A program made the position numbers and the translations under genes. The notes beneath the pieces were generated by a model, which made no database searches, was not told where the DNA came from, and saw only the letters and a list, made by a program, of their open reading frames with translations. From positions 128,001 to 192,000 of the forward strand of contig JBFWNU010000005.1 of assembly GCA_050250895.1 (NCBI GenBank): a stretch of DNA of 64,000 nucleotides, written 5' to 3'. The DNA comes from Vulcanimicrobiota bacterium (lineage in GTDB: Bacteria > Vulcanimicrobiota > Xenobia > Xenobiales > JADMJV01). Below are positions 1 to 64,000 of the stretch, in pieces. Position 1 is the stretch's first letter. Every line of letters begins with the position of its first letter.

Positions 1-147
1 CAGGTTAAGGCCAACTTCTCGGGGCAACGTATCGGCTACCCCCGAATCGGAGCCGGGATGGCTCGGGGAGATTGGGACACCATCGCAGCCATCCTCGACG
101 AGGAGTTGGCCGGCGAGGATCACACGCTGGTCGAGTTCGCGGGCTGA
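1..147 (+). CDS. Macro-domain (ADP-ribose processing) protein, C-terminal fragment
   Basis: Frame 1 reads QVKANFSGQRIGYPRIGAGMARGDWDTIAAILDEELAGEDHTLVEFAG*. PRIGAG..GDW is the typical C-terminal motif of small macro domains. 5' truncated by window. Confidence 0.75.
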   Translation, partial: QVKANFSGQRIGYPRIGAGMARGDWDTIAAILDEELAGEDHTLVEFAG

Positions 148-428
148 GGCTCGTCGCGTAGCAGATAGAGTAGCGGGCCGAACGAGCCGAACAGCAGGGT
201 GCACCACAGGTAGGGAGCGACGGTGATCCCGCGCCGGCGGGCGTCGCGCACCATCCATACGCTCACCAGCGAAAGGCTGACGATCAGATCGCAAAAGACC
301 TGGATGCTGGCGGCGTTGGCCAGGGCGGCCGGAAAGAACCCGACGTAGCCGTACTGCTTGAGGGCGATGACGCTGGGGAGAGCGAGAAAAAGGGCGAGCA
401 GGGCGATGCGACGATGGCTGATGTGCAT
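120..428 (-). CDS. Small membrane protein, DUF2834-like
   Basis: Three hydrophobic segments; QVFCDL...WMVRDARRRG...FGSFGPLLYL pattern. Confidence 0.7.
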   Translation of the reverse strand: MHISHRRIALLALFLALPSVIALKQYGYVGFFPAALANAASIQVFCDLIVSLSLVSVWMVRDARRRGITVAPYLWCTLLFGSFGPLLYLLRDEPQPANSTSV

Positions 429-484
429 GGCTCTGGTTTTGTCATTTCAGGCTAGTTTCATTCTGCTCGGCTAGGTTAGAGGCT

Positions 485-1735
485 ATGAAAGTGCGTCCGT
501 TTGCCACTCCCGCCACGCTTGTACCGCCGAGCCGTCCGGCCGCCGGCCAACCCGTCGACCGTCTGGGCCCGCCGGTTACCCTCGACGAGGCTCGCCAGCG
601 ACTGTTGGGCCAGCCAGAGAAAAAGCCCGACCCGCGTAAAGGTCGACTGTTGTTCGAGATGGAGGGCATCCGCTCGTTGCCCTGGCGCAGCCCGGCCGGT
701 CAACTGGTGCTGGGAGTGGTCAAACAGGGTCTTTCGCCGTTCGAGGGCCAGGTCGAGTCCCGGCCGGCCAGCGGCAATCCGCTCTGGTCGGTGCAGGTGA
801 AGGGAAAATTGACCAGTCAGCCGGTCGGTTACAAAGATCAGGTCCTGGTAGCCCTGGCCGACCCTCACCATCTGGTCTCGCTCGACCCGGCCACCGGGGC
901 CGAGCGCTGGAGTGCTCGCAATATCCTGGCGCCGCTGGTCTTGAGCGGCGAGCGCATGTTCGCACGAAGCTATGAGCAAGAAGTGGTCTGCCTCAACCCG
1001 GCCTCGGGCGGACGCGGCTGGACTGCCAAGCCGCCCGGGGTGCCCCTCGAGATGACCACCATCGGCGACAAACTTTTGGCGGGATCGCGCATCAGCTATC
1101 AGACCGGCGAGGGGGCGCTGACCGTCTATCAGGCCAGCACGGGAGCCAGGCAATGGGAGGTGTCAGCCCAGAACGCTCGTTTTGCCGCCGATGAGCGCCA
1201 TGTCTTCGTGGCCGACGACCGCGAAGGCCCTCTGCGGATGCTCGCTTTGGAAAGCGGCCAGGAGGTGAAGGCGTTCGACCTGCGAGGACGCTTCTTTCGA
1301 CCGCTGCTGGTGGACGGAGACACCCTCTATCTCAGTCGTATGAGCTCTGGAGTCAGTGCCGACCTGGTGGCCCTCGACATCAACACCGGCCAGGAGCGTT
1401 GGATGGCTCGCGGCAAGGACAGTCCGGACCAGATGGTCAAGGGAGATGACGGAAACCTCTACGTGACCGAGCGGGGCTTCAGCGGTGGGGGCGCGGTGGC
1501 CTGTTATACGCCGGGAGGCGAGATTCTTTGGCGCGGTTATGTGGGCAGCAGTCCCAAAGTTTCGGTTTGTCCCGACGGGACCGTGTTTACTCTCAACGAC
1601 TTTGGACACCTGAGGGCCTTTTCCGCCCCCGACGCCGAGGAGGCGAAGAAGGCGTCCGAGACCACCGGACCTCTGGTCTTTGACTTTGATGACCTGGTTC
1701 AGGTGGGCGACTTCGAGCTAGAAAAGCAAGAATAA
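485..1735 (+). CDS. PQQ-like/BamB-type beta-propeller repeat protein
   Basis: Repeats LDPATGAERW, YQASTGARQW, LDINTGQERW, PGGEILW. TAGGTT lies 7 nt before ATG. Confidence 0.8.
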   Translation: MKVRPFATPATLVPPSRPAAGQPVDRLGPPVTLDEARQRLLGQPEKKPDPRKGRLLFEMEGIRSLPWRSPAGQLVLGVVKQGLSPFEGQVESRPASGNPLWSVQVKGKLTSQPVGYKDQVLVALADPHHLVSLDPATGAERWSARNILAPLVLSGERMFARSYEQEVVCLNPASGGRGWTAKPPGVPLEMTTIGDKLLAGSRISYQTGEGALTVYQASTGARQWEVSAQNARFAADERHVFVADDREGPLRMLALESGQEVKAFDLRGRFFRPLLVDGDTLYLSRMSSGVSADLVALDINTGQERWMARGKDSPDQMVKGDDGNLYVTERGFSGGGAVACYTPGGEILWRGYVGSSPKVSVCPDGTVFTLNDFGHLRAFSAPDAEEAKKASETTGPLVFDFDDLVQVGDFELEKQE

Positions 1736-1823
1736 GCGCAAGGGGTTTGGTCGCCGCTTAGCAATGACCTGAGTGTCTCCAAATTCAGGGGCCCGTCAGG
1801 GCCAAACTGAAATCTCTCTGCTC

Positions 1824-1849
1824 GACCGCTTCGGCGGTCTTCTTTTTTT
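1824..1849 (+). terminator. Intrinsic terminator
   Basis: GACCGC-TTCG-GCGGTC hairpin followed by TTCTTTTTTT, downstream of 485..1735. Confidence 0.7.
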
Positions 1850-1865
1850 GCCGCCAAGAAAGAAG

Positions 1866-1931
1866 AAGAGACCCCATTTCACTCGAGCGGTTCGGGGGGG
1901 GTCTAACTTCTCGAGTGTTTCGGGGTCTCTT
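1866..1931. other. Long two-part stem-loop (candidate structured RNA or minus-strand terminator)
   Basis: AAGAGACCCC(1866-75) pairs with GGGGTCTCTT(1922-31); CACTCGAG(1880-87) pairs with CTCGAGTG(1910-17); 4x4 internal loop. Confidence 0.55.
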
Positions 1932-2012
1932 TTCGTCCTTAGAATACCAGCCGATTGTCAAGAAATGGTCAAGCTTCCGACATGGTTTGGTCAAGAATGA
2001 CCATGGTTGGCC

Positions 2013-2465
2013 TCAAGCTCGAGCGGATTGGCGGCGCAGGCAGTCGGAGAAGTGGAGTTTCCAGTTCTTGGCGTAGCGCTTCTCGGCCGATGGCATCTGG
2101 GCCAGCAAGCCGGTGCGATAGTCGGCTCCGAAGCGGTCGATGATCCACTCTTCGTGGGCCACCAGCAGTGGATGGAAGCGCTCGAAACCGTCCTCGAGCG
2201 TGACCCGTTCAGCCTCGGCCGGAATCTTGGTGGGGTAGACGCCCAGGGCGGTGCGGTAGCAGCGTTTGCCCGCCCGGGTGTAGACCAGCTGATGGTCTTG
2301 GTCGACCAGCCACATGCCGCTGGCATGGAAGACCAGCTGGTCGCGTTGATAGAGAAATCCATCGGCTTGGGGATGGGGGATTTTCTCAAACCCCCGTTCT
2401 TCAAGAGCCCCGATACGGGCGTCCTGAGAGAGTAACCAGATTGCGACGGGCAGGGGGTTCTTCAC
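2013..2465 (-). CDS. Hypothetical protein (~150 aa)
   Basis: GTG start at 2465 with GGAGG 6 nt upstream; globular composition. Confidence 0.65.
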   Translation of the reverse strand: MKNPLPVAIWLLSQDARIGALEERGFEKIPHPQADGFLYQRDQLVFHASGMWLVDQDHQLVYTRAGKRCYRTALGVYPTKIPAEAERVTLEDGFERFHPLLVAHEEWIIDRFGADYRTGLLAQMPSAEKRYAKNWKLHFSDCLRRQSARA

Positions 2466-2541
2466 GGCAGGCCTCCGGAGGGTCGAGTGTTTTCCCGTTT
2501 GCGATAAAGACGGGAATTCCTTTCCATTTCTCGAGATGGTT

Positions 2542-5001
2542 TTACCAATCGCCGGCCATGTGCCAGACTTGCACCTGACCCTTGGGCCAGGCAGCGGCGA
2601 ACAGACCGGGGGCGGCGGCCAGCGAGCACGGCGATAGGATTTCGTCGCTCTCGAGGGGCCACGAGACGCTGCCATCGACCCGATCGTGAAAGGCGAGAGT
2701 GCGCCGTTGAGAAGCCACCAAAAAAGCTCCCTTGGGACTGAAGACAAAGCTCTCGCAGGGGCTGAGTCTCTGATTGCGGCGGCCAAGCCAGTGGCCCTGC
2801 TGCTGCTCGGCCACGACCATTTCCGAGCCCCGGGGCGAGAGGGCCAACTCGAAGCCGGTCCCGCCTTTGGCCTGGTAGTCCGACTTCCAATCCGCGCCCG
2901 CGCCCCGCCACCGCCGCAATTGCTGGGCGTCGAGCGTCAGCAGGGTCATGCCATCGCCCGAGCTGACCACGCGTTGGCCGGCGGCTCCCAGTTCGAGGCT
3001 GTGGAACACCTCGCCGGCGAGATTGAGCCACTGGAGCAGGCCGTCCGGACCCAGCGCCACCAGGCAACCCGCCGCCAGGGCCACGTCGATGACGCCGGCG
3101 CGATGCCAGAGCACTCGGGCCGAGGGGATTTCGCGGGCCACCAGGCCCTCCTCCGAGACCGTGGCCAGCACCTGGTCGGTGAGCACGACTCGGGTGACGG
3201 CCTGGCGCGTGGAACCTCCGAAGAGCGGGTCGCGGCGAGTGGTGGCGAAAACCGCCAGGTGGCCTTGCGAGGCCAGGGCCAGAGTCTTGCCGGTGGGGGA
3301 GAAGGCGAGGTGCGGATTGGGTCCGACTTGCACTCGGCGCAAGGGCTTGGGACGGGGATCGTAAGGCTGGGTCAGGTGTTCGGTGAGCCGGGCACCCGGC
3401 AGGGCTCTCACCGAACCGGTGCGGTGCGACCACACCAACACCTGGCCATTGAAGGAGAAGGCCACTCTGGCGACCGCCTCGCTGCTGACCAGCCTGCCCA
3501 CCAGCTTACCCGTGTCCAGGCGCCAGATGCGTACGGTGGAGTCTTCGGAGCCGCTGGCCAGGAGTGCGCCAGGGCCCAGTGCCAGCGAGTTGACCGGCCG
3601 GGAATGCGATCCCAGCGGGACCAGTTCGTCACCGACCACCTTGAGGATATGCCCCGAATCAGTGTCGAGGTCAGTGGCGCCCACCGCCACCAGGTGACCG
3701 GTCGGGTCAAAGCAGAGCGCGCTCAGGCGCAGGTTCGAGCGCACGCGATAGCGACTGACGGGGCCGCCGAGGGGGCGAATTTCGATGGCCTCACCAAGCC
3801 AGGCATAGGTGCCGGCCACGGCTGGGATGATGCCGTCGGCGGGACGCAGCGTCTGGCGCTCGAGGAGCTGACCGTCGGGCGACCAGCGGTAGAACTCTTG
3901 ATTGAGGCCGACCACCGTGCCATCGTCGAGAAACTCGAGTTTTCCCAGGGCCTCGGACCCTTCGAGTTCGGCCACCAGGTGTCCGCGCTCGAGGTTATAG
4001 AGATGAGCGGGACGGCCGCGACGAAATTCGATCAGGTGGCGGGTATCGGGAGAGAAGCGAACCTCTCCAGGCCAGCCGGCCGGGGCCGGCAGCATACCGG
4101 CTCTGGCTCCATCGTAGAGGGATACGAGCTGGATCTCGCCGGGGGCCCGCAGAGCCAGCAAGCGGCTATCAGGAGACAGATCCCAGTGGCAGTCCCAGCG
4201 CTCTTCCAGGGGAAAGACCACCGGGGGAGCGGCCCAGAAGCTGGTGCCCAGCCCTCGCCGCGGTTGGGAATGCAGTCCCGGCACCGGTTTGCCCTCGAGA
4301 TAGGCCAGCATCTGCTCGGCGGTCCAGCGCTTGGCGCGGGGGCTCAGGCAGTTGGGTAAGATGGCTGACCAGGGCGCCGGCAGATGCGGCAAGCGTGGCA
4401 CCGGCTCGTGGCGGGCTCGCTCGATCCAGGCCACCTCGCCCACCCGGCCGTAGGGCGGGGCCCCATGCAAAAGCTCGAGCAGGACCGCGGCTAAAGACCA
4501 GACGTCTTCGGGCTGCCCGCCTTCTCCATCGAGGGCCTCGGGAGCCCGATACCAGAGGCGGTCCGGCCTCGGCTGATTGACCACGGACGGCCCTAGCAAC
4601 TCTTGCAGGCCGGCATCGGCCAGCCGCCATTGACCCTCGTGGTGAAGCAGGTTCGAGGGCCGCAGGCCCCCGTGGTGACGACCTTCGCCGTGGAGTTCGA
4701 CCAGGGCTCGGGCCAGTTCGATGGCCACCGATGTCAACTCCTCGGGCTTCTGCAGGCGCACTCCGAGGGGCCGGATGAGGAAATAACAACCCTGATAGGT
4801 GCCGTGGTCGACCCGGCCCCACTGGCAGGGGCCCAGCTCGCCGGGCAGATCGCCCAGTCGGGGCCGAGGCAAGGGGTGGGGGCCCAGCGGTCGAAACATG
4901 CGGACCGCCTTGGGAAGGCCCTCGGCCATTCCTAACAGGGTCACCCCCAGGCCACCCCGCCCGATGGGCTGGCCGACTTCGACTCCCGCGATCTTTTCCA
5001 A
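2542..5001 (-). CDS. Ser/Thr kinase-like (probable pseudokinase) + WD40 repeat protein
   Basis: IGRGGLG, HGGLRPSN (HRD Asp lost), LADAG, APE, DVWSL; WD40 HSRPVNSL..LASGSEDSTVRIW; GGAGG RBS. Confidence 0.8.
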   Translation of the reverse strand: MEKIAGVEVGQPIGRGGLGVTLLGMAEGLPKAVRMFRPLGPHPLPRPRLGDLPGELGPCQWGRVDHGTYQGCYFLIRPLGVRLQKPEELTSVAIELARALVELHGEGRHHGGLRPSNLLHHEGQWRLADAGLQELLGPSVVNQPRPDRLWYRAPEALDGEGGQPEDVWSLAAVLLELLHGAPPYGRVGEVAWIERARHEPVPRLPHLPAPWSAILPNCLSPRAKRWTAEQMLAYLEGKPVPGLHSQPRRGLGTSFWAAPPVVFPLEERWDCHWDLSPDSRLLALRAPGEIQLVSLYDGARAGMLPAPAGWPGEVRFSPDTRHLIEFRRGRPAHLYNLERGHLVAELEGSEALGKLEFLDDGTVVGLNQEFYRWSPDGQLLERQTLRPADGIIPAVAGTYAWLGEAIEIRPLGGPVSRYRVRSNLRLSALCFDPTGHLVAVGATDLDTDSGHILKVVGDELVPLGSHSRPVNSLALGPGALLASGSEDSTVRIWRLDTGKLVGRLVSSEAVARVAFSFNGQVLVWSHRTGSVRALPGARLTEHLTQPYDPRPKPLRRVQVGPNPHLAFSPTGKTLALASQGHLAVFATTRRDPLFGGSTRQAVTRVVLTDQVLATVSEEGLVAREIPSARVLWHRAGVIDVALAAGCLVALGPDGLLQWLNLAGEVFHSLELGAAGQRVVSSGDGMTLLTLDAQQLRRWRGAGADWKSDYQAKGGTGFELALSPRGSEMVVAEQQQGHWLGRRNQRLSPCESFVFSPKGAFLVASQRRTLAFHDRVDGSVSWPLESDEILSPCSLAAAPGLFAAAWPKGQVQVWHMAGDW

Positions 5002-5029
5002 GACACCTCCACCAGGGTGAACCTGGTGC

Positions 5030-5053
5030 TTCGGGGTAAAAGCCCGAACTCTT
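5030..5053. promoter_or_regulatory. Shared inverted-repeat motif upstream of kinase-WD40 gene 1
   Basis: TTCGGGGTaaaaGCCCGAACTCTT, 21/24 identical to 8992-9015. Confidence 0.5.
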
Positions 5054-5059
5054 CCCGCC

Positions 5060-6664
5060 TTACGAGGAAGGTTTGGCCAGGTCTACTGCCATCTGGGTCA
5101 GAGCAATGGTCTGACGTCGCATCAGGTCGTAGTCGGTAAACTCCTCGGTAACCGGCTTGCCCGAACTCAACAGGTAGCTGGGGTTGCTGATCAGCTGGAT
5201 CGAAGGCAACGGTGTCTTGAGCACGCCAGCCATGGGCGGATAGTGCCACCACAAGCCCTCGCCCACCGGGAAGGGCCCGAGCACTAGCGAGCGCGTGAAT
5301 TTCTCGGCGTATTCGGTGGCCCGCTGGCGCAGTTGGGCGGCCGAGGCCGAATCTGAGCCGGCAATGGGCACGCGGTCGAGGTTGGTCAGCAAAATCTGGG
5401 GCTCGGGCCGACCGGTCAACCCCACCTCGCCCGAAGCCAGTTCACCCCATTCGCGGGCTCCCAGATGCTCGACCTCGAGGATGGCTCGCACTCCCGAGAG
5501 ATCGTCGGCGTGGTTCTTTAGATAATCGCGAATCCCGGCGCTACCGACGAAGTGACCGCCGGTAAAGACAAAGCGCATTTTGGCGGGGCGAGCTTCTTCG
5601 GGCATTTCGGCAAAATACTTGGCCATGGCCAGCATGGCCACCGGGCCGTTGTCCTCGAGCGAGTTGGTGCCGTCGGTGTGGCTGCTGACCACGATCTCGG
5701 GCTTGCCCGGGGCGTCGACCACCGCCACCAGGTTATCGTCGCTGGCTGGCCCCATGCTTGCCTGCATAGTCAAGGTGGCGGGCAGCCGACCGTCTTTGGC
5801 CGCGATGGCGGCCTCCAGCTTGCGACCCTGCTCACGGTCGAGAAATACCCCCGGCAGGTTGGCCGCCTGATAGCCGAAGAAAGGATAGTAAGCGCCGCGA
5901 GCTAGCGGCTCGGGCAGGTCGAGCACCCCGACCATGGCTCTGGCCCCCAGGGCGGCCAGCGTTTTCTGGACGGCCGGAATCAGCACCATGTTGACCAGGC
6001 TACCGTCCTTGCCGGTGGTGCTGCCCGGTCCGAAGGCCGAGTTGTCGGAGTCGTTGGTGTAGTAGGTCAAAGCCGACATCAGCGAGTAGGGAAGGCCCAG
6101 TCTCGGCAGGTCGACCACCACCGTCTTGCCCTGGACCTGGTCGGGATCAAAGGCGTCCGACAACTTTTGGCTCAGGGCGTTGATGGCGCCGCGGATGCCC
6201 TCGCTGGTGGCCAACTGGCTAAAGTCGAAATTCTCCACCCAACTGGCCAGTTCCGAGAGGTTGGCCCGGGCATGGACTAGATCGGCTTCGATCCCTTCGG
6301 GTCCGGTCTGGCCCGACCAGGGGATGTAGTTAGCCAGCGGCACCTCACCGTCAGCCGTGGTCAGGCTCCAACGGGTGGGGGTCCACTTCTCGAACGTGTA
6401 AGGCTCGAAGCTGACCTCGGCTCCCAGTTCCTCCAGTCGCTCACCCAGCCATCGAGTGTAGGCGCGTTGGGCCGGGCTTCCGGTCGGTTTGAGACCGGGG
6501 ATGTCCTCGCTCTTGAAGGTGTCCTCCATCGACTGCCAGGCCCGAAGCTGGGCCGCATCCACAATACGGGCAGGATCGACCGAATCAGGCTCAGGCGCTG
6601 CCTGGGCCCGGCGAACCGGCGCCGAAACGCGGAAGGATGAAGAAGCGCAAAACTGATTGACCAC
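5060..6664 (-). CDS. M28-like metallopeptidase with PA-like insert
   Basis: SSHTDG, EDNG, GGHF and EHLG motifs; GGAGG RBS. Confidence 0.65.
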   Translation of the reverse strand: MVNQFCASSSFRVSAPVRRAQAAPEPDSVDPARIVDAAQLRAWQSMEDTFKSEDIPGLKPTGSPAQRAYTRWLGERLEELGAEVSFEPYTFEKWTPTRWSLTTADGEVPLANYIPWSGQTGPEGIEADLVHARANLSELASWVENFDFSQLATSEGIRGAINALSQKLSDAFDPDQVQGKTVVVDLPRLGLPYSLMSALTYYTNDSDNSAFGPGSTTGKDGSLVNMVLIPAVQKTLAALGARAMVGVLDLPEPLARGAYYPFFGYQAANLPGVFLDREQGRKLEAAIAAKDGRLPATLTMQASMGPASDDNLVAVVDAPGKPEIVVSSHTDGTNSLEDNGPVAMLAMAKYFAEMPEEARPAKMRFVFTGGHFVGSAGIRDYLKNHADDLSGVRAILEVEHLGAREWGELASGEVGLTGRPEPQILLTNLDRVPIAGSDSASAAQLRQRATEYAEKFTRSLVLGPFPVGEGLWWHYPPMAGVLKTPLPSIQLISNPSYLLSSGKPVTEEFTDYDLMRRQTIALTQMAVDLAKPSS

Positions 6665-6739
6665 CGAACCTCCAGGCGGACCTGCTCGTATTCTAGGCGG
6701 ACTTCTTCAGGGCCGGCTTGCTCGCTTGTTACAATCTCG

Positions 6740-8980
6740 TCAGCGTCGCCAGGGGGCGTCCAGCAAGAACGGGCCCTCGGGCAGCCGCACCACCAGTTGT
6801 CCGGTCAGCGTGAAGTCGATGACTTCCAGGGGCGCCCCCAGCCAGGCTTGCTGCTCTTGAGCGGGATTCCAGGCGGTCATCTGATAAGGCCCGGTGAACA
6901 GCAACATGGGGCTGTGTGGATCGCCGCGCACGGCTCGGTAATCCGTCTCTGGCAGCACCAGGCCCTGGGGCCAGACGCAGGCACGGCCGTGATCCAGGCT
7001 GGCCAGAAAGTGGCCTGACCAGGCCAGCTGCTGCCCTCGCAGGTCACAGTCGAGCCAGCCGGTGGTGAAGTCCCAGATGCGGACCCTCTCGCCGTCGGTT
7101 AGAGCCATGCGGTCCGCCTCGGAGCTCAGACGCACCAGTTGCCCGATGGGCGGGTCGAGGTACAGTTCGAGTTCGTTGCGCTCGAGATCGAACACTTGCA
7201 CCGAGCCGGCGGCTACGGCCAGGCGCCCTCGGCACAGGTCGAAATCGACCACCCCCTCGAGGCCCAGTTCGAGCTCTCGCCAGGGCCTGGTATGCCAGAC
7301 CCGCAGGCCTCGCTCGGCCGTCAGTGCCACTACCCAATTGCCCCGTGGGCTGACCAGAACTTTGAGAAAGTGGGTCTCGGACCGGGCCAGACTCTCGGCC
7401 GGCTCGAGACGGCCAACCACCAGCCCTTCGCTGGTGAAGGTGGCAAAGGTCGAAAGATCGCTGCTGACGGCGACCCCCACCGTGGGGGGGGCGGCAAAGA
7501 GGACTCCGGTCGGTCGAGGAGTCGGATCGTGGGCCGGGCGAGGGGTCGGCTCTGGTCGGACCGGCTGACCTACGGCCCACAGCCGGACTCCCTGTTCACC
7601 GGCCGTCAGCACCCGATAGCCTCGACTGACCAGCACCAGGCTGTCGTCGCGGCAAGCGGTAGCCACCTTGCCCCGCGAGGTCTCGACCTCGAGCCGGCCG
7701 CGCAACTGGTCGAGCCAGGCCCGGTTCTGGCCCTCGACGGCCAGGCGCTTGAGGGCGATTCGAGCTCCCTCGGGGGCAGAACTGGTGGCCTGAGGCTCGA
7801 GCCATTCCAGACGGCCGCTCCAGCCCGTCAGCACGCGGCCGTTCACCCAGGCCAGGTCGTAGCCCCTCCATCCGTGCGCCCGTTCCAGACTGCGGTTGTC
7901 GAGCTCCCAGATATTGAGCTTGTGATCAGCCGAGCAGACGCCCAACCGCGACGAGTCGTTGGAAAAGGCGGCAGCCGTCACGGGAGCTTCGCCCACCAGG
8001 GTGCCCAACTCGAGGCCGCTGCTGCCTAACAGTAGCATTTTGTCACCCACCGGGGCGGCCAGCAGGTGGCCGTCGGGGGCAAAAGATGCGCCGACAGCCT
8101 CCCGCGGCCCCTCGACCGTCCAGGAATGGAGCAGTCGCCCGTCGGGCAGTCCCATCAGCACGATTTCGTTGCCCGACCGGCCTAACAGCACCGGCTCGTA
8201 AGGAGAGAGGGTGGCCCAGTCAAAATCGCCGGCCAGGCGGCGGGCGGGCTGGCCGTCGGGCTTGAACATCAGTTGTCCCGCCTCGATCCAGGCCAGGCTC
8301 TGCTGGTCCCAACCCAGACTGAGGTGGGTGGCCGGGGCGGCCGACAGGGTGTTGATGACCTCGAGCGGCACCTCGGGCACGGTTGCGAAAGGGCGCAGCA
8401 GGTCGTTGAAGCTGGGGCGTTCGGATGGGTTGGGATGGAGTCCGGCCCGGATCAGGGCCAGGACCTCGGGTTCGAGCCCCGGCTCGAGCTCGATTCTGCC
8501 GGCCAACACGGCGTCGACGATAGCCAGGGGGCTCGAGCCCGGAAACGGCAGGCGCCCGGTCAAGCAGCAGTGGAGGATGCAAGCCAGGCTGAAGGCTTCA
8601 GCGGGTCGGTTGTCGCGCAAGGTCTCGGGAGCCAGAAAGCCGGCCCAGTCGGGGCTGAGCGGGTCCAATCCCAGAGCGTATTCGAGGCTGCGCCAGCCGG
8701 CGGGATGGCGCACCAGGGTGGCTGGGCTGAGTGGTCCCGGGGCGCGGGTCTTGAGGGTGGCCACCAGCGAAGCGAGTTCCCAGGCGGGCAGGCGGCCCCA
8801 GCTGAGCAATTCGGCCAGGGTCACATCCCACCACGGTTCGAAGCGGTCACCGGCCCCGATCCGCACCAACTCGCCCTGGCTTTCAAACAACCAGTCTCCC
8901 AGGTGAAAACCTCGCAAACGCTCGAGTTTGCGGCCTTCGCGCTCGGTTCCCACCAGGCTCTCGGGGTTGAGAAGGTTCAC
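6740..8980 (-). CDS. Degenerate kinase C-lobe + WD40 repeat protein
   Basis: FLAPE, LTGRLPF, LHPNPSERPS; WD40-like VTAAAFSND..ADHKLNIWEL. Confidence 0.7.
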   Translation of the reverse strand: MNLLNPESLVGTEREGRKLERLRGFHLGDWLFESQGELVRIGAGDRFEPWWDVTLAELLSWGRLPAWELASLVATLKTRAPGPLSPATLVRHPAGWRSLEYALGLDPLSPDWAGFLAPETLRDNRPAEAFSLACILHCCLTGRLPFPGSSPLAIVDAVLAGRIELEPGLEPEVLALIRAGLHPNPSERPSFNDLLRPFATVPEVPLEVINTLSAAPATHLSLGWDQQSLAWIEAGQLMFKPDGQPARRLAGDFDWATLSPYEPVLLGRSGNEIVLMGLPDGRLLHSWTVEGPREAVGASFAPDGHLLAAPVGDKMLLLGSSGLELGTLVGEAPVTAAAFSNDSSRLGVCSADHKLNIWELDNRSLERAHGWRGYDLAWVNGRVLTGWSGRLEWLEPQATSSAPEGARIALKRLAVEGQNRAWLDQLRGRLEVETSRGKVATACRDDSLVLVSRGYRVLTAGEQGVRLWAVGQPVRPEPTPRPAHDPTPRPTGVLFAAPPTVGVAVSSDLSTFATFTSEGLVVGRLEPAESLARSETHFLKVLVSPRGNWVVALTAERGLRVWHTRPWRELELGLEGVVDFDLCRGRLAVAAGSVQVFDLERNELELYLDPPIGQLVRLSSEADRMALTDGERVRIWDFTTGWLDCDLRGQQLAWSGHFLASLDHGRACVWPQGLVLPETDYRAVRGDPHSPMLLFTGPYQMTAWNPAQEQQAWLGAPLEVIDFTLTGQLVVRLPEGPFLLDAPWRR

Positions 8981-8991
8981 TGGGGGCTCGA

Positions 8992-9015
8992 TTCGGGGTC
9001 GAGGCCCGAACTCTT
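8992..9015. promoter_or_regulatory. Shared inverted-repeat motif between kinase-WD40 gene 2 and the ATPase operon
   Basis: TTCGGGGTcgagGCCCGAACTCTT. Confidence 0.5.
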
Positions 9016-9072
9016 TTCGCCGAGGCTGTGTTCGGGAGGTCGGCCGTCGCGGCCCGTAGAAACTGGGGCGCC

Positions 9073-9936
9073 GTGACCAAAGTTCTTGAAGATCCTGGGG
9101 TTGAGGCCGCCAAGCTGCGGGATCAGGTGAAGGTGGCGGCCAAGAAACTGGGTGTGGCTGACAAGCTCCTGGGCGAACTCAGTCGGCCCGAGGTGCTGGC
9201 GAGTCCGGCCAAGCTCAAGGCCGTGCTCGAGAAGTTCAGTCGCCTCGAAGCGGGTCTGCCGGCTCTCGACCAGGCGATGCGCGAATGGTCGAGCGCCCTC
9301 GACCAGTGGCGCCGTGAGCAAGAGCGACAGCTGCCGCTGGCCTTCGGTCGCCAGCTCAAAGAGGCCGCCGAGGCCGCCAATCTGGTCTTTCGCATCGAAA
9401 CTAGCGAACCGCCCTGTTATCGCCTCGAGCCGTTCACGGTCGAGCCCCATTTTAGCAAGGGAGTGGCCAGGCTTTGCTATGCCCGGCTAGCCCTGGGCGA
9501 ATGTCCTCTCGACCCGGCCGAGATTCTGGCCGCGCGGGCGCGGTTTCTCGAAAGCCTGGACAAGGGGCCCGAACCTCAGGTGTTTTTCGAGCGCCTGTAT
9601 ACGGCTTATCGCAAGACTCTGGCCGGGGCCGGCCGCCGGCTGGGCGAGCGGGTCGACCTGGCTGAGTTGCTGCCCGACCTGGCCCTGGCCATGCAGCCCA
9701 GCAAGTTTTTCGCCGATCCCGTGCGCGACAATTACAAGCCCTACGGCCGGGTGCGTTTGGCTTATGACCTGGCCCGGCTCAAGAAGGCCGGACTGTTAGA
9801 GCACCAGGGCAAAAGGGTGACCCTGGGCACGGCCACCATCGGCACCACCAAAAAGAAGGATCAGGTCCTCTATCTCGAGGGCCCGGGGGGCAAGGGCCAG
9901 TACTATCTCAGTCTGGCCTTTCAGGAGGCAAGATGA
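9073..9936 (+). CDS. Hypothetical helical protein, first gene of ATPase operon
   Basis: GTG start; coiled N-half; ATGA overlap with next gene. Confidence 0.75.
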   Translation: MTKVLEDPGVEAAKLRDQVKVAAKKLGVADKLLGELSRPEVLASPAKLKAVLEKFSRLEAGLPALDQAMREWSSALDQWRREQERQLPLAFGRQLKEAAEAANLVFRIETSEPPCYRLEPFTVEPHFSKGVARLCYARLALGECPLDPAEILAARARFLESLDKGPEPQVFFERLYTAYRKTLAGAGRRLGERVDLAELLPDLALAMQPSKFFADPVRDNYKPYGRVRLAYDLARLKKAGLLEHQGKRVTLGTATIGTTKKKDQVLYLEGPGGKGQYYLSLAFQEAR

Positions 9937-11201
9937 GCGAAGTGAAAATCCCCCCGGCCGTGGCCACCCATATCCTGGCCCGCATGGGCGAGGCCGGCCA
10001 GCCCCCCGAACAGGGGATCCGTTGGGTCAACGTAGGCAACGAGAGCTATCTGCATGTGCTCGAGACCGAGTATCTCGACCGCCTGCTGGAAGGCACGCGC
10101 GGCTCGGCCTTCAAGCTGGTGCAGGGCTATTACGGCGGCGGCAAGACCCACTTTCTTCATTGCGTGCGCGACATCGCCTGGAGCCGGCGCTTTCTGACTT
10201 CGCTGGTGAGCCTGTCGCCTCAGGAATGCCCTTACGAGGACCCGCTCAAGGTCTATCGAGCGGTGGCCGGCCATCTGGCCTCGCCCCCAGCGGCGCCGGG
10301 CCTCGAGCCGACTCGGGGGCTGCCCGACTTGCTGCGGGACTTCTATGAAGAACTCGAAGAGCGCCAGGGCAAAGAAGAGGTTCCCAAATGGATCCGGCGC
10401 ACCGGCATGCGGATCAGCGTCGACAATCATAGCTTCCGTCGGGCCGCGGCCGAGTTCGTGCGCTGCCTGGCCGAAGAGGACCGCGAGGGTGAGGCTGTGC
10501 TGGAGGCCTGGTTACGGGCCGATCAGGTGCCGCGCTCGGACCTGCGTCGCTTCGGTATCTACGAGACCATCGGCAGTGCCAACGCTTTTGCCACCCTGCG
10601 CTCGCTGTGCCAGTTGCTGGTGGGCTATGGCTATCCGGGGCTGGTGATGATGTTCGACGAGGTCGACCGCAACCTGTCCATGTCGGCCCGCAAGATTCAG
10701 GCTCTGGGCGACAACCTGCGCCAGGTCATCGACCTGTGCGGCGCTTCTCAGTTGCCGGGCGTGCTCTTTCTTTATGCTGTTCCCCCCGAGTTTTTGCGCC
10801 TGGTGGTGCCGGAGTATCCCGCTCTCGATCAGCGTCTGGCCAGCCCCTTACCCATGTCGCTGCGCAGCCCGCAATCGCCGCTCATCGACCTGGAAAATCT
10901 CGACCTTGCTCCCGAAGAGTTGCTGGCCTCCATCGGGGCCAAGCTCTACGAGGTGTTTCGCGTGGCCGAGAAGTGGACCTCTACCGAAGCCATCCAGCAC
11001 GGTAATCTGCAGACTCTGGCCCGGGCCTGCGCGCGCTTTTCGTTCGAGGTCGGCCATCGCCGCCTGTTCGTCAAGAGCTGGATCACCTTTCTGTATCAGC
11101 AGAAGGTCGGCGGAGAATCGTGGCTGAGCGACGAGGCGGCCGAATCGCTCATCTCGTCTGGCTATGCGCCGGCCGGAGGCGACGATTTCTTCGATGTCTG
11201 A
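9933..11201 (+). CDS. DUF2791/BrxD-family P-loop ATPase
   Basis: GQPP..G..VNVG N-terminal motif, Walker A GYYGGGKTH, Walker B VMMFDE. Confidence 0.8.
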   Translation: MSEVKIPPAVATHILARMGEAGQPPEQGIRWVNVGNESYLHVLETEYLDRLLEGTRGSAFKLVQGYYGGGKTHFLHCVRDIAWSRRFLTSLVSLSPQECPYEDPLKVYRAVAGHLASPPAAPGLEPTRGLPDLLRDFYEELEERQGKEEVPKWIRRTGMRISVDNHSFRRAAAEFVRCLAEEDREGEAVLEAWLRADQVPRSDLRRFGIYETIGSANAFATLRSLCQLLVGYGYPGLVMMFDEVDRNLSMSARKIQALGDNLRQVIDLCGASQLPGVLFLYAVPPEFLRLVVPEYPALDQRLASPLPMSLRSPQSPLIDLENLDLAPEELLASIGAKLYEVFRVAEKWTSTEAIQHGNLQTLARACARFSFEVGHRRLFVKSWITFLYQQKVGGESWLSDEAAESLISSGYAPAGGDDFFDV

Positions 11202-12603
11202 GGTCACCCATCCGACCCACGGTCGCGGCAAAGTGCTGCGCTCGTTGCGTGGCGGGCGGTACTATCTGGTGCGCTTCGAGGGCCAGTCGGCCCCCTGGCA
11301 GGTGCGCGAGAGCGAGTTGACCTGGGACCAGTCGCGCATCGAGACCAGCCCCCGGGCCACCGCCACCAGGCCGAAGGGGGCCCGCCAAGAGCCCACCCTC
11401 AAAACCCTCGAGGCTTTACGTCTGGGAGTGGTGCCCTCCGAAGGGGTCGAGGTCTATACCGTGGGGCGCGACGTCGAGTTGGCTATGGTTCGCTCGGACC
11501 TGGACGCGGCCGAACGTCAGGGGGCGGCCCGAGTCATTCTGGGCGATTACGGCACCGGCAAGACCCATCTGCTGGAAGTGATCGAGTCGATGGCTCTCGA
11601 GCGCAATTTCGTGGTCAGCCGCCTCGTGCTCGATAACGAAGAGGTCTCGCCCAGTCATCCCAAGCGAGTCTACCGTTCTCTGGTTCAAGGCCTGACCTAT
11701 CCGGATCGACTGGGCCGTCGGGGTCTAGCCCCGCTGCTTGAGCAGGTGCAAGCCAAAGTGCCCGATAGTTTCTTCGATCCCGTTCACCCCAGCTATCATC
11801 GTTATCTGTCACCGTTTCTGGCCTATTATCGTGAACTGGAAGGCGAGCCCGAACAGCGGGCCGTGTTGGAAGAGGCCATGGACTTTATCGAGGGCCATCC
11901 CAGCCTCTCCAACGTCGAACTCGAGCGAGAACTGCGCCGGGCCACGCGATTGCGCGGGCATCGGCTCTTTGCCCTGATGGATTATCGGCCCTGGGCCCAC
12001 CTCTATACCTACCTGGTGGGAGGCATCAGCTACCTGATTCAACAGGCGGGTTATCGCGGGTTGGCCATCCTTTTCGACGAGGCCGAGTTTTACGCGTTGC
12101 TTTCGAGCGCTGGTCGCGAATTTGCCGACCTGCTGTTCGGTTACTATTCGGCGGCCGCGCTGGGGCCCGACAAGGTTCGCTTCGATCTCGAGTCGGCCCC
12201 TCGCGGTGGCCACGCCGTGCACCGCAGCTTTCCCCCGCTCTATCGAGAGGCGCAACACCTCTATTGCGTCTTCGCCATGACCGATGACCCCAAGGGATTG
12301 GCCGCCCTCGAGCGCATCCTCGAGCCCGACCGATTTGCCTGCTTGAGTCCACTGCGGCTGCAAGATTATCAAGAACTCTGCCGCCGGGTCATCGAACTTT
12401 ATCAGGTGGCCTATCCCGACCTCGAAGTGGGCTCGCTGGTGCAAAATCCCATGGGCGAGGTGGTCTATCAGGGCGTGCAGACGGGGGCCTTCGAGAATCC
12501 CCGCCAGGTGCTCAAGTTCGTGATGGAGCTGCTGGACTTCTCGCGCCTGCGCCGAGACCAGATCCCTGCCTACGTCAAGGAGGTGTTGTCCTATTTGCGC
12601 TAA
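11194..12603 (+). CDS. DUF2791/BrxD-family P-loop ATPase with N-terminal SH3/Tudor-like domain
   Basis: VTHPTHGRGKV..YLVRF N-terminus; LRLGVVP..TVGR; GDYGTGKTH; AILFDEAE. Confidence 0.8.
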   Translation: MSEVTHPTHGRGKVLRSLRGGRYYLVRFEGQSAPWQVRESELTWDQSRIETSPRATATRPKGARQEPTLKTLEALRLGVVPSEGVEVYTVGRDVELAMVRSDLDAAERQGAARVILGDYGTGKTHLLEVIESMALERNFVVSRLVLDNEEVSPSHPKRVYRSLVQGLTYPDRLGRRGLAPLLEQVQAKVPDSFFDPVHPSYHRYLSPFLAYYRELEGEPEQRAVLEEAMDFIEGHPSLSNVELERELRRATRLRGHRLFALMDYRPWAHLYTYLVGGISYLIQQAGYRGLAILFDEAEFYALLSSAGREFADLLFGYYSAAALGPDKVRFDLESAPRGGHAVHRSFPPLYREAQHLYCVFAMTDDPKGLAALERILEPDRFACLSPLRLQDYQELCRRVIELYQVAYPDLEVGSLVQNPMGEVVYQGVQTGAFENPRQVLKFVMELLDFSRLRRDQIPAYVKEVLSYLR

Positions 12604-12604
12604 A

Positions 12605-12997
12605 GTGCTGGCGCTGGTCGACGACGACCCTACCTATCCGATGCTCTTTCGTCGGGCCGTCAAGCTAGAACAGCTCGACCTCGAACTCCAGGTTTTCACC
12701 GACGCCGAGGCGGCCGATACCTATTTCGCCGGCGGCGGTCCGGCGGCCGTGCTGGTGCTCGACCTCAACCTGCCGGGGATGTCGGGGCTGGAGTTGCTCA
12801 AGCGGTTGCGCGGTCGCGGCCAGACCCGACGTTTGCCCATCATCCTTCACAGCTATAGCAAAGAGCCCGAGAATGTGGCCGAATCCTATCACGGCGGGGC
12901 CAATGGATATATCGTCAAGCCTCAGGGACTGCCCGATTTACGGCGCCTGGTCCGGGCCCTTCACGACCACTGGTTGGTGTTCAACGAGGTCGAGTAA
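12605..12997 (+). CDS. Single-domain response regulator (CheY/Rcp1-like)
   Basis: LVDDD, LDLNLPGMSG, GANGYIVKP. Confidence 0.9.
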   Translation: MLALVDDDPTYPMLFRRAVKLEQLDLELQVFTDAEAADTYFAGGGPAAVLVLDLNLPGMSGLELLKRLRGRGQTRRLPIILHSYSKEPENVAESYHGGANGYIVKPQGLPDLRRLVRALHDHWLVFNEVE

Positions 12998-13167
12998 CGG
13001 GAGAACTTTGCCGGTTCGCGAAGCGTCCAGGTAGGCCGGCAGAGCCCAAGAACCTGGCAGAAACCTGACCAGAACAGCGTTCGCAAGACGCTCTCGGATA
13101 GAGGTAGACCAGGTGTTCGTGAGGAATTAGGGCTTGAATTTTTTAGGCACCGGCGGCAGCTCGAACG

Positions 13168-16100
13168 ATGTCCACCAAGAAAATAACGGGCCTCCCGGTT
13201 CCGGACCTTCCCAAAGAAGCTCCTGAGGAACTTGAGATTCTCCATGCCGCAATGCGTGACTACCTCAACGAGGGCGACGCCGAGGCGGCCTGCCGGGTTC
13301 TGCAAGAATCCTTTGACTTCTTGACCCGTTACTACTCGTCCCTGAGTTATTCGGCTGCCGTGGCGCTCGGAGTTAGCAATCCCGCCCTCGACGAGCTGGG
13401 CAAGACAGCCAGGACCTTTGACGAGATCGAAGAGTTGCTCAAGCGGTCGCTCGAGGCTCTGGGCGAGAAGGCTACCGAAGAGTTGCCCAAAGCGCTCAGG
13501 ACCGTTTTCTATGTCGGCAGCACGCGCCAGGACCCCACCCCCCGGCGCCACTCGCGTCTGTTGCAGCTCTCGGGCATTCCCATCCGGGGTTATCGGCTGC
13601 TGGGTGAGTGGTGCGGCCTCCAAGCGGGGGTCGGAGACTTGCAAGGCAGCGGTAAGTGTTCGCGCGAGATGCGCCGCTATCTGCCCATTCTCAAAGAGTG
13701 GATCACGGCGGCCGCCAACTACTTTCGTGACGCCATCCATCGTGGCCATGTCTCGGCGGACGGTACGGCTCTCGAACTAACCGTCAAGCTCGAGGGGTAT
13801 ACCCTGAGCACCGGCGGCCTGCTGACCATCCCCGTGTGGCTGGCCGAGCAGTCGGCCCGGCTGCCCAGTCGAGGCTTTGCCTCGGCCAGTCAGCCCGAGC
13901 CAGAACCGCCGGCCGAAGCACCGGTCGCCGAGCCGGTTGAACCGGCCGCCGAGCCGGCTGAAGAACCCCCCGAAGAAACGGTCGAGCCGGCCGAGGAAGC
14001 CGTGGCCGAGGCGCCGGTGCCCGAAGTCACCGCCGTCCCTGAGCCTGCTGACGAGCCGGCGATCCAGGCCGAGCCGGTGGCAATGGCCGAGCCCGAGCAA
14101 GCAGCCGAGCCCGAGTCTGCCGTAGTCGTCGAGGTCGAGGAAGAGGCGGTCGAGCCAGAGCCCGAAGCGCCCAGGACGGCAGACCCCCCGGCTGCCCAGC
14201 CTGACGAAAAGATCGAAGAAACTCCCGAACCGGTGACCGAGGCCGGCTCCCCCGAACCGGTCCAGGCCCCCGAGCCCCCGCCGGTCGAGCCCGAGAAGGT
14301 GTCCCCTCGGGCCGAGCCCGCCAGCGAAGAGCCTCGCGAGCCGGTGCTGGCCGCCGTGCCCACCTCTAAACTCGAGCTTTCGGCCGAGCAGGCCGAGGCG
14401 CTGGCCGCCAAAGCGGACCCCGCTCCTCAATCGGTTCAGTCGCACGTCGAGCCCGAGAAGGCTGAGCCAGAGAAAGAGCCAAAAACCGAGGTGGCGGCCG
14501 AAAAGCCGGCCGTGCCTGAAGTCAAGCTCGAGTCCCCCGAGCCCGAGAGCAAACCGGTGGTGCCGGTGACCGCTCCTTTAGGGACGCCCACCACCCCGCT
14601 GGGCCAGGCCACGGTGGGAGGAGCGCCCGTTCCCACCCCCCGGCCCATCGGCCCCAAGCCCGAGGACCCGGTGCTGGCGGCTCTGTGGGCGGTCGAGTCA
14701 GGGGTGGACCTCGAAGACCTCGAGCCCGACGTGCCCGAGCGGTTCGACGAGGTGCTGGTCGATGCCGACTTTCCCGAGCCGCTGGCCAACGCCCTCAACG
14801 ACCTCAACGAGGCCATCGAGGCCAATGACTCTCTACTGATTTTCGGTCAGCTCCAACGTAGCCTCGACTTGATGCTGCAGTACTTCGCCGGTCTAACTTG
14901 TGCCCTGATGCAAGAGATCGATCCCGAAGCCCTCGAGGATATCGACCTCGAGGCGCGACCCGACCTGGCCGAGAACGTCGAGATGTTGGGCACCGCCCTG
15001 TCTTCGCTCGAGTCCCATTGGGAGACCAACGACGCCGCCACCCTGCTATGGTCGGTCTTCTACGATGTCACCCTCTCGGCCGGCGACCCTGAATGGGCCT
15101 ATCTGCATACCCGCCTGCTCGGAGTCGAGGGGGCTCCCCCCGGCAAGTACAGGGAGATTTCAGAGTTTTGCGGGCAAAAGCCCGGCCAGGACGCCGAGGG
15201 GGCAGCCGAGGCCCGTATCGAGATCGCCCGCTATCTGCCGGTGCTCTCCTTCTGGCTCGAGAATGCTACCCCGCTGTTTCTCGAGAGCGAGGTCGACTTC
15301 ATCGAAGAAGACGACGGTAAGGCACTCAGCTGGGCCGCCACGCTGGTGGGTGAGGCTCTCGACGGCAGCCTGAGTTCGCTGTGGCTCGAGGTGGATCCCG
15401 AGCGATTCGATCTGCCCAGCCCCGAGCGGATCCCGGTCACCATCCCGGCCGAGTGCCCCGATGTGCTCGAGGTGCTGCTCAACGAACTCAACGAGACTCT
15501 CGAGAAGGGCGAACTCGAGAAGGTCGCCACTTACACCCGCAACGCCCTCGACTTTTTGCTGCAGTATTTTGCGGGTTGTGCTGGCTCGGCCTGGCAGCAA
15601 GAGGGGCGGATGACTCCCGAGGCCGCCAAGCTCTTCAGCGGGGACGCCAGCCTGGATGAAAAGCAGCGCTTGCTGGTGTTGGGGTTGGGTTCGCTGGGCA
15701 CCACCAGTGTCATCGGCAAGGGTTTGGCCAAGACCTTTCCTCGCTCGAGTCTGCACTTCAAGCAGCTAGCTTCCCGCTCGGCTCCTAAAGGTACGCAAAC
15801 CGTCGCCGACTGGGGCCTCAGTCGCGAGCCCGAGAGCGAAGAGAACATTTACCACTACCTGGGCGTGTTACGCTCCTGGTTGGTGATGGCGGCTCCCTGG
15901 TTCCTCTCGGGCGAGCAACTCTTCGAAGAACCCTCCGACAAGGGCGTGCTAGAGGGGGTCGTCGTCTTCAAGACCTTCTATCTCGAACTGGTCGAGCCAG
16001 AGTATTCGATGCGGCTACCACCCGAGCTACTTTCGCTGGTGGCGCTCCAACCCGCTTCCCAACCGGCCTCCGACGATGTCGTGCACCCCGGCCCCGCGCC

Positions 16101-18183
16101 CGCCCCGGCCTTGGACAAGGCCGGCCTCGAAGTCTTCGTGCCCAAGGGAGCGCCCGAGATTCTCGAGGGTCACCTGCAACGACTGGCGGACTCCCTCGAC
16201 GACCGACCGGCCGCCTGCGCCTGGATCGGCGCCTCGTTCGAGTATCTGATCCAGTATTTCGCCGGGCTGCTGGCCTCCATTTCGCTCGATAGCCTTTCGC
16301 CGGCCGTCAAAGGGTTCATGAGCCCTGACGCCAGTTTACGTGAGCGCGAGCGGCTGCTGGTCGAGGCAGCCACGCTGGTGAGGCGCGACGCCTCCAGTGA
16401 CTTCCGTCGAATCCTCAAAGACCTCTTCTGGGATGGGCAGCGAAACGACGCTCCGCGTCTTCACACTCAGCTGTTGGGTGTCGACGGCCAATTGGAAGAG
16501 GGCGACACGCTCTTGTCTTACTGGTGCCGTTTGCGCCACGAGGAAGAAGACATCACCGACGCCGAGTTGCGTCAATTCATTCCCGTGCTCAACAGCTGGA
16601 CCGAGGCCGCGGAAGCCTACTTCGAGGGCTGCGAGCACTACGCCGAGGATCCCGGCCCCGAAGGTCAGGAAGAGGTGGTCGTCGTCCACGGCGACGAGTA
16701 CATCGAACTGGTGCTGCCCGACTACTGCATCCAGGTTCCGGCCCGCGGCTACTATGAGATTCTCTATCGCGAGGATGATGACGACGTGCGCCGCGAGGCG
16801 CTGGGGATGCTGCCCGGCGGCTATGTAGAGGAAGCCGTCGAAGAGGATGTCTTCAGCGGACCCGCTCCAGTCGATACGGGCGAATTGATGGGCGGCGCTA
16901 CCGACTTTATGGGCGCGCCCACCGAGTTGCTCGGCGGGGCTACCGAACTGCTCGGCGCGGCTGAATTCGGAGCCCCCACGGCCGAGGTCGACGACGACCT
17001 GTTCAAGACCCCCAGCTTCGAGACCAAAAGCCTTGGGCCCGCCCCGGTGCCCCAGCCTCGTCCGGTTCGGCCGCTGACCCCCGTCTCGCTCGAGCCGGTG
17101 CGCCCGGTCGAAGAGCGCGAAGAAGAAAAGCCCGACAAGAAGAAGGACAAGACCAAAGACAAGCCGGGCAAAGAGAAGGCCGACAAGAAAAAGGCCAGGA
17201 AAGCGAAAGCCGGAGCCGCCGTCCTCGAACTCTACAAGAAAGAGCGACTGGAGAAGGCCCGTAAACGCGCCGAGGCCCGCGCTCGCAAAGCCAGCGAGGA
17301 GCCGCCTCGCATGTTCGTGTCCATCTCTTATCGTGGCCTCAAGAACAGTCCCGTGACCGGCACCAATGCCCACGCCGGGACGCTCGAGATGACCAATCAG
17401 GGAGGGGGCGAACTCAAGGGTGCCGTCAAAGGCACCCATCCCTGCATCAGGGTTCAGCCGCGTGCTTTCAAAGGCAATACGGCCCGTGTGCTCTATTTCA
17501 TCGACCCTTCGGATATGCCCAGTTCGGGTAAGGCGGGCCTGGTCATCCAGACCCAGAACGAGAAGCTCGAAATCGCTCTGGAGCAACTGCTTGAGACCTC
17601 ATGGCTGAGCGAGCGACCCACCGCCCAGGCCGGGGCACTGATGTTCTTGCCGGCCGTGGCCGCCTGGTTCTTGTGGCTCTTCGGTTTCATCTTCTTGTTG
17701 GTGCCCAAGCTCGGCGCCGTAGTGACCGAGGCCGGCGGGCTAGACAAAGTCAAAGACCTGCCCACTTCGGCCAGCGGTCTGATGTTGCTCTTTGCCGGCG
17801 TGCTGCTCTTCCCGATGGCGACCCTGGTGCCGGCTCTGCTCAGCAGCCTCTATTCCAAGTTTGGTCCCGAAGAACAGGTCGAACTCAAGCCGGTGCTGCC
17901 GGTGGCCATGCTGGCCCCGACGGTCTTGCTGGCGACTTGCTTCTTCCTGCCCTGGTTCAAAGCCGCATTTCTCCAGAACGCCGTCTTCAATGCGGTCAAT
18001 CTGGCCCGGCAGTTCCCCTTCTTCCTGGCCTTCAACCTGGCCGCGACCGGGTATTGCTGGGCCAACTCGACTGGCCTGCTAGAAACGAAGATACCCGACG
18101 AAGGCAACCGCACGACTCTGGGAGTCGCTCTGGCCGGCTTGAACCTGATCTTGATCTTCGTTCTCGTCTTTCTTTTCCAGTAG
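13168..18183 (+). CDS. Giant membrane-anchored protein with four ~200-aa internal repeats and a Pro/Glu linker
   Basis: 1671-aa ORF; repeated (Q/R)Y(F/Y) and (Y/F)..(V/I)L..W motifs; about four C-terminal hydrophobic helices. Confidence 0.85.
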   Translation: MSTKKITGLPVPDLPKEAPEELEILHAAMRDYLNEGDAEAACRVLQESFDFLTRYYSSLSYSAAVALGVSNPALDELGKTARTFDEIEELLKRSLEALGEKATEELPKALRTVFYVGSTRQDPTPRRHSRLLQLSGIPIRGYRLLGEWCGLQAGVGDLQGSGKCSREMRRYLPILKEWITAAANYFRDAIHRGHVSADGTALELTVKLEGYTLSTGGLLTIPVWLAEQSARLPSRGFASASQPEPEPPAEAPVAEPVEPAAEPAEEPPEETVEPAEEAVAEAPVPEVTAVPEPADEPAIQAEPVAMAEPEQAAEPESAVVVEVEEEAVEPEPEAPRTADPPAAQPDEKIEETPEPVTEAGSPEPVQAPEPPPVEPEKVSPRAEPASEEPREPVLAAVPTSKLELSAEQAEALAAKADPAPQSVQSHVEPEKAEPEKEPKTEVAAEKPAVPEVKLESPEPESKPVVPVTAPLGTPTTPLGQATVGGAPVPTPRPIGPKPEDPVLAALWAVESGVDLEDLEPDVPERFDEVLVDADFPEPLANALNDLNEAIEANDSLLIFGQLQRSLDLMLQYFAGLTCALMQEIDPEALEDIDLEARPDLAENVEMLGTALSSLESHWETNDAATLLWSVFYDVTLSAGDPEWAYLHTRLLGVEGAPPGKYREISEFCGQKPGQDAEGAAEARIEIARYLPVLSFWLENATPLFLESEVDFIEEDDGKALSWAATLVGEALDGSLSSLWLEVDPERFDLPSPERIPVTIPAECPDVLEVLLNELNETLEKGELEKVATYTRNALDFLLQYFAGCAGSAWQQEGRMTPEAAKLFSGDASLDEKQRLLVLGLGSLGTTSVIGKGLAKTFPRSSLHFKQLASRSAPKGTQTVADWGLSREPESEENIYHYLGVLRSWLVMAAPWFLSGEQLFEEPSDKGVLEGVVVFKTFYLELVEPEYSMRLPPELLSLVALQPASQPASDDVVHPGPAPAPALDKAGLEVFVPKGAPEILEGHLQRLADSLDDRPAACAWIGASFEYLIQYFAGLLASISLDSLSPAVKGFMSPDASLRERERLLVEAATLVRRDASSDFRRILKDLFWDGQRNDAPRLHTQLLGVDGQLEEGDTLLSYWCRLRHEEEDITDAELRQFIPVLNSWTEAAEAYFEGCEHYAEDPGPEGQEEVVVVHGDEYIELVLPDYCIQVPARGYYEILYREDDDDVRREALGMLPGGYVEEAVEEDVFSGPAPVDTGELMGGATDFMGAPTELLGGATELLGAAEFGAPTAEVDDDLFKTPSFETKSLGPAPVPQPRPVRPLTPVSLEPVRPVEEREEEKPDKKKDKTKDKPGKEKADKKKARKAKAGAAVLELYKKERLEKARKRAEARARKASEEPPRMFVSISYRGLKNSPVTGTNAHAGTLEMTNQGGGELKGAVKGTHPCIRVQPRAFKGNTARVLYFIDPSDMPSSGKAGLVIQTQNEKLEIALEQLLETSWLSERPTAQAGALMFLPAVAAWFLWLFGFIFLLVPKLGAVVTEAGGLDKVKDLPTSASGLMLLFAGVLLFPMATLVPALLSSLYSKFGPEEQVELKPVLPVAMLAPTVLLATCFFLPWFKAAFLQNAVFNAVNLARQFPFFLAFNLAATGYCWANSTGLLETKIPDEGNRTTLGVALAGLNLILIFVLVFLFQ

Positions 18184-18276
18184 CGCCGCCCGTGGTTGTG
18201 GGGCTCGAGGCTCAATCTGTTGTGGCGATTGATTTTCGCGCGCAGGGGATGAGGGCCTTGACTCGAACCGGGGGCC

Positions 18277-19227
18277 ATGAGTTCCCGCACCTCGATGATG
18301 GATGAATTCGAATCCGTCTTCAAATCTTCGGTTCGGCCTCATGTCGAGATCGAGCCTTTGCGCTTCGAGCGGTTGCTGATGATTCTCGACTGTTATGGGG
18401 CCCAGGAGAAGCGGCAGGCCGTGGTGGCCTGCGCGGCCGATCTGGTGGACCGGCATAAGCAGTTAGAAACCCGAGTGGTGGCCCCCTGCCGGCCCGAGCA
18501 CTCGAGCGAGTCGGCCGAGGGCCTGCTAGCCGAGGCCGTCGCGGTCCTCGCCAGGGTCGGAGGCGACCGGGTGAGCGGCCAGGTGATTGGGGGCTCTCCC
18601 CACCGGGTGATTCTCGACAACGTCAAGGATTTTGCTCCCTCGATGATCCTAATGTCGAGCCTTTTTGGCGAGAACGACGAAGATCTCGAGACCTACACGT
18701 TGGGCTCGGTCACGGACCGCGTTCTTTCTGAGGTGAGCGAGCCGGTTTTGCTGATCGAAGGCAAGGTCGACGATGTGGGCCGCATGTGGAGCGATATCCT
18801 GGTGTACGTCGAGGATCAGAAGACCGCTCACGCCTGCCTGGCCGCCACCCGGACGCTGGCGCTCAAAGAGGCCAATACCCACCTTCTTCACGTCATCGAC
18901 AGCGAGTGGCTCACCCAGATTGGCCGCGCGGTCGAACTGGCTTCCGAACTCGATTCCGGCAAGACCAAGGACGCCATCGTGCGCTCGCTTGAGCGCGACA
19001 TGGAGCACTATCTGACGGCCGCCGCGGAGGCCCTCGAGCGGACCGGTCACCGGGCCGCTACTTTCATCGAGGTGGGCGACCCCATCGATTTGACCCGTCG
19101 CCAGATTTGGGCCGGAGACCATCGGCTCCTGATTTGCAACAGTGTGGCCCCCGACCAGAAGCTGATCGACTCGATCGCTTACAATCTTGCAGCCTATATG
19201 CGGGAAATCCCGCTCTTGCTGGTTTAG
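18277..19227 (+). CDS. Universal stress protein (tandem Usp domains)
   Basis: GSPHRVIL, LGSVTDRVL..PVLLI, GDP, IPLLLV. Confidence 0.8.
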   Translation: MSSRTSMMDEFESVFKSSVRPHVEIEPLRFERLLMILDCYGAQEKRQAVVACAADLVDRHKQLETRVVAPCRPEHSSESAEGLLAEAVAVLARVGGDRVSGQVIGGSPHRVILDNVKDFAPSMILMSSLFGENDEDLETYTLGSVTDRVLSEVSEPVLLIEGKVDDVGRMWSDILVYVEDQKTAHACLAATRTLALKEANTHLLHVIDSEWLTQIGRAVELASELDSGKTKDAIVRSLERDMEHYLTAAAEALERTGHRAATFIEVGDPIDLTRRQIWAGDHRLLICNSVAPDQKLIDSIAYNLAAYMREIPLLLV

Positions 19228-19238
19228 GAGGCCCCCTG

Positions 19239-20795
19239 GTGAGACGCTCACACTACGCCGGTCTATTTCTTTTCCTGCTCTTGTGCCTATGCCTGGGACC
19301 AGGACCGGGGCAAATGGCCCAAATCCCGGGAGTGGCTCAAGCCCAGGAACTCGGTCCGGTGCCTGTGCCCACCACCTTGCCTATGGATCACCTCGACGAG
19401 CACCCTCCCGAGCACGAATCGCCCTATCACGGCTTACAGGGCGCCACCCGACGCAGCAAGATCGTTTTCGGTATCTTGCTGGCTTTGATCTTGCTCATCA
19501 TGTCGCTCGAGGTGGTGGACAAGTCGATCGTCACCATGATCGGGGCTATGGTGTGTCTGGGCCTGGCCTACAGTCCCTGGTTCGAGTTGATAACCCATGA
19601 CAAGGGTGGACACGGTCAGGCCCCGTTCTACATCTCGACGATCGACTGGAGCACCATCGGGGTGATCATCGGCACCTCGATCTTTGTCGAAATCGCCTCA
19701 CGCTCGGGGATCTTCACCTGGTCGGCCCTGCGCCTGACCAAGTCGTCGGGGGGCGACCCCTTTCGCCTGTTATTGTTGTATTCGCTGCTCACGGTTCTGT
19801 TCTCGGCCTTTCTCAATAACGTCACGGCCATGATCATCGTGGGTTCCTTGACCGTGGTCTCGTGCCGCAAGCTCGAGCTGCAGCCGCTCCCCTTTCTCTT
19901 TACCGAGGGGCTCCTCACCAACGTGGGCGGCCTGTTGACGCTGATCTCGTCGATTCCCAACATCATCGTGGGCACCACGGCCAACATCTCGTTTATGCGT
20001 TTCGTTCTGCTGGCCGCACCCTACACGTTCCTGGCGGCCGTGGTGACGGTGTTTTACGCCAAGTGGAAGTTCCCCGAGGTGCGCAGCCTCGAGAGCGAAG
20101 ACGAGATCAAGTTCTCGGCCGAGCAGGTCGCCTCGTTCGACGAGAAGGAGGCGATTAAAGACAAGCGGTTCTTCATTACGGCCTGGTTCGGGATGGCCGC
20201 CGTGATCCTGGGTTTCGCCTTCCAGTCCAGTCTGCCCATCTTGCGTGACATGGGGCTCGAGGCGGTGGCCCTGGGAGCGGCGGCTCTCTTCTTGCTGCTT
20301 TTTGCTCCCCACAAAGTGGAGGAGGCTGTCGACACCGTGGAGTGGTCCCTGGTGTTGTTCTTCGCTTCTTTGTTCGTGATTATCGGCGTCATGGAACTGG
20401 CCGGAGTGCTCTCGGCCATCGGGGACGGCCTCAAGCTGTTGCTTAATCTACCCCAGGTGGCTGGGGCCAGCGCCATTCTCTGGTCTTCGGCGCTGGCCTC
20501 GAGCGTCACCGACAACATTCCACTGGCGGTGGTGCTGTCCAAGATCCTCTCTTTAATGCAGGTCCCGAGCGACAGCGTGCTGTGGTGGTCGGTCATCTTC
20601 GGAGCCAATCTGGGGGGCAACATTACGCCCATCGGCTCGGCCTCGACGGTGGTGGCCATGACGGTCATCAAGAAAGAAGGCATCGAGCTGAGTTTTCTGG
20701 GCTTTGTCAGGATGGCCGTGCCCTTTGCTCTCATTCAATTGGTGCTCGCTACGATCTATCTCTTGCTCCTGATGGGACTGCATATCGTCTCGTAG
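19239..20795 (+). CDS. ArsB/NhaD/SLC13-family permease
   Basis: SAFLNNVT, TNVGGLLTLISSIPNII, TDNIP, GANLGGNITPIGSAS; AGGAGG RBS. Confidence 0.9.
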   Translation: MRRSHYAGLFLFLLLCLCLGPGPGQMAQIPGVAQAQELGPVPVPTTLPMDHLDEHPPEHESPYHGLQGATRRSKIVFGILLALILLIMSLEVVDKSIVTMIGAMVCLGLAYSPWFELITHDKGGHGQAPFYISTIDWSTIGVIIGTSIFVEIASRSGIFTWSALRLTKSSGGDPFRLLLLYSLLTVLFSAFLNNVTAMIIVGSLTVVSCRKLELQPLPFLFTEGLLTNVGGLLTLISSIPNIIVGTTANISFMRFVLLAAPYTFLAAVVTVFYAKWKFPEVRSLESEDEIKFSAEQVASFDEKEAIKDKRFFITAWFGMAAVILGFAFQSSLPILRDMGLEAVALGAAALFLLLFAPHKVEEAVDTVEWSLVLFFASLFVIIGVMELAGVLSAIGDGLKLLLNLPQVAGASAILWSSALASSVTDNIPLAVVLSKILSLMQVPSDSVLWWSVIFGANLGGNITPIGSASTVVAMTVIKKEGIELSFLGFVRMAVPFALIQLVLATIYLLLLMGLHIVS

Positions 20796-20835
20796 GGGGA
20801 TGCAGCCCTGGCGTCTATCTGGTAGGATAGAGGTT

Positions 20836-23262
20836 ATGGGGGAAGTTCTGCAACGTCGAGGGATTGCTCTGGTGGCTGTTTTGCTGCTGGCCATGGTGAT
20901 GGCGGTAGTCGCCACCGCCTTTTTGGCAATTCATCGCAACTCACTAGGTATGCTGGCGGCCTCGGGGCAAAGCCTGTTGGCGCGCGAGGCCAGTCTAAGC
21001 GGCATCGAGTATGCCCAGATGCGGCTCGAATCCGACTCTAACTGGGGAATACCCAGCGGCGGAAACCGCTCCTTGCAGCCGGTCGTCGGGATGGGCCCTT
21101 TTTTGGTTTGGGAAGGGCAAGCGAGCGGGACCTTCCAGGTGGTGGGGGTGCTCGATGGAGGCAAGGCCTGCTTCCAGATGCACTTTCAGGCGCCGGGCTC
21201 GGCCGTGCAAGATTTTCAGGCCTTCCAGCCGCGAGACATCCTGGCCCATCCGGCCGACCCGACTCGCTGGTCTACGTTTCGCGTCTCGAAACGCCGGGTC
21301 TCCAAGAATAACCTCAATTCGCTGAGCATCAGCCCGCCCCTGACGGGCAACATGGTCGGTTTCCGCAACCTTCCCAGCCGAACGGCGCTCATTCAGGTCA
21401 TGGCTGACGCTGAAGGCAGTCGCAAGTATCTCGATGTGACCATGAGACGGTCGAATTTCGTGGATCAGGCGGTGGCGGTCGAGGGCTCGCTGGGCGTGCG
21501 GATCGACGACGACAGCCTGGACGGACGCTGGGATATCGTCTCCAACCAGGCCAGCAACAAAATTCTGGCCAACGGAGCCATCTTCGCTCCTGAGGTGAGC
21601 ACGAGCAATGTCCAGGTCCAATTTATCAGCCCCGGAGGCGCGGGCGACAAAGGCCAATTGCGCTCTGGTTCTACCATCGGTTTGGGAGGCCTCAGCCGGG
21701 TAGACTACAACCCCAACCTGGCCGACCCGTCGCTCCGCGTGATCTTTGACCAGAGCGGCACCAAGATCGGCGACGGGGTCAACGACGCTGCCGAGCGCAA
21801 TCTGGTCAAGACCCAGAGTCAGGGCGACTTCATCCCGAACGCTCCCAAGCAGCGGGTGCCCGATGTCGACCCCTCGCGACTGACAGCTTCGGCTCACAAT
21901 TATCAGTTGCCTAGCGGGCGCTATCATTTTTCGGCACCCAACCGGGTAGACTACTACGCCAACCCCCACGCTTCCCTGGGGACTCCGCCCACCAGAACCT
22001 TCGTCGATGTGATTCCCGACAGCTTCCATCTGGGCGGCACCGGCACGGCGGCCATCCGACTCTCGAACCGCGTATTTCGGGTGGCCGGTGACAGCGAGGT
22101 GCAGTTCAACGGCGAGGTCAACATCACCAGCAATAAGCAGGGTGTGCCCTACGTCGGCCTTGGCTACGATAGCCTGGGTCTGTCGGGCAAAGCCGGCGGA
22201 ATCAAGGTGGCTGGCGACTTCTCGATCGATGGAGCGGTGGTCGGAACCGGGGCCGTGGTGGCCACGGCCGGGGATGGAGACGGCCGGGTGACCATTCAAG
22301 GCAAGAGCGCCATCGCCGCGCCCCAGGATGCCGGAGTCACCCTCTATGCCGAAGGCGATGTGGTGATGAAACCGGCTTCAGGGCTTCTGCCCACCAGCGG
22401 CGGACCGTCCATCCTGGATTTCGAGGTTTTCAAGTCGGGGCTCGACAACTACAACTTCAACATGGGCGGCAATCATTCTCTCAACGCCTGGGCCGGATTG
22501 AGCCCAGATTGGCGCCGCAAGCACATCGTGGACGGGACCGGCATCAAAGGGGGCGGGCCCCCGGTGCTCGACCGTAACGTGGGGGGCGGAGTGTTCCGCA
22601 ACGCCCTCGACGACCTGCGTTCTGAACTGGTCGGTTCGCCGGGTGTGACTTCCGCGGACCTGTTTGAATTCGACAAGTTTGTGGACGGAGTTCCCGACCC
22701 GATGGGCACCACCACGTCTACCACCGACGGGATGCCCACCACCAGCGGTGGCCCGAGCTGGCTCATCCCGCCGGCCGACCCGAACGTGCGGAACTACCTG
22801 GCCGCCCGCCAGTATGCGCTCGATGTGGTGGCCCTGCGCCAGAATGAGCCTCCGGGCACTCCCAATCCTTTTGATCCGGGCACCTACTCCGAAGAGACGC
22901 TCGGCAACGGCGCCTACACGGTGATGGATGTCATGGCCGACGGAGCCAAGCAGGTAAACAAGTATTTGAGCGGATTCATGCATTCCGGCAGCAATCCGTT
23001 TCGCGACGGCTCGGCCATCCCAGCCAACCCACGCGACGTTGATTTCCGCGGCCTGGTCTATACCAACGGCAACTTCTTCGCCGATCTCGACGGTTACCGT
23101 ATGACGGTGAACGGATCGCTGGTAGCCCACCACAACGTCGGGCTCAAGGATGCCAAGAGCGTGCTGTCGATCTATAATCCCGAGTTGTTGGACCAGTTGA
23201 TGAAATACCAGGCAGCCAGCAACGCGGTTCCGCTTGAGGTGATCTCCTGGACCGAGCAGTAG
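20836..23262 (+). CDS. PilX-like large minor pilin/adhesin
   Basis: RRG|IALVAVLL without E5, A..SGIEYA, C-terminal FRGLVYTNG..GSLVA. Confidence 0.75.
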   Translation: MGEVLQRRGIALVAVLLLAMVMAVVATAFLAIHRNSLGMLAASGQSLLAREASLSGIEYAQMRLESDSNWGIPSGGNRSLQPVVGMGPFLVWEGQASGTFQVVGVLDGGKACFQMHFQAPGSAVQDFQAFQPRDILAHPADPTRWSTFRVSKRRVSKNNLNSLSISPPLTGNMVGFRNLPSRTALIQVMADAEGSRKYLDVTMRRSNFVDQAVAVEGSLGVRIDDDSLDGRWDIVSNQASNKILANGAIFAPEVSTSNVQVQFISPGGAGDKGQLRSGSTIGLGGLSRVDYNPNLADPSLRVIFDQSGTKIGDGVNDAAERNLVKTQSQGDFIPNAPKQRVPDVDPSRLTASAHNYQLPSGRYHFSAPNRVDYYANPHASLGTPPTRTFVDVIPDSFHLGGTGTAAIRLSNRVFRVAGDSEVQFNGEVNITSNKQGVPYVGLGYDSLGLSGKAGGIKVAGDFSIDGAVVGTGAVVATAGDGDGRVTIQGKSAIAAPQDAGVTLYAEGDVVMKPASGLLPTSGGPSILDFEVFKSGLDNYNFNMGGNHSLNAWAGLSPDWRRKHIVDGTGIKGGGPPVLDRNVGGGVFRNALDDLRSELVGSPGVTSADLFEFDKFVDGVPDPMGTTTSTTDGMPTTSGGPSWLIPPADPNVRNYLAARQYALDVVALRQNEPPGTPNPFDPGTYSEETLGNGAYTVMDVMADGAKQVNKYLSGFMHSGSNPFRDGSAIPANPRDVDFRGLVYTNGNFFADLDGYRMTVNGSLVAHHNVGLKDAKSVLSIYNPELLDQLMKYQAASNAVPLEVISWTEQ

Positions 23263-23267
23263 CTGGC

Positions 23268-23717
23268 GTGCGGGGGCGGCGTTGTGAGGCCGGGCTCACG
23301 GTGGCCGAAGTGGTGGTGGCGCTGGGGGTGTTTGGCTTCATGTTCGTATCGCTGGCCGCGCTGTTTGCGAACCTTCTGGGAGGTTCGACCAAGTCCGCCA
23401 ATTTGACGGTAGGACGCGCCTATGCCAGCGAGCGTCTCGAGGCGGCCATTGCCGGCAACGCCTACTGGCCGGTCCCTGCCGATGCCTCTACGGGCCTGTA
23501 TTCGGTCGACGAAGAACACCAGACGACTTTCTTCCATCGCATTACCACCACGAAGATCCCGGCCTCTGCCTCGCCAGCCTACACAGGGGCCTACTATATC
23601 GAGGTGGAAGTGTGGTGGTGGTCGAGCGGCCCGGACCAGGGCCGCGGCAACCACGGTAAGCTCAGTACGAAGGTCGGACGGTTGCACTATCCGGACGGAA
23701 AAGTCGTGGCCCCTTGA
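23268..23717 (+). CDS. PilV-like minor prepilin
   Basis: AG|LTVAEVVVALG class III signal. Confidence 0.8.
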   Translation: MRGRRCEAGLTVAEVVVALGVFGFMFVSLAALFANLLGGSTKSANLTVGRAYASERLEAAIAGNAYWPVPADASTGLYSVDEEHQTTFFHRITTTKIPASASPAYTGAYYIEVEVWWWSSGPDQGRGNHGKLSTKVGRLHYPDGKVVAP

Positions 23718-24367
23718 GGTGCAGGCGCGGGATGAGCCTGCTCGAGGCAGTCCTCGTAGTAGGCCTCTTTGCCATTCTCAGCGCCGCCCTTTTCGGGATG
23801 TTTCACTGGGGGGTCAGCCAGTTCTTTCTCGGAGCCAGTCGCCAATCGGCCCAGAGCCAGGCCGCTCGGGCTTTGGCCGTACTCGAAAAGACCATTCGCG
23901 AGGCCCCCCGAGACAGCGTGGGCCTGGCCACCGGACCGGGCCGCCAGGTGACGGTCGCTCCTAACACTTTTTCACGGGACGGCGTGGTGGTGGCTTCGCT
24001 CTCGAACTGGAGCGACGCCAGCCTCTATGACGTGGACGGCGTTCCCCGCTGGGACCGCTACGTGATGTTCTATGCTACCAACACCGTGCCCACCGGCGAA
24101 CTGCGCCGGGTGCTCATCAACCCCACCAATCCGGTGGTGGGTCCCTGGATTCTCTTTCCTGGAGGGTATCTGGCGACTCCCCCCCTGCCCCCCGGCGGAG
24201 TGATCGAGCAGTCGACCCTGCTGGCCGACGACCTGCTTCACTTCAAGATTTCACCGGCGGCGTCGGGGTACCGCATCGAGCTGATCTTTCAGGCCCGATC
24301 CAGCACTGGCAAAGAAGAGTTTTTGCAGACCAACTTGCTGGTCACCCCTCGCAACAACGATACCTAG
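23714..24367 (+). CDS. PilW-like minor prepilin
   Basis: RRG|MSLLEAVLVVG class III signal. Confidence 0.8.
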   Translation: MRCRRGMSLLEAVLVVGLFAILSAALFGMFHWGVSQFFLGASRQSAQSQAARALAVLEKTIREAPRDSVGLATGPGRQVTVAPNTFSRDGVVVASLSNWSDASLYDVDGVPRWDRYVMFYATNTVPTGELRRVLINPTNPVVGPWILFPGGYLATPPLPPGGVIEQSTLLADDLLHFKISPAASGYRIELIFQARSSTGKEEFLQTNLLVTPRNNDT

Positions 24368-26679
24368 TCCGACTCCAGGCGGTAGTAGCCAAAGCCTTTG
24401 GGTGGCAGGGTGAGGCTGAGCTTGCCGTCTTTGAGGGTGACCTGTTGGGGTCCCACCAAAGCCCGAGCGGTGCTGGCCTGGAGTGGCATCTCGTCGAGGG
24501 GGATGTCGATGGACTTGCTCTCTTCGGAATTGTTGAAGACACACACGACCTGTTCTTCGGGGCGAAGTCGGGCCAGGGCGTAGGTATCATCGGTCACCAG
24601 CAGCTCTTTCTGGGTGCCGAACTCGAGCGCCGCCGAGAGCTTGCGAGCCTGGGTCAGGCCGCTGACGAAGCCCAACAGGTCGGGGTTTTTGTCCCACTCC
24701 ATGTCCTTGCGGTTATCGGGGCCCCAGCCGTCCATGCCCACTTCGGTGCCGTAATACAGGCAGGGGATGCCCCGGCAAGCATAGAGGAAGCCCAGGGCGA
24801 TGCGAAGCTTTCTCTCGTCGCCAGCGCAGTCGCTCATGAAGCGCAGCATGTCGTGGTTGTCGACGAAGATGCCCAGTTTCTTAGGATTGTCATAGAGATA
24901 GTCCTTGGACAGTGCCTCTGACAAAAGCTTCATGCTCTCGCTGCCATTGGACTTCAAGAGCCGGATCGACTCGGTCTTGTGATGGGGACGAACCTTCTTG
25001 GAAAGGGCGATCCGGTCGGCAAAGGAGCGGTTGGGATCGCCCGAAAAGACGTTGCGGATGGCGTAGGCCAGGTTGAAGTCGAACATCGACTCCTGATTGC
25101 GGTTCTGGTAGCCGGCCACGAAGTTGGGGTTGAGCCAGAAGGCCTCACCGATGGATAGGAAGTTGCCGGTCTTTTCTTTCATCGCCTCGTTGAAGCGACG
25201 TAGGAACTGCTCGGGAACGTGCCGCACGGCGTCCATGCGGAAGGCGTCTACCCCCGTCTGAGTGAGCCAGCGCTGGTGCACATCGATCAGGTAATTAGCC
25301 ACCTCGGGGTTCTCCTGGTCCAGGTCGGGAAGGCCCGCCAGAGCCTGGTTTTCCATGGCCCACTGGCCGATCCAGCTGAGGTCTCCCTGGTTGTGGAACC
25401 ACTGCTTGAAGTTGGGGTCGGTAACCCTGGGATGATTGTAACCGGTGTGGTTGACCACCACATCGAGCATCACTTTCATGCCTTTGGCATGGGCCTTGTC
25501 GGTCAACTCTTTGAGCTTGGCCAGATTGCCGAACCCCGGCTCGGGGGCCTCGAAGTCGTGCGGCCAGTAGCCGTGATAGCCGTCCGAGCCCAGAAAGTCG
25601 CGATCGTTCTCGTAAGGACATGACAGCCACACGCAGTCGACGCCGAGGGCCTCGAGATAGTCGAGCTTGTCGATGACTCCCTGCCAGTCGCCGCCGTGAA
25701 AGCGGTTGGGGTCGTCGGAGTCGACGCCCTGGTCGTTGGCCCGGTTGCCGTTCGAGAACCGATCGGTAATGGCGTAGTAGATGGTCTTGCCTTCCCAGCG
25801 AAAGACCGAGCGCAACAGGTCGGCATCGGCGGTGACATCGCTGCTGGCTTTCATCCGGTCGCGCACGGTAGCATCCTTGTCGGCCGAGGTCAACACCTCG
25901 ATGCGCAAAGGAGTGCCGTCGGTCCAACCCCGGGCGCGGAGTTCGGCCTTGTCGAGGCCCAGGGCCAGGTGGCTGAAAGTGGTGTCGTAGTTGACCAGCG
26001 GCAACTCGACCTTCTGGCCCCGCTCATCCTGGATGTCACGGTTGTTATCGATCTTCAGACCCAGCTTATAGCCGGCCTGCGTGTCGAGGCCGAAGGGAGC
26101 GCGCAGGGGCGCGGGTTGCCCCCAATCCAACAAGAGCGTGGTATCGAGATAGCCATGTTCGGCCCCGGGCCGCAGATGGGCCGTCTCGATCTGAAAGCGG
26201 TAGGGCTCATCCGGGTTACCCTCTCGGCTGTGCAGCGAGTAGAGATCCCGCGAGCTGTCGTAGCCGTCGTAGCGCCGGTCGCTATCGCCGGTGGGGGAGA
26301 CGGCGCGCAGGTCCTGGTTGGTGAGAGGGGCGGGAGGGGCAGGCTGGCGCGCCTGATCCAACTTGTTCCACCACTTGCCTCGCTCGGCCACCAGGCGGTT
26401 TTTGAGTTGGCGACCCATCACCATGGCGTCATAGGCTAAAATATCGGCGTAGTTGCCTACCAGGCCGCCCACCGCGGCGCCAGCCACCGCGCCCACCAGG
26501 TGGTGGGAACTCAGCAGGGCCCCGGCCAGACCACCCACACAGGCCCCGGCTAGCGTTTGCAGCGGAGCGCGCAAGAGAACCTTGTCGGGTAGGGTGTTGG
26601 GGGGATTCTCGAGCTGGGACGGCTGCTCGGCCGCCTTTCTGGGCGCGGGAACCGACGATTTATAACCTGAGATGAGCAC
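24364..26679 (-). CDS. GH13 alpha-amylase family glycoside hydrolase
   Basis: YHGYW, DVVVNH, FRMDAVRHV, IGEAF, FVDNHD. Confidence 0.92.
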   Translation of the reverse strand: MLISGYKSSVPAPRKAAEQPSQLENPPNTLPDKVLLRAPLQTLAGACVGGLAGALLSSHHLVGAVAGAAVGGLVGNYADILAYDAMVMGRQLKNRLVAERGKWWNKLDQARQPAPPAPLTNQDLRAVSPTGDSDRRYDGYDSSRDLYSLHSREGNPDEPYRFQIETAHLRPGAEHGYLDTTLLLDWGQPAPLRAPFGLDTQAGYKLGLKIDNNRDIQDERGQKVELPLVNYDTTFSHLALGLDKAELRARGWTDGTPLRIEVLTSADKDATVRDRMKASSDVTADADLLRSVFRWEGKTIYYAITDRFSNGNRANDQGVDSDDPNRFHGGDWQGVIDKLDYLEALGVDCVWLSCPYENDRDFLGSDGYHGYWPHDFEAPEPGFGNLAKLKELTDKAHAKGMKVMLDVVVNHTGYNHPRVTDPNFKQWFHNQGDLSWIGQWAMENQALAGLPDLDQENPEVANYLIDVHQRWLTQTGVDAFRMDAVRHVPEQFLRRFNEAMKEKTGNFLSIGEAFWLNPNFVAGYQNRNQESMFDFNLAYAIRNVFSGDPNRSFADRIALSKKVRPHHKTESIRLLKSNGSESMKLLSEALSKDYLYDNPKKLGIFVDNHDMLRFMSDCAGDERKLRIALGFLYACRGIPCLYYGTEVGMDGWGPDNRKDMEWDKNPDLLGFVSGLTQARKLSAALEFGTQKELLVTDDTYALARLRPEEQVVCVFNNSEESKSIDIPLDEMPLQASTARALVGPQQVTLKDGKLSLTLPPKGFGYYRLESD

Positions 26680-26707
26680 CTTGGGAGCCTAGAGCAGGCG
26701 GCTGAAA

Positions 26708-27835
26708 TCAGACTGAAACGGCGATCTGGCGGGCCAGTGACGACCATCGGTAGGGGGCCAGGGCCGCCTCGAGGTCAAGCGTCGGCCGGGCCGCGAAGGC
26801 CCGGGCCAGAGCCTGCTCGAGGTCGCTGACAAAGCCGGCTACCCCGTGGGGGGCCAAACGATCCACCCCCTCGAGCGCGGGCATCGGCACCAGGGTGACC
26901 CAGCCGCTCTCGATCAGCTCGGGCGCGAGCCAATCGACTACCGTCGGCAATGCCGTCACCACCACCTTGCAGCCGCAGGCCAGGGCCTCGAGTAGTACCA
27001 GTGGCAACCCCTCATAGAGCGAAGGCAGGCAAAAGACTTCGCTGGCGCGCATCTCGTCGGCCAGCTGTTCTTGCGAGAGCAGGCCCAACAGCCTCGCACC
27101 GGCTCTTTTCGCCTGGTGGGCTACCTCGTCCGAGCCCGCGCCGGCCAGGCTCAAATCGTAAGCCCTGGCGGCTTCGAGTAGCTGGGGCACCCCCTTGGTC
27201 GGACACAGCTTGCCCGCGTAGAGCAGCTTGCGTTCAACGGGGCGTGAGCCGGCGAAGAAGACATCCTCGCGAAAGCCGGCCCCGCTGACCTGGATGCGGG
27301 CCGGCTCGATGGCGAGCAGGGCCGCAATCTCGATCGCTTGCGAGGGGGTCAGGGCGAAGATCTTGTCGAGCCGGGCCAGAGCGGGCCGGATGCGCTCGAA
27401 GATCCAGTCAACCCTTCGGGCCTGGCGCAATCCGGTGCCGTGGCAACAGGCCGCCACTTTCAGGTCGGGGTGATTGCGACGGGCCAGGGCGGCCACCACC
27501 CACAGGTGGTTGCAGAGCAAGAACTGGGGCTTGCAAGCTGCCACGGCCTGCTCGAGGACGCGACCAAAGGCTTTCTCGTAGGCCACCAGTTGACCCTCGT
27601 CGAGGTGCGACCAGACCGTCGAGGGATAAGGCATCACGTCACTCATGCCCACCACCGCAAAAGGCAGTTCGGGCGTCTCGAAGCGGACCGGCCAGAAACG
27701 CGGCTCGCCAGCGAAGTCTGGGCCGACCCCGACCACCGCCCTGGCCTCAGGCCACTGCTCGAGCAGAGCCTGAAGATGAACACCCGAGCCGGTCCGGCCC
27801 GGGTGTTGGCAGTGGACCAGCAGGGCCCTGGCCAT
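26708..27835 (-). CDS. Glycosyltransferase family 4
   Basis: True start MARALLV (TAATG overlap with pit stop); YAGKL..KGV, LPSLYEGLPLVLLEALACG. Confidence 0.9.
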   Translation of the reverse strand: MARALLVHCQHPGRTGSGVHLQALLEQWPEARAVVGVGPDFAGEPRFWPVRFETPELPFAVVGMSDVMPYPSTVWSHLDEGQLVAYEKAFGRVLEQAVAACKPQFLLCNHLWVVAALARRNHPDLKVAACCHGTGLRQARRVDWIFERIRPALARLDKIFALTPSQAIEIAALLAIEPARIQVSGAGFREDVFFAGSRPVERKLLYAGKLCPTKGVPQLLEAARAYDLSLAGAGSDEVAHQAKRAGARLLGLLSQEQLADEMRASEVFCLPSLYEGLPLVLLEALACGCKVVVTALPTVVDWLAPELIESGWVTLVPMPALEGVDRLAPHGVAGFVSDLEQALARAFAARPTLDLEAALAPYRWSSLARQIAVSV

Positions 27836-29274
27836 TAGCCGACCAGCGCTCCGAACAGCAGGAACAGTGCGGCTGAGAGGGCCATGCTGACGGGCAGTGT
27901 CAGCACCCAGGCCAGCAGGATACTCTTGATGGTTTTGGGCTGCACACCCGAGCGGTTGGCCACCATCGTACCGGCCACCCCCGACGAGAGCACATGGGTG
28001 GTGCTCACGGGCAGGCCACTGATATCGGCGATGCCGATGGTGGCCATGGCCACCAGTTCGGCGGCGGCACCCTGGGCGTAGGTCAGGTGGGTCTTGCCGA
28101 TCTTCTCGCCGACAGTGACTACGATGCGCTTCCAGCCGACCATCGTGCCCAGCCCCAGGGCCAGGGCCACGGCCACCTTGACCCAATCCGAGACATATTC
28201 GGTCATCGACTTGAGGTCTTCGCGATAGGCCCTGAGCGATTTTTGTTCGGCGGGCGAGAAACGCTCGTCGTGCTCCAGGTTCTTGAGTACTTTCGAGACC
28301 AACAAGATTTCAGTCCGGATCTTCCAGCGTCGTTCCCGGGGCAAATCGGTCAGGGCCGAGTTATTGAGCTGTTCGTGCAGGTCGCGGGCCTGGGCCGCGG
28401 CGGCCAGGGCCACCTCGGCGCTCACAGGTTGGTCGGAAGTGTAGTTGCGCAGCACGTCTTCGGCTAGCGACGGCTCGGCCTGGTCGGGAAACTTCGCCTG
28501 AACCAGCTGGTCGAAATGGCTCGAGGCTTGCACCACCTGAGCCACTTGATGGTCGGGGCAGTGCAGGTTGATAGCGTAGCCGGCGGGCACCAGGCCGATG
28601 AGAATCAGCATGATCAGGCCCATTCCTTTTTGGCCATCGTTGGAGCCGTGGGCCAGCGAGACCCCCGAGCAGGTGAAGATGAGAATGGCCCGGATCCAGC
28701 CCGGCGGGGGCGCGTCTTTGGCGGGCTCTTCATACAGTTCGGGATTGGTGGCAAACTTCTTGAGCAGCATCAGCAGGCCGCCGGCCAGCATAAAGCCCAC
28801 CAGCGGGCTCAGCAGCAGCGACAGGCCCACCTGGGTGGCCTTCTCCCAGTGGACTCCGTGGGCGGAGTGGACCAGACCCACCCCGATGATGGCCCCGATG
28901 AGGGTGTGCGAACTCGAGGCCGGGATGCCGTAATACCAGGTGCCCAGGTTCCAGATGACGGCCGAGAGCAAGACCGCGAAGACCATCGCGAAGCCCCGGG
29001 CTCCCACATCGACCAGCAAGTCGACAGGGAGCAGGTTGACCACCGAGTAGGCCACTCCCACGCCGCTGAGCATGACCCCCAGAAAGTTGCAAACCCCCGA
29101 AAGCACAACCGCTTGCGTGGGTTTGAGAGAGTTAGTGTAGATGACGGTGGCGACGGCGTTGGCCGTGTCGTGGAAGCCGTTGATAAACTCGAAGCCCAGG
29201 GCGATGATGAGGGCGACGACAAGAAAGACCACGGTCCCCATGGCCAGGGGACTGTCGTGAAGCACGAACTCCAT
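27835..29274 (-). CDS. pit: Inorganic phosphate transporter (PiT family)
   Basis: FINGFHDTANAVAT, PASSSH, HGSNDGQK, PVSTTH. Confidence 0.95.
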   Translation of the reverse strand: MEFVLHDSPLAMGTVVFLVVALIIALGFEFINGFHDTANAVATVIYTNSLKPTQAVVLSGVCNFLGVMLSGVGVAYSVVNLLPVDLLVDVGARGFAMVFAVLLSAVIWNLGTWYYGIPASSSHTLIGAIIGVGLVHSAHGVHWEKATQVGLSLLLSPLVGFMLAGGLLMLLKKFATNPELYEEPAKDAPPPGWIRAILIFTCSGVSLAHGSNDGQKGMGLIMLILIGLVPAGYAINLHCPDHQVAQVVQASSHFDQLVQAKFPDQAEPSLAEDVLRNYTSDQPVSAEVALAAAAQARDLHEQLNNSALTDLPRERRWKIRTEILLVSKVLKNLEHDERFSPAEQKSLRAYREDLKSMTEYVSDWVKVAVALALGLGTMVGWKRIVVTVGEKIGKTHLTYAQGAAAELVAMATIGIADISGLPVSTTHVLSSGVAGTMVANRSGVQPKTIKSILLAWVLTLPVSMALSAALFLLFGALVG

Positions 29275-29468
29275 GAGACCTCCCGAATGCTCAGGTTTCG
29301 TAGATGGCCCGATCGGGGCCTGCGAGTAGGGGAGTAGAAGTGACTAGAAGATTTGTGGTATCGAAGAAGACCCGGGCTCGGCGGTCGTTCTTGCGGGATT
29401 CGTTGGTTGCCTGTTTCTGTTTCGTATGAGCCACCCACAGTTTAGCACGGCGTGCACGATAGTGCAAG

Positions 29469-29996
29469 TCAGGGAGACATGAAAGTGTCTACAGTCTGCA
29501 TGCGCTCAAGCAACTCGGCTTGCTGAGCGTCATCGAGGCTGATAGGGTGGCGGAACTGTTTTGGGCCCTTGGAGAGAACCATCAGCAACAGCTGGCGATT
29601 GCCCAGGCGGGTTTCTCCCAGGACCTCCAGGCGCAGGTCCACATCCGACGGACCGACCCGCAGCCCGTCGACACTGCCCAGCGGCACACGCTCGCGCTCG
29701 GGAGGGTCGGTGCTGGCCGCTTTGGCCACCATTTCCTTCCAGGTATTCCAACTGGCCAGGTCCAGATAGAGACGAGCCTGGCCCGGGGAGAGGCTGAAAA
29801 AGGCCGCGATTCGCGTCTCGCCGGTGGAGTTTTTCAGGATGGCGAAATCGATGACGGTATGCTTGTCGAGCTTGGCCCGACCGGCCGCCTGGACCAACTC
29901 GAGCCCGTCATAGTCCTGGGCCAGGGCCGGCCCATTCAAGAAAAGGGTAGACAGAATCAGCATTAGCTGGTATTTTAGGAACATGCGAAGCGACAT
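29469..29996 (-). CDS. Hypothetical secreted protein
   Basis: Signal peptide ending ALA|QD. Confidence 0.65.
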   Translation of the reverse strand: MSLRMFLKYQLMLILSTLFLNGPALAQDYDGLELVQAAGRAKLDKHTVIDFAILKNSTGETRIAAFFSLSPGQARLYLDLASWNTWKEMVAKAASTDPPERERVPLGSVDGLRVGPSDVDLRLEVLGETRLGNRQLLLMVLSKGPKQFRHPISLDDAQQAELLERMQTVDTFMSP

Positions 29997-30152
29997 GGCA
30001 CTATCATTTGATTCCGCCGCGCTTCTTCCTATTTGCTGCTGTTGTCCCTGTTGTTGTAGCTAACGAGGGCTTCTAGCGCAAAATCGGCAATCGCCGCCTG
30101 AAAGTCCTCGGTCCAAACAAACACCGGGGACTTTTCATTTAGGGAGAAGAAA

Positions 30153-30800
30153 ATGCACGGACTCATCCTGGCTGCCGAAGCGGCCACCAAACAAGAATCG
30201 CTCGACCGTCTGGCCGGGCACCCCGGCCTCGGGGAGCTGGCCGATCAGACCAGAACCGCCCGGGTGGGTCGCGATCAGATGAGCTTCGGTGAATTTGGAC
30301 ATCTGACCGTGGTGCCGCTCACCCCGGGCCTCGACCTCGAGGTGGCCGGCGAAATCACCCCCGCTCTGACCTCTTCGGCCCGCTTTCGTGAACTGCTAGG
30401 GCAGCGACTGTTCGAACTGTGCGGCCAGTTCGGACTCGATAACAACGAGACCGAAGCGGTTCTACTGGGTCGTGGCGCCCAGGCCCTGGCCAGCCAGCTC
30501 AACCTGATGAACCCCGTGGCTCGCGTGCACGCTGACGACCTGAGCCAGGTCGAGGCGCGCAATATCCTGCTGGTGCCGCTCTTTCCTGAAGATGGACCGC
30601 TGAAAGAGATGGGCCCCGTGGCGTCCGCGCTCGAGGGCACCCCTCGCCCCTTTGCCGTCGAGGCCGATGGTCGCACCTATGTGGTCGATCGACCTTTTCT
30701 TCACGACCCAGGGCTGGCGGCGGTGGTAGCCGATGTGGTGCGCTACCACCAGGCCATGAAAAAACGGCCCTCAGGCCGTCTTCGCTCTGCTATTGCCTAG
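30153..30800 (+). CDS. Hypothetical protein, possibly degenerate CbiX/SirB chelatase-like fold
   Basis: GGAG RBS; VVPL/LVPLF and PFLHDPGLAAVVAD resemble CbiX; metal-binding His residues not evident. Confidence 0.4.
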   Translation: MHGLILAAEAATKQESLDRLAGHPGLGELADQTRTARVGRDQMSFGEFGHLTVVPLTPGLDLEVAGEITPALTSSARFRELLGQRLFELCGQFGLDNNETEAVLLGRGAQALASQLNLMNPVARVHADDLSQVEARNILLVPLFPEDGPLKEMGPVASALEGTPRPFAVEADGRTYVVDRPFLHDPGLAAVVADVVRYHQAMKKRPSGRLRSAIA

Positions 30801-30803
30801 CAG

Positions 30804-31190
30804 CTAGCGTCGGTAGTAAGGCGCGATGGGCGAGTAAGGCACCGCCGGCCCGTTCCAGGTCGAATAACCCTGAAAGCCCGGGCCTCGACCCACTTCCCAC
30901 AGATACGGTGAGGAGTAGCCAGCGCCCATACCCAGGTTGTTGTTTACCTGCAGTTGCAGTTCACTTAGCCGTGTAGCGTGGAGCGGCTTGAGATCGAGCT
31001 TGTACGCTTCCATATTGGGCACGAACTGAAAGTTCGAGCCGTCCTGGATCAGCAGCCCGTCGCTCTGGTTGCCTACCACGGCCCCCTGCAAGTGCAGACC
31101 GTCGTCGATACAGTCAGTCTTGGTCTGCTCGGCCCAGGCGCTCGAGGCGGCCAGGCCGCAAATCAAGAGAGTTACGGCATATTTCTTCAT
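30804..31190 (-). CDS. Hypothetical secreted protein
   Basis: MKKYAVTLLICGLAASSAWA| signal peptide. Confidence 0.7.
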   Translation of the reverse strand: MKKYAVTLLICGLAASSAWAEQTKTDCIDDGLHLQGAVVGNQSDGLLIQDGSNFQFVPNMEAYKLDLKPLHATRLSELQLQVNNNLGMGAGYSSPYLWEVGRGPGFQGYSTWNGPAVPYSPIAPYYRR

Positions 31191-31265
31191 ATCATCCCAG
31201 TTAGCCGGCCGCTGCAGCTTTCCTCCATGGAGGGGCCGGCTCGTCTTTTGGCCAACCTTTTCGGC

Positions 31266-31991
31266 ATGAGCACGAACGCTGTAACCATCGAGTGGCGTGA
31301 CGAATTGCCGGTGGTCCGCATGGATGACGGCAAAGCCAACGCCCTGAACCCGGCCACCATGGCTTCTCTTTCCAAGGCCCTCGACGAGTGCGGCGACGCT
31401 CCGGCGGTGGTGCTGACCGGCAATCCCAAGCGGTTTAGCGGCGGGCTCGACCTGAAGGTCTTGCCCACCCTGCCCCAAGCAGAATTGGCCGATGCCCTCG
31501 AGCAATTCGGGGCTCTTTGCATGCGGTTGCTGGGCTTTCCCCGGCCGGTCATCGCGGCCGTGCCCGGGCACGCCGTGGCCGGAGGAGCGGTGATGCTGCT
31601 GACCTGCGATTATCGGCTGGCTGCCGATTGCGATTGCCGCATCGGCCTCAACGAGGTGGCCATCGGGGTGCCAATGCCCACCTTCGTGGTCGAGTTGGCC
31701 AAAGCGGTCTTACCCGTGTCGAGCTTGCGACCGGTCGTTCTTCACGGCCGTCTCTTCTGCCCTCGCGAGGCGCGCGAGGTCGGACTGATCGACGAGGTGT
31801 GCTCGCCTGACGACCTGCTGCCTCGCGCTCTCGACGTGGCTCGCGAACTCTCTCGTCTGCCTGATCCGGCCTACTCCCTGACGAAAAAGCGGATGCAGGC
31901 CCATCTCCAATCGACCCTCCACGGATTACCCGACGAACTCAACGTGTTCTTCACCGAGCAGGCCATGAACTACGCCTCTCGCTTCGGCTAA
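31266..31991 (+). CDS. Enoyl-CoA hydratase/isomerase (crotonase) family
   Basis: DDGKANAL, FSGGLDL, GHAVAGG, IGLNEVAIG. Confidence 0.92.
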   Translation: MSTNAVTIEWRDELPVVRMDDGKANALNPATMASLSKALDECGDAPAVVLTGNPKRFSGGLDLKVLPTLPQAELADALEQFGALCMRLLGFPRPVIAAVPGHAVAGGAVMLLTCDYRLAADCDCRIGLNEVAIGVPMPTFVVELAKAVLPVSSLRPVVLHGRLFCPREAREVGLIDEVCSPDDLLPRALDVARELSRLPDPAYSLTKKRMQAHLQSTLHGLPDELNVFFTEQAMNYASRFG

Positions 31992-31994
31992 GTC

Positions 31995-32340
31995 GTTCTT
32001 CCGCGCGGAACTGCAGGTCCCGCGGCGTTGGCCTGGCGCCGGTCCGTCTCGGCGGCGGGTTCGATCCGGTCTCGGCAATCCTGACGTGGTCAGGACTTCC
32101 AGGTGGAAGTCCGGCGGGTCTGTCTGACTTGGGGGCGGCGATCTGGTCTCGGCGGCGGCTGGGACGATTCGTCTCGGCATCCCGGACCTGGCCGCGTCTC
32201 GAATCGCTCGTCTGACCCGCCGACCCTTGCCTGGCGTGGCGGCGGCTGAGCCCGTCCGTCTCGGCGGCGGCGGGGTCGATTCGGCCGCGGCAACCCTGAC
32301 CGGGCCGGGCCTGGAATCGCTCTTCCGGGCGGAAGTCCCG
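31995..32340. repeat. REP/BIME-like degenerate repeat cluster
   Basis: Three units beginning GTCTCGGCGGCGG (~32046, ~32146, ~32258); CTTCC-N4-GGAA palindromes at 31998, 32096 and 32322. Confidence 0.6.
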
Positions 32341-32386
32341 GCGTGGGGCTCAAGCCAAGCCAGAAATTGCCGATATAGAGGATGCA

Positions 32387-32854
32387 ATGACAGGGACGCT
32401 ACTTATAGGGCTGGCCGGAGTGGTGGCCGCCAGCCGCGTGACCAAACCACTACCCGGCCGGGCCGCCAGCCTGCTGCGCGTGCTGATTCCCTCGTGGCGC
32501 TTCTTCGAGGATGTCTGCGAGCAACCCAGCCTCTACATCCGCAACGGCGTTTCGCCCACGCAGATGGGCCCGTGGCGCGAGTGCCTGCCGGTCGCCTCTC
32601 CCCAGGTGCTCGATTTGGTCAGCAATCCCGAAGGCAACCTGGCTCTGGCCTGCAACGGGGTGCTCCAACAGCTATTGGCCGACTCGGCCTGGATGAATGC
32701 GGACGAACTCCACCAGTCCGTCAGCTATCGCCTGACGCGCCAGCTAGTCATCTATTTTCAGCGGCCCGAGGGCTACTTCCAGTTTAAGCTGTGCGCAGCT
32801 CTTCCCGGCCGCGAGCCCGAGGATGTGGTGATCTCCTCGTTGCATCTGGCTTGA
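32387..32854 (+). CDS. SdpA/DUF5819-like protein
   Basis: N-terminal TM and IPSWRFF motif; TTGA-coupled to the HTTM gene. Confidence 0.5.
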   Translation: MTGTLLIGLAGVVAASRVTKPLPGRAASLLRVLIPSWRFFEDVCEQPSLYIRNGVSPTQMGPWRECLPVASPQVLDLVSNPEGNLALACNGVLQQLLADSAWMNADELHQSVSYRLTRQLVIYFQRPEGYFQFKLCAALPGREPEDVVISSLHLA

Positions 32855-33579
32855 CCGCTCTGCTCTTGACTCAGCGTCTGGTGGCGCTGTCCGTGCTTCT
32901 TCAGACGATCGAGCTGGGGCGACTGCGAGGGGCGGTTAGCGACCAGGGGATCTGGCCCTGGCAGGTGCTGCGCGACGACTTTGAGGGCTGTCCTGGCTGG
33001 GTCCGCCGTGTTCTTGATCTGACCCTGGCTTACCCCAACTTCCTGGGGTTGCTGGCGCTCCAGGCATTGGCTTCGCTAGCTCTGTTTTGGTGGCTCGGGG
33101 CCGCGCCCGTGCTGGTGCTCACGACCGTGCTTATCAGCCTGCGCTGGCGGGGAGCTTTCAACGGCGGCAGTGATTACATGACGGTCACGGTGCTGCTGGC
33201 CCTGGCCGTGGCGGCAATCGTCCATCACCCGGTGATGACGCTGGCCTGTCTTTGGTATGTGGCCCTGCAGTGCTGCCTTTCCTACTTTGTGGCCGGTATC
33301 GTAAAGTTGAATCGGGCCAACTGGCGCAACGGCCGGGCTCTGTCGGCCTTTACGGGCGGCCGGCTGGGCCCGCCCCGGGCTGCTCGTCTGTCGTGGGCGG
33401 TGATCGGCTTTCAGTGCGCCTTTCCGCTGGTTCTGCTCGTGCCCGAACTGGGTCCAGTGTTCGTGCTGGGAGCAGTGGGTTTTCATCTGGCCAATTTCTA
33501 CTTTTTGGGGCTCAATCGGTTTTTCTGGGCCTGGCTCGCCACCTATCCGGCTCTTTTTTACTGCGCGGGCTATCGGTAG
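32851..33579 (+). CDS. HTTM-domain (SdpB-like) membrane protein
   Basis: NGGSD, YFVAGIVKL..WRNG, FHLANFYFLGLNRFFWAW. Confidence 0.75.
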   Translation: MTALLLTQRLVALSVLLQTIELGRLRGAVSDQGIWPWQVLRDDFEGCPGWVRRVLDLTLAYPNFLGLLALQALASLALFWWLGAAPVLVLTTVLISLRWRGAFNGGSDYMTVTVLLALAVAAIVHHPVMTLACLWYVALQCCLSYFVAGIVKLNRANWRNGRALSAFTGGRLGPPRAARLSWAVIGFQCAFPLVLLVPELGPVFVLGAVGFHLANFYFLGLNRFFWAWLATYPALFYCAGYR

Positions 33580-33938
33580 GGATCGAACGGCTCGTCAGCT
33601 CCGAGTGTGCAGCCGGGCGGGGCGCGGAAGTGGGCTTCGTGAGCGCCCTGGCAGACGATGGTGAGGTCCCAGGGAACATCTCCAGGGTCGAGCGCATAGC
33701 CGGCGGTTCTGGTGGTGGGGCAGGTCGGTAGGGTTTTGAAGTAGTTCGGGGTGAGAAGGGCGAGATTGGGTGGGTAGTGGCCCGACCAGTCGGTGGAATA
33801 CATCTCTATTTGCGTCCGCAACTCGGCCAGATTCAGCTTGCAGATATCGAGGTCGGCAACCTCTTCCTGGTGGTAGGCCCAGGCCATTGCCAGGGCCGTC
33901 AAACTCGACAGAGTGAAGGCGACTAGCACGTGCTTCAC
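33570..33938 (-). CDS. Pilin-head paralog 1 (TM + GspG/pilin-like head)
   Basis: CKLNL..IEMYSTDWSGHYP..LTPNYFKTLPTCP; GTGA-coupled to paralog 2. Confidence 0.75.
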   Translation of the reverse strand: MKHVLVAFTLSSLTALAMAWAYHQEEVADLDICKLNLAELRTQIEMYSTDWSGHYPPNLALLTPNYFKTLPTCPTTRTAGYALDPGDVPWDLTIVCQGAHEAHFRAPPGCTLGADEPFDPYR

Positions 33939-34381
33939 GGGCGATCCAGGTAACCTTCGCGGGAGCCCCAGCGGGGATAGCCCGGGGGCGAGCCGGTATG
34001 GTGATGGTCGCCCAGGCAGATCAAAACGTAGTCTTCTCCAGAGCGCTCGTAGAGATAGGTTTGCGAGCAGGTCGGCAAGGCCTTGAGATAGTCGGGCACC
34101 AACTCTTCCAGGTGATCGGGCAGTCGCTGGTCGTGCTCGGCGGCGTACATCTCGAGCCCGGTCGAAAGGGTCTTGAGGTTCGAGGCGCAGTTGGAGCGGC
34201 GTCCCTGGTGGTGGGCATGCAGCACGGGCCGACCGATCAGCCCGACTAGCAACAGGGCGATGGCCACATTGAACAACGTGAGCAAACTGGCACCTCGCAG
34301 CCGATAGCCTTCCGAGCCGCACCGTGGGCAGTAAGGCGAGTCGTCGTAACTGTGCTGGCAAACGAGGCAGGTGCGTAGCAT
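33935..34381 (-). CDS. Pilin-head paralog 2 (Zn-ribbon + TM + head)
   Basis: CLVC..CPRC, TM, CASNLK..LEMY..LVPDYLKALPTC. Confidence 0.8.
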   Translation of the reverse strand: MLRTCLVCQHSYDDSPYCPRCGSEGYRLRGASLLTLFNVAIALLLVGLIGRPVLHAHHQGRRSNCASNLKTLSTGLEMYAAEHDQRLPDHLEELVPDYLKALPTCSQTYLYERSGEDYVLICLGDHHHTGSPPGYPRWGSREGYLDRP

Positions 34382-34389
34382 GTCCGGAA

Positions 34390-34415
34390 TACGCCCGAGC
34401 CCAGCCGGCGGTTCA
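34390..34415 (-). promoter_or_regulatory. ECF-type promoter TGAACC-N16-CGTA
   Basis: Exact motif, 8 nt before ATG 34381. Confidence 0.8.
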
Positions 34416-34507
34416 CATGATCGAAAAAGCGCTCGTTTTCAGGTTTTATGCGGTTTGAAGGAAACTGCGAGTTTACCCGGAAGCACCCAGGCCTGTTGGG
34501 AGGATAT

Positions 34508-35137
34508 ATGAAAAAGTTATTTCATTGCAGTCTCGCGCTTTTGGCGCTGACGCTCATTCTGGTCGGTTGCGGCGAAAGTGAAAAGGTCCAGGTGACCAAC
34601 TATATCAAAGCCGTCGACGAGTACGACCAGGAAGTGAAAACAATGGCCGACAAAATGAAGTCGGACATGGAAGGCATGAACCAGGCCATGCAGCAAGGCG
34701 ACTTCAAAGTCGAAGAGATGAAAGCCAAGCTGGCCGAGTTCAAAAAGTCCCTGGAAGATAACAAAGCCAAAATGGCTGCCCTGAAGGTTCCTGAAAAGGC
34801 CCAGGCGATGCACGACGCCGGTCTGGCTCGCTATGACGCGGCTTTGCAGCTGGTCGCCAAAGTCGACCAGATGGTCGACGTGGTCGGTGGCCTGGCCGAG
34901 ATCATGAAGAAGGTCAAAGCGAACCCGAAAGAAGCCGCCAAGTATCAGGGTGAAGTCAAAGAAGCGATCGGCAAGATCCAGCCGATGGCTCAAGAGCTTC
35001 AGGAGATCGGCAAAAAGGGTGACGAATACGAAAAGACCATGAAGGCCGAGAAGAAGAAGCTCATCGAAGAGTTCCAAATCACCGAAGTCGCAGCCGAAAC
35101 CCCGGCTGGCGACGAGGGCGAAGGCGCCGCCGAGTAA
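34508..35137 (+). CDS. Coiled-coil lipoprotein
   Basis: Lipobox LVG|C; GGAGG RBS; K/E/M-rich helices. Confidence 0.85.
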   Translation: MKKLFHCSLALLALTLILVGCGESEKVQVTNYIKAVDEYDQEVKTMADKMKSDMEGMNQAMQQGDFKVEEMKAKLAEFKKSLEDNKAKMAALKVPEKAQAMHDAGLARYDAALQLVAKVDQMVDVVGGLAEIMKKVKANPKEAAKYQGEVKEAIGKIQPMAQELQEIGKKGDEYEKTMKAEKKKLIEEFQITEVAAETPAGDEGEGAAE

Positions 35138-35159
35138 AGGCGAGTCTTCTCACGCAAAG

Positions 35160-35186
35160 AGCCGGTCGTTTGACCGGCTTTTTTTT
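35160..35186 (+). terminator. Intrinsic terminator
   Basis: AGCCGGTC-GTTT-GACCGGCT followed by T-run. Confidence 0.85.
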
Positions 35187-36351
35187 ATGGCCCGTCGAGG
35201 CTCCAGCCGACGCCCACCGGGGGATCGACGGAGCGGTCGAAGACCTTGCGGGCTTGAGGGTCGTAAGGAACACCGGTAATGTCGGCTTTCAACGCGCCCA
35301 GGGTTTGATGTAGGTCTTCGGTCAGCTTGCGGACTCCCTCTTTCGAGTCGGAGCCTGGGGGGAAGTAGGGACTGACGGGGATTGGGTCGCCCACTTTGAC
35401 CCGGGCGATGGGACGGTTGCGCCATCCTTCCGAGATACCGACGGTGGCGGCGGCACCGGTGAGGCCGGTGATGGCCAAACTCGAAGGGTTGGTGACTCCC
35501 AGGACGCCGCCCGCCAGAGCTCCGGCGGCAAGCCCGGCGGCTCCGGCTTTTAGCCCGGCAAAATACTTGGGGAAAGGGTCGCACCATTCGGGATTGGGAG
35601 TCAGGGCTCGGGCGGCGGCGCCCGCTCCGTAGAGCCCGGTCAGACCGCCGGTGATGGCTCCGGCCACGGCCCGGGTGAGCGGGTCGCCGGCCATGGCCGC
35701 CACACTGCCGGCGGCAACCAGGGCGGCGGCGGCCCATCCGGCCAACCGCTCGCCGGTGCGAGGCTTATCGTTGGCGACATAATCCATGGCGATGGGCACG
35801 ATCGACTCGGCTCCCGAGTGATGCGCGATGAAGGCCGAGCCCTGCTTGAGGCGGTCGACGTGATTGCGATCTTCAGAAATTTTTCCTTCGGGAAAGATGA
35901 CCAGACCTTTGCCCTGTTTCACCACGTCAATGGCATGACGCACGGTGCGCATGCGACCCCAGTTGAGGTCGGTGGGAAAGGCTCCCGACCAGCTCATCAC
36001 TTTGCCGCGCAAGCCATCAAAGACGTTCTCGGCGGCCACATAGCGCAGGTCCCGATCGCTGAGCACCGCCATCACCGGTGGGTCGAAGAAGGTCGGATGG
36101 GTGGGGCAGTAGAGGTGCTTGCCTGTGTGAGGAACCTTTTCGGTGCCTTCGGCCTCGACCCGATAGGCCATCGCCACCAGGGCCTTGGAAATGGGACGGA
36201 GCAGCCACTGGTGCTTCATCTGCGAAAAGCCATCGGCAGGACCGGTGTAGTTGTCGACCTGGAGGCCAAACTGATTCTCGGGCGGCGGAGGAGGATACTC
36301 AGGCCGGGCTTGGGCCGGAGCTCCGTTGGCGTGGTGAGCTCGGATCTGCAT
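35185..36351 (-). CDS. Lysophospholipid acyltransferase (PlsC family) with hydrophobic insert
   Basis: HPTFFD (HX4D), IFPEG. Confidence 0.85.
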   Translation of the reverse strand: MQIRAHHANGAPAQARPEYPPPPPENQFGLQVDNYTGPADGFSQMKHQWLLRPISKALVAMAYRVEAEGTEKVPHTGKHLYCPTHPTFFDPPVMAVLSDRDLRYVAAENVFDGLRGKVMSWSGAFPTDLNWGRMRTVRHAIDVVKQGKGLVIFPEGKISEDRNHVDRLKQGSAFIAHHSGAESIVPIAMDYVANDKPRTGERLAGWAAAALVAAGSVAAMAGDPLTRAVAGAITGGLTGLYGAGAAARALTPNPEWCDPFPKYFAGLKAGAAGLAAGALAGGVLGVTNPSSLAITGLTGAAATVGISEGWRNRPIARVKVGDPIPVSPYFPPGSDSKEGVRKLTEDLHQTLGALKADITGVPYDPQARKVFDRSVDPPVGVGWSLDGP

Positions 36352-36414
36352 GATAGTAGCAGCCTAAACCCTTACCATGAAAGAAACATTAAATCCACGG
36401 CGAAGGGCCCGACC

Positions 36415-37656
36415 ATGCGGCGCTTTGAGGATGGTCAGGCTGGCAAGTTCTACGAGGTCGAGTTGGTGGCCAACGAGTTGCACTCGCGGGCCGGACAGCT
36501 CGGCAAAGCAGGGCGCCGGACCGTCAAAGTGCACGAGGACGAAGCCCGGGCCATGGCGGCTCTCGAGAAGAAGGTGGCCGAGAAACTTAAGCAGGGCTTT
36601 CGTGAGGTCGCCCCGGGGCTGCCCGATGAAAGCGGGGTGCGTCTTCCCGACGGCTGGCTCAAGCTTGTCCTGCCACGCCAGGGCGGACGCTGGCGACCCC
36701 GCTTGCTGACTCTGCCCATCGACGAGGCCCTGGCCCTGGGTCGTCAGAAGCTCGAGCAATCCCCTCCTCACGCTGCGCCCCGCTGGAAGGCAGCGCTGGC
36801 AGCGTTTTCGCGCGGGGACGAGGCCACCCTGGAAGAGGCGGCCGCCATGGGCTGGGCCCTGGCCCACGCCCGCGACGCCTCGAAGGCCCGCCGGGCTCTG
36901 GTCGACTTTTGGATGCAGAAGTACGATCCGGCTCTGGCCACCGCCGCTATCATGGAGACCGACCTGCTGATGGAGCGTCACGCCGAGCGTCCCGACCCGA
37001 GCTGGGATGTCGACTATTTCTATCGCCTTCGCAAGCACCTGGGCCTGGCCGAACCCGAGGGCTATCGTTTGGCTTTGCAGGTGGCGGCCGAGCGCCGCAA
37101 AGCCATCAGCGTCACCAGCCGAGTCCGCACCGCTTTTCTTTTTCCCACCGAGAAGCGCTGGTTGCTGCAAGATCTCGACCGCGTCAGCCCGACCGATTTT
37201 CGCTGGCTGGTAGGCTGTGTCGGCGACCCCGAAACGGCCACTCGCGTGCTGGCCCGCGGGGGTTTGGGCTGTCTGGTCAGCTCGGCCCACAATCTGGTTC
37301 CGACCCTGCTCGATGGTCTGGGCGCCGGGGCGGCCGCGGTCCTGGCCGAATTCGTCGACGACCGCAGGCTCGAGTCTGACGCCGTCGGGCCTCTGGCCCG
37401 CGCCCTGGCGGCCATTCCCCGACCGGAAGCTCTTGACAGTCTGCTGAGGATGGTCCGCCACCACAAGCGTGCCCGGCCCGCTCTGGAAGAGGCTCTGGAA
37501 CGCTTCCCGCGTCTTGGACTAGAGATTCTCAGCCGGCACCAGGTCGAGCAGGGGCTGGCTCAGGCCACTCTCGAACGCCACCCTCAGGCTCTAGAGGCCA
37601 TCCGCGATCACCTTAGTCAGCCTCAACTCGCCTTTCTGTCTAAGGTCGCTCGATAA
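36415..37656 (+). CDS. WGR-domain protein with helical C-terminal region
   Basis: KFYEV..GQLGKAG..EKLKQGFREV. Confidence 0.75.
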   Translation: MRRFEDGQAGKFYEVELVANELHSRAGQLGKAGRRTVKVHEDEARAMAALEKKVAEKLKQGFREVAPGLPDESGVRLPDGWLKLVLPRQGGRWRPRLLTLPIDEALALGRQKLEQSPPHAAPRWKAALAAFSRGDEATLEEAAAMGWALAHARDASKARRALVDFWMQKYDPALATAAIMETDLLMERHAERPDPSWDVDYFYRLRKHLGLAEPEGYRLALQVAAERRKAISVTSRVRTAFLFPTEKRWLLQDLDRVSPTDFRWLVGCVGDPETATRVLARGGLGCLVSSAHNLVPTLLDGLGAGAAAVLAEFVDDRRLESDAVGPLARALAAIPRPEALDSLLRMVRHHKRARPALEEALERFPRLGLEILSRHQVEQGLAQATLERHPQALEAIRDHLSQPQLAFLSKVAR

Positions 37657-38116
37657 GTCCCTGGACCGCGGTATACTGCGGATAGTTAGCCGTTCTGATG
37701 CTGGCCGAGTGGTGGTTCTCGCCTCGGCAGAAGATGGTGTACGCGTCTGGTTCGGCGTGCCACCGATAGGTGGACGTATAGGTATCGCTGCCGGCCCCTG
37801 GACAGGTGGGCACGGTTTTAAGATAGTTGGGCGTAAGCAGCCGGATATCGGGCGGGTAGCGGCCTGACCAGTCCGTGGAATACATCTCTAGCGCGGTACC
37901 CATGTTCTTGAGGTTGGATTTGCAGGCGGTAAGCATTCCTCGACTGGGAGCGCGGGTAAAGTTGGGCACGACCACGGCCGCCAGCAGCAACGAGGCCAGC
38001 CCCGAGAGCAGGCCGTAGAGCCACCAGTCGACCTCGGTGAGCACTTTCTCGCAATCGCAGCGAGGACAACGGCGCTGGCCGTGGATTAGCTTGCATTCGG
38101 CACATCGGCGTTTCAT
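37640..38116 (-). CDS. Pilin-head paralog 3 (Zn-ribbon + TM + head)
   Basis: CAEC..CPRC, TM, VPNF..ACKSNLKNMGTALEMYSTDWSGRYP..GLIERP. Confidence 0.85.
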   Translation of the reverse strand: MKRRCAECKLIHGQRRCPRCDCEKVLTEVDWWLYGLLSGLASLLLAAVVVPNFTRAPSRGMLTACKSNLKNMGTALEMYSTDWSGRYPPDIRLLTPNYLKTVPTCPGAGSDTYTSTYRWHAEPDAYTIFCRGENHHSASIRTANYPQYTAVQGLIERP

Positions 38117-38124
38117 GTCAAGAC

Positions 38125-38150
38125 TACGCCGCTCGAGCCGGACGGGTTCA
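38125..38150 (-). promoter_or_regulatory. ECF-type promoter TGAACC-N16-CGTA
   Basis: Exact motif, 8 nt before ATG 38116. Confidence 0.8.
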
Positions 38151-38181
38151 ATTTCTATGGTCTCTCGGGCCGCCGGTTACT

Positions 38182-38207
38182 TGAACCGCAGCCCGTCCAC
38201 CGGCGTA
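38182..38207 (+). promoter_or_regulatory. ECF-type promoter TGAACC-N16-CGTA
   Basis: Exact motif, 8 nt before GTG 38216. Confidence 0.8.
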
Positions 38208-38215
38208 GGCCAAGC

Positions 38216-38332
38216 GTGGACGCTTTCAAAGACCTGGTCATCGCAGCAATCCTGGCCGGGATTGCCATCGAAGTCGGTTTTGCTGGACAGCCCATTTGCC
38301 GAGCCTACCGCAGCACTCTCGAGTGCCCCTGA
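38216..38332 (+). CDS. 38-aa single-TM micropeptide (not in ORF track)
   Basis: MDAFKDLVIAAILAGIAIEVGFAGQPICRAYRSTLECP*; TGATG-coupled to paralog 4. Confidence 0.6.
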   Translation: MDAFKDLVIAAILAGIAIEVGFAGQPICRAYRSTLECP

Positions 38333-38736
38333 TGGATGACGACTTCTATCAGGACTGCATGACTACGCTGGTGCTAGCCGCTTGCGCGCTCTTGACCTGG
38401 TCCTTCGCTGCAGGTGTGGTGCGCCACCGGGCCCAGGGCCGGTTAATGGCTTGCAAGTCGAACCTGAAGGGCATCGGCACGGCCCTAGAAATGTACTCGA
38501 CGGATTGGTGCGGGCGTTACCCCACCAACATCAACCTGGTCACCCCGAACTATCTAAAGACCTTGCCGACTTGCCCCGGCGCCCGTAGTGACAGCTATAG
38601 CGCCAGTTACCAGTCGACCTCTCGACCCGATGTCTACACCCTCTACTGCCAGGGAATGAACCACTGCGAAGCCGGCTTCATCGAGCCGAATTACCCTCGA
38701 TATCAGGCAATTTCTGGGGTCCTGGAGCGCCCTTAG
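38332..38736 (+). CDS. Pilin-head paralog 4
   Basis: TM, RAQGRLMACKSNLKGIGTALEMYSTD..GVLERP. Confidence 0.85.
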   Translation: MDDDFYQDCMTTLVLAACALLTWSFAAGVVRHRAQGRLMACKSNLKGIGTALEMYSTDWCGRYPTNINLVTPNYLKTLPTCPGARSDSYSASYQSTSRPDVYTLYCQGMNHCEAGFIEPNYPRYQAISGVLERP

Positions 38737-39098
38737 CTCTTGGCGCTGAGTTCGGGCAGTTCGGCCCCCAGGGCTGTGGCCACCGCCTCGAGTTCGTCTT
38801 TTTCGACCGAGGCGACCATGTCGTCGGCGCTGGCGATGGCGGCCAGGTAGTCGAGCACTTGCTTTTTGCCGGCTTCGTCGACCAGTTCGCGGAAGACGCA
38901 GGCCAGCTCATAGGCCGGCGGCAGCTGCGAAATGCCATCGAGGAGTGTCTCGAAGGTCATAGGGGCAAACGACGGAAACATCTTGACTCCCAGGCTGGTA
39001 GCCACCGCCATCTCGGACTTTTCTAGCTTGCCGTCGACAGCAATCAGGGAAGCGGCCAGGGCTGCCGCGATGGTGGGGATATCTGCGTGTAGATCCAT
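38733..39098 (-). CDS. TerB-family protein
   Basis: IAVDGKLEKSE and IASADDMVASVE duplicated motifs. Confidence 0.8.
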   Translation of the reverse strand: MDLHADIPTIAAALAASLIAVDGKLEKSEMAVATSLGVKMFPSFAPMTFETLLDGISQLPPAYELACVFRELVDEAGKKQVLDYLAAIASADDMVASVEKDELEAVATALGAELPELSAKS

Positions 39099-39177
39099 GA
39101 AAACGACCCTCCTCGAGATGAGGGGTTCTTTAAGGCAAACCCACGCCGATCCCTGCCGAACAGCCACAGGAAACGGC

Positions 39178-39426
39178 TCAGGGTCGCTCGATCAGGCCCT
39201 CAACAGCCGCGTATCCGGGATACTCGGCGGGATCAATGGCGGCTCCCTGATGGCTCGTGGTGCTACAGTATATCGTGTAGGCGTCGGGTAGCAGGGCCGT
39301 CCTCTCGGGTGCGCGACTCGCCAGGGAGCAGTTGTCGGCGCTGGGAATGGGACGAGGGGAAAGGCCGACCAGCAGGCTCGAGAGCAGCAAGGCCACGGCC
39401 AACCAGGAAAAATCGGACTTCTTCAC
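39178..39426 (-). CDS. Internally deleted pilin-head paralog 5 (possible pseudogene)
   Basis: TM then directly PDAYTIYC..H..YPGY..EGLIERP; core helix missing. Confidence 0.65.
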   Translation of the reverse strand: MKKSDFSWLAVALLLSSLLVGLSPRPIPSADNCSLASRAPERTALLPDAYTIYCSTTSHQGAAIDPAEYPGYAAVEGLIERP

Positions 39427-39434
39427 CGTCTGGC

Positions 39435-39460
39435 TACGCACCGCGTCGTCGACCGGTTCA
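39435..39460 (-). promoter_or_regulatory. ECF-type promoter TGAACC-N16-CGTA
   Basis: Exact motif, 8 nt before GTG 39426. Confidence 0.8.
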
Positions 39461-39468
39461 AAACGAGG

Positions 39469-40452
39469 GTGGCTCTCGGGCTTGAAGAAAGTTCCAGGGT
39501 GAACAACCGATGGGTCAGGCGTTTGCTACTGTTGTTTGCCTTTGCCGTCGTCGGCTACGCCGCCTGGAACCCGGGCCGCCATGAGCCACTGCCCGCCCGC
39601 CACAACGGAGCCTGGCTGACGCACGCCTGGTGGGCCGACCAGACCTGGTTCGACCAGTCCGCAAGAAGGCAAGAAGACTATCTGGACCAGGTCGAGCGGC
39701 TGCAATCCCTGCTCGAGGCGGGCATCGACGACTGGTACGTCCACGCCTGCCCCTGCTATCCCTCAGGCGAGTTGCCAGCCGTGAATCTAGAGCAAGCAAG
39801 ACGGCTCACCGCCGTCAATCACCAGGGCCAGGTGTTGGCCTGGGTCGGGGGGATGGTCGGAGAGGACGCTTTTCCCGAACGCCCCCAGTGGCGGCGCACC
39901 TTCGCCCAGGCCTGCGCCCGGCTGGTCAAAGAAGGCGAGTTGGACGGCATCTCGCTCAACCTCGAGCCGTGTCCCTCCTTCACTCCCGGCTTTCTGGAGT
40001 TGCTCGAAGAGCTGCGAGTAGCCCTGCCGGTCGGAGCCAGGCTATCGGTGGTCGCTCACCCACCACCCAGCTGGCTTCATCCCGTGCCGGCCCTGCATTG
40101 GAACCGGGGCTTTTACGCCGAGGTGTCGGCCCGCTGCGACGACCTGTGTGTGATGGCCTACGACACCGCCCAGCCCAGTTCCAAAACCTATACCCATCTG
40201 GTCTCGAGCTACAGCCGGCGGGCCATGCAGTGGTCGAGCGCCCCGGTGCGCGTCGGGCTACCGGCTTATGAAGAAGACAGCCTCTATCACCGCGATCGGG
40301 TCGAGAATCTGGCCAACGCCTTGCCTGGGCTCGCGGCCGCGCTCCATCCGAAGGTGCCCGGCAATTATGCAGGTTGGGCCGTCTACGCCGAGTGGAGCCT
40401 GGATTCGGCCGAGTTGCGATTTTTGCGCCAGCCCACCGTGCCGGGGCGATGA
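39469..40452 (+). CDS. GH18-like TIM-barrel protein, membrane anchored
   Basis: LDGISLNLEP (degenerate DxxDxDxE), VMAYD, GLPAY. Confidence 0.65.
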   Translation: MALGLEESSRVNNRWVRRLLLLFAFAVVGYAAWNPGRHEPLPARHNGAWLTHAWWADQTWFDQSARRQEDYLDQVERLQSLLEAGIDDWYVHACPCYPSGELPAVNLEQARRLTAVNHQGQVLAWVGGMVGEDAFPERPQWRRTFAQACARLVKEGELDGISLNLEPCPSFTPGFLELLEELRVALPVGARLSVVAHPPPSWLHPVPALHWNRGFYAEVSARCDDLCVMAYDTAQPSSKTYTHLVSSYSRRAMQWSSAPVRVGLPAYEEDSLYHRDRVENLANALPGLAAALHPKVPGNYAGWAVYAEWSLDSAELRFLRQPTVPGR

Positions 40453-40528
40453 GACTCCTTTAAGGGCCGTTGGGTATCCTGGACCTCCAACCATCCTCGT
40501 CCAGCTTTTCCGTAGCGAGGACACAACA

Positions 40529-41215
40529 GTGATTGTTATAAATAGGGCCGCCAATTTGGGCAAGGCCAACGATATCGAGTCTCTCAAGAGGCTCAAGGAG
40601 CAAGCCGCCAGGCAAGAGGCTGAGGACGCCAGCGCTCGGCGCGACCAGCTGGCCGCAGGCCGCGAACTCTCTGAATTCGATAGATTGAGCGCCTTCTTCA
40701 AGAAATGTCAGGGCAGCTCTTTGGACCAGGCCGGCGACGATCCCAAGAAGGTCGTGCTCGACGACGTTCCGATGCTGAACATCGCTTCTGCTGTAGCTCT
40801 GGGAACGCTTCGGGCTCTCTCTTTCGGTTACATCGATCATCCCGGCCTGAAGGCCCGCATCACCGGCGTGGCCGAGTTCGATGACTCCGGCAACCTGACC
40901 AAGCTCGATTGCGAGACGAGACGCGAGGGCATGCAAACCTTTGACCGCTCCCTCATGATGCAGAGTCCGTACTCTGAAAGTTCGGGTGAATACCACGCCG
41001 CGGTTGGGGCGGACGGAAGTATGCGCCACCAGCACCGCACCGACCGTCGGGACGATTTGGTCTTCCGTCGTGAGAGTTGGAACATCGAAGGCAGTCCCAC
41101 CAAAGGGTACGATTTTCAGTATACCGGGAACCAGTCCATGCCCAGGGGCTGGGCCTGGAGTGGATTCAATGACGGCTTTCAGGGCCACGGTCATTTAGAC
41201 CCGACAGTCCACTAG
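40529..41215 (+). CDS. Hypothetical protein
   Basis: GAGGA RBS then GTG; globular composition. Confidence 0.6.
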   Translation: MIVINRAANLGKANDIESLKRLKEQAARQEAEDASARRDQLAAGRELSEFDRLSAFFKKCQGSSLDQAGDDPKKVVLDDVPMLNIASAVALGTLRALSFGYIDHPGLKARITGVAEFDDSGNLTKLDCETRREGMQTFDRSLMMQSPYSESSGEYHAAVGADGSMRHQHRTDRRDDLVFRRESWNIEGSPTKGYDFQYTGNQSMPRGWAWSGFNDGFQGHGHLDPTVH

Positions 41216-41235
41216 CTTCCCCGGTCTACCCCGGA

Positions 41236-41249
41236 CTTCCGCGCGGAAG
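41236..41249. repeat. REP-like palindrome CTTCCGCGCGGAAG
   Basis: Perfect 14-bp palindrome between convergent genes; same family as 31998-32335. Confidence 0.55.
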
Positions 41250-41260
41250 AGCAACTCGGC

Positions 41261-41668
41261 TCAAGGCCGCTCGATGAGGCCCTGGACAGCTGTGTACTGC
41301 GGGTAGTTGGCGGTGGTGATGCTGGCATCCACGTGGTTGAAGCCATAGCAATACATTGTGTAGGCGTCCGGCAGCGAGTGGGAACGGTAGGTCAAGGTGT
41401 AGGTCTCGATGCCGGCTTTGGGACAGGTGGGGACGGTTTTGAGGTAGTTCGGCGTGATGAGAAGGAAGCTGTTGGTGGTCGGGTAGCGGCCAGACCAGTC
41501 GGTGGAATACATCTCCAGAGCCGTGCCCATGTTCTTCAAGTTGGACTTGCAGGAGGTGAGGTTGCCCTGGCGATGATGGCACCGTGCACGTGTTCCAACC
41601 ATGAGAGCCAGCCCGCAGCCGACCAGTCCCAGGACTATCACGATCCAGGTATCGTCATGTTTATCCAT
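41261..41668 (-). CDS. Pilin-head paralog 6
   Basis: TM, CKSNLKNMGTALEMYSTDWSGRYP..ANYPQYTAVQGLIERP. Confidence 0.85.
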   Translation of the reverse strand: MDKHDDTWIVIVLGLVGCGLALMVGTRARCHHRQGNLTSCKSNLKNMGTALEMYSTDWSGRYPTTNSFLLITPNYLKTVPTCPKAGIETYTLTYRSHSLPDAYTMYCYGFNHVDASITTANYPQYTAVQGLIERP

Positions 41669-41677
41669 CACGAGGGT

Positions 41678-41703
41678 TACGAGGCGGGGGTCCCGCCGGT
41701 TCA
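41678..41703 (-). promoter_or_regulatory. ECF-type promoter TGAACC-N16-CGTA
   Basis: Exact motif, 9 nt before ATG 41668. Confidence 0.8.
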
Positions 41704-41716
41704 AGGCCGACTCGAG

Positions 41717-42541
41717 CTAGGGGAGGGTCAGTTCGGGGTGACGATTGACGTCTTTGTAGAGGAGATAGCGAAAGGGCTCGTCGCTGGTGGCCATGCAGGC
41801 CTGGGGGCACCAGGCTCGCAGCCACATGAAGTCGCCCGGGCCGACGCTCACCCAGTCGCGGTTGAGCAGGTAGCGGGCCGTGCCCTGCAAGACGTACAGA
41901 CCGTGCTCCATGATGTGGGTCTCGGCGAACGGGATGCGGCCCCCGGGGCGGAAGGTCACGATGTTGGCGTGCATGTCGTGGCGGATATCGGTGGGGTCGA
42001 CGAAGCGGGTGGTGCCCCAGGCCTCGGTGCCGGGCATATACTCGATGAGCTCGGGCCGGTCGTGGTCGATGACCACTTCGGGAGCGGAGAGCCCGGGGGC
42101 GGCGACCCAGCGTTTGCGGATCCAGTGAAAGCGTAGGGGGCCGTCGCCGCTGCTCTGGACGGTCCAGGTGTGGCCGGGGGGAAGATAGGCGTAGCCGCCG
42201 GCCCCCAGGGTGTGCACCTGACCATCGACGGTCAGCTTCATCTCGCCGCTGGCCACCAAAAGGGCCGCCTGGGCACCGGGGTCAGGCTCGGGGTGCTCGG
42301 AGCCTCCGCCCGGCTCGACCTCGACGGCATACTGGGCGAAGGTCTCGGCAAAGCCAGACAGCGGGCGGGCCAGGATCCAGGCGCGGGTGCGCTGCCAGCC
42401 GGGCAACAGGCTGGTCACGATGTCGCGCATCACCGAGGCCGGGATGAAGGCGTAGGCGGTGGTGAACACCGCGCCTGATTCAGACGGGTCCTCGCGCTGG
42501 GGGGGCAGGCCTCCGGGCGGGAAGGCGTAGGTGAACTTCAT
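41717..42541 (-). CDS. allE: (S)-ureidoglycine aminohydrolase (bicupin)
   Basis: RPLSGFAETF, ETHIMEHGLYVL, CPQAC, YLLYKDVNRH. Confidence 0.9.
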   Translation of the reverse strand: MKFTYAFPPGGLPPQREDPSESGAVFTTAYAFIPASVMRDIVTSLLPGWQRTRAWILARPLSGFAETFAQYAVEVEPGGGSEHPEPDPGAQAALLVASGEMKLTVDGQVHTLGAGGYAYLPPGHTWTVQSSGDGPLRFHWIRKRWVAAPGLSAPEVVIDHDRPELIEYMPGTEAWGTTRFVDPTDIRHDMHANIVTFRPGGRIPFAETHIMEHGLYVLQGTARYLLNRDWVSVGPGDFMWLRAWCPQACMATSDEPFRYLLYKDVNRHPELTLP

Positions 42542-42575
42542 AGCCAGGCATTTTCCAGCCCCGCCCTAATGCCTT

Positions 42576-43646
42576 CTAGACCTGGCGGGCGCGGTCGCGC
42601 TGGGCCTGAAGGTCGGGAAAGAACATCTCGCCCACGATGGGGTCGTCCTGGTGGCTGATGCGCCATAGAGCTACCAGGCGGGGCGGGCGGGCGTCCATCT
42701 TGTTGAGCTCTTCCAACCAGGCCGGGCTATCGCGGAAGGTATGGCGCCATTTCGCCACGCTGGCCTGGTAGACGGGGTCGCCGGTCTCGACTTTGACCAG
42801 CAGGCCCTTGTCGGCCAGCGACTCGATGATGGGAAGGTTGGGGTTGTCGGCGGTCAGATCGAGAAAGGACATGTCGACCTCGTCCGGATCGTTGTCGATG
42901 ATGCGCCAGACCATTTTCTGTTCGGCCCGAGACAGGCCGGGATAAGCCTCGGCCAGCGGCAAGCGAGCTTCGTGCTTGGGCTTGGCGGGCATGGCCAGCA
43001 TGACTTTCTGGTCCTGGGAATCGAGGCTGGCTGGCACGCGTTGGCGCAGTTCGGCCGCCCAGGCGGGGTCGGCCAGCAGTTGGCCTCGTCCGTCGGCGCC
43101 GTGCAAAGAGCGGGACAGCAGCTTGGTCATTAGTTGTTCCCACTTCGGCCTGGGATTATCACCGATGGGGGTGGGGTCGAGTTCGTCGAGACCGAAGACA
43201 GCTTGTTGAGCTTGAATGCCTTGCAGGTCGACCAGGGGCTCCTTGGCCAGGGCCTGCTGGAAGCTTGCGAAGAAACGTTCTTTGTCCTGCCCGTCGGCGA
43301 TGATGATGTGGAGGAAGTCTACGTCGGATTTGGGCAGGGCCAGACCGCGCCCGACCGAGCAGTAGGGGTCATAGCCGGCATAGAGCACCGGAATGCCGGT
43401 TTCTTTTGCGGCGGCTTTAAGACTGTCGCGGACATGGTCGAGCATGCGATGACTCACCAACTGCAGGTCGGGAAAGCCGGTGGCCGCTTCCTGGCGAGCC
43501 AGTTCGGGGTCTTTGGGCGCTACCAGCCCGGGCGGAATGAGCCCCGGCTCTTCGGGTGAACACGGCGTGAACCGGTCGCCGGGCGCGGTGGCCGAGGCGG
43601 TTCGGAGCCGGGCGACCGGTGGCGATTGAGCCGGACGGATGACCAT
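42576..43646 (-). CDS. Hypothetical protein with Pol-beta-type nucleotidyltransferase-like motif
   Basis: YCSVGRGLALPKSDVDFL. Confidence 0.5.
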   Translation of the reverse strand: MVIRPAQSPPVARLRTASATAPGDRFTPCSPEEPGLIPPGLVAPKDPELARQEAATGFPDLQLVSHRMLDHVRDSLKAAAKETGIPVLYAGYDPYCSVGRGLALPKSDVDFLHIIIADGQDKERFFASFQQALAKEPLVDLQGIQAQQAVFGLDELDPTPIGDNPRPKWEQLMTKLLSRSLHGADGRGQLLADPAWAAELRQRVPASLDSQDQKVMLAMPAKPKHEARLPLAEAYPGLSRAEQKMVWRIIDNDPDEVDMSFLDLTADNPNLPIIESLADKGLLVKVETGDPVYQASVAKWRHTFRDSPAWLEELNKMDARPPRLVALWRISHQDDPIVGEMFFPDLQAQRDRARQV

Positions 43647-43656
43647 GCCTAAGAGT

Positions 43657-44280
43657 CTAAGGCCGGACCGTTAAAGAAACCTCATTCAACCATTCGGCCA
43701 GCAGCTGGGCGGTCGCATCCTGGTGATAGAACTCGGCCTGCTGGCGGGGCGTGCGGCGATGACCGTTGAGGGCGTTGGGCTGGGCTCCGTGAGCGAGCAG
43801 GCAGCGCACCGTCTCGAGGTGGCCCTGGGCTGCGGCCAGGTGGAGTGGAGTCTGGCTGTCGTGAGAGTGAAGCCACTCCAGCTCCTCTTTGCCTGGGCCG
43901 TGGGGGTCGATGACGGGTGGGTTGACCGGGGCGCCAGCCGCGATGAGCAGCTCGACGATCTCGGTTTGGCCGGCCTCGGCGGCGGTGCGAATCAAGTCGG
44001 GGCGAAGAGGCGAGGCACCCTGTTCGAGCAGCAGGCGCACAAAGCGGGGACGGCCTTCGTCGACGGCCAGGGCGAGAAGCGGTTCTGAGCACACCCTGCG
44101 GCCGGCGAAGGTGTCCTGGAGCTGGCGAAATCGAGCCAGCTCGTCGGCCTCGATGGTTTGTTCCATTTGGGCCAGAGTCTCGAGCTTCATCCGCGTGATG
44201 CGCTCCCCGATGCTGTTATAGCCGACTGCAGCCAGCAGCAGCAAGGCGATCAAGAGCAGGCATTTTTCTTGGCTTGTCAT
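43657..44280 (-). CDS. Membrane-anchored ankyrin repeat protein
   Basis: TPLHLAAAQGHLETVRCLLAHGA; N-terminal TM. Confidence 0.88.
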   Translation of the reverse strand: MTSQEKCLLLIALLLLAAVGYNSIGERITRMKLETLAQMEQTIEADELARFRQLQDTFAGRRVCSEPLLALAVDEGRPRFVRLLLEQGASPLRPDLIRTAAEAGQTEIVELLIAAGAPVNPPVIDPHGPGKEELEWLHSHDSQTPLHLAAAQGHLETVRCLLAHGAQPNALNGHRRTPRQQAEFYHQDATAQLLAEWLNEVSLTVRP

Positions 44281-44394
44281 TCTGCCAGCATAGCCGAAGG
44301 CGAGTCGATTCTGCGGTGAACTGGCTAACGCGCGTTCGGTGACGGGGATCACCATTAAAGGGACTTACCCTAGCCGGCGCAAAGCTAGCGCGGC

Positions 44395-46713
44395 GTGGAC
44401 ATCGAGGCTATGGCCAGAGAGGTGGGGGGGCCGGTTTACCCGGTCATTCGGCAGCAGCCGGATCCGATGGCCTACCTCCGGCGCCACTACCCGGCGGCCC
44501 CTCGCGAGGATGCGGCCAACGGCTACGAACAGTGGCTCTTCGCCCAGATGTTGGCGGCTCGCCGGCCCCGGTTCACGCATCCGCCCCGGCGGCTGGGGCA
44601 TCGCCTGGTCTTGATTCTCAGCGCTCCTCGCTCGGGGTCGACGTTGCTGCGCAACGCCCTGTCGTTTGCCCCCGAAGTGCGGGCCATTCCCGAGTATGGT
44701 CTGCTGGCCTACGAGTCGAACGACCAGCTGGGCCTGCTTGGGGGACTGGGGATGCCAGTCGAGGACCCTGGTCGACTCTACGGCGGCAGCGTGCTGGAGA
44801 AGTCGACCAGCTACGCCCTCTGGCCGTCCCTGCTAGAGCGTTTAGCCGGCCACTTCGAGCGGCTCGAGTTGGTGCACCTGGTGCGAGACATCAGAGCCGT
44901 GCGCCGCTCTTTTGCCCGGGCCCGGCTGGACCGCGTCTTCTTTGGCGGGCGGCATCCCTTTGCTCCCGAGGTGCTGGGCGAGTTGGTGTGGCAAACGGTG
45001 GAACAGAATCTCAGCGAGTTCGAGCCCGTCCGCTTTGAAGAGCTGGTGGCTCGGCCCGAGCAGAGCTTACGCGAGTTGTGCCGGCGGCTTGGCCTGACCT
45101 TCCAGGAGCAGATGCTGGCCCCCTGGGACGTGCCCAGGGCTGGGCTCGACGACCCTTTTCATGGTGAGCATCGTCACTGGAAAGTGGCTGCTCCCGTGGT
45201 CGAGGCCAGCCGGCGGTTGCCCTGTCTCCACCAACTCGTGCGGGGCCAGGACGAGGCTCCAGCCGTGGCCGTCGGCCCACGGTCTTACACCTACGCCCAT
45301 CTGCGCCAGCGGGTCGAGGAAGTGGCCGGCTTTCTGTCAGGGCGCTGTCGGCCCGGGTCTCGGGTGGGTCTGACCATGGCACCGGGCTTCGAGGGACTGG
45401 CCTGTATGCTTGCCATCATGCGCGTCGGCGCCATCTACGTCCCCCTGCCCCCTCAGCTTCCCCCCGCCCGCCGGGCTCAAGTCGAGCGTCACATCGAGCT
45501 GTTAGTCGACCAGCCGCCGCCGGCCGGACCCGACCCGGGACTCCCCTGGGACGACCCCACCAGCCCAGCCTACGTTCTGTTCACCTCCGGCTCTACTGGG
45601 GTTCCCAAAGGCGTGGTAGTAGCCCATCAGGGAGTAAGCAATGTGGTGCTGCAACAGATCGCCCTGTTTGAAGTCGAGCCTCACAGTCGGGTGCTGCAGG
45701 GGGCGCCCTGGACCTTCGACACTTCCATCGTGCAGATGTTCATGGCTCTGGGAGCAGGGGCCACCCTGGTTTTCCCAGAGCATCCCCTGGAGTTGGCCGA
45801 GGCTGCCCGGGGCGTGACCCATTTGGACCTGGTCCCCTCGCTGCTGGCCACCTTGCCTGATGAGCTCGAGGCACGCGTCATCAGCACCGGAGGCGAGCCA
45901 TGCCCCCGAGGGCTGGTCCAACGACTGGCCACCGGCCGCCGTTTCTTCCATTGCTATGGCCTGACCGAGACTTCCATCTGCTCGACCCTGCGCGAGTGCT
46001 TTGCCGACGAGGCTGACGACCCGCCCATCGGTCGTGCTCTCGAGGGCGTCCATGTCTATCTGCTGGAAGACGGGCAACCGGTCCCTTTCGGAGCCGAAGG
46101 CGAGCTGTACATCGGGGGAGTTGGAGTGGGGCTGGGGTATCTCGATGGCGGCGACCGGTTCCTTCCCGATCCCTTCCGCCCGGGCAAGATGTTTCGCACC
46201 GGAGACCGGGCGCGTTACAACGCTGATGGAGAGCTGGTCTTTCTGGGCCGAGTCGACCGCCAGCTCAAGCTGGGCGGGGTCCGCCTCGAGCCCGGTGAGG
46301 TCGAGAGCCTGTTGCGCACTCATCCCCGGATCGAGCAGGCCACCGCCAAGTGTTTCGAAGGGAGCCTGGTGGTGAGCTACCAGGGTACCCTCGAGCCCGC
46401 TTTGGCCACTGAATATCTGCGCCAGCACCTCCCCTCGGAGGCCATGCCCACTCGCCTCGAGCGGCTCGAGTGCGAGACCGCGGCAGCCACCCCGCGCGGA
46501 CTGGCCGCTCGGGTGGCCGGATTGTGGGCCGGCACGGTGGGGGCCTCGCACTGGCCAACCGCTCGGCGCTTCTGGGAGAGGGGAGGTACTTCCCTCGACT
46601 TGATGCGGTTTCGCGCCCGCCTCGAGCAAGAGTTGGGGGGCTCGGTGGCCATGGCCGACCTGTTTGCCCATCCCACTCCGGCGCAGCTGGCAGCCCACCT
46701 GGAGAAGCGATGA
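44395..46713 (+). CDS. Sulfotransferase-A-PCP NRPS
   Basis: SAPRSGSTLL and HLVRD (PAPS sites), FTSGSTGVPKG, FRTGD, GGTSL. Confidence 0.85.
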   Translation: MDIEAMAREVGGPVYPVIRQQPDPMAYLRRHYPAAPREDAANGYEQWLFAQMLAARRPRFTHPPRRLGHRLVLILSAPRSGSTLLRNALSFAPEVRAIPEYGLLAYESNDQLGLLGGLGMPVEDPGRLYGGSVLEKSTSYALWPSLLERLAGHFERLELVHLVRDIRAVRRSFARARLDRVFFGGRHPFAPEVLGELVWQTVEQNLSEFEPVRFEELVARPEQSLRELCRRLGLTFQEQMLAPWDVPRAGLDDPFHGEHRHWKVAAPVVEASRRLPCLHQLVRGQDEAPAVAVGPRSYTYAHLRQRVEEVAGFLSGRCRPGSRVGLTMAPGFEGLACMLAIMRVGAIYVPLPPQLPPARRAQVERHIELLVDQPPPAGPDPGLPWDDPTSPAYVLFTSGSTGVPKGVVVAHQGVSNVVLQQIALFEVEPHSRVLQGAPWTFDTSIVQMFMALGAGATLVFPEHPLELAEAARGVTHLDLVPSLLATLPDELEARVISTGGEPCPRGLVQRLATGRRFFHCYGLTETSICSTLRECFADEADDPPIGRALEGVHVYLLEDGQPVPFGAEGELYIGGVGVGLGYLDGGDRFLPDPFRPGKMFRTGDRARYNADGELVFLGRVDRQLKLGGVRLEPGEVESLLRTHPRIEQATAKCFEGSLVVSYQGTLEPALATEYLRQHLPSEAMPTRLERLECETAAATPRGLAARVAGLWAGTVGASHWPTARRFWERGGTSLDLMRFRARLEQELGGSVAMADLFAHPTPAQLAAHLEKR

Positions 46714-47534
46714 AACGAACCAGGCGCAGTCTCATGTGTTCTCCCGATCACTTCCAGGTGAGCTACTCTATCAACGACTGGATGGATCCGACCCGAGCCG
46801 TCGACCAGGAGCTGGCCCAGAGCCAGTGGCAGTCGCTCAAAACGCGGCTCGAAGAGTTGGGCCAGCAGGTGATGGTGGTCCCGGGCCAGGCCGGCTGGCC
46901 CGACATGGTTTTCGCGGCCGACTGCGGGTTGGCCCTGGGCGGCACCTTTTGGGTCAGCAACTTTCGCCATCCCGAGCGGGCCGGTGAGGCCGACCACTAC
47001 CGGAGGTGGTTCGAGTCCAACGGTCTTCAGGTGAGACAGGTGCCGGCCGGGATCACCTTCGAGGGTCTGGGCGACGTGATCGTGTGCGAGCGCGGTCTGG
47101 TGGTGGGCCTGGGGCCCCGCTCGTGTCCCGAATTGGCGGGCTGGTTACAGGACCAGGGTCTGCCCGTTTTGGCCCGCGTCGAGCTAGCCCAGGAGCGATT
47201 TTATCACACCGCTAATGTCCTGGCTTGTCTGGACGGGTCCACGCTGATCTATTATCCCGACGCCTTCACTGCCGCCAGTCGCCAGGCGCTGTCCTTGGTC
47301 TTCGATCAGTTGGTGGAATGCACTCAGAGCGACGCGGTCGACCACTTCGCTTGCAACTGCATGACGGTCGCCCAGACAGTGCTGATGGGAGAGTGCTCTC
47401 CACCGCTGCGGGCCCAGCTAGCGCGGTTGGGGTGGAGGGTCGAGAGCCTGATTTTATCGGAATTCAAAAAGAGTGGGGCAGGAGTTCGGTGCCTGGTGTT
47501 GGATTTTTGGCAGCATGATCTGCCTGGGGGTTAA
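46710..47534 (+). CDS. Amidinotransferase/DDAH-fold (pentein) protein
   Basis: LMCSPDHF, PDMVF, FEG.GD, FYH, EFKKSG..RCL. Confidence 0.85.
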   Translation: MKRTRRSLMCSPDHFQVSYSINDWMDPTRAVDQELAQSQWQSLKTRLEELGQQVMVVPGQAGWPDMVFAADCGLALGGTFWVSNFRHPERAGEADHYRRWFESNGLQVRQVPAGITFEGLGDVIVCERGLVVGLGPRSCPELAGWLQDQGLPVLARVELAQERFYHTANVLACLDGSTLIYYPDAFTAASRQALSLVFDQLVECTQSDAVDHFACNCMTVAQTVLMGECSPPLRAQLARLGWRVESLILSEFKKSGAGVRCLVLDFWQHDLPGG

Positions 47535-49197
47535 CTCGGTCTACCACGAGTCGTCTGCTTGTATCGTGGTCGACGGTGAGGTGGTAGCGGCCGTTGAAGA
47601 AGAGCGGTTCTGCCGTGTCAAGCACGGCAAGGTGGCTCGTGTCGATAATCCCCAGACCCTCCCTCTGGCTGCCATCGATTACTGTCTGCGGCAAGCCGGA
47701 GTGCGGCCACAGCAGGTCGAGCACATCGGTTACTCTTTCGACCCGGCCCGGCGGGTTGCTCCACCGCCAGAAGAGGTCGAGCCCGAGAGCTGGGGGTCGT
47801 CGATAGGCGAGGACACCTTCCGGCGTGGCCTGAGCGAGGTGCCAAAACTGTTGTCGGCTATAGGTCTGACCGGGTCGCTTCACTGGCTGGGCCATCACCT
47901 TTGCCACGCCGCCTCGGCTTTCTACGCTTCGCCCTTTGAAGAGGCGGCGGTGATGACCGTCGATGGCATCGGCGAGAATGACAGCTCGAGCATGGCGGTG
48001 GGACGAGGAACCGATCTGACCGTGCTCGAGCGGGTGGCCTATCCGCATTCGCTGGGTTTTCTGTGGGAGAAGCTGTCTGGCTTTCTCGGCTTTTCGTGTT
48101 ACGACGCTGGCAAGGTCATGGGGTTGGCTCCCTATGGTCGGGCCGAGCGCTTCGCCGTCGAACTGGCCAGCCTGGTCTGGCCCACTCAGGCGGGAGGCTT
48201 CCAGGTCGACCATCGTCGGCTGAAGTTTCGTAGCTCGGATTTTTCGCCTCTCGAGGAGCTCTTTGGTCTGCCTCGGCGAGGCCCAGAGCAACCCGTCCTG
48301 GAGGCTCATCAGGACCTGGCCGCGTCCCTCCAGGCCGCCACCGACAGAATTGTCCTGCATCGTACTCACGAGCTTTATCACCGAACTTCGCTGTCGTGTC
48401 TGGCCATGGCAGGAGGGGTGGCTCTCAACTGCATCAGCAACCGGGTGGCCTTCGAAGAGGGACCGTTTCAGGAGTTTTTCGTTCAGCCCGCTGCCCACGA
48501 TGCCGGGACGGCCCTGGGGGCTGCCCTCTACCTGGCGGCCCGCACCAGCGGAAAGCGGCCGCTTCCTTTGCTGGATCCCTATCTGGGCCCCCAGTTCTCG
48601 GCTGCCGAGATGGAGGAAATGCTGCGCGCTCAGGGTCTGGTGTTTTCCCGTCCCCGTGACCTGACCGGCGAGGTGGCCCGGCGGCTGGCCCAGGGCAAGC
48701 TGGTGGGCTGGTTTCAGGGTCGCATGGAACTGGGCCCCAGAGCTCTAGGCAACCGCAGCTTGCTGGCCGATCCACGCTGCCCGGCCGTGCGCGAGACGCT
48801 CAATGCTCGCATCAAGAATCGCGAAGCCTTCCGTCCCTTTGCCCCCAGTGTGCTCCAGGAGCGGCTGGGGGAGTGGTTCGAGGTCAAGAAGCCCACCTCA
48901 GCAGCCGAATCCATGCTGGTCTGCTATCCGGTCAAGCCCGAGCGACGCGATCAGATCCCGGCCGTGGTCCATGTCGATGGCAGCAGTCGCGTGCAGGCGG
49001 TGTCGGCTCGCTCCAATCCCCTCTTCCATGAACTGCTACAGAAGTTCGAGGATTTTACGGGCGTGCCCATGCTGCTCAACACCTCGTTCAACGACCGCGA
49101 GCCCATCGTGTGCACGCCGCTCGATGCCTACCTGGCTTACCAGCGAATGGGCCTGGACGCGCTGGCCATGGGGCCCTACCTGGTGGAGGCCCCGTGA
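47515..49197 (+). CDS. Carbamoyltransferase, NodU/CmcH family
   Basis: EEERF, HHLCHAAS, GKVMGLA, GPRALGNRS, FRPFAP, LNTSFN. Confidence 0.95.
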   Translation: MICLGVNSVYHESSACIVVDGEVVAAVEEERFCRVKHGKVARVDNPQTLPLAAIDYCLRQAGVRPQQVEHIGYSFDPARRVAPPPEEVEPESWGSSIGEDTFRRGLSEVPKLLSAIGLTGSLHWLGHHLCHAASAFYASPFEEAAVMTVDGIGENDSSSMAVGRGTDLTVLERVAYPHSLGFLWEKLSGFLGFSCYDAGKVMGLAPYGRAERFAVELASLVWPTQAGGFQVDHRRLKFRSSDFSPLEELFGLPRRGPEQPVLEAHQDLAASLQAATDRIVLHRTHELYHRTSLSCLAMAGGVALNCISNRVAFEEGPFQEFFVQPAAHDAGTALGAALYLAARTSGKRPLPLLDPYLGPQFSAAEMEEMLRAQGLVFSRPRDLTGEVARRLAQGKLVGWFQGRMELGPRALGNRSLLADPRCPAVRETLNARIKNREAFRPFAPSVLQERLGEWFEVKKPTSAAESMLVCYPVKPERRDQIPAVVHVDGSSRVQAVSARSNPLFHELLQKFEDFTGVPMLLNTSFNDREPIVCTPLDAYLAYQRMGLDALAMGPYLVEAP

Positions 49198-52100
49198 GCG
49201 AATTGGCCATCACCGGCCTGGCCTTGCGCTTTCCCGGGGCCAACAGCTGCCGGCAGTTCTGGGACCTGCTGCGCCATGGACGTGAGGGCATCTCGCGCTT
49301 TGCCCCGCGGCCCGACCAACCCGACTACGTGCCGGCCCGAGGCGTGCTGGGCGGGCTCGAGCACTTTGAACGGCAGCTCTTCGGGTTGAGCGCCAGCGAG
49401 ACCCGGATCGCCGACCCCCAGCACCTGGTTTTGCTCGAGTGTGTGTGGGAGGCGCTGGCTAACGGGGGCTATCACCCGGCCCGATTTGCCGGCAAGATCG
49501 GCATCTTCGCTGGAGCGGCCAGCAATGGACACCGGAGCGAGCCAGGCACCGACGCCCTGGGCAGTCTCTCGCGTGCCCTGGTCAACGAGGTGGACTTTCT
49601 CACCACCCGCGCCTCCTACCACTTTGGTCTGACCGGACCGAGCGTGGTGGTGCAGAGCGCCTGCGCCACCTCCCTGGTGGCCCTCCATCTGGCCGCCCAG
49701 AGCCTGCGCAATCGGGAGTGCGACCTGGCCCTGGTGGGGGCCGTTTCGATTCGCCTTCCCCAGACGGTCGGCTACCACTATGTCGAAGGAGGGATTCTTT
49801 CTCCCGACGGCCATTGCCGCCCGTTTGACCGCCAGGCCGCCGGCACCGTCAGTAGTAACGGCGCGGCTGTGCTCGTGCTGCGTCGCCTGGAGGAGGCCTG
49901 GCGCGAGCGCGACACCATCCGGGCCATCCTCAAGGCCACGGCCGTCAACCACGACGGCTCCAACAAAATAGGCTATACCGCCCCCAATCCGACTGCCCAG
50001 GTAGAGGTCATGCGCAGCGCCCTGGAGGCGGCCGGGGTCGAGCCCGCCCAGGTGGCTATGCTCGAGGCCCACGGCACAGCCACCCGGTTGGGGGACTCGG
50101 TCGAGGCCTGGGCCCTCGGTCAGGTCTACCAGTCGGGGACTCACTGGCTGGGCTCGGTCAAGAGTAACCTCGGCCACCTCAACACGGCCGCCGGTATGGC
50201 TGGATTGGTCAAAGCCGTCCTGAGCCTCGAGCACGGCCTGGTTCCGCCCACCTTGCACTTCGAGCAAGCCCACCCCGAGTTAGGCCTCGACCCGGCCGTG
50301 TTCACCGTGCCTACCAGTTGTCAGAGCTGGCCCGAAGGGCCGCGAATGGCTGCCGTCAGCTCGATCGGTTTGGGAGGTACCAACGCCCATACCGTGCTGG
50401 CTCAGGCTCCCGAGCGCAAAGCCCTGGAGGCCCTCGAACGGCCTCGTCTATACGTGCTCAGCGCCCGCACCCGGCCGGCCCTTGAGGCCCTCCAGGAGGC
50501 TATCACCTCGACCGGACCAGACGTGTCCTTCACCTTGCGCAACGGACGGGCCGAGCTTGACTGGCGAACTTTCAGCCTCGACACCAGCCAATGGAGCAGC
50601 CGGCGCCGACTCGAGTCGCCGCGTCTTGCCTTTGTCTATCCGGGGGTCGGCGATCACTATCCCGGCATGGGGCGGGAACTCTACCAGCGCGAAGCCGTCT
50701 TTCGCGACTCGCTGGAGGCTAGCCAGGCTTGTCTGGGCGGCGGCCTGCTCGAGCGGCTCTACAGGGGGCAGCCGCTAACCGGCGTCTGGGCTCATCTGGC
50801 CGTGGTGGCTATCGAGGTGGCCCTGACGTCGCTGTTGGCCAGTTGGGGGCTGCGGCCCGAGGCTACCCTCGGGCACTCTCTGGGCGAGTATGTCTCGGCT
50901 TACACTGCCGGCGTCCTCTCGCAGGCCCAACTGCTTCGTCTGGTCCGAGCCCGGGCCGAGGCGGTCGAAAAGCTCGAGCCCAGCGCCCAGCTGGTGGTTC
51001 CCCTTGGGGCCGCTCAGCTCTCGCTGGGGCCTGGGCTTCACGCCTGTCTGGAGAACGGACCGCACCTGACGGTGGCGGCCGGGTCTTGTCAGGCGGTTGT
51101 CGAGCTGCAAGAGCGCCTCAAAGCCGAAGGCGTGCCGAGCCAGACCGTGCTCGATGGCCGAGCCTACCACTGTCCCCTGGTCGAGCCAGCCCGCGCGACC
51201 CTCGAGGCGGTCCTGGCCGAGCTCGAATTCAACCCCGGCCAGGTGCCCTGGCTGAGCAACCTCGATGGCCAATGGAAGGATCGGGCCGGACCTGACCATT
51301 GGCTCGAGCACCTGGTGCGGCCGGCCCGCTTTTCTCAGGCCCTGGCTCGTCTGGCCGCCGAGCCAGACTGGGTGGTACTCGAGGTCGGACCCGGCACCAG
51401 CCTGCAAAGCTTGGCTCGCCAGGCCGGGCTCCCGCGCGTGGCCAGCTGTTTGGGCACGGCTCTCGAGACTGCCCGGGACGACCATCGCCGCACCCTGGCG
51501 GCGGTGGCAGAAGCCTGGACCTGGGGAGTCGATTGTGACCTGGCGGGCCTGGACCCTGATGGCGGCCGTGTGCCCCTGGCGCCCTATCCCTTCGGCTTGA
51601 AGGACGAAACAGGACAGCTGCCGTCAACGGCTCCTATGGATGCCCTCGAGCAGGTCTGGTGCGGGGTGCTGGGCCTCGAGCGCGTGGGTGACGAGGACGA
51701 CTTCTTCCGGCTGGGCGGCAATTCTTTGTTAGCACTGCAGCTGATTCATCGCCTCCAGGTCGACTTCGGACTAGGTCTCAAACTGCAGCAGTTCTTGCAG
51801 AATCCGACCCTGGCCGCCCAACGTGCTCTTCGCCTGGAGCAGGTGGACAGCCACCGCCAATTGATAGTGGGCGAGCCCGACCAGATTCACCAGCCCTTCG
51901 AGTTGACTGATGTGCAGGAGGCCTACTGGGTGGGCCGCCGCTCAGAATTCGGGGCCGAGGTCTCGACCCATGGCTACGCCGAGATCGACAGCTCCATCGA
52001 AGTCTCGGTGATGGAAAGGGCCTGGAACCGGCTCATCGCTCATCACCCCATGTTGCGAGCGGTGGCCAGCGCCGACGGCCGGCAGCGGGTGCTCAAGTCG

Positions 52101-55100
52101 GTGCCACCGTTCGTGATCGACCTTCAGCCGGCCGGGCGCGGCGCTGAGGTCCGTCGAACCCTGGAGAGCCGGGTGGTCGACCTGCAGCAGTGGCCCTGGT
52201 TCAAGGTGGTGGCGGTGGCGCTTGACTCGGGGCTCAGGCGCTATTGTATCAGCTTCGACCTGCTTTTCGGCGACGCCAGCAGCTGGCAAATGTTCTTCGC
52301 TCAACTCCATCAATTGTGCCACCAGCCCGAGGCCCCTTTGCCGGCCTGCGGCCTCACCTTTCGCGACTATGTGCTGGCCGAGCGCCGCCAGCGCGAGGGG
52401 CAGTCCTATCAGGCCTCGCTGGCCTACTGGCGAGGGCGGCTCGACAGCCTGCCGGCGGCTCCCCAATTGCCGCTGGTCGAGGGGGCCGACACAAGTCGCT
52501 TTCGACGCCGGTCGGGGCGGCTCGAAGCCGACCTGTGGCAGGCCCTCAAAGGGCGCGCAAGCAAGCTGGGATTGACCCCTTCGGGCGTGTTGTTGAGCGC
52601 CTTCTCGCAGGTTTTGGCCCATTGGAGTCGCAGCCGCCATTTCACCCTCAACCTCACTCTTTTTCATCGCCAACCCCTGCATCCCGACGTGGACCGGATC
52701 TTTGGCGACTTTACCTCGCTGGCGCTGCTCGAGGTCGACCTCTCGCCCGAACAATCGTTCACGGCCAGCTGTTTGCGCTTGCAGCGACAACTCTGGCAAG
52801 ACCTCGAACATCGCCAGGTTACGGGCGTGCGCGTCTTGCGCGAGCTTCGCCAGCGGCTGGGCCTCAAACCCGGCCCTCTGATGCCGGTGGTGTTCACCAG
52901 CACCCTGGGCCTGGGGCCGGAGGGTAGCGATTCTTCGGTGCCGGGTCAACTGGCCCGTCTGGGAGAGATGGTCTACGCTCAATCGCAGACCCCGCAAGTT
53001 TGGCTAGACCATCAGGTCTTCGAGCGAGGCCAGAGCCTGCACTTCAACTGGGACTTTCCTGACGAGCTTTTCCCGGATGGAGTCCTTGACGACCTCTTCG
53101 AAGCCTACCAGGACCTGCTCCAGCGGCTGGCCGAACAGTCCGAGCTGTGGGATTGCCGGCAACTGGACCTGACTCCCCACGACCACCGAATGCTCTACCA
53201 GGCCCTCAACGATACTTCCCGGGACTTTCGCCCCCAGCAGTGCCATCAGCCCCTTTGGGAGCAGTACCTGGCTCGCCCCGAGGCGGTGGCCGTGGTGGAC
53301 TGCATCAGGCCCTGGACCTATGCCCAGCTATGGCGGCGCGCCGCCGGTCTGGCTCGCCAGCTCGAGCAAAGGGGCTTTGCCGGCCGCCAAACGGTGGCCG
53401 TGGTGGTCGAGCGGGGCGGGGCCCAGGTGGCAGCCGTCCTGGGTGTGCTGCTGGCCGGCGGCAGCTATTGTGGGCTGGCCTGTGACGACCCGCGTCTCGA
53501 GGAGTGTATGACCTCGGCCGCTATCGAGTGGTTGGTCACCACCGAGCCCGAACTGCTGGGCAAGGTGGCCAACTGCCTCTACTGGGGAGAGGTTCCCGAG
53601 GCCCCGCCAGTGGCTCGCTTCGGCGACCCGGAAGACCTGGCCTATCTGATTTTTACCTCGGGTAGCACGGGCACGCCCAAGGCCGTGACCATTCGCCACC
53701 GGAGCGTGGCCAACCGGCTGCAAGACGTTCAGGAGCGGTTGGGGGTGAGCCCCACCGATGTCGGTTTGGCCCTGGCTCCGCTCCACTTTGATTTGAGCGT
53801 CTTCGACATCTTTGGCATTCTGGGAGCGGGCGGGCGACTGGTCTTTCCCGACCCCGAGCGCGGGCGCGACCCCGCTCACTGGGCCGAATTGCTCGAGCGC
53901 GAAGGGGTGACCCTCTGGAATTCGGTCCCGGCTTTCATGGAGATGTTGCTAGATTGGATCGGCGCCGGCCAGCTGGCCACCAGTCTGCGCCAGGTGATTC
54001 TCTCGGGGGATTTTCTCTCTCCCACTTTGCCACAGCGGCTAGCTGCCTGCAGTTCGGCTCGCCTGCTCAGTGGCGGGGGGGCCACCGAAACCACCATCTG
54101 GGATATTTGCCATTCGGTCGAGGGCAACCCTTCGGGCGGGCCCATCCCCTATGGCAGGCCGATGAACAATGCCCGCTACTACGTGCTCGACGAGCATCGG
54201 CAACTGCGTCCGGCCGGGGTGGTCGGCCACCTCTACGCAGCCGGAGAAGGGATGGCCGAAGGCTATCGGGGCGCGCCCGAGCTCAGTGCCCATCGATTTC
54301 CGGTGCATCCCGAGTTGGGTCGATTGTATTGCACCGGCGATCTCGGACTGCTTTCGAAAGCCGGCTATTTCGAGATTCGCGGGCGGGCCGACCAGCGCCT
54401 GAAGATCCGAGGAGTGCGGGTCGAGGCGGGCGAGGTCGAGGCCGCCCTGGTGGCCTCGCCGGCCGTCGAGCAGGTCGCCGTGGTGGCCCGCGGCGAGCCC
54501 GGACTGCAGAAGCTTTACGCCTTTTATCAGGGGCAGGTTGCACCCGACCAGCTGCGCGATTGGGCCCGGGCTCGTTTGCCCGCCTCGATGGTTCCCTCCC
54601 ACTTTGTTGCCCTCCCCAGGCTGCCGCTGGGCCCGACCGGCAAAGTGGACCGTGGCGCTTTGCCGGTGACCGAGGTCAAGAGCGAGGGGGCGCCTCCGGC
54701 CCACTCCCAGACCCAGCGCCTGGTGAAGCTCATCGGCGAGGTCCTGGCGGTCGAGGTCGGTCCCGACACCAACCTCATCAAGGCCGGGGCCACTTCGGTC
54801 GACATGGTGCGCCTGGCCAACCGCATCCAGGACGAACTGGGCGTCCGTCCGCCGCTTGATCTGTTGTATGAGGGGGCCTGTGCGGCTGCCATCGCGGCCG
54901 GGCTGGAACCCGCCTCGGCCGTCCCGGTGGCCTTGGGCGCCCTTCGCGATCCCGACGAGCAAGAGCGATTTCGCGACGCCCGCCACTGGCACCGCCAGCT
55001 TGAGGACCCGGGCCACGAGCTGGTCCGCAGCCCTTCGGTCAGTCGCCGTCGCAGCCAGCGCCGCTACGCCCTCACGCCCATCGCCAGTGCGCAGCTGGGA

Positions 55101-55670
55101 GGCTGGCTGAGTTGCCTGGGCCTGGGCCCGGATGGATTCGAGTATCCTTCGGCCGGCGGCCTGCAGCCGGTGCAGACCTATCTGTATCTCAAGAAGGGTC
55201 GGTTTGAAGAGCTAGCCGGCGGAACCTACTACTACGACCCGGTGGCCCATCGCCTGGTGGGCCTGGCGCCGGGGGCCGAGGTCTCTCGCAGACTCTATGG
55301 CCTGCATCCCAACCGGCCCATCTTCGACGAGGCCGCCCTGGGCCTCTATCTGGTGGCCGACCTCAGGGCCATCGAGCCGATCTATGGTGGACACGGGCTA
55401 GAGTTCTGCCTGCTCGAAGCCGGGTATATGAGTCAGCTGCTGATGGAACGGGCCGACCAGTCCGGCCTCGGTGTTTGTCCTATCGGTAACCTGGATTTCG
55501 AGCCGCTAAGACCGCTTTTCTTGCTGGACACCGAGCACCGCCTGGTTCACTCGTTGCTGGGGGGCATTCCCGACCTCTCAAGCAGCACCAGCCAGGGGGC
55601 CGACCGCCTGCTCGAGCAGGTCAAGACGCTCAGTCCCGAGCAGGTTCGTCGTCTGCTCGAGGAGCGTTAA
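49194..55670 (+). CDS. Hybrid PKS-NRPS KS-AT-ACP-Cy-A-PCP-Ox
   Basis: KS SACATS/EAHGT/GHL; AT GHSLG; ACP GGNSL; Cy DLLFGDASS, PVVFTS, SQTPQV; A DLSVFDI; PCP GATSV; Ox YPSAGGL. Confidence 0.92.
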   Translation: MSELAITGLALRFPGANSCRQFWDLLRHGREGISRFAPRPDQPDYVPARGVLGGLEHFERQLFGLSASETRIADPQHLVLLECVWEALANGGYHPARFAGKIGIFAGAASNGHRSEPGTDALGSLSRALVNEVDFLTTRASYHFGLTGPSVVVQSACATSLVALHLAAQSLRNRECDLALVGAVSIRLPQTVGYHYVEGGILSPDGHCRPFDRQAAGTVSSNGAAVLVLRRLEEAWRERDTIRAILKATAVNHDGSNKIGYTAPNPTAQVEVMRSALEAAGVEPAQVAMLEAHGTATRLGDSVEAWALGQVYQSGTHWLGSVKSNLGHLNTAAGMAGLVKAVLSLEHGLVPPTLHFEQAHPELGLDPAVFTVPTSCQSWPEGPRMAAVSSIGLGGTNAHTVLAQAPERKALEALERPRLYVLSARTRPALEALQEAITSTGPDVSFTLRNGRAELDWRTFSLDTSQWSSRRRLESPRLAFVYPGVGDHYPGMGRELYQREAVFRDSLEASQACLGGGLLERLYRGQPLTGVWAHLAVVAIEVALTSLLASWGLRPEATLGHSLGEYVSAYTAGVLSQAQLLRLVRARAEAVEKLEPSAQLVVPLGAAQLSLGPGLHACLENGPHLTVAAGSCQAVVELQERLKAEGVPSQTVLDGRAYHCPLVEPARATLEAVLAELEFNPGQVPWLSNLDGQWKDRAGPDHWLEHLVRPARFSQALARLAAEPDWVVLEVGPGTSLQSLARQAGLPRVASCLGTALETARDDHRRTLAAVAEAWTWGVDCDLAGLDPDGGRVPLAPYPFGLKDETGQLPSTAPMDALEQVWCGVLGLERVGDEDDFFRLGGNSLLALQLIHRLQVDFGLGLKLQQFLQNPTLAAQRALRLEQVDSHRQLIVGEPDQIHQPFELTDVQEAYWVGRRSEFGAEVSTHGYAEIDSSIEVSVMERAWNRLIAHHPMLRAVASADGRQRVLKSVPPFVIDLQPAGRGAEVRRTLESRVVDLQQWPWFKVVAVALDSGLRRYCISFDLLFGDASSWQMFFAQLHQLCHQPEAPLPACGLTFRDYVLAERRQREGQSYQASLAYWRGRLDSLPAAPQLPLVEGADTSRFRRRSGRLEADLWQALKGRASKLGLTPSGVLLSAFSQVLAHWSRSRHFTLNLTLFHRQPLHPDVDRIFGDFTSLALLEVDLSPEQSFTASCLRLQRQLWQDLEHRQVTGVRVLRELRQRLGLKPGPLMPVVFTSTLGLGPEGSDSSVPGQLARLGEMVYAQSQTPQVWLDHQVFERGQSLHFNWDFPDELFPDGVLDDLFEAYQDLLQRLAEQSELWDCRQLDLTPHDHRMLYQALNDTSRDFRPQQCHQPLWEQYLARPEAVAVVDCIRPWTYAQLWRRAAGLARQLEQRGFAGRQTVAVVVERGGAQVAAVLGVLLAGGSYCGLACDDPRLEECMTSAAIEWLVTTEPELLGKVANCLYWGEVPEAPPVARFGDPEDLAYLIFTSGSTGTPKAVTIRHRSVANRLQDVQERLGVSPTDVGLALAPLHFDLSVFDIFGILGAGGRLVFPDPERGRDPAHWAELLEREGVTLWNSVPAFMEMLLDWIGAGQLATSLRQVILSGDFLSPTLPQRLAACSSARLLSGGGATETTIWDICHSVEGNPSGGPIPYGRPMNNARYYVLDEHRQLRPAGVVGHLYAAGEGMAEGYRGAPELSAHRFPVHPELGRLYCTGDLGLLSKAGYFEIRGRADQRLKIRGVRVEAGEVEAALVASPAVEQVAVVARGEPGLQKLYAFYQGQVAPDQLRDWARARLPASMVPSHFVALPRLPLGPTGKVDRGALPVTEVKSEGAPPAHSQTQRLVKLIGEVLAVEVGPDTNLIKAGATSVDMVRLANRIQDELGVRPPLDLLYEGACAAAIAAGLEPASAVPVALGALRDPDEQERFRDARHWHRQLEDPGHELVRSPSVSRRRSQRRYALTPIASAQLGGWLSCLGLGPDGFEYPSAGGLQPVQTYLYLKKGRFEELAGGTYYYDPVAHRLVGLAPGAEVSRRLYGLHPNRPIFDEAALGLYLVADLRAIEPIYGGHGLEFCLLEAGYMSQLLMERADQSGLGVCPIGNLDFEPLRPLFLLDTEHRLVHSLLGGIPDLSSSTSQGADRLLEQVKTLSPEQVRRLLEER

Positions 55671-56658
55671 TCGCTTTGAAATACTCGGGATAACTCGGTG
55701 CCTCGAGACCGCTCCAGCCAAATCCGCCCTGGTTGCGGCTAAAGCCCGCCAGGCGCAAGCTGATGTCCATCATGCGGTTGCGGGTATTGGCCTGGTAGTC
55801 CACCTGCAGACTCAAGCCGGCGCCCTGGGCCCGCCGCATCAGGTAGGTCAGCAGACCGATGCCCACCCCTCGGTTGAGGACGCGGCAAGAGGTCAATAAG
55901 AGCCGGCAACGATGTTGGGGCGGCCGTTCGTCGACTAGCGCCAGAGCCACCGTGCCGTAGTCTCCGAAACGATCGCAAGCCCGCATCAGCCAGCAGCGCA
56001 CGCCTGCTTCCATCAGCTGCTGCAGGTCCTCGCCTCGATAGACCAGGCCGGTGCTGTTGAGCTGGGTAGTGCGGGCGGTCAACTCTTCGGCTCGGCTCAG
56101 GTGCTCTGGCCCGGCCTCGAAGATATCGAGCTCCAGCTCGAGTTCGGCCAGAAATTCTAGCGACGGTCTCTGATGTTCTTGCTCGGCTTGCTGGCGGCGG
56201 ATCTCGAGTTGCACCAGTTCTCGACGACGGCCCGCTTCGGGGCTCCGTGACCGGGGGCTGAAGGCTTCCATCGAGGCCACTTCGCCCAGTTGGGTGACGT
56301 CGAGACAGAGCACCTGCGGATGGACACTGGCCACCTCGGCGCGTTCCACCGGGCAGTCGTCGACAAAGGCGATGTTGCCCGGAGCCAGTTGCAGCTGTTC
56401 GGCGATACGGGCGATGGCCACGGACTTCGCCGACCAGCCGATTTGAGGATAGACGAAATAGTCGTCCAGTCCGTGCGAGCGCAGGTGCGACAAGACCAGA
56501 GCGTTATCGTTCTTGCTGGCGATCGAATGTAGGATGCCGCGCTCATCGAGCACACGCAGGGCGGCCTCTGCCTGGGCTCGAGGGCGGGCCGGATCGCCTT
56601 CGCTCAGGACACCCTCCCAGAGGGTCTCGTCAAGGTCCCAGACCAGGCATTTGATCAC
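55630..56658 (-). CDS. FkbH-like glyceryl transferase (HAD-IIIC)
   Basis: VWDLDETLW, ASKN, FVDD, DRFGDYG, SCRVL. Confidence 0.9.
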   Translation of the reverse strand: MIKCLVWDLDETLWEGVLSEGDPARPRAQAEAALRVLDERGILHSIASKNDNALVLSHLRSHGLDDYFVYPQIGWSAKSVAIARIAEQLQLAPGNIAFVDDCPVERAEVASVHPQVLCLDVTQLGEVASMEAFSPRSRSPEAGRRRELVQLEIRRQQAEQEHQRPSLEFLAELELELDIFEAGPEHLSRAEELTARTTQLNSTGLVYRGEDLQQLMEAGVRCWLMRACDRFGDYGTVALALVDERPPQHRCRLLLTSCRVLNRGVGIGLLTYLMRRAQGAGLSLQVDYQANTRNRMMDISLRLAGFSRNQGGFGWSGLEAPSYPEYFKAINAPRADDEPARD

Positions 56659-57689
56659 AGCAGCTCCTTCCCCAAAAAGGCGGCCAACACCGGTTGGCTG
56701 CCTTCGATGATCTCCATGACTTTCGAGTCGCGCAGGTGTCGCTGCAACGGATTCGATAGCAGGCATCCTACCCCACCTTGTAGGCACACAGCAACCTCGG
56801 CCGCCCGTCGATAGCTGGCGGCGGCGGCAAATTTGGCGGCCATGGCCAGACTGGCACAGTCGGGCTCGCGTTCTTGCCAGGCCCGGCTGGCTCGTCTGGC
56901 CAGTCCTTCCAGGGCCAGAGCCTCGACCCGCATCTGGCCCAGGCTGGCCAAAACCTGGCCATGCTCACCCAACCCGCGCGCGCGAACGTGCTCGATACTG
57001 GATTCAAGGCAGGCCTCAAGCCCCCCCAGGCAGCCCCAGGCGACACCCAGCCGCCCCAGGGTCAAGCACTCCTGAACCACCAGGGCCAACCCCAGACCTT
57101 CGCCCCCTACCAGCTGGTTGGCCTCTACTCTACACGCATCGAAATGGACCGATGCGCTCAGGCTGGCCTGCAACCCGGCCAACGGCTCGGAGGGCTCGAC
57201 CCGGAGTCCCTCTTGCTCGCGGCTAACCCAAAAGGTAGTCAGCCCACCCGGCGCCCTGGCCAGCACCAGAAAGGCATCGGCTATCTGGCCGAACGAAACC
57301 CAGGTCTTGGTTCCGCTCAGCCGATAGCCTGTCTCATCGAGTCGGGCTCGACAACGGACCCGGTCCAGGCGGGTTCCGGCGCCCTCTTCCGAAGCGGCGA
57401 AGGCGGCAAATTTGCTGCCCGCCTCAAGAGGCCCTCGCCATCGCTCGACCAGCGAAGATTGGGCTCGCCGAACCAGGGCCAACAACGCCATGGAGTGGAC
57501 CGTGACCAGGGTGCGTAGCGACCCCGAGCTGGCGCCGAGCTGGCGATTGATTTCGGCAAACTCGAGGCTGTCGGCGTGACTGGCCAGCGCTCCCGAGGCT
57601 GCCAGCCGGATAAGGACCGAGGTGGGCAAGCTACCCTCTTCTTGGGTGGGAAGCTCGAGCTGGCGAGCAAACGCCTTCCAATCGGTCAA
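56655..57689 (-). CDS. Acyl-ACP dehydrogenase (FkbI/ZmaE-like)
   Basis: LVTVHSM, GTKTWVSFG, RDSKVMEIIEGS. Confidence 0.85.
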   Translation of the reverse strand: MTDWKAFARQLELPTQEEGSLPTSVLIRLAASGALASHADSLEFAEINRQLGASSGSLRTLVTVHSMALLALVRRAQSSLVERWRGPLEAGSKFAAFAASEEGAGTRLDRVRCRARLDETGYRLSGTKTWVSFGQIADAFLVLARAPGGLTTFWVSREQEGLRVEPSEPLAGLQASLSASVHFDACRVEANQLVGGEGLGLALVVQECLTLGRLGVAWGCLGGLEACLESSIEHVRARGLGEHGQVLASLGQMRVEALALEGLARRASRAWQEREPDCASLAMAAKFAAAASYRRAAEVAVCLQGGVGCLLSNPLQRHLRDSKVMEIIEGSQPVLAAFLGKELL

Positions 57690-57913
57690 AGCTTGGCCCT
57701 CACCAGGCCAATCAGCGCTTGAAAGCTTTGAAAGTTGGCTCGCTGGAGATCGTCGGGCCCCAGTTGAATGGAGAATTCTTTCTCGAGAAACATGACCAAC
57801 TGCAAAGCGAATAGACTGGTCAGATAACCCGACCCGAAAAGGTCTGCTTCGGTCAGGGCTCGCTCGGGCACGTGACGCAACAGATATTCGCGCACGCGTT
57901 GCTCAATTCTCAT
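57686..57913 (-). CDS. Stand-alone acyl carrier protein (FkbJ/ZmaD-like)
   Basis: LFGSGYLTSLFALQLVMFLEKEF. Confidence 0.88.
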   Translation of the reverse strand: MRIEQRVREYLLRHVPERALTEADLFGSGYLTSLFALQLVMFLEKEFSIQLGPDDLQRANFQSFQALIGLVRAKL

Positions 57914-58757
57914 ATTCGAAGAAGCCCTTTCCACTCTTGCGGCCGAGTCGCCCCGCAGCCACCATCGCTCGCAGCCGCGGGGCCGGCTCGAAACGTTGGG
58001 GATCGACCCGTTCGGCCAGGATCTCGAGGGTGTTGAGCACGGTGTCCAGGCCGATCAGATCGGCCGTAGCCAGGGGTCCTTCAGCGTGACCGAAGCAGCC
58101 GCGAAAGAGCCTGTCGATTCCGTCGGCTTCGGCCCTTCCCTCGTCGAGCACCCGGATTGCTTCATTGAGGGTCAGCATCAGGACCCGGTTGGAGACAAAG
58201 CCCGCGCCGTCCTTCACACTCACCCACTGCTTGCCCAGGCTCTCGAGAAAGTCGTGAGCTTGCGACAAGGTAGCCGGACTGGTGGAGGGCGCCTCGATCA
58301 GCTCGACCCAACCGTTGAGATGGACCGGATTCATGAAATGGATGCCGACCAGTCGCTCGGGCCTGGCCAGCAGTGAGCCAAGCTCGGCAATGGGAAGCGC
58401 CGAGGTGTTGGCGGCCAACATAGCCTGGGGACAGAAGCGGTCGAAAAGAGGATAGAGTTCAGCTTTGAGTGCCCAGTCTTCGGTGATATTCTCGACCACT
58501 ACCGAACATTCCGAGAGCAGCTCGAGTGAGGTCGCAGACTGAACCCTCCCCAGGATTCGAGAGGCATCCTGGCTATCGTCGAGCCCGAAGAATCGCCGAA
58601 ATCGCAGTTGTCGGGCCATGCCGGCCAGGCTGCCCTCGAGCTGGCTGGCCCGGTCATCCACCAGCCTGACCTGATGACCTCGCAGGCAGGCGCACAGAGC
58701 GACCCCGCTACCGATCACGCCGGCTCCCACCACACCAACACACAACACCACCGTCAA
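57903..58757 (-). CDS. 3-hydroxyacyl-ACP dehydrogenase (FkbK/ZmaG-like)
   Basis: GAGVIG, ENITE, IHFMNP, GFVSNRVL. Confidence 0.9.
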   Translation of the reverse strand: MTVVLCVGVVGAGVIGSGVALCACLRGHQVRLVDDRASQLEGSLAGMARQLRFRRFFGLDDSQDASRILGRVQSATSLELLSECSVVVENITEDWALKAELYPLFDRFCPQAMLAANTSALPIAELGSLLARPERLVGIHFMNPVHLNGWVELIEAPSTSPATLSQAHDFLESLGKQWVSVKDGAGFVSNRVLMLTLNEAIRVLDEGRAEADGIDRLFRGCFGHAEGPLATADLIGLDTVLNTLEILAERVDPQRFEPAPRLRAMVAAGRLGRKSGKGFFEYEN

Positions 58758-58829
58758 GCCTACGCCCAGCGCCGGGCAACTCCTTTTTCCCCGAAAGGAC
58801 TTCGGGGTCCAAGCAGAGTAACGGCCAGA

Positions 58830-61800
58830 ATGCGGGGCCTAGGGGAACTAACACCGGAACAGCGCCAACTCTTTGATCGGCTGTTGGCCCAAACCAACGA
58901 CCATCGCCTGCGCCCGCGCCCGTCGGGCGAAACGCCGCTCTCCTACGCTCAAGAACGCATTTACTTTCTGGAACAACTCGGCCCTCAGAGCACGGCCTAC
59001 ACGGTGGCCTGGGGCTTTGACGTGGTGGGGCCCCTCGACTGCGGGTGTCTCAAAGAGGCCTTCCGGCGGTTGCGCGACCGCCACGAGATCTTGCGGGCCC
59101 GCTGTGTAAAAACCTCGACCGGTGCCCGTCTCGAGTTCGAGCCACCCGGGCCGGTCGAGGTTCTCGAGTTGGACCTGCGAGGTCTGGCCCGAGACGAGGT
59201 AACCACCCGAGCCACCGAGTTGATTCGCGCCCCCTTTGAGCTCACCGCCGGCAGCTTGTCCCGGCTCAGCTTGATCCGGGTCGGCCCAGACGAGCACGTG
59301 CTGCTCTTGCACTCCCACCACCTGATCGTGGATAGCTGGTCGGCCAAGGTGATTTTGCGCGAACTGGGTTCGGTTTATGCCGCCCTGGTCCAGGCCCGCG
59401 AGCCGGCTCTAGAGCCTCTCCCCTTGAGTTATAGCGACTTTGCCTTCTGGCAGCGTCAGCGCCAGCAGAACTGGGCCCAGGAGATCGCCTATTGGAAAGA
59501 GGCTCTGGCCGGGGCACCCACATGCCTGACTCTACCGACCGATCATTCTCGCCCTGCCTTTCGCAGTTATCGCGGTCAGAAGCACCACTTTCGGGTGGAC
59601 TCGGCCCTGGCCGACCAGTTGGCCGAGTCGGCCCGGCAAGGCGGGGTGACGCTCTTTAGCCTGCTACTGGCCTTGTTTGGCGCTTATCTTGGCCGCTTGA
59701 GCGGTCAGTCCGAGGTGGTGATAGGGGCAGCTCTCTCGGATCGCTTTCCGGCCGAGACCGAAGCGATGGTGGGGTCGTTCGCCCACTTGCTCCCCTTGCT
59801 GTGTGGCTGTGGGCCCGACGAGACTTTAGCCGACCTATTGCCTCGAGTTCGCCAGACGGTGGCCGGAGCGTTAGCCCACAAAGAGGTGCCTTTCGAGCGT
59901 CTGGTCGATGAGTTGGCCCCGCCTCGCAATCTCGACCACGATCCCATTTTTCAGGTCATGTTCGTGCTTCACGAGGACCCCCTGGAAGAAGAGCTGCACC
60001 TGCTCGGCTGTCAGGTCCGGCGACGGGTACTGGAAAAGGGTGGCTCGCGTTTTGACCTGATGCTCGAGATGGTGGACGGTGAGAACGAGCTATTCGGATG
60101 GTTCGAGTATAGTCTGGACCTTTTCGAGCCGGCCACCATCGCCGCCATGACCGAGCAGTTCTGGTTGCTGGTCGCGGGGGCCCTGGCCGCGCCTGAGGCC
60201 CCTCTGGCCGACCTGCCCCTGGTGCCCCCTTCCCAGCCCGAGCCATCGCTTGGGCCCGCTCTCGCGATCGATCCCGAAGTGCGGGTGGAAAGCTTGATTG
60301 CGAGCCAGGCCGCACTTCGACCTGAGCAGCTGGCGGTAGACCAGCTGACCTATGCCCAACTCGCCGAGCAGGTCCAAGTCAGGGCCGCCAGCCTCTTGAG
60401 CCAGGGTCTGGCGGCCGGACAACTGGTGAGCCTCAGCTCCTACAAAAATTCCCAGCTGCTGGTGAGTATGCTGGCGGTGTGGAGGTGCCAGGCTTCGTTC
60501 TTGCCGCTCGGTCCCGACTGGCCCGCTCGCCGGCGGCAGGCGGTGGTGGCGGCCTCGGGCTGTCACTGGCAGTGGGAACAGGAGGTCTGGCGGGCTGGCC
60601 CGGGTGGGTCCCCTTTCGACTCCAGCCGGGCTTATGCCATGGCGACCTCGGGCTCGAGCGGCCTGCCTAAGGTGGTGGCGGTCAGCCATCGGTCGCTGGC
60701 AAACCTCTTGCTGTCGATGGCCGATGAACCCGGTTTTGGGCCCGACGATAGCCTCCTGAGCGTGACCACTCCCACTTTCGACATCGCCTTGCTAGAGTTC
60801 TTCTTGCCCCTGGTGGCCGGCGGTTCGGTCCAGTTATTACCTGACGAGATCCGAGGGGGTTGTGGTTTGCGGCAGGCTCTCGAGCGAGGCCAGCCCAGCG
60901 TGGTGCAAGCTACGCCAACCATGTGGCGGATGCTGCTCGAAACCGGTTGGCGGCCCACGAACGGGCTAAAGATCTTGTGCGGCGGCGAGGGCCTCTCGCG
61001 CCAGCTGGCCGGGCAGCTGCTAGGGGCCGACTCACTTTGGAACCTCTATGGTCCCACCGAAACCACCGTCTGGTCGACTCTGCACAGGGTCCAGAGCGCC
61101 GACCGGGAGCCACCCATCGGGCGGCCCATCGCAAACACCCGCATCGAGATCCGAGATGATCGAGGACGGCCCGTTCCGCGAGGAGTGGTCGGCGAGATCT
61201 GCATTAGCGGTCTGGGGGTGGCTCAAGCCTATCTCGGTGGCGATGAGCTCGCTCGCGAAGGGTTCTATCATACTGGTGACCTGGGCTGCTGGGATCGCCA
61301 CGGACAGCTCCACTTCGCAGGACGCCGCGACCAACAGGTCAAGGTCAGGGGCGTGCGCATCGAGTTGGCCGAAGTCGAGCATGCGCTACTCGGTCACCCG
61401 GGCATCAGCAGCGCCGCGGTGGTTGCCCGCCAGGATGAACTGGTGGCCTTTCTGGTTGGCGACCCGGCTCCGGCCAACGTCCTTCAGGCCTATCTGCGAG
61501 GCCGCCTGCCCGAGGCCTTCGTGCCCTCGACCTTCCACTTTCTCGAAAAGTTTCCGACCACCGCCAATGGCAAGCTCGACCGGCGGGCGCTCGACGCCAC
61601 CGGCGGCCCACCCGCTCCGGCCGGCAGCACCTATCGGGCTCCCCAGACCCCCACCGAGGCCCGGGTGGTGGAACTCTACGAGGCGACCTTGCAGCGGCAG
61701 CCGGTGGGCTGCGAACATGACTTCTTCGCCCTGGGAGGACACTCGTTGCTGGCCATTTCGCTGGCCAGTCGTCTTGAGACGGCATTCGAGCTGACTTTCC

Positions 61801-61928
61801 CTCTGCGCAAGGTCTTCGAGCTGGGCACGCCAGCACGCGTTGCCGGCTGGCTCGAACAGCAGATTCTGCTCGAGATCGAAGCGATGAGCGAAGAAGAAGC
61901 CAGCCATCTGGCCTTCGGTCATGGATAG
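58830..61928 (+). CDS. NRPS module C-A(Gly)-PCP
   Basis: HHLIVDSWS; specificity code read by eye as DILQLGLVWK; GGHSL. Confidence 0.88.
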   Translation: MRGLGELTPEQRQLFDRLLAQTNDHRLRPRPSGETPLSYAQERIYFLEQLGPQSTAYTVAWGFDVVGPLDCGCLKEAFRRLRDRHEILRARCVKTSTGARLEFEPPGPVEVLELDLRGLARDEVTTRATELIRAPFELTAGSLSRLSLIRVGPDEHVLLLHSHHLIVDSWSAKVILRELGSVYAALVQAREPALEPLPLSYSDFAFWQRQRQQNWAQEIAYWKEALAGAPTCLTLPTDHSRPAFRSYRGQKHHFRVDSALADQLAESARQGGVTLFSLLLALFGAYLGRLSGQSEVVIGAALSDRFPAETEAMVGSFAHLLPLLCGCGPDETLADLLPRVRQTVAGALAHKEVPFERLVDELAPPRNLDHDPIFQVMFVLHEDPLEEELHLLGCQVRRRVLEKGGSRFDLMLEMVDGENELFGWFEYSLDLFEPATIAAMTEQFWLLVAGALAAPEAPLADLPLVPPSQPEPSLGPALAIDPEVRVESLIASQAALRPEQLAVDQLTYAQLAEQVQVRAASLLSQGLAAGQLVSLSSYKNSQLLVSMLAVWRCQASFLPLGPDWPARRRQAVVAASGCHWQWEQEVWRAGPGGSPFDSSRAYAMATSGSSGLPKVVAVSHRSLANLLLSMADEPGFGPDDSLLSVTTPTFDIALLEFFLPLVAGGSVQLLPDEIRGGCGLRQALERGQPSVVQATPTMWRMLLETGWRPTNGLKILCGGEGLSRQLAGQLLGADSLWNLYGPTETTVWSTLHRVQSADREPPIGRPIANTRIEIRDDRGRPVPRGVVGEICISGLGVAQAYLGGDELAREGFYHTGDLGCWDRHGQLHFAGRRDQQVKVRGVRIELAEVEHALLGHPGISSAAVVARQDELVAFLVGDPAPANVLQAYLRGRLPEAFVPSTFHFLEKFPTTANGKLDRRALDATGGPPAPAGSTYRAPQTPTEARVVELYEATLQRQPVGCEHDFFALGGHSLLAISLASRLETAFELTFPLRKVFELGTPARVAGWLEQQILLEIEAMSEEEASHLAFGHG

Positions 61929-64000
61929 CCAGCTGTCGCCGGCCAAGCGAGCGCTGCTAGCCCGCCGACTACAAGGTCGCTCCCAGCGCTCACCAGACGG
62001 CCTGACCGCGAGCCCGCTGGCCTCGCGGGGCATGGAGAGGCTGTGGTTCTTGCACCGGCTCGAACAGCAGGCGCCGATCTATAACATCTATTGTCACTAC
62101 CGGATTCGCGGTCAGCTTGAGATAGAACGCCTCAGCCGTGCCTGGAGCGAACTGGTCGAACGCCATGCGGCCCTGCGAACTCGGCTGGTGGAAGCGGGCG
62201 ACCAGCTCTTGCGCCAACCATGTCCAGCGCCCCGACTGGCTCTGATGGACCAGCCCCAAGACCTGGCCCAGGCGCTGCGGGCCTTGCGGCGCGAGCCGTT
62301 TGACCCGGCCACCGGACCCCTGGCCCGAGCGGCGCTGACGCCGGTGGGTCCCGACCATCATGTGCTGACCATGGTGCTCCACCATATCATCTGTGACGGC
62401 TGGTCGTTGCGGCTGCTCGAGCGCGAACTGGGGGCTCTGTATTCGGGCCAAATCCTGCCGCCGCTAGAGGCCGACTATGGTCACTTCGTGGCCTGGCAGG
62501 CAAGCCATGACGAAGGGCGGGAGCTTGCCTACTGGCACGAGCGCCTGGCCTGTCCGACGCGCTGCGAGGTGCCCACCGACCTGGGCCGCCCGGCCCGCTC
62601 GGACTACGCTTGCAGGCAGCTACGCCGACCGGTAGCGGCCCCGGCTTTGCGCCAACTCGCCCAGGGCTACCGGACCACCATCTTCACGCTCATCCTGGCC
62701 GCCTTCAAGGCCACCCTGTGTGCCTGGGTGGGAAGCAGCGATATCCTGGTGGGAACGCCCATGGCCGGTCGCTTGCAGCCCGCTTTCGAGAGCCTGGTGG
62801 GCTTTTTCGTCAACACCCTGGTGTTGCGGACCTGCCTGGACGGCGATCCCACCTTCGCAGAGGTGATTGAGCGGGTGGGTGAGACGGTCTTGCAGGCCCA
62901 CGAGCATCAGCGGCTGCCCTTCGAGCGGTTGGTACGCGAAATAAAGCCTGACCGCGACAGCGGCCGCAACCCGCTCTTTTCGGTGATGTTCGTGGGCGAA
63001 GACGGCCCTCGTCAGGTTGTGCCCCTGGTCGGGCTCGAGGTCGAGCCGCTCGAACTCGAGCGAGAGGCCCTGCCTTATGACCTCGAAGCCCGTTTCACCG
63101 ACCTGGGGGAGCAGCTGGTGCTAGCCATCGACTACGATCCAGCCCTCTATGCCGAAACGACCGTCAAAGACTTGCTCGAGCATTTTGCCCAGGTTCTCGA
63201 ACGCCTCGGGACTGCCTCCGAACTCCCCCTATCTCGATGGGGCGCCCTGCCATCGGCCTATCTCGAGAGTTTGAACGAGCGCCTGTCGGGGCCGGTGGTG
63301 GCTCACCCCGGCGGGTGTCTCCACCACCGTTTCGAGCAGCAGGCGCGGTCCACGCCCGAAGCGGTCGCCGTGGTCGACGAGGGCCGCCAGTATAGCTATC
63401 AAGAACTCAACCAGGCGGCCAACCGGCTGGCCCATCGCTTATTGCGCCAGGGCGCCGGCCCGGGGCGGGTGGTGGCCCTGCCCCAGCCCCGTGGCTACTC
63501 GGCCCTGGTGAGCATTCTAGGCATTCTCAAGACTGGCGCGGCCTATCTCCCCCTCGACCCGCAACTGCCGGAGGCCGTGGTGGCCGACCGCCTGGCCGAC
63601 AGCCAGGCCCTGGTGCTTGAGCTAGAGGCTTTCGATGGCCCCGTCAACGACCCGCCTCCGGCCGGCCGGGCCCAAGACATTCTCTGCATTCTCTATACTT
63701 CGGCCTCGAGCGGCCCGGCCAAGCGGATAGCCTGCCCTCACCGGGGGGCCGTCCATCGTCTGGATTGGGGCAGCCGTGAGTTGCCGCTCGCTCCCGACGA
63801 GGTGGTCGGTCAACGCGCCAGCCTGGGCTTTGTGGACTCGATTGCCGAGCTCTTTTCGCCGCTTTTGAGTGGGGCTCGGCTGGTGTTTTTGCCCGAACTC
63901 GACTCTTTGTCGCGGTGGACCGCCCAGCTTCGCCGTCAGCGAGTAACCCGCTTGCTGGTGGTGCCCAGCCTGCTGGCTACTCTGCTTGAGTCAAGCCTCG
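61921..64000 (+). CDS. NRPS C-A (beta-Ala-type), runs off window
   Basis: MDSQLSPAKRALL; HHIICDGWS; YTSASSGPAK; FVDSIAELF. Confidence 0.88.
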   Translation, partial: MDSQLSPAKRALLARRLQGRSQRSPDGLTASPLASRGMERLWFLHRLEQQAPIYNIYCHYRIRGQLEIERLSRAWSELVERHAALRTRLVEAGDQLLRQPCPAPRLALMDQPQDLAQALRALRREPFDPATGPLARAALTPVGPDHHVLTMVLHHIICDGWSLRLLERELGALYSGQILPPLEADYGHFVAWQASHDEGRELAYWHERLACPTRCEVPTDLGRPARSDYACRQLRRPVAAPALRQLAQGYRTTIFTLILAAFKATLCAWVGSSDILVGTPMAGRLQPAFESLVGFFVNTLVLRTCLDGDPTFAEVIERVGETVLQAHEHQRLPFERLVREIKPDRDSGRNPLFSVMFVGEDGPRQVVPLVGLEVEPLELEREALPYDLEARFTDLGEQLVLAIDYDPALYAETTVKDLLEHFAQVLERLGTASELPLSRWGALPSAYLESLNERLSGPVVAHPGGCLHHRFEQQARSTPEAVAVVDEGRQYSYQELNQAANRLAHRLLRQGAGPGRVVALPQPRGYSALVSILGILKTGAAYLPLDPQLPEAVVADRLADSQALVLELEAFDGPVNDPPPAGRAQDILCILYTSASSGPAKRIACPHRGAVHRLDWGSRELPLAPDEVVGQRASLGFVDSIAELFSPLLSGARLVFLPELDSLSRWTAQLRRQRVTRLLVVPSLLATLLESSL

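Follow-up and report, generated by a model that had tools for sequence, protein, structure and literature searches.

A hybrid NRPS-PKS gene cluster with a sulfotransferase-adenylation-carrier starter protein and an adjacent pentein

Results

Positions 44395..64000 of the analyzed stretch of DNA (the window, 64,000 nucleotides) carry the 5' portion of a so far uncharacterised hybrid NRPS-PKS gene cluster of the cis-AT type, as shown by its domain content and the coupling of its genes; the predicted product is probably a small sulfated, ring-containing peptide. The ten genes are tightly coupled, with overlapping stop and start codons inside each transcription unit, and these overlaps, together with the E-values of the matches, exclude chance for the ten-gene set. 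All ten reading frames are free of in-frame stops. All parts listed in the original prediction, from the ST-A-PCP protein to the β-alanine-type module, were recovered by domain, profile and structure matches. None of the ten proteins matched a thioesterase (TE), in agreement with that list, and the cluster continues past the window end at position 64000. The motifs of a cis-AT hybrid PKS-NRPS are present (Cys-His-His of the KS, Ser-His of the AT, the carrier serines, and the C and Cy motifs).

GC3 is 0.76, compared with 0.79 in 16 other genes, which does not clearly point to recent transfer. An Rfam scan returned no match, long repeats are absent from inside the cluster, and the predicted promoters (1 versus 1.2 expected) and terminators (15 versus 9.7 expected) provide no useful signal.

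The starter protein (772 aa; 44395..46713, plus strand; Sulfotransfer_3, E 2e-11; AMP-binding, E 6e-59; PP-binding) consists of a half-carrier remnant (approximately residues 1-35), a CurM/Ols-type sulfotransferase (ST; approximately residues 68-265), an A domain and a PCP with the serine motif GGTS. Its ST belongs to the same carrier-linked family as those of the ACP-ST-TE arrangement in curacin CurM and olefin synthase (PDB 4GBM, 4GOX), to which it is related in sequence (E 2e-16) and in the structure of its model (Z 16.0, rmsd 2.9-3.0, 189-194 aligned residues). The PAPS-binding loops and the catalytic Glu/Lys positions of the CurM/Ols enzymes align with it. In contrast to these relatives, the ST of the starter protein is N-terminal, ahead of an A domain, and about 40 residues shorter; the carrier remnant before it lacks the serine, leaving no active upstream carrier, and no TE follows. 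The solved relatives sulfonate hydroxyls. We rate a CurM-like sulfonation followed by elimination as low, since there is neither a KR to make the β-hydroxyl nor a TE behind the ST. The window genes that were scanned include neither PAPS genes nor a source of an N-substituted arginine, which weighs against the route preferred below.

Related ST domains come after a carrier in 131 of 159 cases and sit directly before an A domain in eight. A carrier serine motif ahead of the ST occurs in none of the seven scored ST-A proteins, as opposed to 77 of 98 others with a long upstream region. In the ST tree, the ST-A proteins do not form one clade, and AU tests fail to reject one (p 0.36 and 0.23); three of them, with three different pocket codes, cluster at SH-aLRT 96. 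We place the starter protein in a small group of ST-A-PCP proteins whose N-terminal carrier is dead and whose amino-acid pockets vary. This group includes P0244, which has a full pseudo-carrier, and P0229, to which a pentein is fused; the protein studied here is split and trimmed.

The A domain of the starter protein has the pocket code DTVDSGCIC and retains Asp235, and this code was absent from the papers and supplements searched. Measured against the arginine consensus in the accessible text of PMC12283262, it retains D278, G301 and I330 and lacks E239. Outside the ST-A group, its nearest fetched relatives have Tyr-type codes. The A10 loop with Lys517, a residue reported to be conserved in all α-amino-acid-activating domains, has been deleted (about 28 aa) in this A domain and in that of the sister protein P0002, and is present in P0229 and P0244. 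Among 362 junctions, these two proteins alone have an A8-to-carrier span of 116 aa (next 137, median 149). With this loop lost, the A domain may be inactive, and adenylation without help is doubtful, although the pocket code is retained in both proteins.

A domain without Lys517 could be incapable of adenylation altogether, in which case an unseen downstream A-PCP would load the PCP, or the assembly line would begin elsewhere. The removal of A10 and the likewise divergent A3 motif of the last module point in this direction, as does the complementation in trans of dead A domains in albicidin, ramoplanin and enduracidin described in the accessible part of PMC8949500. We nevertheless consider loading from elsewhere, or decay, quite unlikely. 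P0002 is only about 65% identical to the starter protein, yet it shares the deletion and all nine pocket residues, so selection still acts on the A domain; the intact reading frames likewise speak against decay.

The starter gene is followed by that for a pentein of the ArgZ/Rv2323c fold (274 aa; 46710..47534, plus strand; PDB ArgZ, E 2e-50). It has no Pfam match, and it stays below the cut-offs of both its NCBIfam matches, dimethylargininase (E 9e-65) and arginine dihydrolase (E 2e-57; 195 of the 450 bits required). ArgZ is its closest structure (TM 0.87-0.93) at 37-39% sequence identity, compared with 10-15% to the amidinotransferases AGAT, SxtG and HsvA. With ArgZ/AgrE, Rv2323c, Lon22 and DDAH, it shares the fold, the Cys-His-Glu triad (E118-H166-C261) and the amino-acid anchoring residues D65, R90 and R137. 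We equate the latter, by alignment, with the Arg and Asp residues that anchor the free carboxylate and amine in the accessible part of PMC11659421. The same text describes the Asp two residues past the catalytic His (H+2) as the guanidino-binding residue of deiminases, which DDAH has exchanged to make room for a substituted nitrogen. The pentein differs from ArgZ/AgrE, Rv2323c and Lon22 at this site and at one other, with Ala168 where ArgZ has Asp170 and Asp71 where ArgZ has Asn71. Asp168 is kept by 79 of 81 other homologues, and Asn71 together with the H+2 Asp by 74 of 87; the five penteins with Asp71 and without Asp168 form one clade (support 99/99). These features characterize a predicted ArgZ/DDAH-type hydrolase with a DDAH-like pocket on an ArgZ scaffold.

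Such an enzyme more likely removes than installs a guanidino nitrogen. Installation of a guanidine, for instance by closing a 2-aminoimidazole on an amino-ketone as in saxitoxin, is in our judgment highly improbable. The enlarged pocket could take an acceptor, the top Atlas cluster is automatically named amidinotransferase, and, as far as the accessible portions of the sources go, four of five cluster features are mentioned together only in three toxin reviews, two of them on saxitoxin by title. Yet fold scores against SxtG, HsvA and AGAT are far weaker than against ArgZ, in line with the low sequence identity, and the pentein is 274 aa long and has lost one guanidinium-binding Asp (H+2). Amidinotransferases need both. 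The "guanidino chemistry" of the original prediction thus stands only in so far as the enzyme would act on a guanidino substrate; the product itself is unlikely to contain such a group, given the hydrolase-type sequence and fold and the lost Asp.

In P0229, an ST-A-PCP protein with the same pocket code is fused to a pentein that is 46% identical to the one studied here and has the same residue signature. This fusion indicates that pentein and ST-A-PCP form a unit, and a functional link between the pentein and the starter A domain is highly likely.

What passes between them could be ornithine: the pentein would supply it as ArgZ and Lon22 do, the A domain would load it, and the ST would sulfonate the side-chain amine in the way SulN modifies Dap, thereby blocking ring closure onto the ketone. 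The resemblance to ArgZ fits this idea, the lone acid at position 278 of the A pocket could bind an amine, and a ddaH gene adjoins NRPS genes in L083. Related STs follow codes that we take to be Dap-like. The accessible parts of two papers describe ArgZ-type Lon22 and KasD as suppliers of ornithine in NRPS clusters (PMC12305651) and N-sulfonation of tethered Dap (PMC11298585). We consider the ornithine route unlikely: the L083 enzyme retains Asn71 and the H+2 Asp, the pentein described here is altered at both positions and falls in its own clade, and the pocket codes of ST-A proteins are unrelated.

Alternatively, the ST might sulfonate an arginine guanidine that the pentein then cleaves to a sulfamate or N-sulfo-urea, which may explain the pairing of a sulfotransferase with an amidinotransferase in nucleocidin and ascamycin. 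A DDAH-like pocket requires a substituted guanidine, the enzyme closest at hand to make it is the ST, and two ST-A relatives have Arg-type codes. In the accessible text of PMC10946740, nucN, nucK and nucO are required for sulfamylation and the closest folds to NucO are the CurM/Ols STs; the S-N step is still unexplained in that of PMC9113183. We give this reading a very low probability, for the pentein appears adapted to an untethered amino acid and the ST to one held on a carrier, and nucleocidin sulfamylation takes, in the accessible sources, at least 11 enzymes, of which the window shows none beyond the ST and the pentein.

Next in order is a carbamoyltransferase of the CmcH/NodU/TobZ family (47515..49197, plus strand; NovN-type structure, E 9e-93; TobZ, E 9e-91), which is full length with both its Kae1-like and YrdC-like domains. 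The intact-looking sequences of this enzyme and of the ST support the earlier claim of sulfation and carbamoylation. It is followed by a KS-AT-ACP-Cy-A-PCP-Ox hybrid of 2158 aa (49194..55670, plus strand; domain and motif matches), which has no KR or DH and ends in a nitroreductase-type oxidase. Its AT has the GHSLG motif and a RAYH lid, and lacks the Gln and HAFH (both seen in 40 of 51 ATs scored) as well as the basic RxR patch; the patch in its place is not basic, but it is not hydrophobic either (the ZmaA type being MxW).

On the opposite strand to the NRPS/PKS genes lies an extender cassette of the hydroxymalonyl type. Neither this placement nor the missing A10 motif of the starter A domain is mentioned in the original prediction. 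It comprises an FkbH-type glyceryl transferase (55630..56658, minus strand; TIGR01686, 224 bits, over the cut-off; start set from the gene junction), an acyl-CoA/ACP dehydrogenase (56655..57689, minus strand), a stand-alone ACP of 74 aa (57686..57910, minus strand) and a 3-hydroxyacyl-CoA/ACP dehydrogenase (57903..58757, minus strand), the last three identified by domain matches. Neither an O-methyltransferase nor a Ser-activating enzyme was found among the window genes scanned, the downstream part of the cluster lying outside the window.

The code of the hybrid A domain, DLFNISGIW, has its nearest cores among Cys-type codes (consensus of Cys-activating Cy modules, DL[YF]N[LM]SLIW). Gly322 occurs only in this domain and in P0104 among 651 A cores. 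Formation of an aromatic azole by Cy-A-Ox is highly probable, and the "polar azole-containing peptide-polyketide" of the original prediction holds as far as it can be tested; whether this azole is a thiazole or a methyl-oxazole is less certain, because the code leaves the consensus for Cys at position 322. The window closes with a C-A-PCP module with the Gly code DILQLGLVW (58830..61928, plus strand; domain match) and a C-A module open at the window end (61921..64000, plus strand), whose A domain has a VD-type, β-alanine-like pocket (partial code VDAL).

Discussion

The route that we infer for the chemistry is the overall best explanation of the assembly line and, taken as a whole, falls just short of an even chance. 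The pentein would, as a tentative first step, take a free amino acid of the arginine type, probably one with an N-omega substituent, and hydrolyze it a single time in DDAH/deiminase-like fashion to a neutral citrulline-like amino acid, which the dedicated A domain would bind and which would be loaded onto the PCP. The fused ST would then probably move a sulfo group from PAPS onto the tethered starter, its target being most simply the α-amine, with about even chances. The KS is likely to extend this starter with hydroxymalonyl-ACP from the FkbH cassette, with no reduction. Cy-A-Ox would add the azole, a thiazole from Cys being slightly favored over a β-branched residue such as Thr. Gly would very probably be incorporated next, and probably a β-alanine-type residue after it. 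The carbamoyltransferase would modify, as the leading but tentative choice, the hydroxyl derived from hydroxymalonate, and otherwise a starter precursor. The product may be sketched as HO3S-NH-CH(R)-CO-CH(OH or OCONH2)-azole-CO-Gly-beta-Ala-..., with an N-sulfo-(citrulline-like residue) as starter and its end beyond the window. The sulfamate may prevent cyclization of the amino-ketone or serve as a self-protective mask.

Most simply, the ST-A-PCP protein with its dead carrier would be a sulfate-capping starter by analogy with formylation modules. The accessible sources describe F-A-PCP modules (linear gramicidin, anabaenopeptilide, kolossin) in which a tailoring domain before the first A-PCP caps the loaded residue, and formylation domains act once the residue has been loaded on the following carrier (PMC8949500, accessible part). 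Here, a sulfotransferase takes the place of the formyltransferase, and capping is a proposed working analogy. Sulfamate-bearing, N-sulfonated peptides or amines are represented by sulfazecin (SulN), allopeptimicin B (AptB) and scleritodermin A, and N-sulfonation masks activity in allopeptimicin; SulN and AptB are, in contrast, stand-alone enzymes, and the window contains no β-lactam module. Our searches found no scleritodermin gene cluster. The nucleocidin/ascamycin sulfamate pathway combines, in the accessible sources, a NucN-like pentein with about nine further genes, which are absent from the window.

The zwittermicin-type hydroxymalonyl-ACP pathway (ZmaA, ZmaD, ZmaE) likewise combines a four-gene cassette of FkbH, ACP and two dehydrogenases with a non-canonical AT. 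The cluster described here differs in its AT motifs (GHSLG/RAYH versus GYSFG/GAAH in ZmaA), in the lack of a KR and in the Cy-A-Ox that comes next; ZmaA ranks only eighth for the hybrid AT, and the AT tree gives no clear grouping. Colibactin ClbK with ClbD/E/F has the KS-AT-ACP-Cy-A-PCP-Ox layout, an ACP-linked C2 extender and a Gly module; it uses aminomalonyl from Ser, a trans-AT and acyl-Asn prodrug genes. Our cluster has FkbH instead of a Ser-activating A domain, an intact AT serine (cis-AT), and no prodrug peptidase or SAM module within the window; its Ox-to-extender region (54950-58757) had no DNA match among E. coli genomes.

Three cluster proteins each have one close relative (61-67% identity), and these relatives probably lie on one contig; apart from sister proteins, the best matches reach 39-49%. 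A genome scan with the last module as query was followed up for the best 80 of 570 relatives (27-37% identical), whose loci hold no pentein, one ST, three carbamoyltransferases, three full FkbH cassettes and one true Cy with Ox; no locus among these 80 combines two of ST, pentein and carbamoyltransferase, and the contig of the cluster itself is not one of them. Several plasmid leads proved to be different clusters: the carbamoyltransferases of Mycetohabitans and S. clavuligerus (47-49%), the ddaH-NRPS of Pseudonocardia, the A-T-ST-TE of Agrobacterium, and the hybrids of Klebsiella, Brasilonema and Bradyrhizobium. The searched literature, whose scope left out most subscription journals and bioRxiv supplements, contained no such cluster, starter module or code. 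The gene combination, which the original prediction did not recognize, thus has no counterpart in the searched papers, the plasmids or the loci of the best 80 of 570 relatives.

The enzyme families are all known ones, and no published description of the three-part starter unit was found in the searched literature. We see a small chance that it represents a type of NRPS initiation module not described before. In this reading, an ST-A-PCP whose N-terminal carrier is dead would cap the first residue with a sulfamate and, in this lineage, team up with a dedicated, re-pocketed pentein to make the starter; the A domain without Lys517 would be completed in trans by a partner, and an N-sulfo-guanidine or N-sulfo-urea would be made or handled by the ST and the pentein together. 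Should the ST indeed cap the loaded residue, NRPS logic and engineering would gain a sulfamate-installing initiation module. The pentein subclade would represent an activity new to the ArgZ scaffold, and an A domain that selection maintains without Lys517 would suggest a novel mode of substrate activation or delivery. P0244, P0229 and the starter protein form a natural series, with which three or four synthetic genes would suffice to test these questions. Should the host be a member of Ca. Xenobia, which is a lead only, the cluster would belong to a phylum with reported characterised RiPP pathways (phospeptin, pythonamide). If ST-A-PCP and pentein do work together as a starter machine, they would offer a small, testable model of enzymatic S-N bond formation, a step unexplained in nucleocidin and ascamycin.

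Organization and distribution of the gene cluster

All parts that the original prediction had named in the hybrid NRPS-PKS cluster at 44395-64000 were recovered by our reading frames and domain searches. The plus strand encodes the ST-A-PCP starter protein (44395-46713), the pentein (46710-47534), the carbamoyltransferase (47515-49197) and the KS-AT-ACP-Cy-A-PCP-Ox hybrid (49194-55670). A minus-strand group for FkbH, an acyl-CoA dehydrogenase, an ACP and a 3-hydroxyacyl dehydrogenase (55630-58757) follows, and the plus strand then resumes with C-A-PCP (58830-61928) and C-A modules (61921 to the window end). Within each transcription unit, the stop and start codons of neighboring genes overlap. 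The predicted lack of a TE also holds, as none of the ten cluster proteins has a thioesterase match. Neither a PAPS-synthesis gene nor an O-methyltransferase was present among the window genes scanned (sets of 16 and 30, a subset of the ORFs). The genes to the left of the cluster look unrelated to it. Two of them may or may not belong to it: an ankyrin-repeat protein whose N-terminal part has a hydrophobic stretch and whose gene diverges from the cluster (43657-44355, minus strand), and a 356-aa protein without family match (42576-43646, minus strand).

Searches with three window proteins against a large protein set, in which no more than 8000 word-index candidates were scored, returned one close relative each: P0002 (65% identity, ST region), P0018 (61%) and P0104 (67%, whole hybrid). 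All three list the same longest contig (31,655 bases), and we infer that they belong to a single sister cluster. In a single genome scan, the best 80 of 570 relatives are loci at 27-37% identity that do not include the source contig, and none of these 80 combines two of the ST, pentein and carbamoyltransferase. Seven plasmid leads were opened, and all proved to be different clusters. The layout of the hybrid is not unique, as P0139, P0176 and P0207 have it at 39-42% identity. The cluster is real and rare, and apparently intact. Its synthetase domains are shortened relative to those of relatives (hybrid, 2158 versus 2434 aa in P0139; starter, 772 versus 1058 aa in the related ST-A protein P0244), and P0002, P0104 and P0229 are likewise trimmed.

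The sulfotransferase of the starter protein

The starter ST belongs to the CurM/olefin-synthase family (E 2e-16), and its structural model is closest to 4GOX and 4GBM (Z 16.0, rmsd 2.9-3.0, 189-194 aligned; next family, 11.7). About 40 residues are absent, and the PAPS loop is retained together with the Glu and Lys positions, whose roles we assume. From 1.84 billion representatives we collected 1265 relatives. Among the best 150 of these plus P0002, a carrier precedes 131 of 159 ST domains, and the ST stands directly before an A domain in eight of the 159. The upstream carrier of such ST-A proteins is dead, with its Ser motif found in none of the seven scored; the motif is present in 77 of 98 non-ST-A cases with a long upstream region. 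In P0244, outside that count, Tyr replaces the carrier Ser, and the first ~35 residues of the window protein align with the last helices of such a dead carrier. Since the upstream carrier is dead or a remnant, the ST would most likely work on the downstream PCP.

The pocket codes of ST-A proteins differ: DTVDSGCIC occurs in the window protein, P0002 (both read by hand), P0229 and P0244, Arg-type codes in P0233 and P0283, and other codes in P0252 and P0256. In an ST tree from which three of 51 rows were dropped for a missing motif, P0244, P0233 and P0252 cluster together (SH-aLRT 96). One ST type serving several side chains points to the alpha-amine, common to the loaded residues, as the putative target; formylation domains offer a parallel in acting after loading, according to the accessible text of PMC8949500. 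The window ST, however, sits on a long branch outside this group, which counts against the argument, and AU tests only fail to reject a single ST-A clade (p 0.36 and 0.23).

An adenylation domain without motif A10

A deletion of ~28 residues removes motif A10 with Lys517 from the starter A domain and likewise from P0002; P0229 and P0244 retain the motif. Lys517 is required for adenylation and is reported to be conserved across all alpha-amino-acid-activating domains. Among 362 junctions, only the window protein and P0002 have an A8-to-carrier span of 116 residues (next 137, median 149); the span of P0229, at 124 residues, lies outside the 362-junction pattern. That the two proteins have the deletion in common while the pocket is unchanged argues against both an assembly error and simple decay. 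Either a partner protein would complete the A-domain site, or loading of the PCP would occur in trans, as the accessible text of PMC8949500 describes for albicidin.

The pentein and the starter substrate

P0229, an ST-A-PCP protein, carries a C-terminally fused pentein with 46% identity to that of the window, so that ST-A-PCP and pentein belong together. The window pentein is ArgZ-like (E 2e-50; TM 0.87-0.93; 37-39% identity) and distant from SxtG, HsvA and AGAT (10-15% identity). It keeps E118, H166, C261, D65, R90 and R137, but Asp replaces Asn71 of ArgZ and Ala replaces its Asp170; the ArgZ residue pair is present in 74 of 87 homologues. In a tree of 37 rows picked from the homologue matches, the five penteins with Asp71 and without Asp168 form a clade (support 99/99). 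We take Asn71 to drive the second hydrolysis of ArgZ. The title of PDB 6JUZ states that N71S traps an intermediate, and nothing more. In deiminases, the H+2 Asp grips the guanidino group, and DDAH replaces it, thereby admitting a substituted nitrogen, while Arg and Asp residues bind the free carboxylate and amine (PMC11659421, accessible part). With these roles, we read the residue pattern as that of a probable hydrolase acting in one step on a substituted amino acid of the arginine type in its free form. Against this reading counts the ornithine supply documented for the ArgZ-type family (PMC12305651, accessible part), and the window holds no clear source of substituted arginine.

Compared with the Arg consensus (PMC12283262, accessible part), the starter A pocket keeps D278, G301 and I330 and has lost E239, which fits a predicted neutral pentein product. 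The Tyr-type codes of its nearest fetched relatives count against this. Three genes left of the cluster lies an (S)-ureidoglycine aminohydrolase gene (41717-42541, minus strand; above the NCBIfam cut-off), and no other allantoin gene was recognized; a tie to ureido chemistry is possible.

Extender unit and downstream modules

The catalytic residues of KS and AT are intact, and the hybrid has no KR. The AT has neither the Gln nor the HAFH that 40 of 51 scored ATs possess, and the patch that is basic in CoA-using ATs is neutral in it (PMC4207774, accessible part). It resembles the FkbH-adjacent AT of another locus (L010), whose best structure match is ZmaA; for the window AT itself, ZmaA ranks just 8th, and the AT tree gives no resolved placement. 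Weighing these AT features and the FkbH cassette against the ZmaA rank and the tree, we consider hydroxymalonyl the likely extender. The Cy-module code DLFNISGIW is Cys-like, and its Gly322 was found only in the window and P0104 among 651 cores. The similar code DLYNLSGVWK stands in the Leu/Ile/Val section of PMC12283262, in whose accessible part it also takes Ala, and this likeness makes a beta-branched residue such as Thr a possible substrate. By code, the C-A-PCP module would use Gly. The last A domain is closest to four VD-type domains, presumably specific for beta-alanine. The carbamoyltransferase is full length, with NovN-type proteins, TobZ and GdmN as closest structures.

Other window genes and outside loci

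Two adjoining BrxC/BrxD-family ATPase genes (9933-12603, plus strand; Pfam E 2e-39 and 6e-29; BrxD and SngB by PADLOC), have no other recognized BREX genes near them; next come a response regulator and a protein of 1671 aa that has no Pfam or PADLOC match. Three paralogous pseudopilin/GspG-like genes with a strong common motif lie at 37640-38116 (minus), 38296-38736 (plus) and 41261-41704 (minus), two of which have an 84-nt repeat in common (86%). As a weak lead to the host phylum, a gene of this three-copy family scored 0.90 to a protein cluster in which Vulcanimicrobiota is the commonest phylum and 0.92 to another made up mostly of Verrucomicrobiota; the family is probably typical of Ca. Xenobia. 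ARAGORN places a tRNA-Leu(CAG) at 8419-8491 (plus) within a long minus-strand kinase/WD40 ORF (6740-8980); either the start assigned to this ORF or the tRNA prediction may be in error.

Six NRPS modules from the protein set (P0249, P0251, P0285, P0291, P0319 and P0347; two ending in a TE) carry an embedded ST after an A code that we take to be Dap-like, and are candidate monobactam-type lines with a built-in ST. On an Agrobacterium vitis plasmid (L084; NZ_AP023281.1, 13048-16695), a single A-T-ST-TE protein adjoins cysDN, a diaminobutyrate transaminase, methyltransferases and a transporter, a putative compact sulfated-metabolite cluster that is apparently uncharacterized. Loci L049 and L056 lie on one Acidobacteriota contig (JBBPIC010000002.1), which carries an FkbH cassette with NRPS-PKS genes and, tens of kb off, a carbamoyltransferase with NRPS genes. 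On Mycetohabitans rhizoxinica pBRH01 (L081, 15001-31472), the nearest named carbamoyltransferase (49%) stands ahead of a methyltransferase and a TE-bearing NRPS of four modules.

Comparison with known systems

By analogy, the cluster would work like a capped-starter hybrid line; its detailed mechanism is tentative, somewhat nearer to doubtful than to probable. The hybrid protein is ClbK-like in its layout. On the tested features, the cluster belongs neither with colibactin nor with the CurM ACP-ST-TE unit, and the pentein is neither an ArgZ equivalog nor an amidinotransferase. No matching cluster, module or code was found in the literature and supplements searched, a scope that left out most subscription journals, bioRxiv supplements and MIBiG and is not proof of absence. 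In the accessible parts of the respective reports, sulfamates are described as rare and able to mask activity (PMC9169493), SulN N-sulfonates a tethered peptide (PMC11298585), and nucleocidin needs a sulfotransferase-amidinotransferase pair for a reason left unexplained there (PMC10946740; PMC9113183). The window cluster combines a CurM-type ST, a predicted ArgZ-derived hydrolase and a probable zwittermicin-type extender, and its main interest lies in the starter unit, above the list of tailoring genes.
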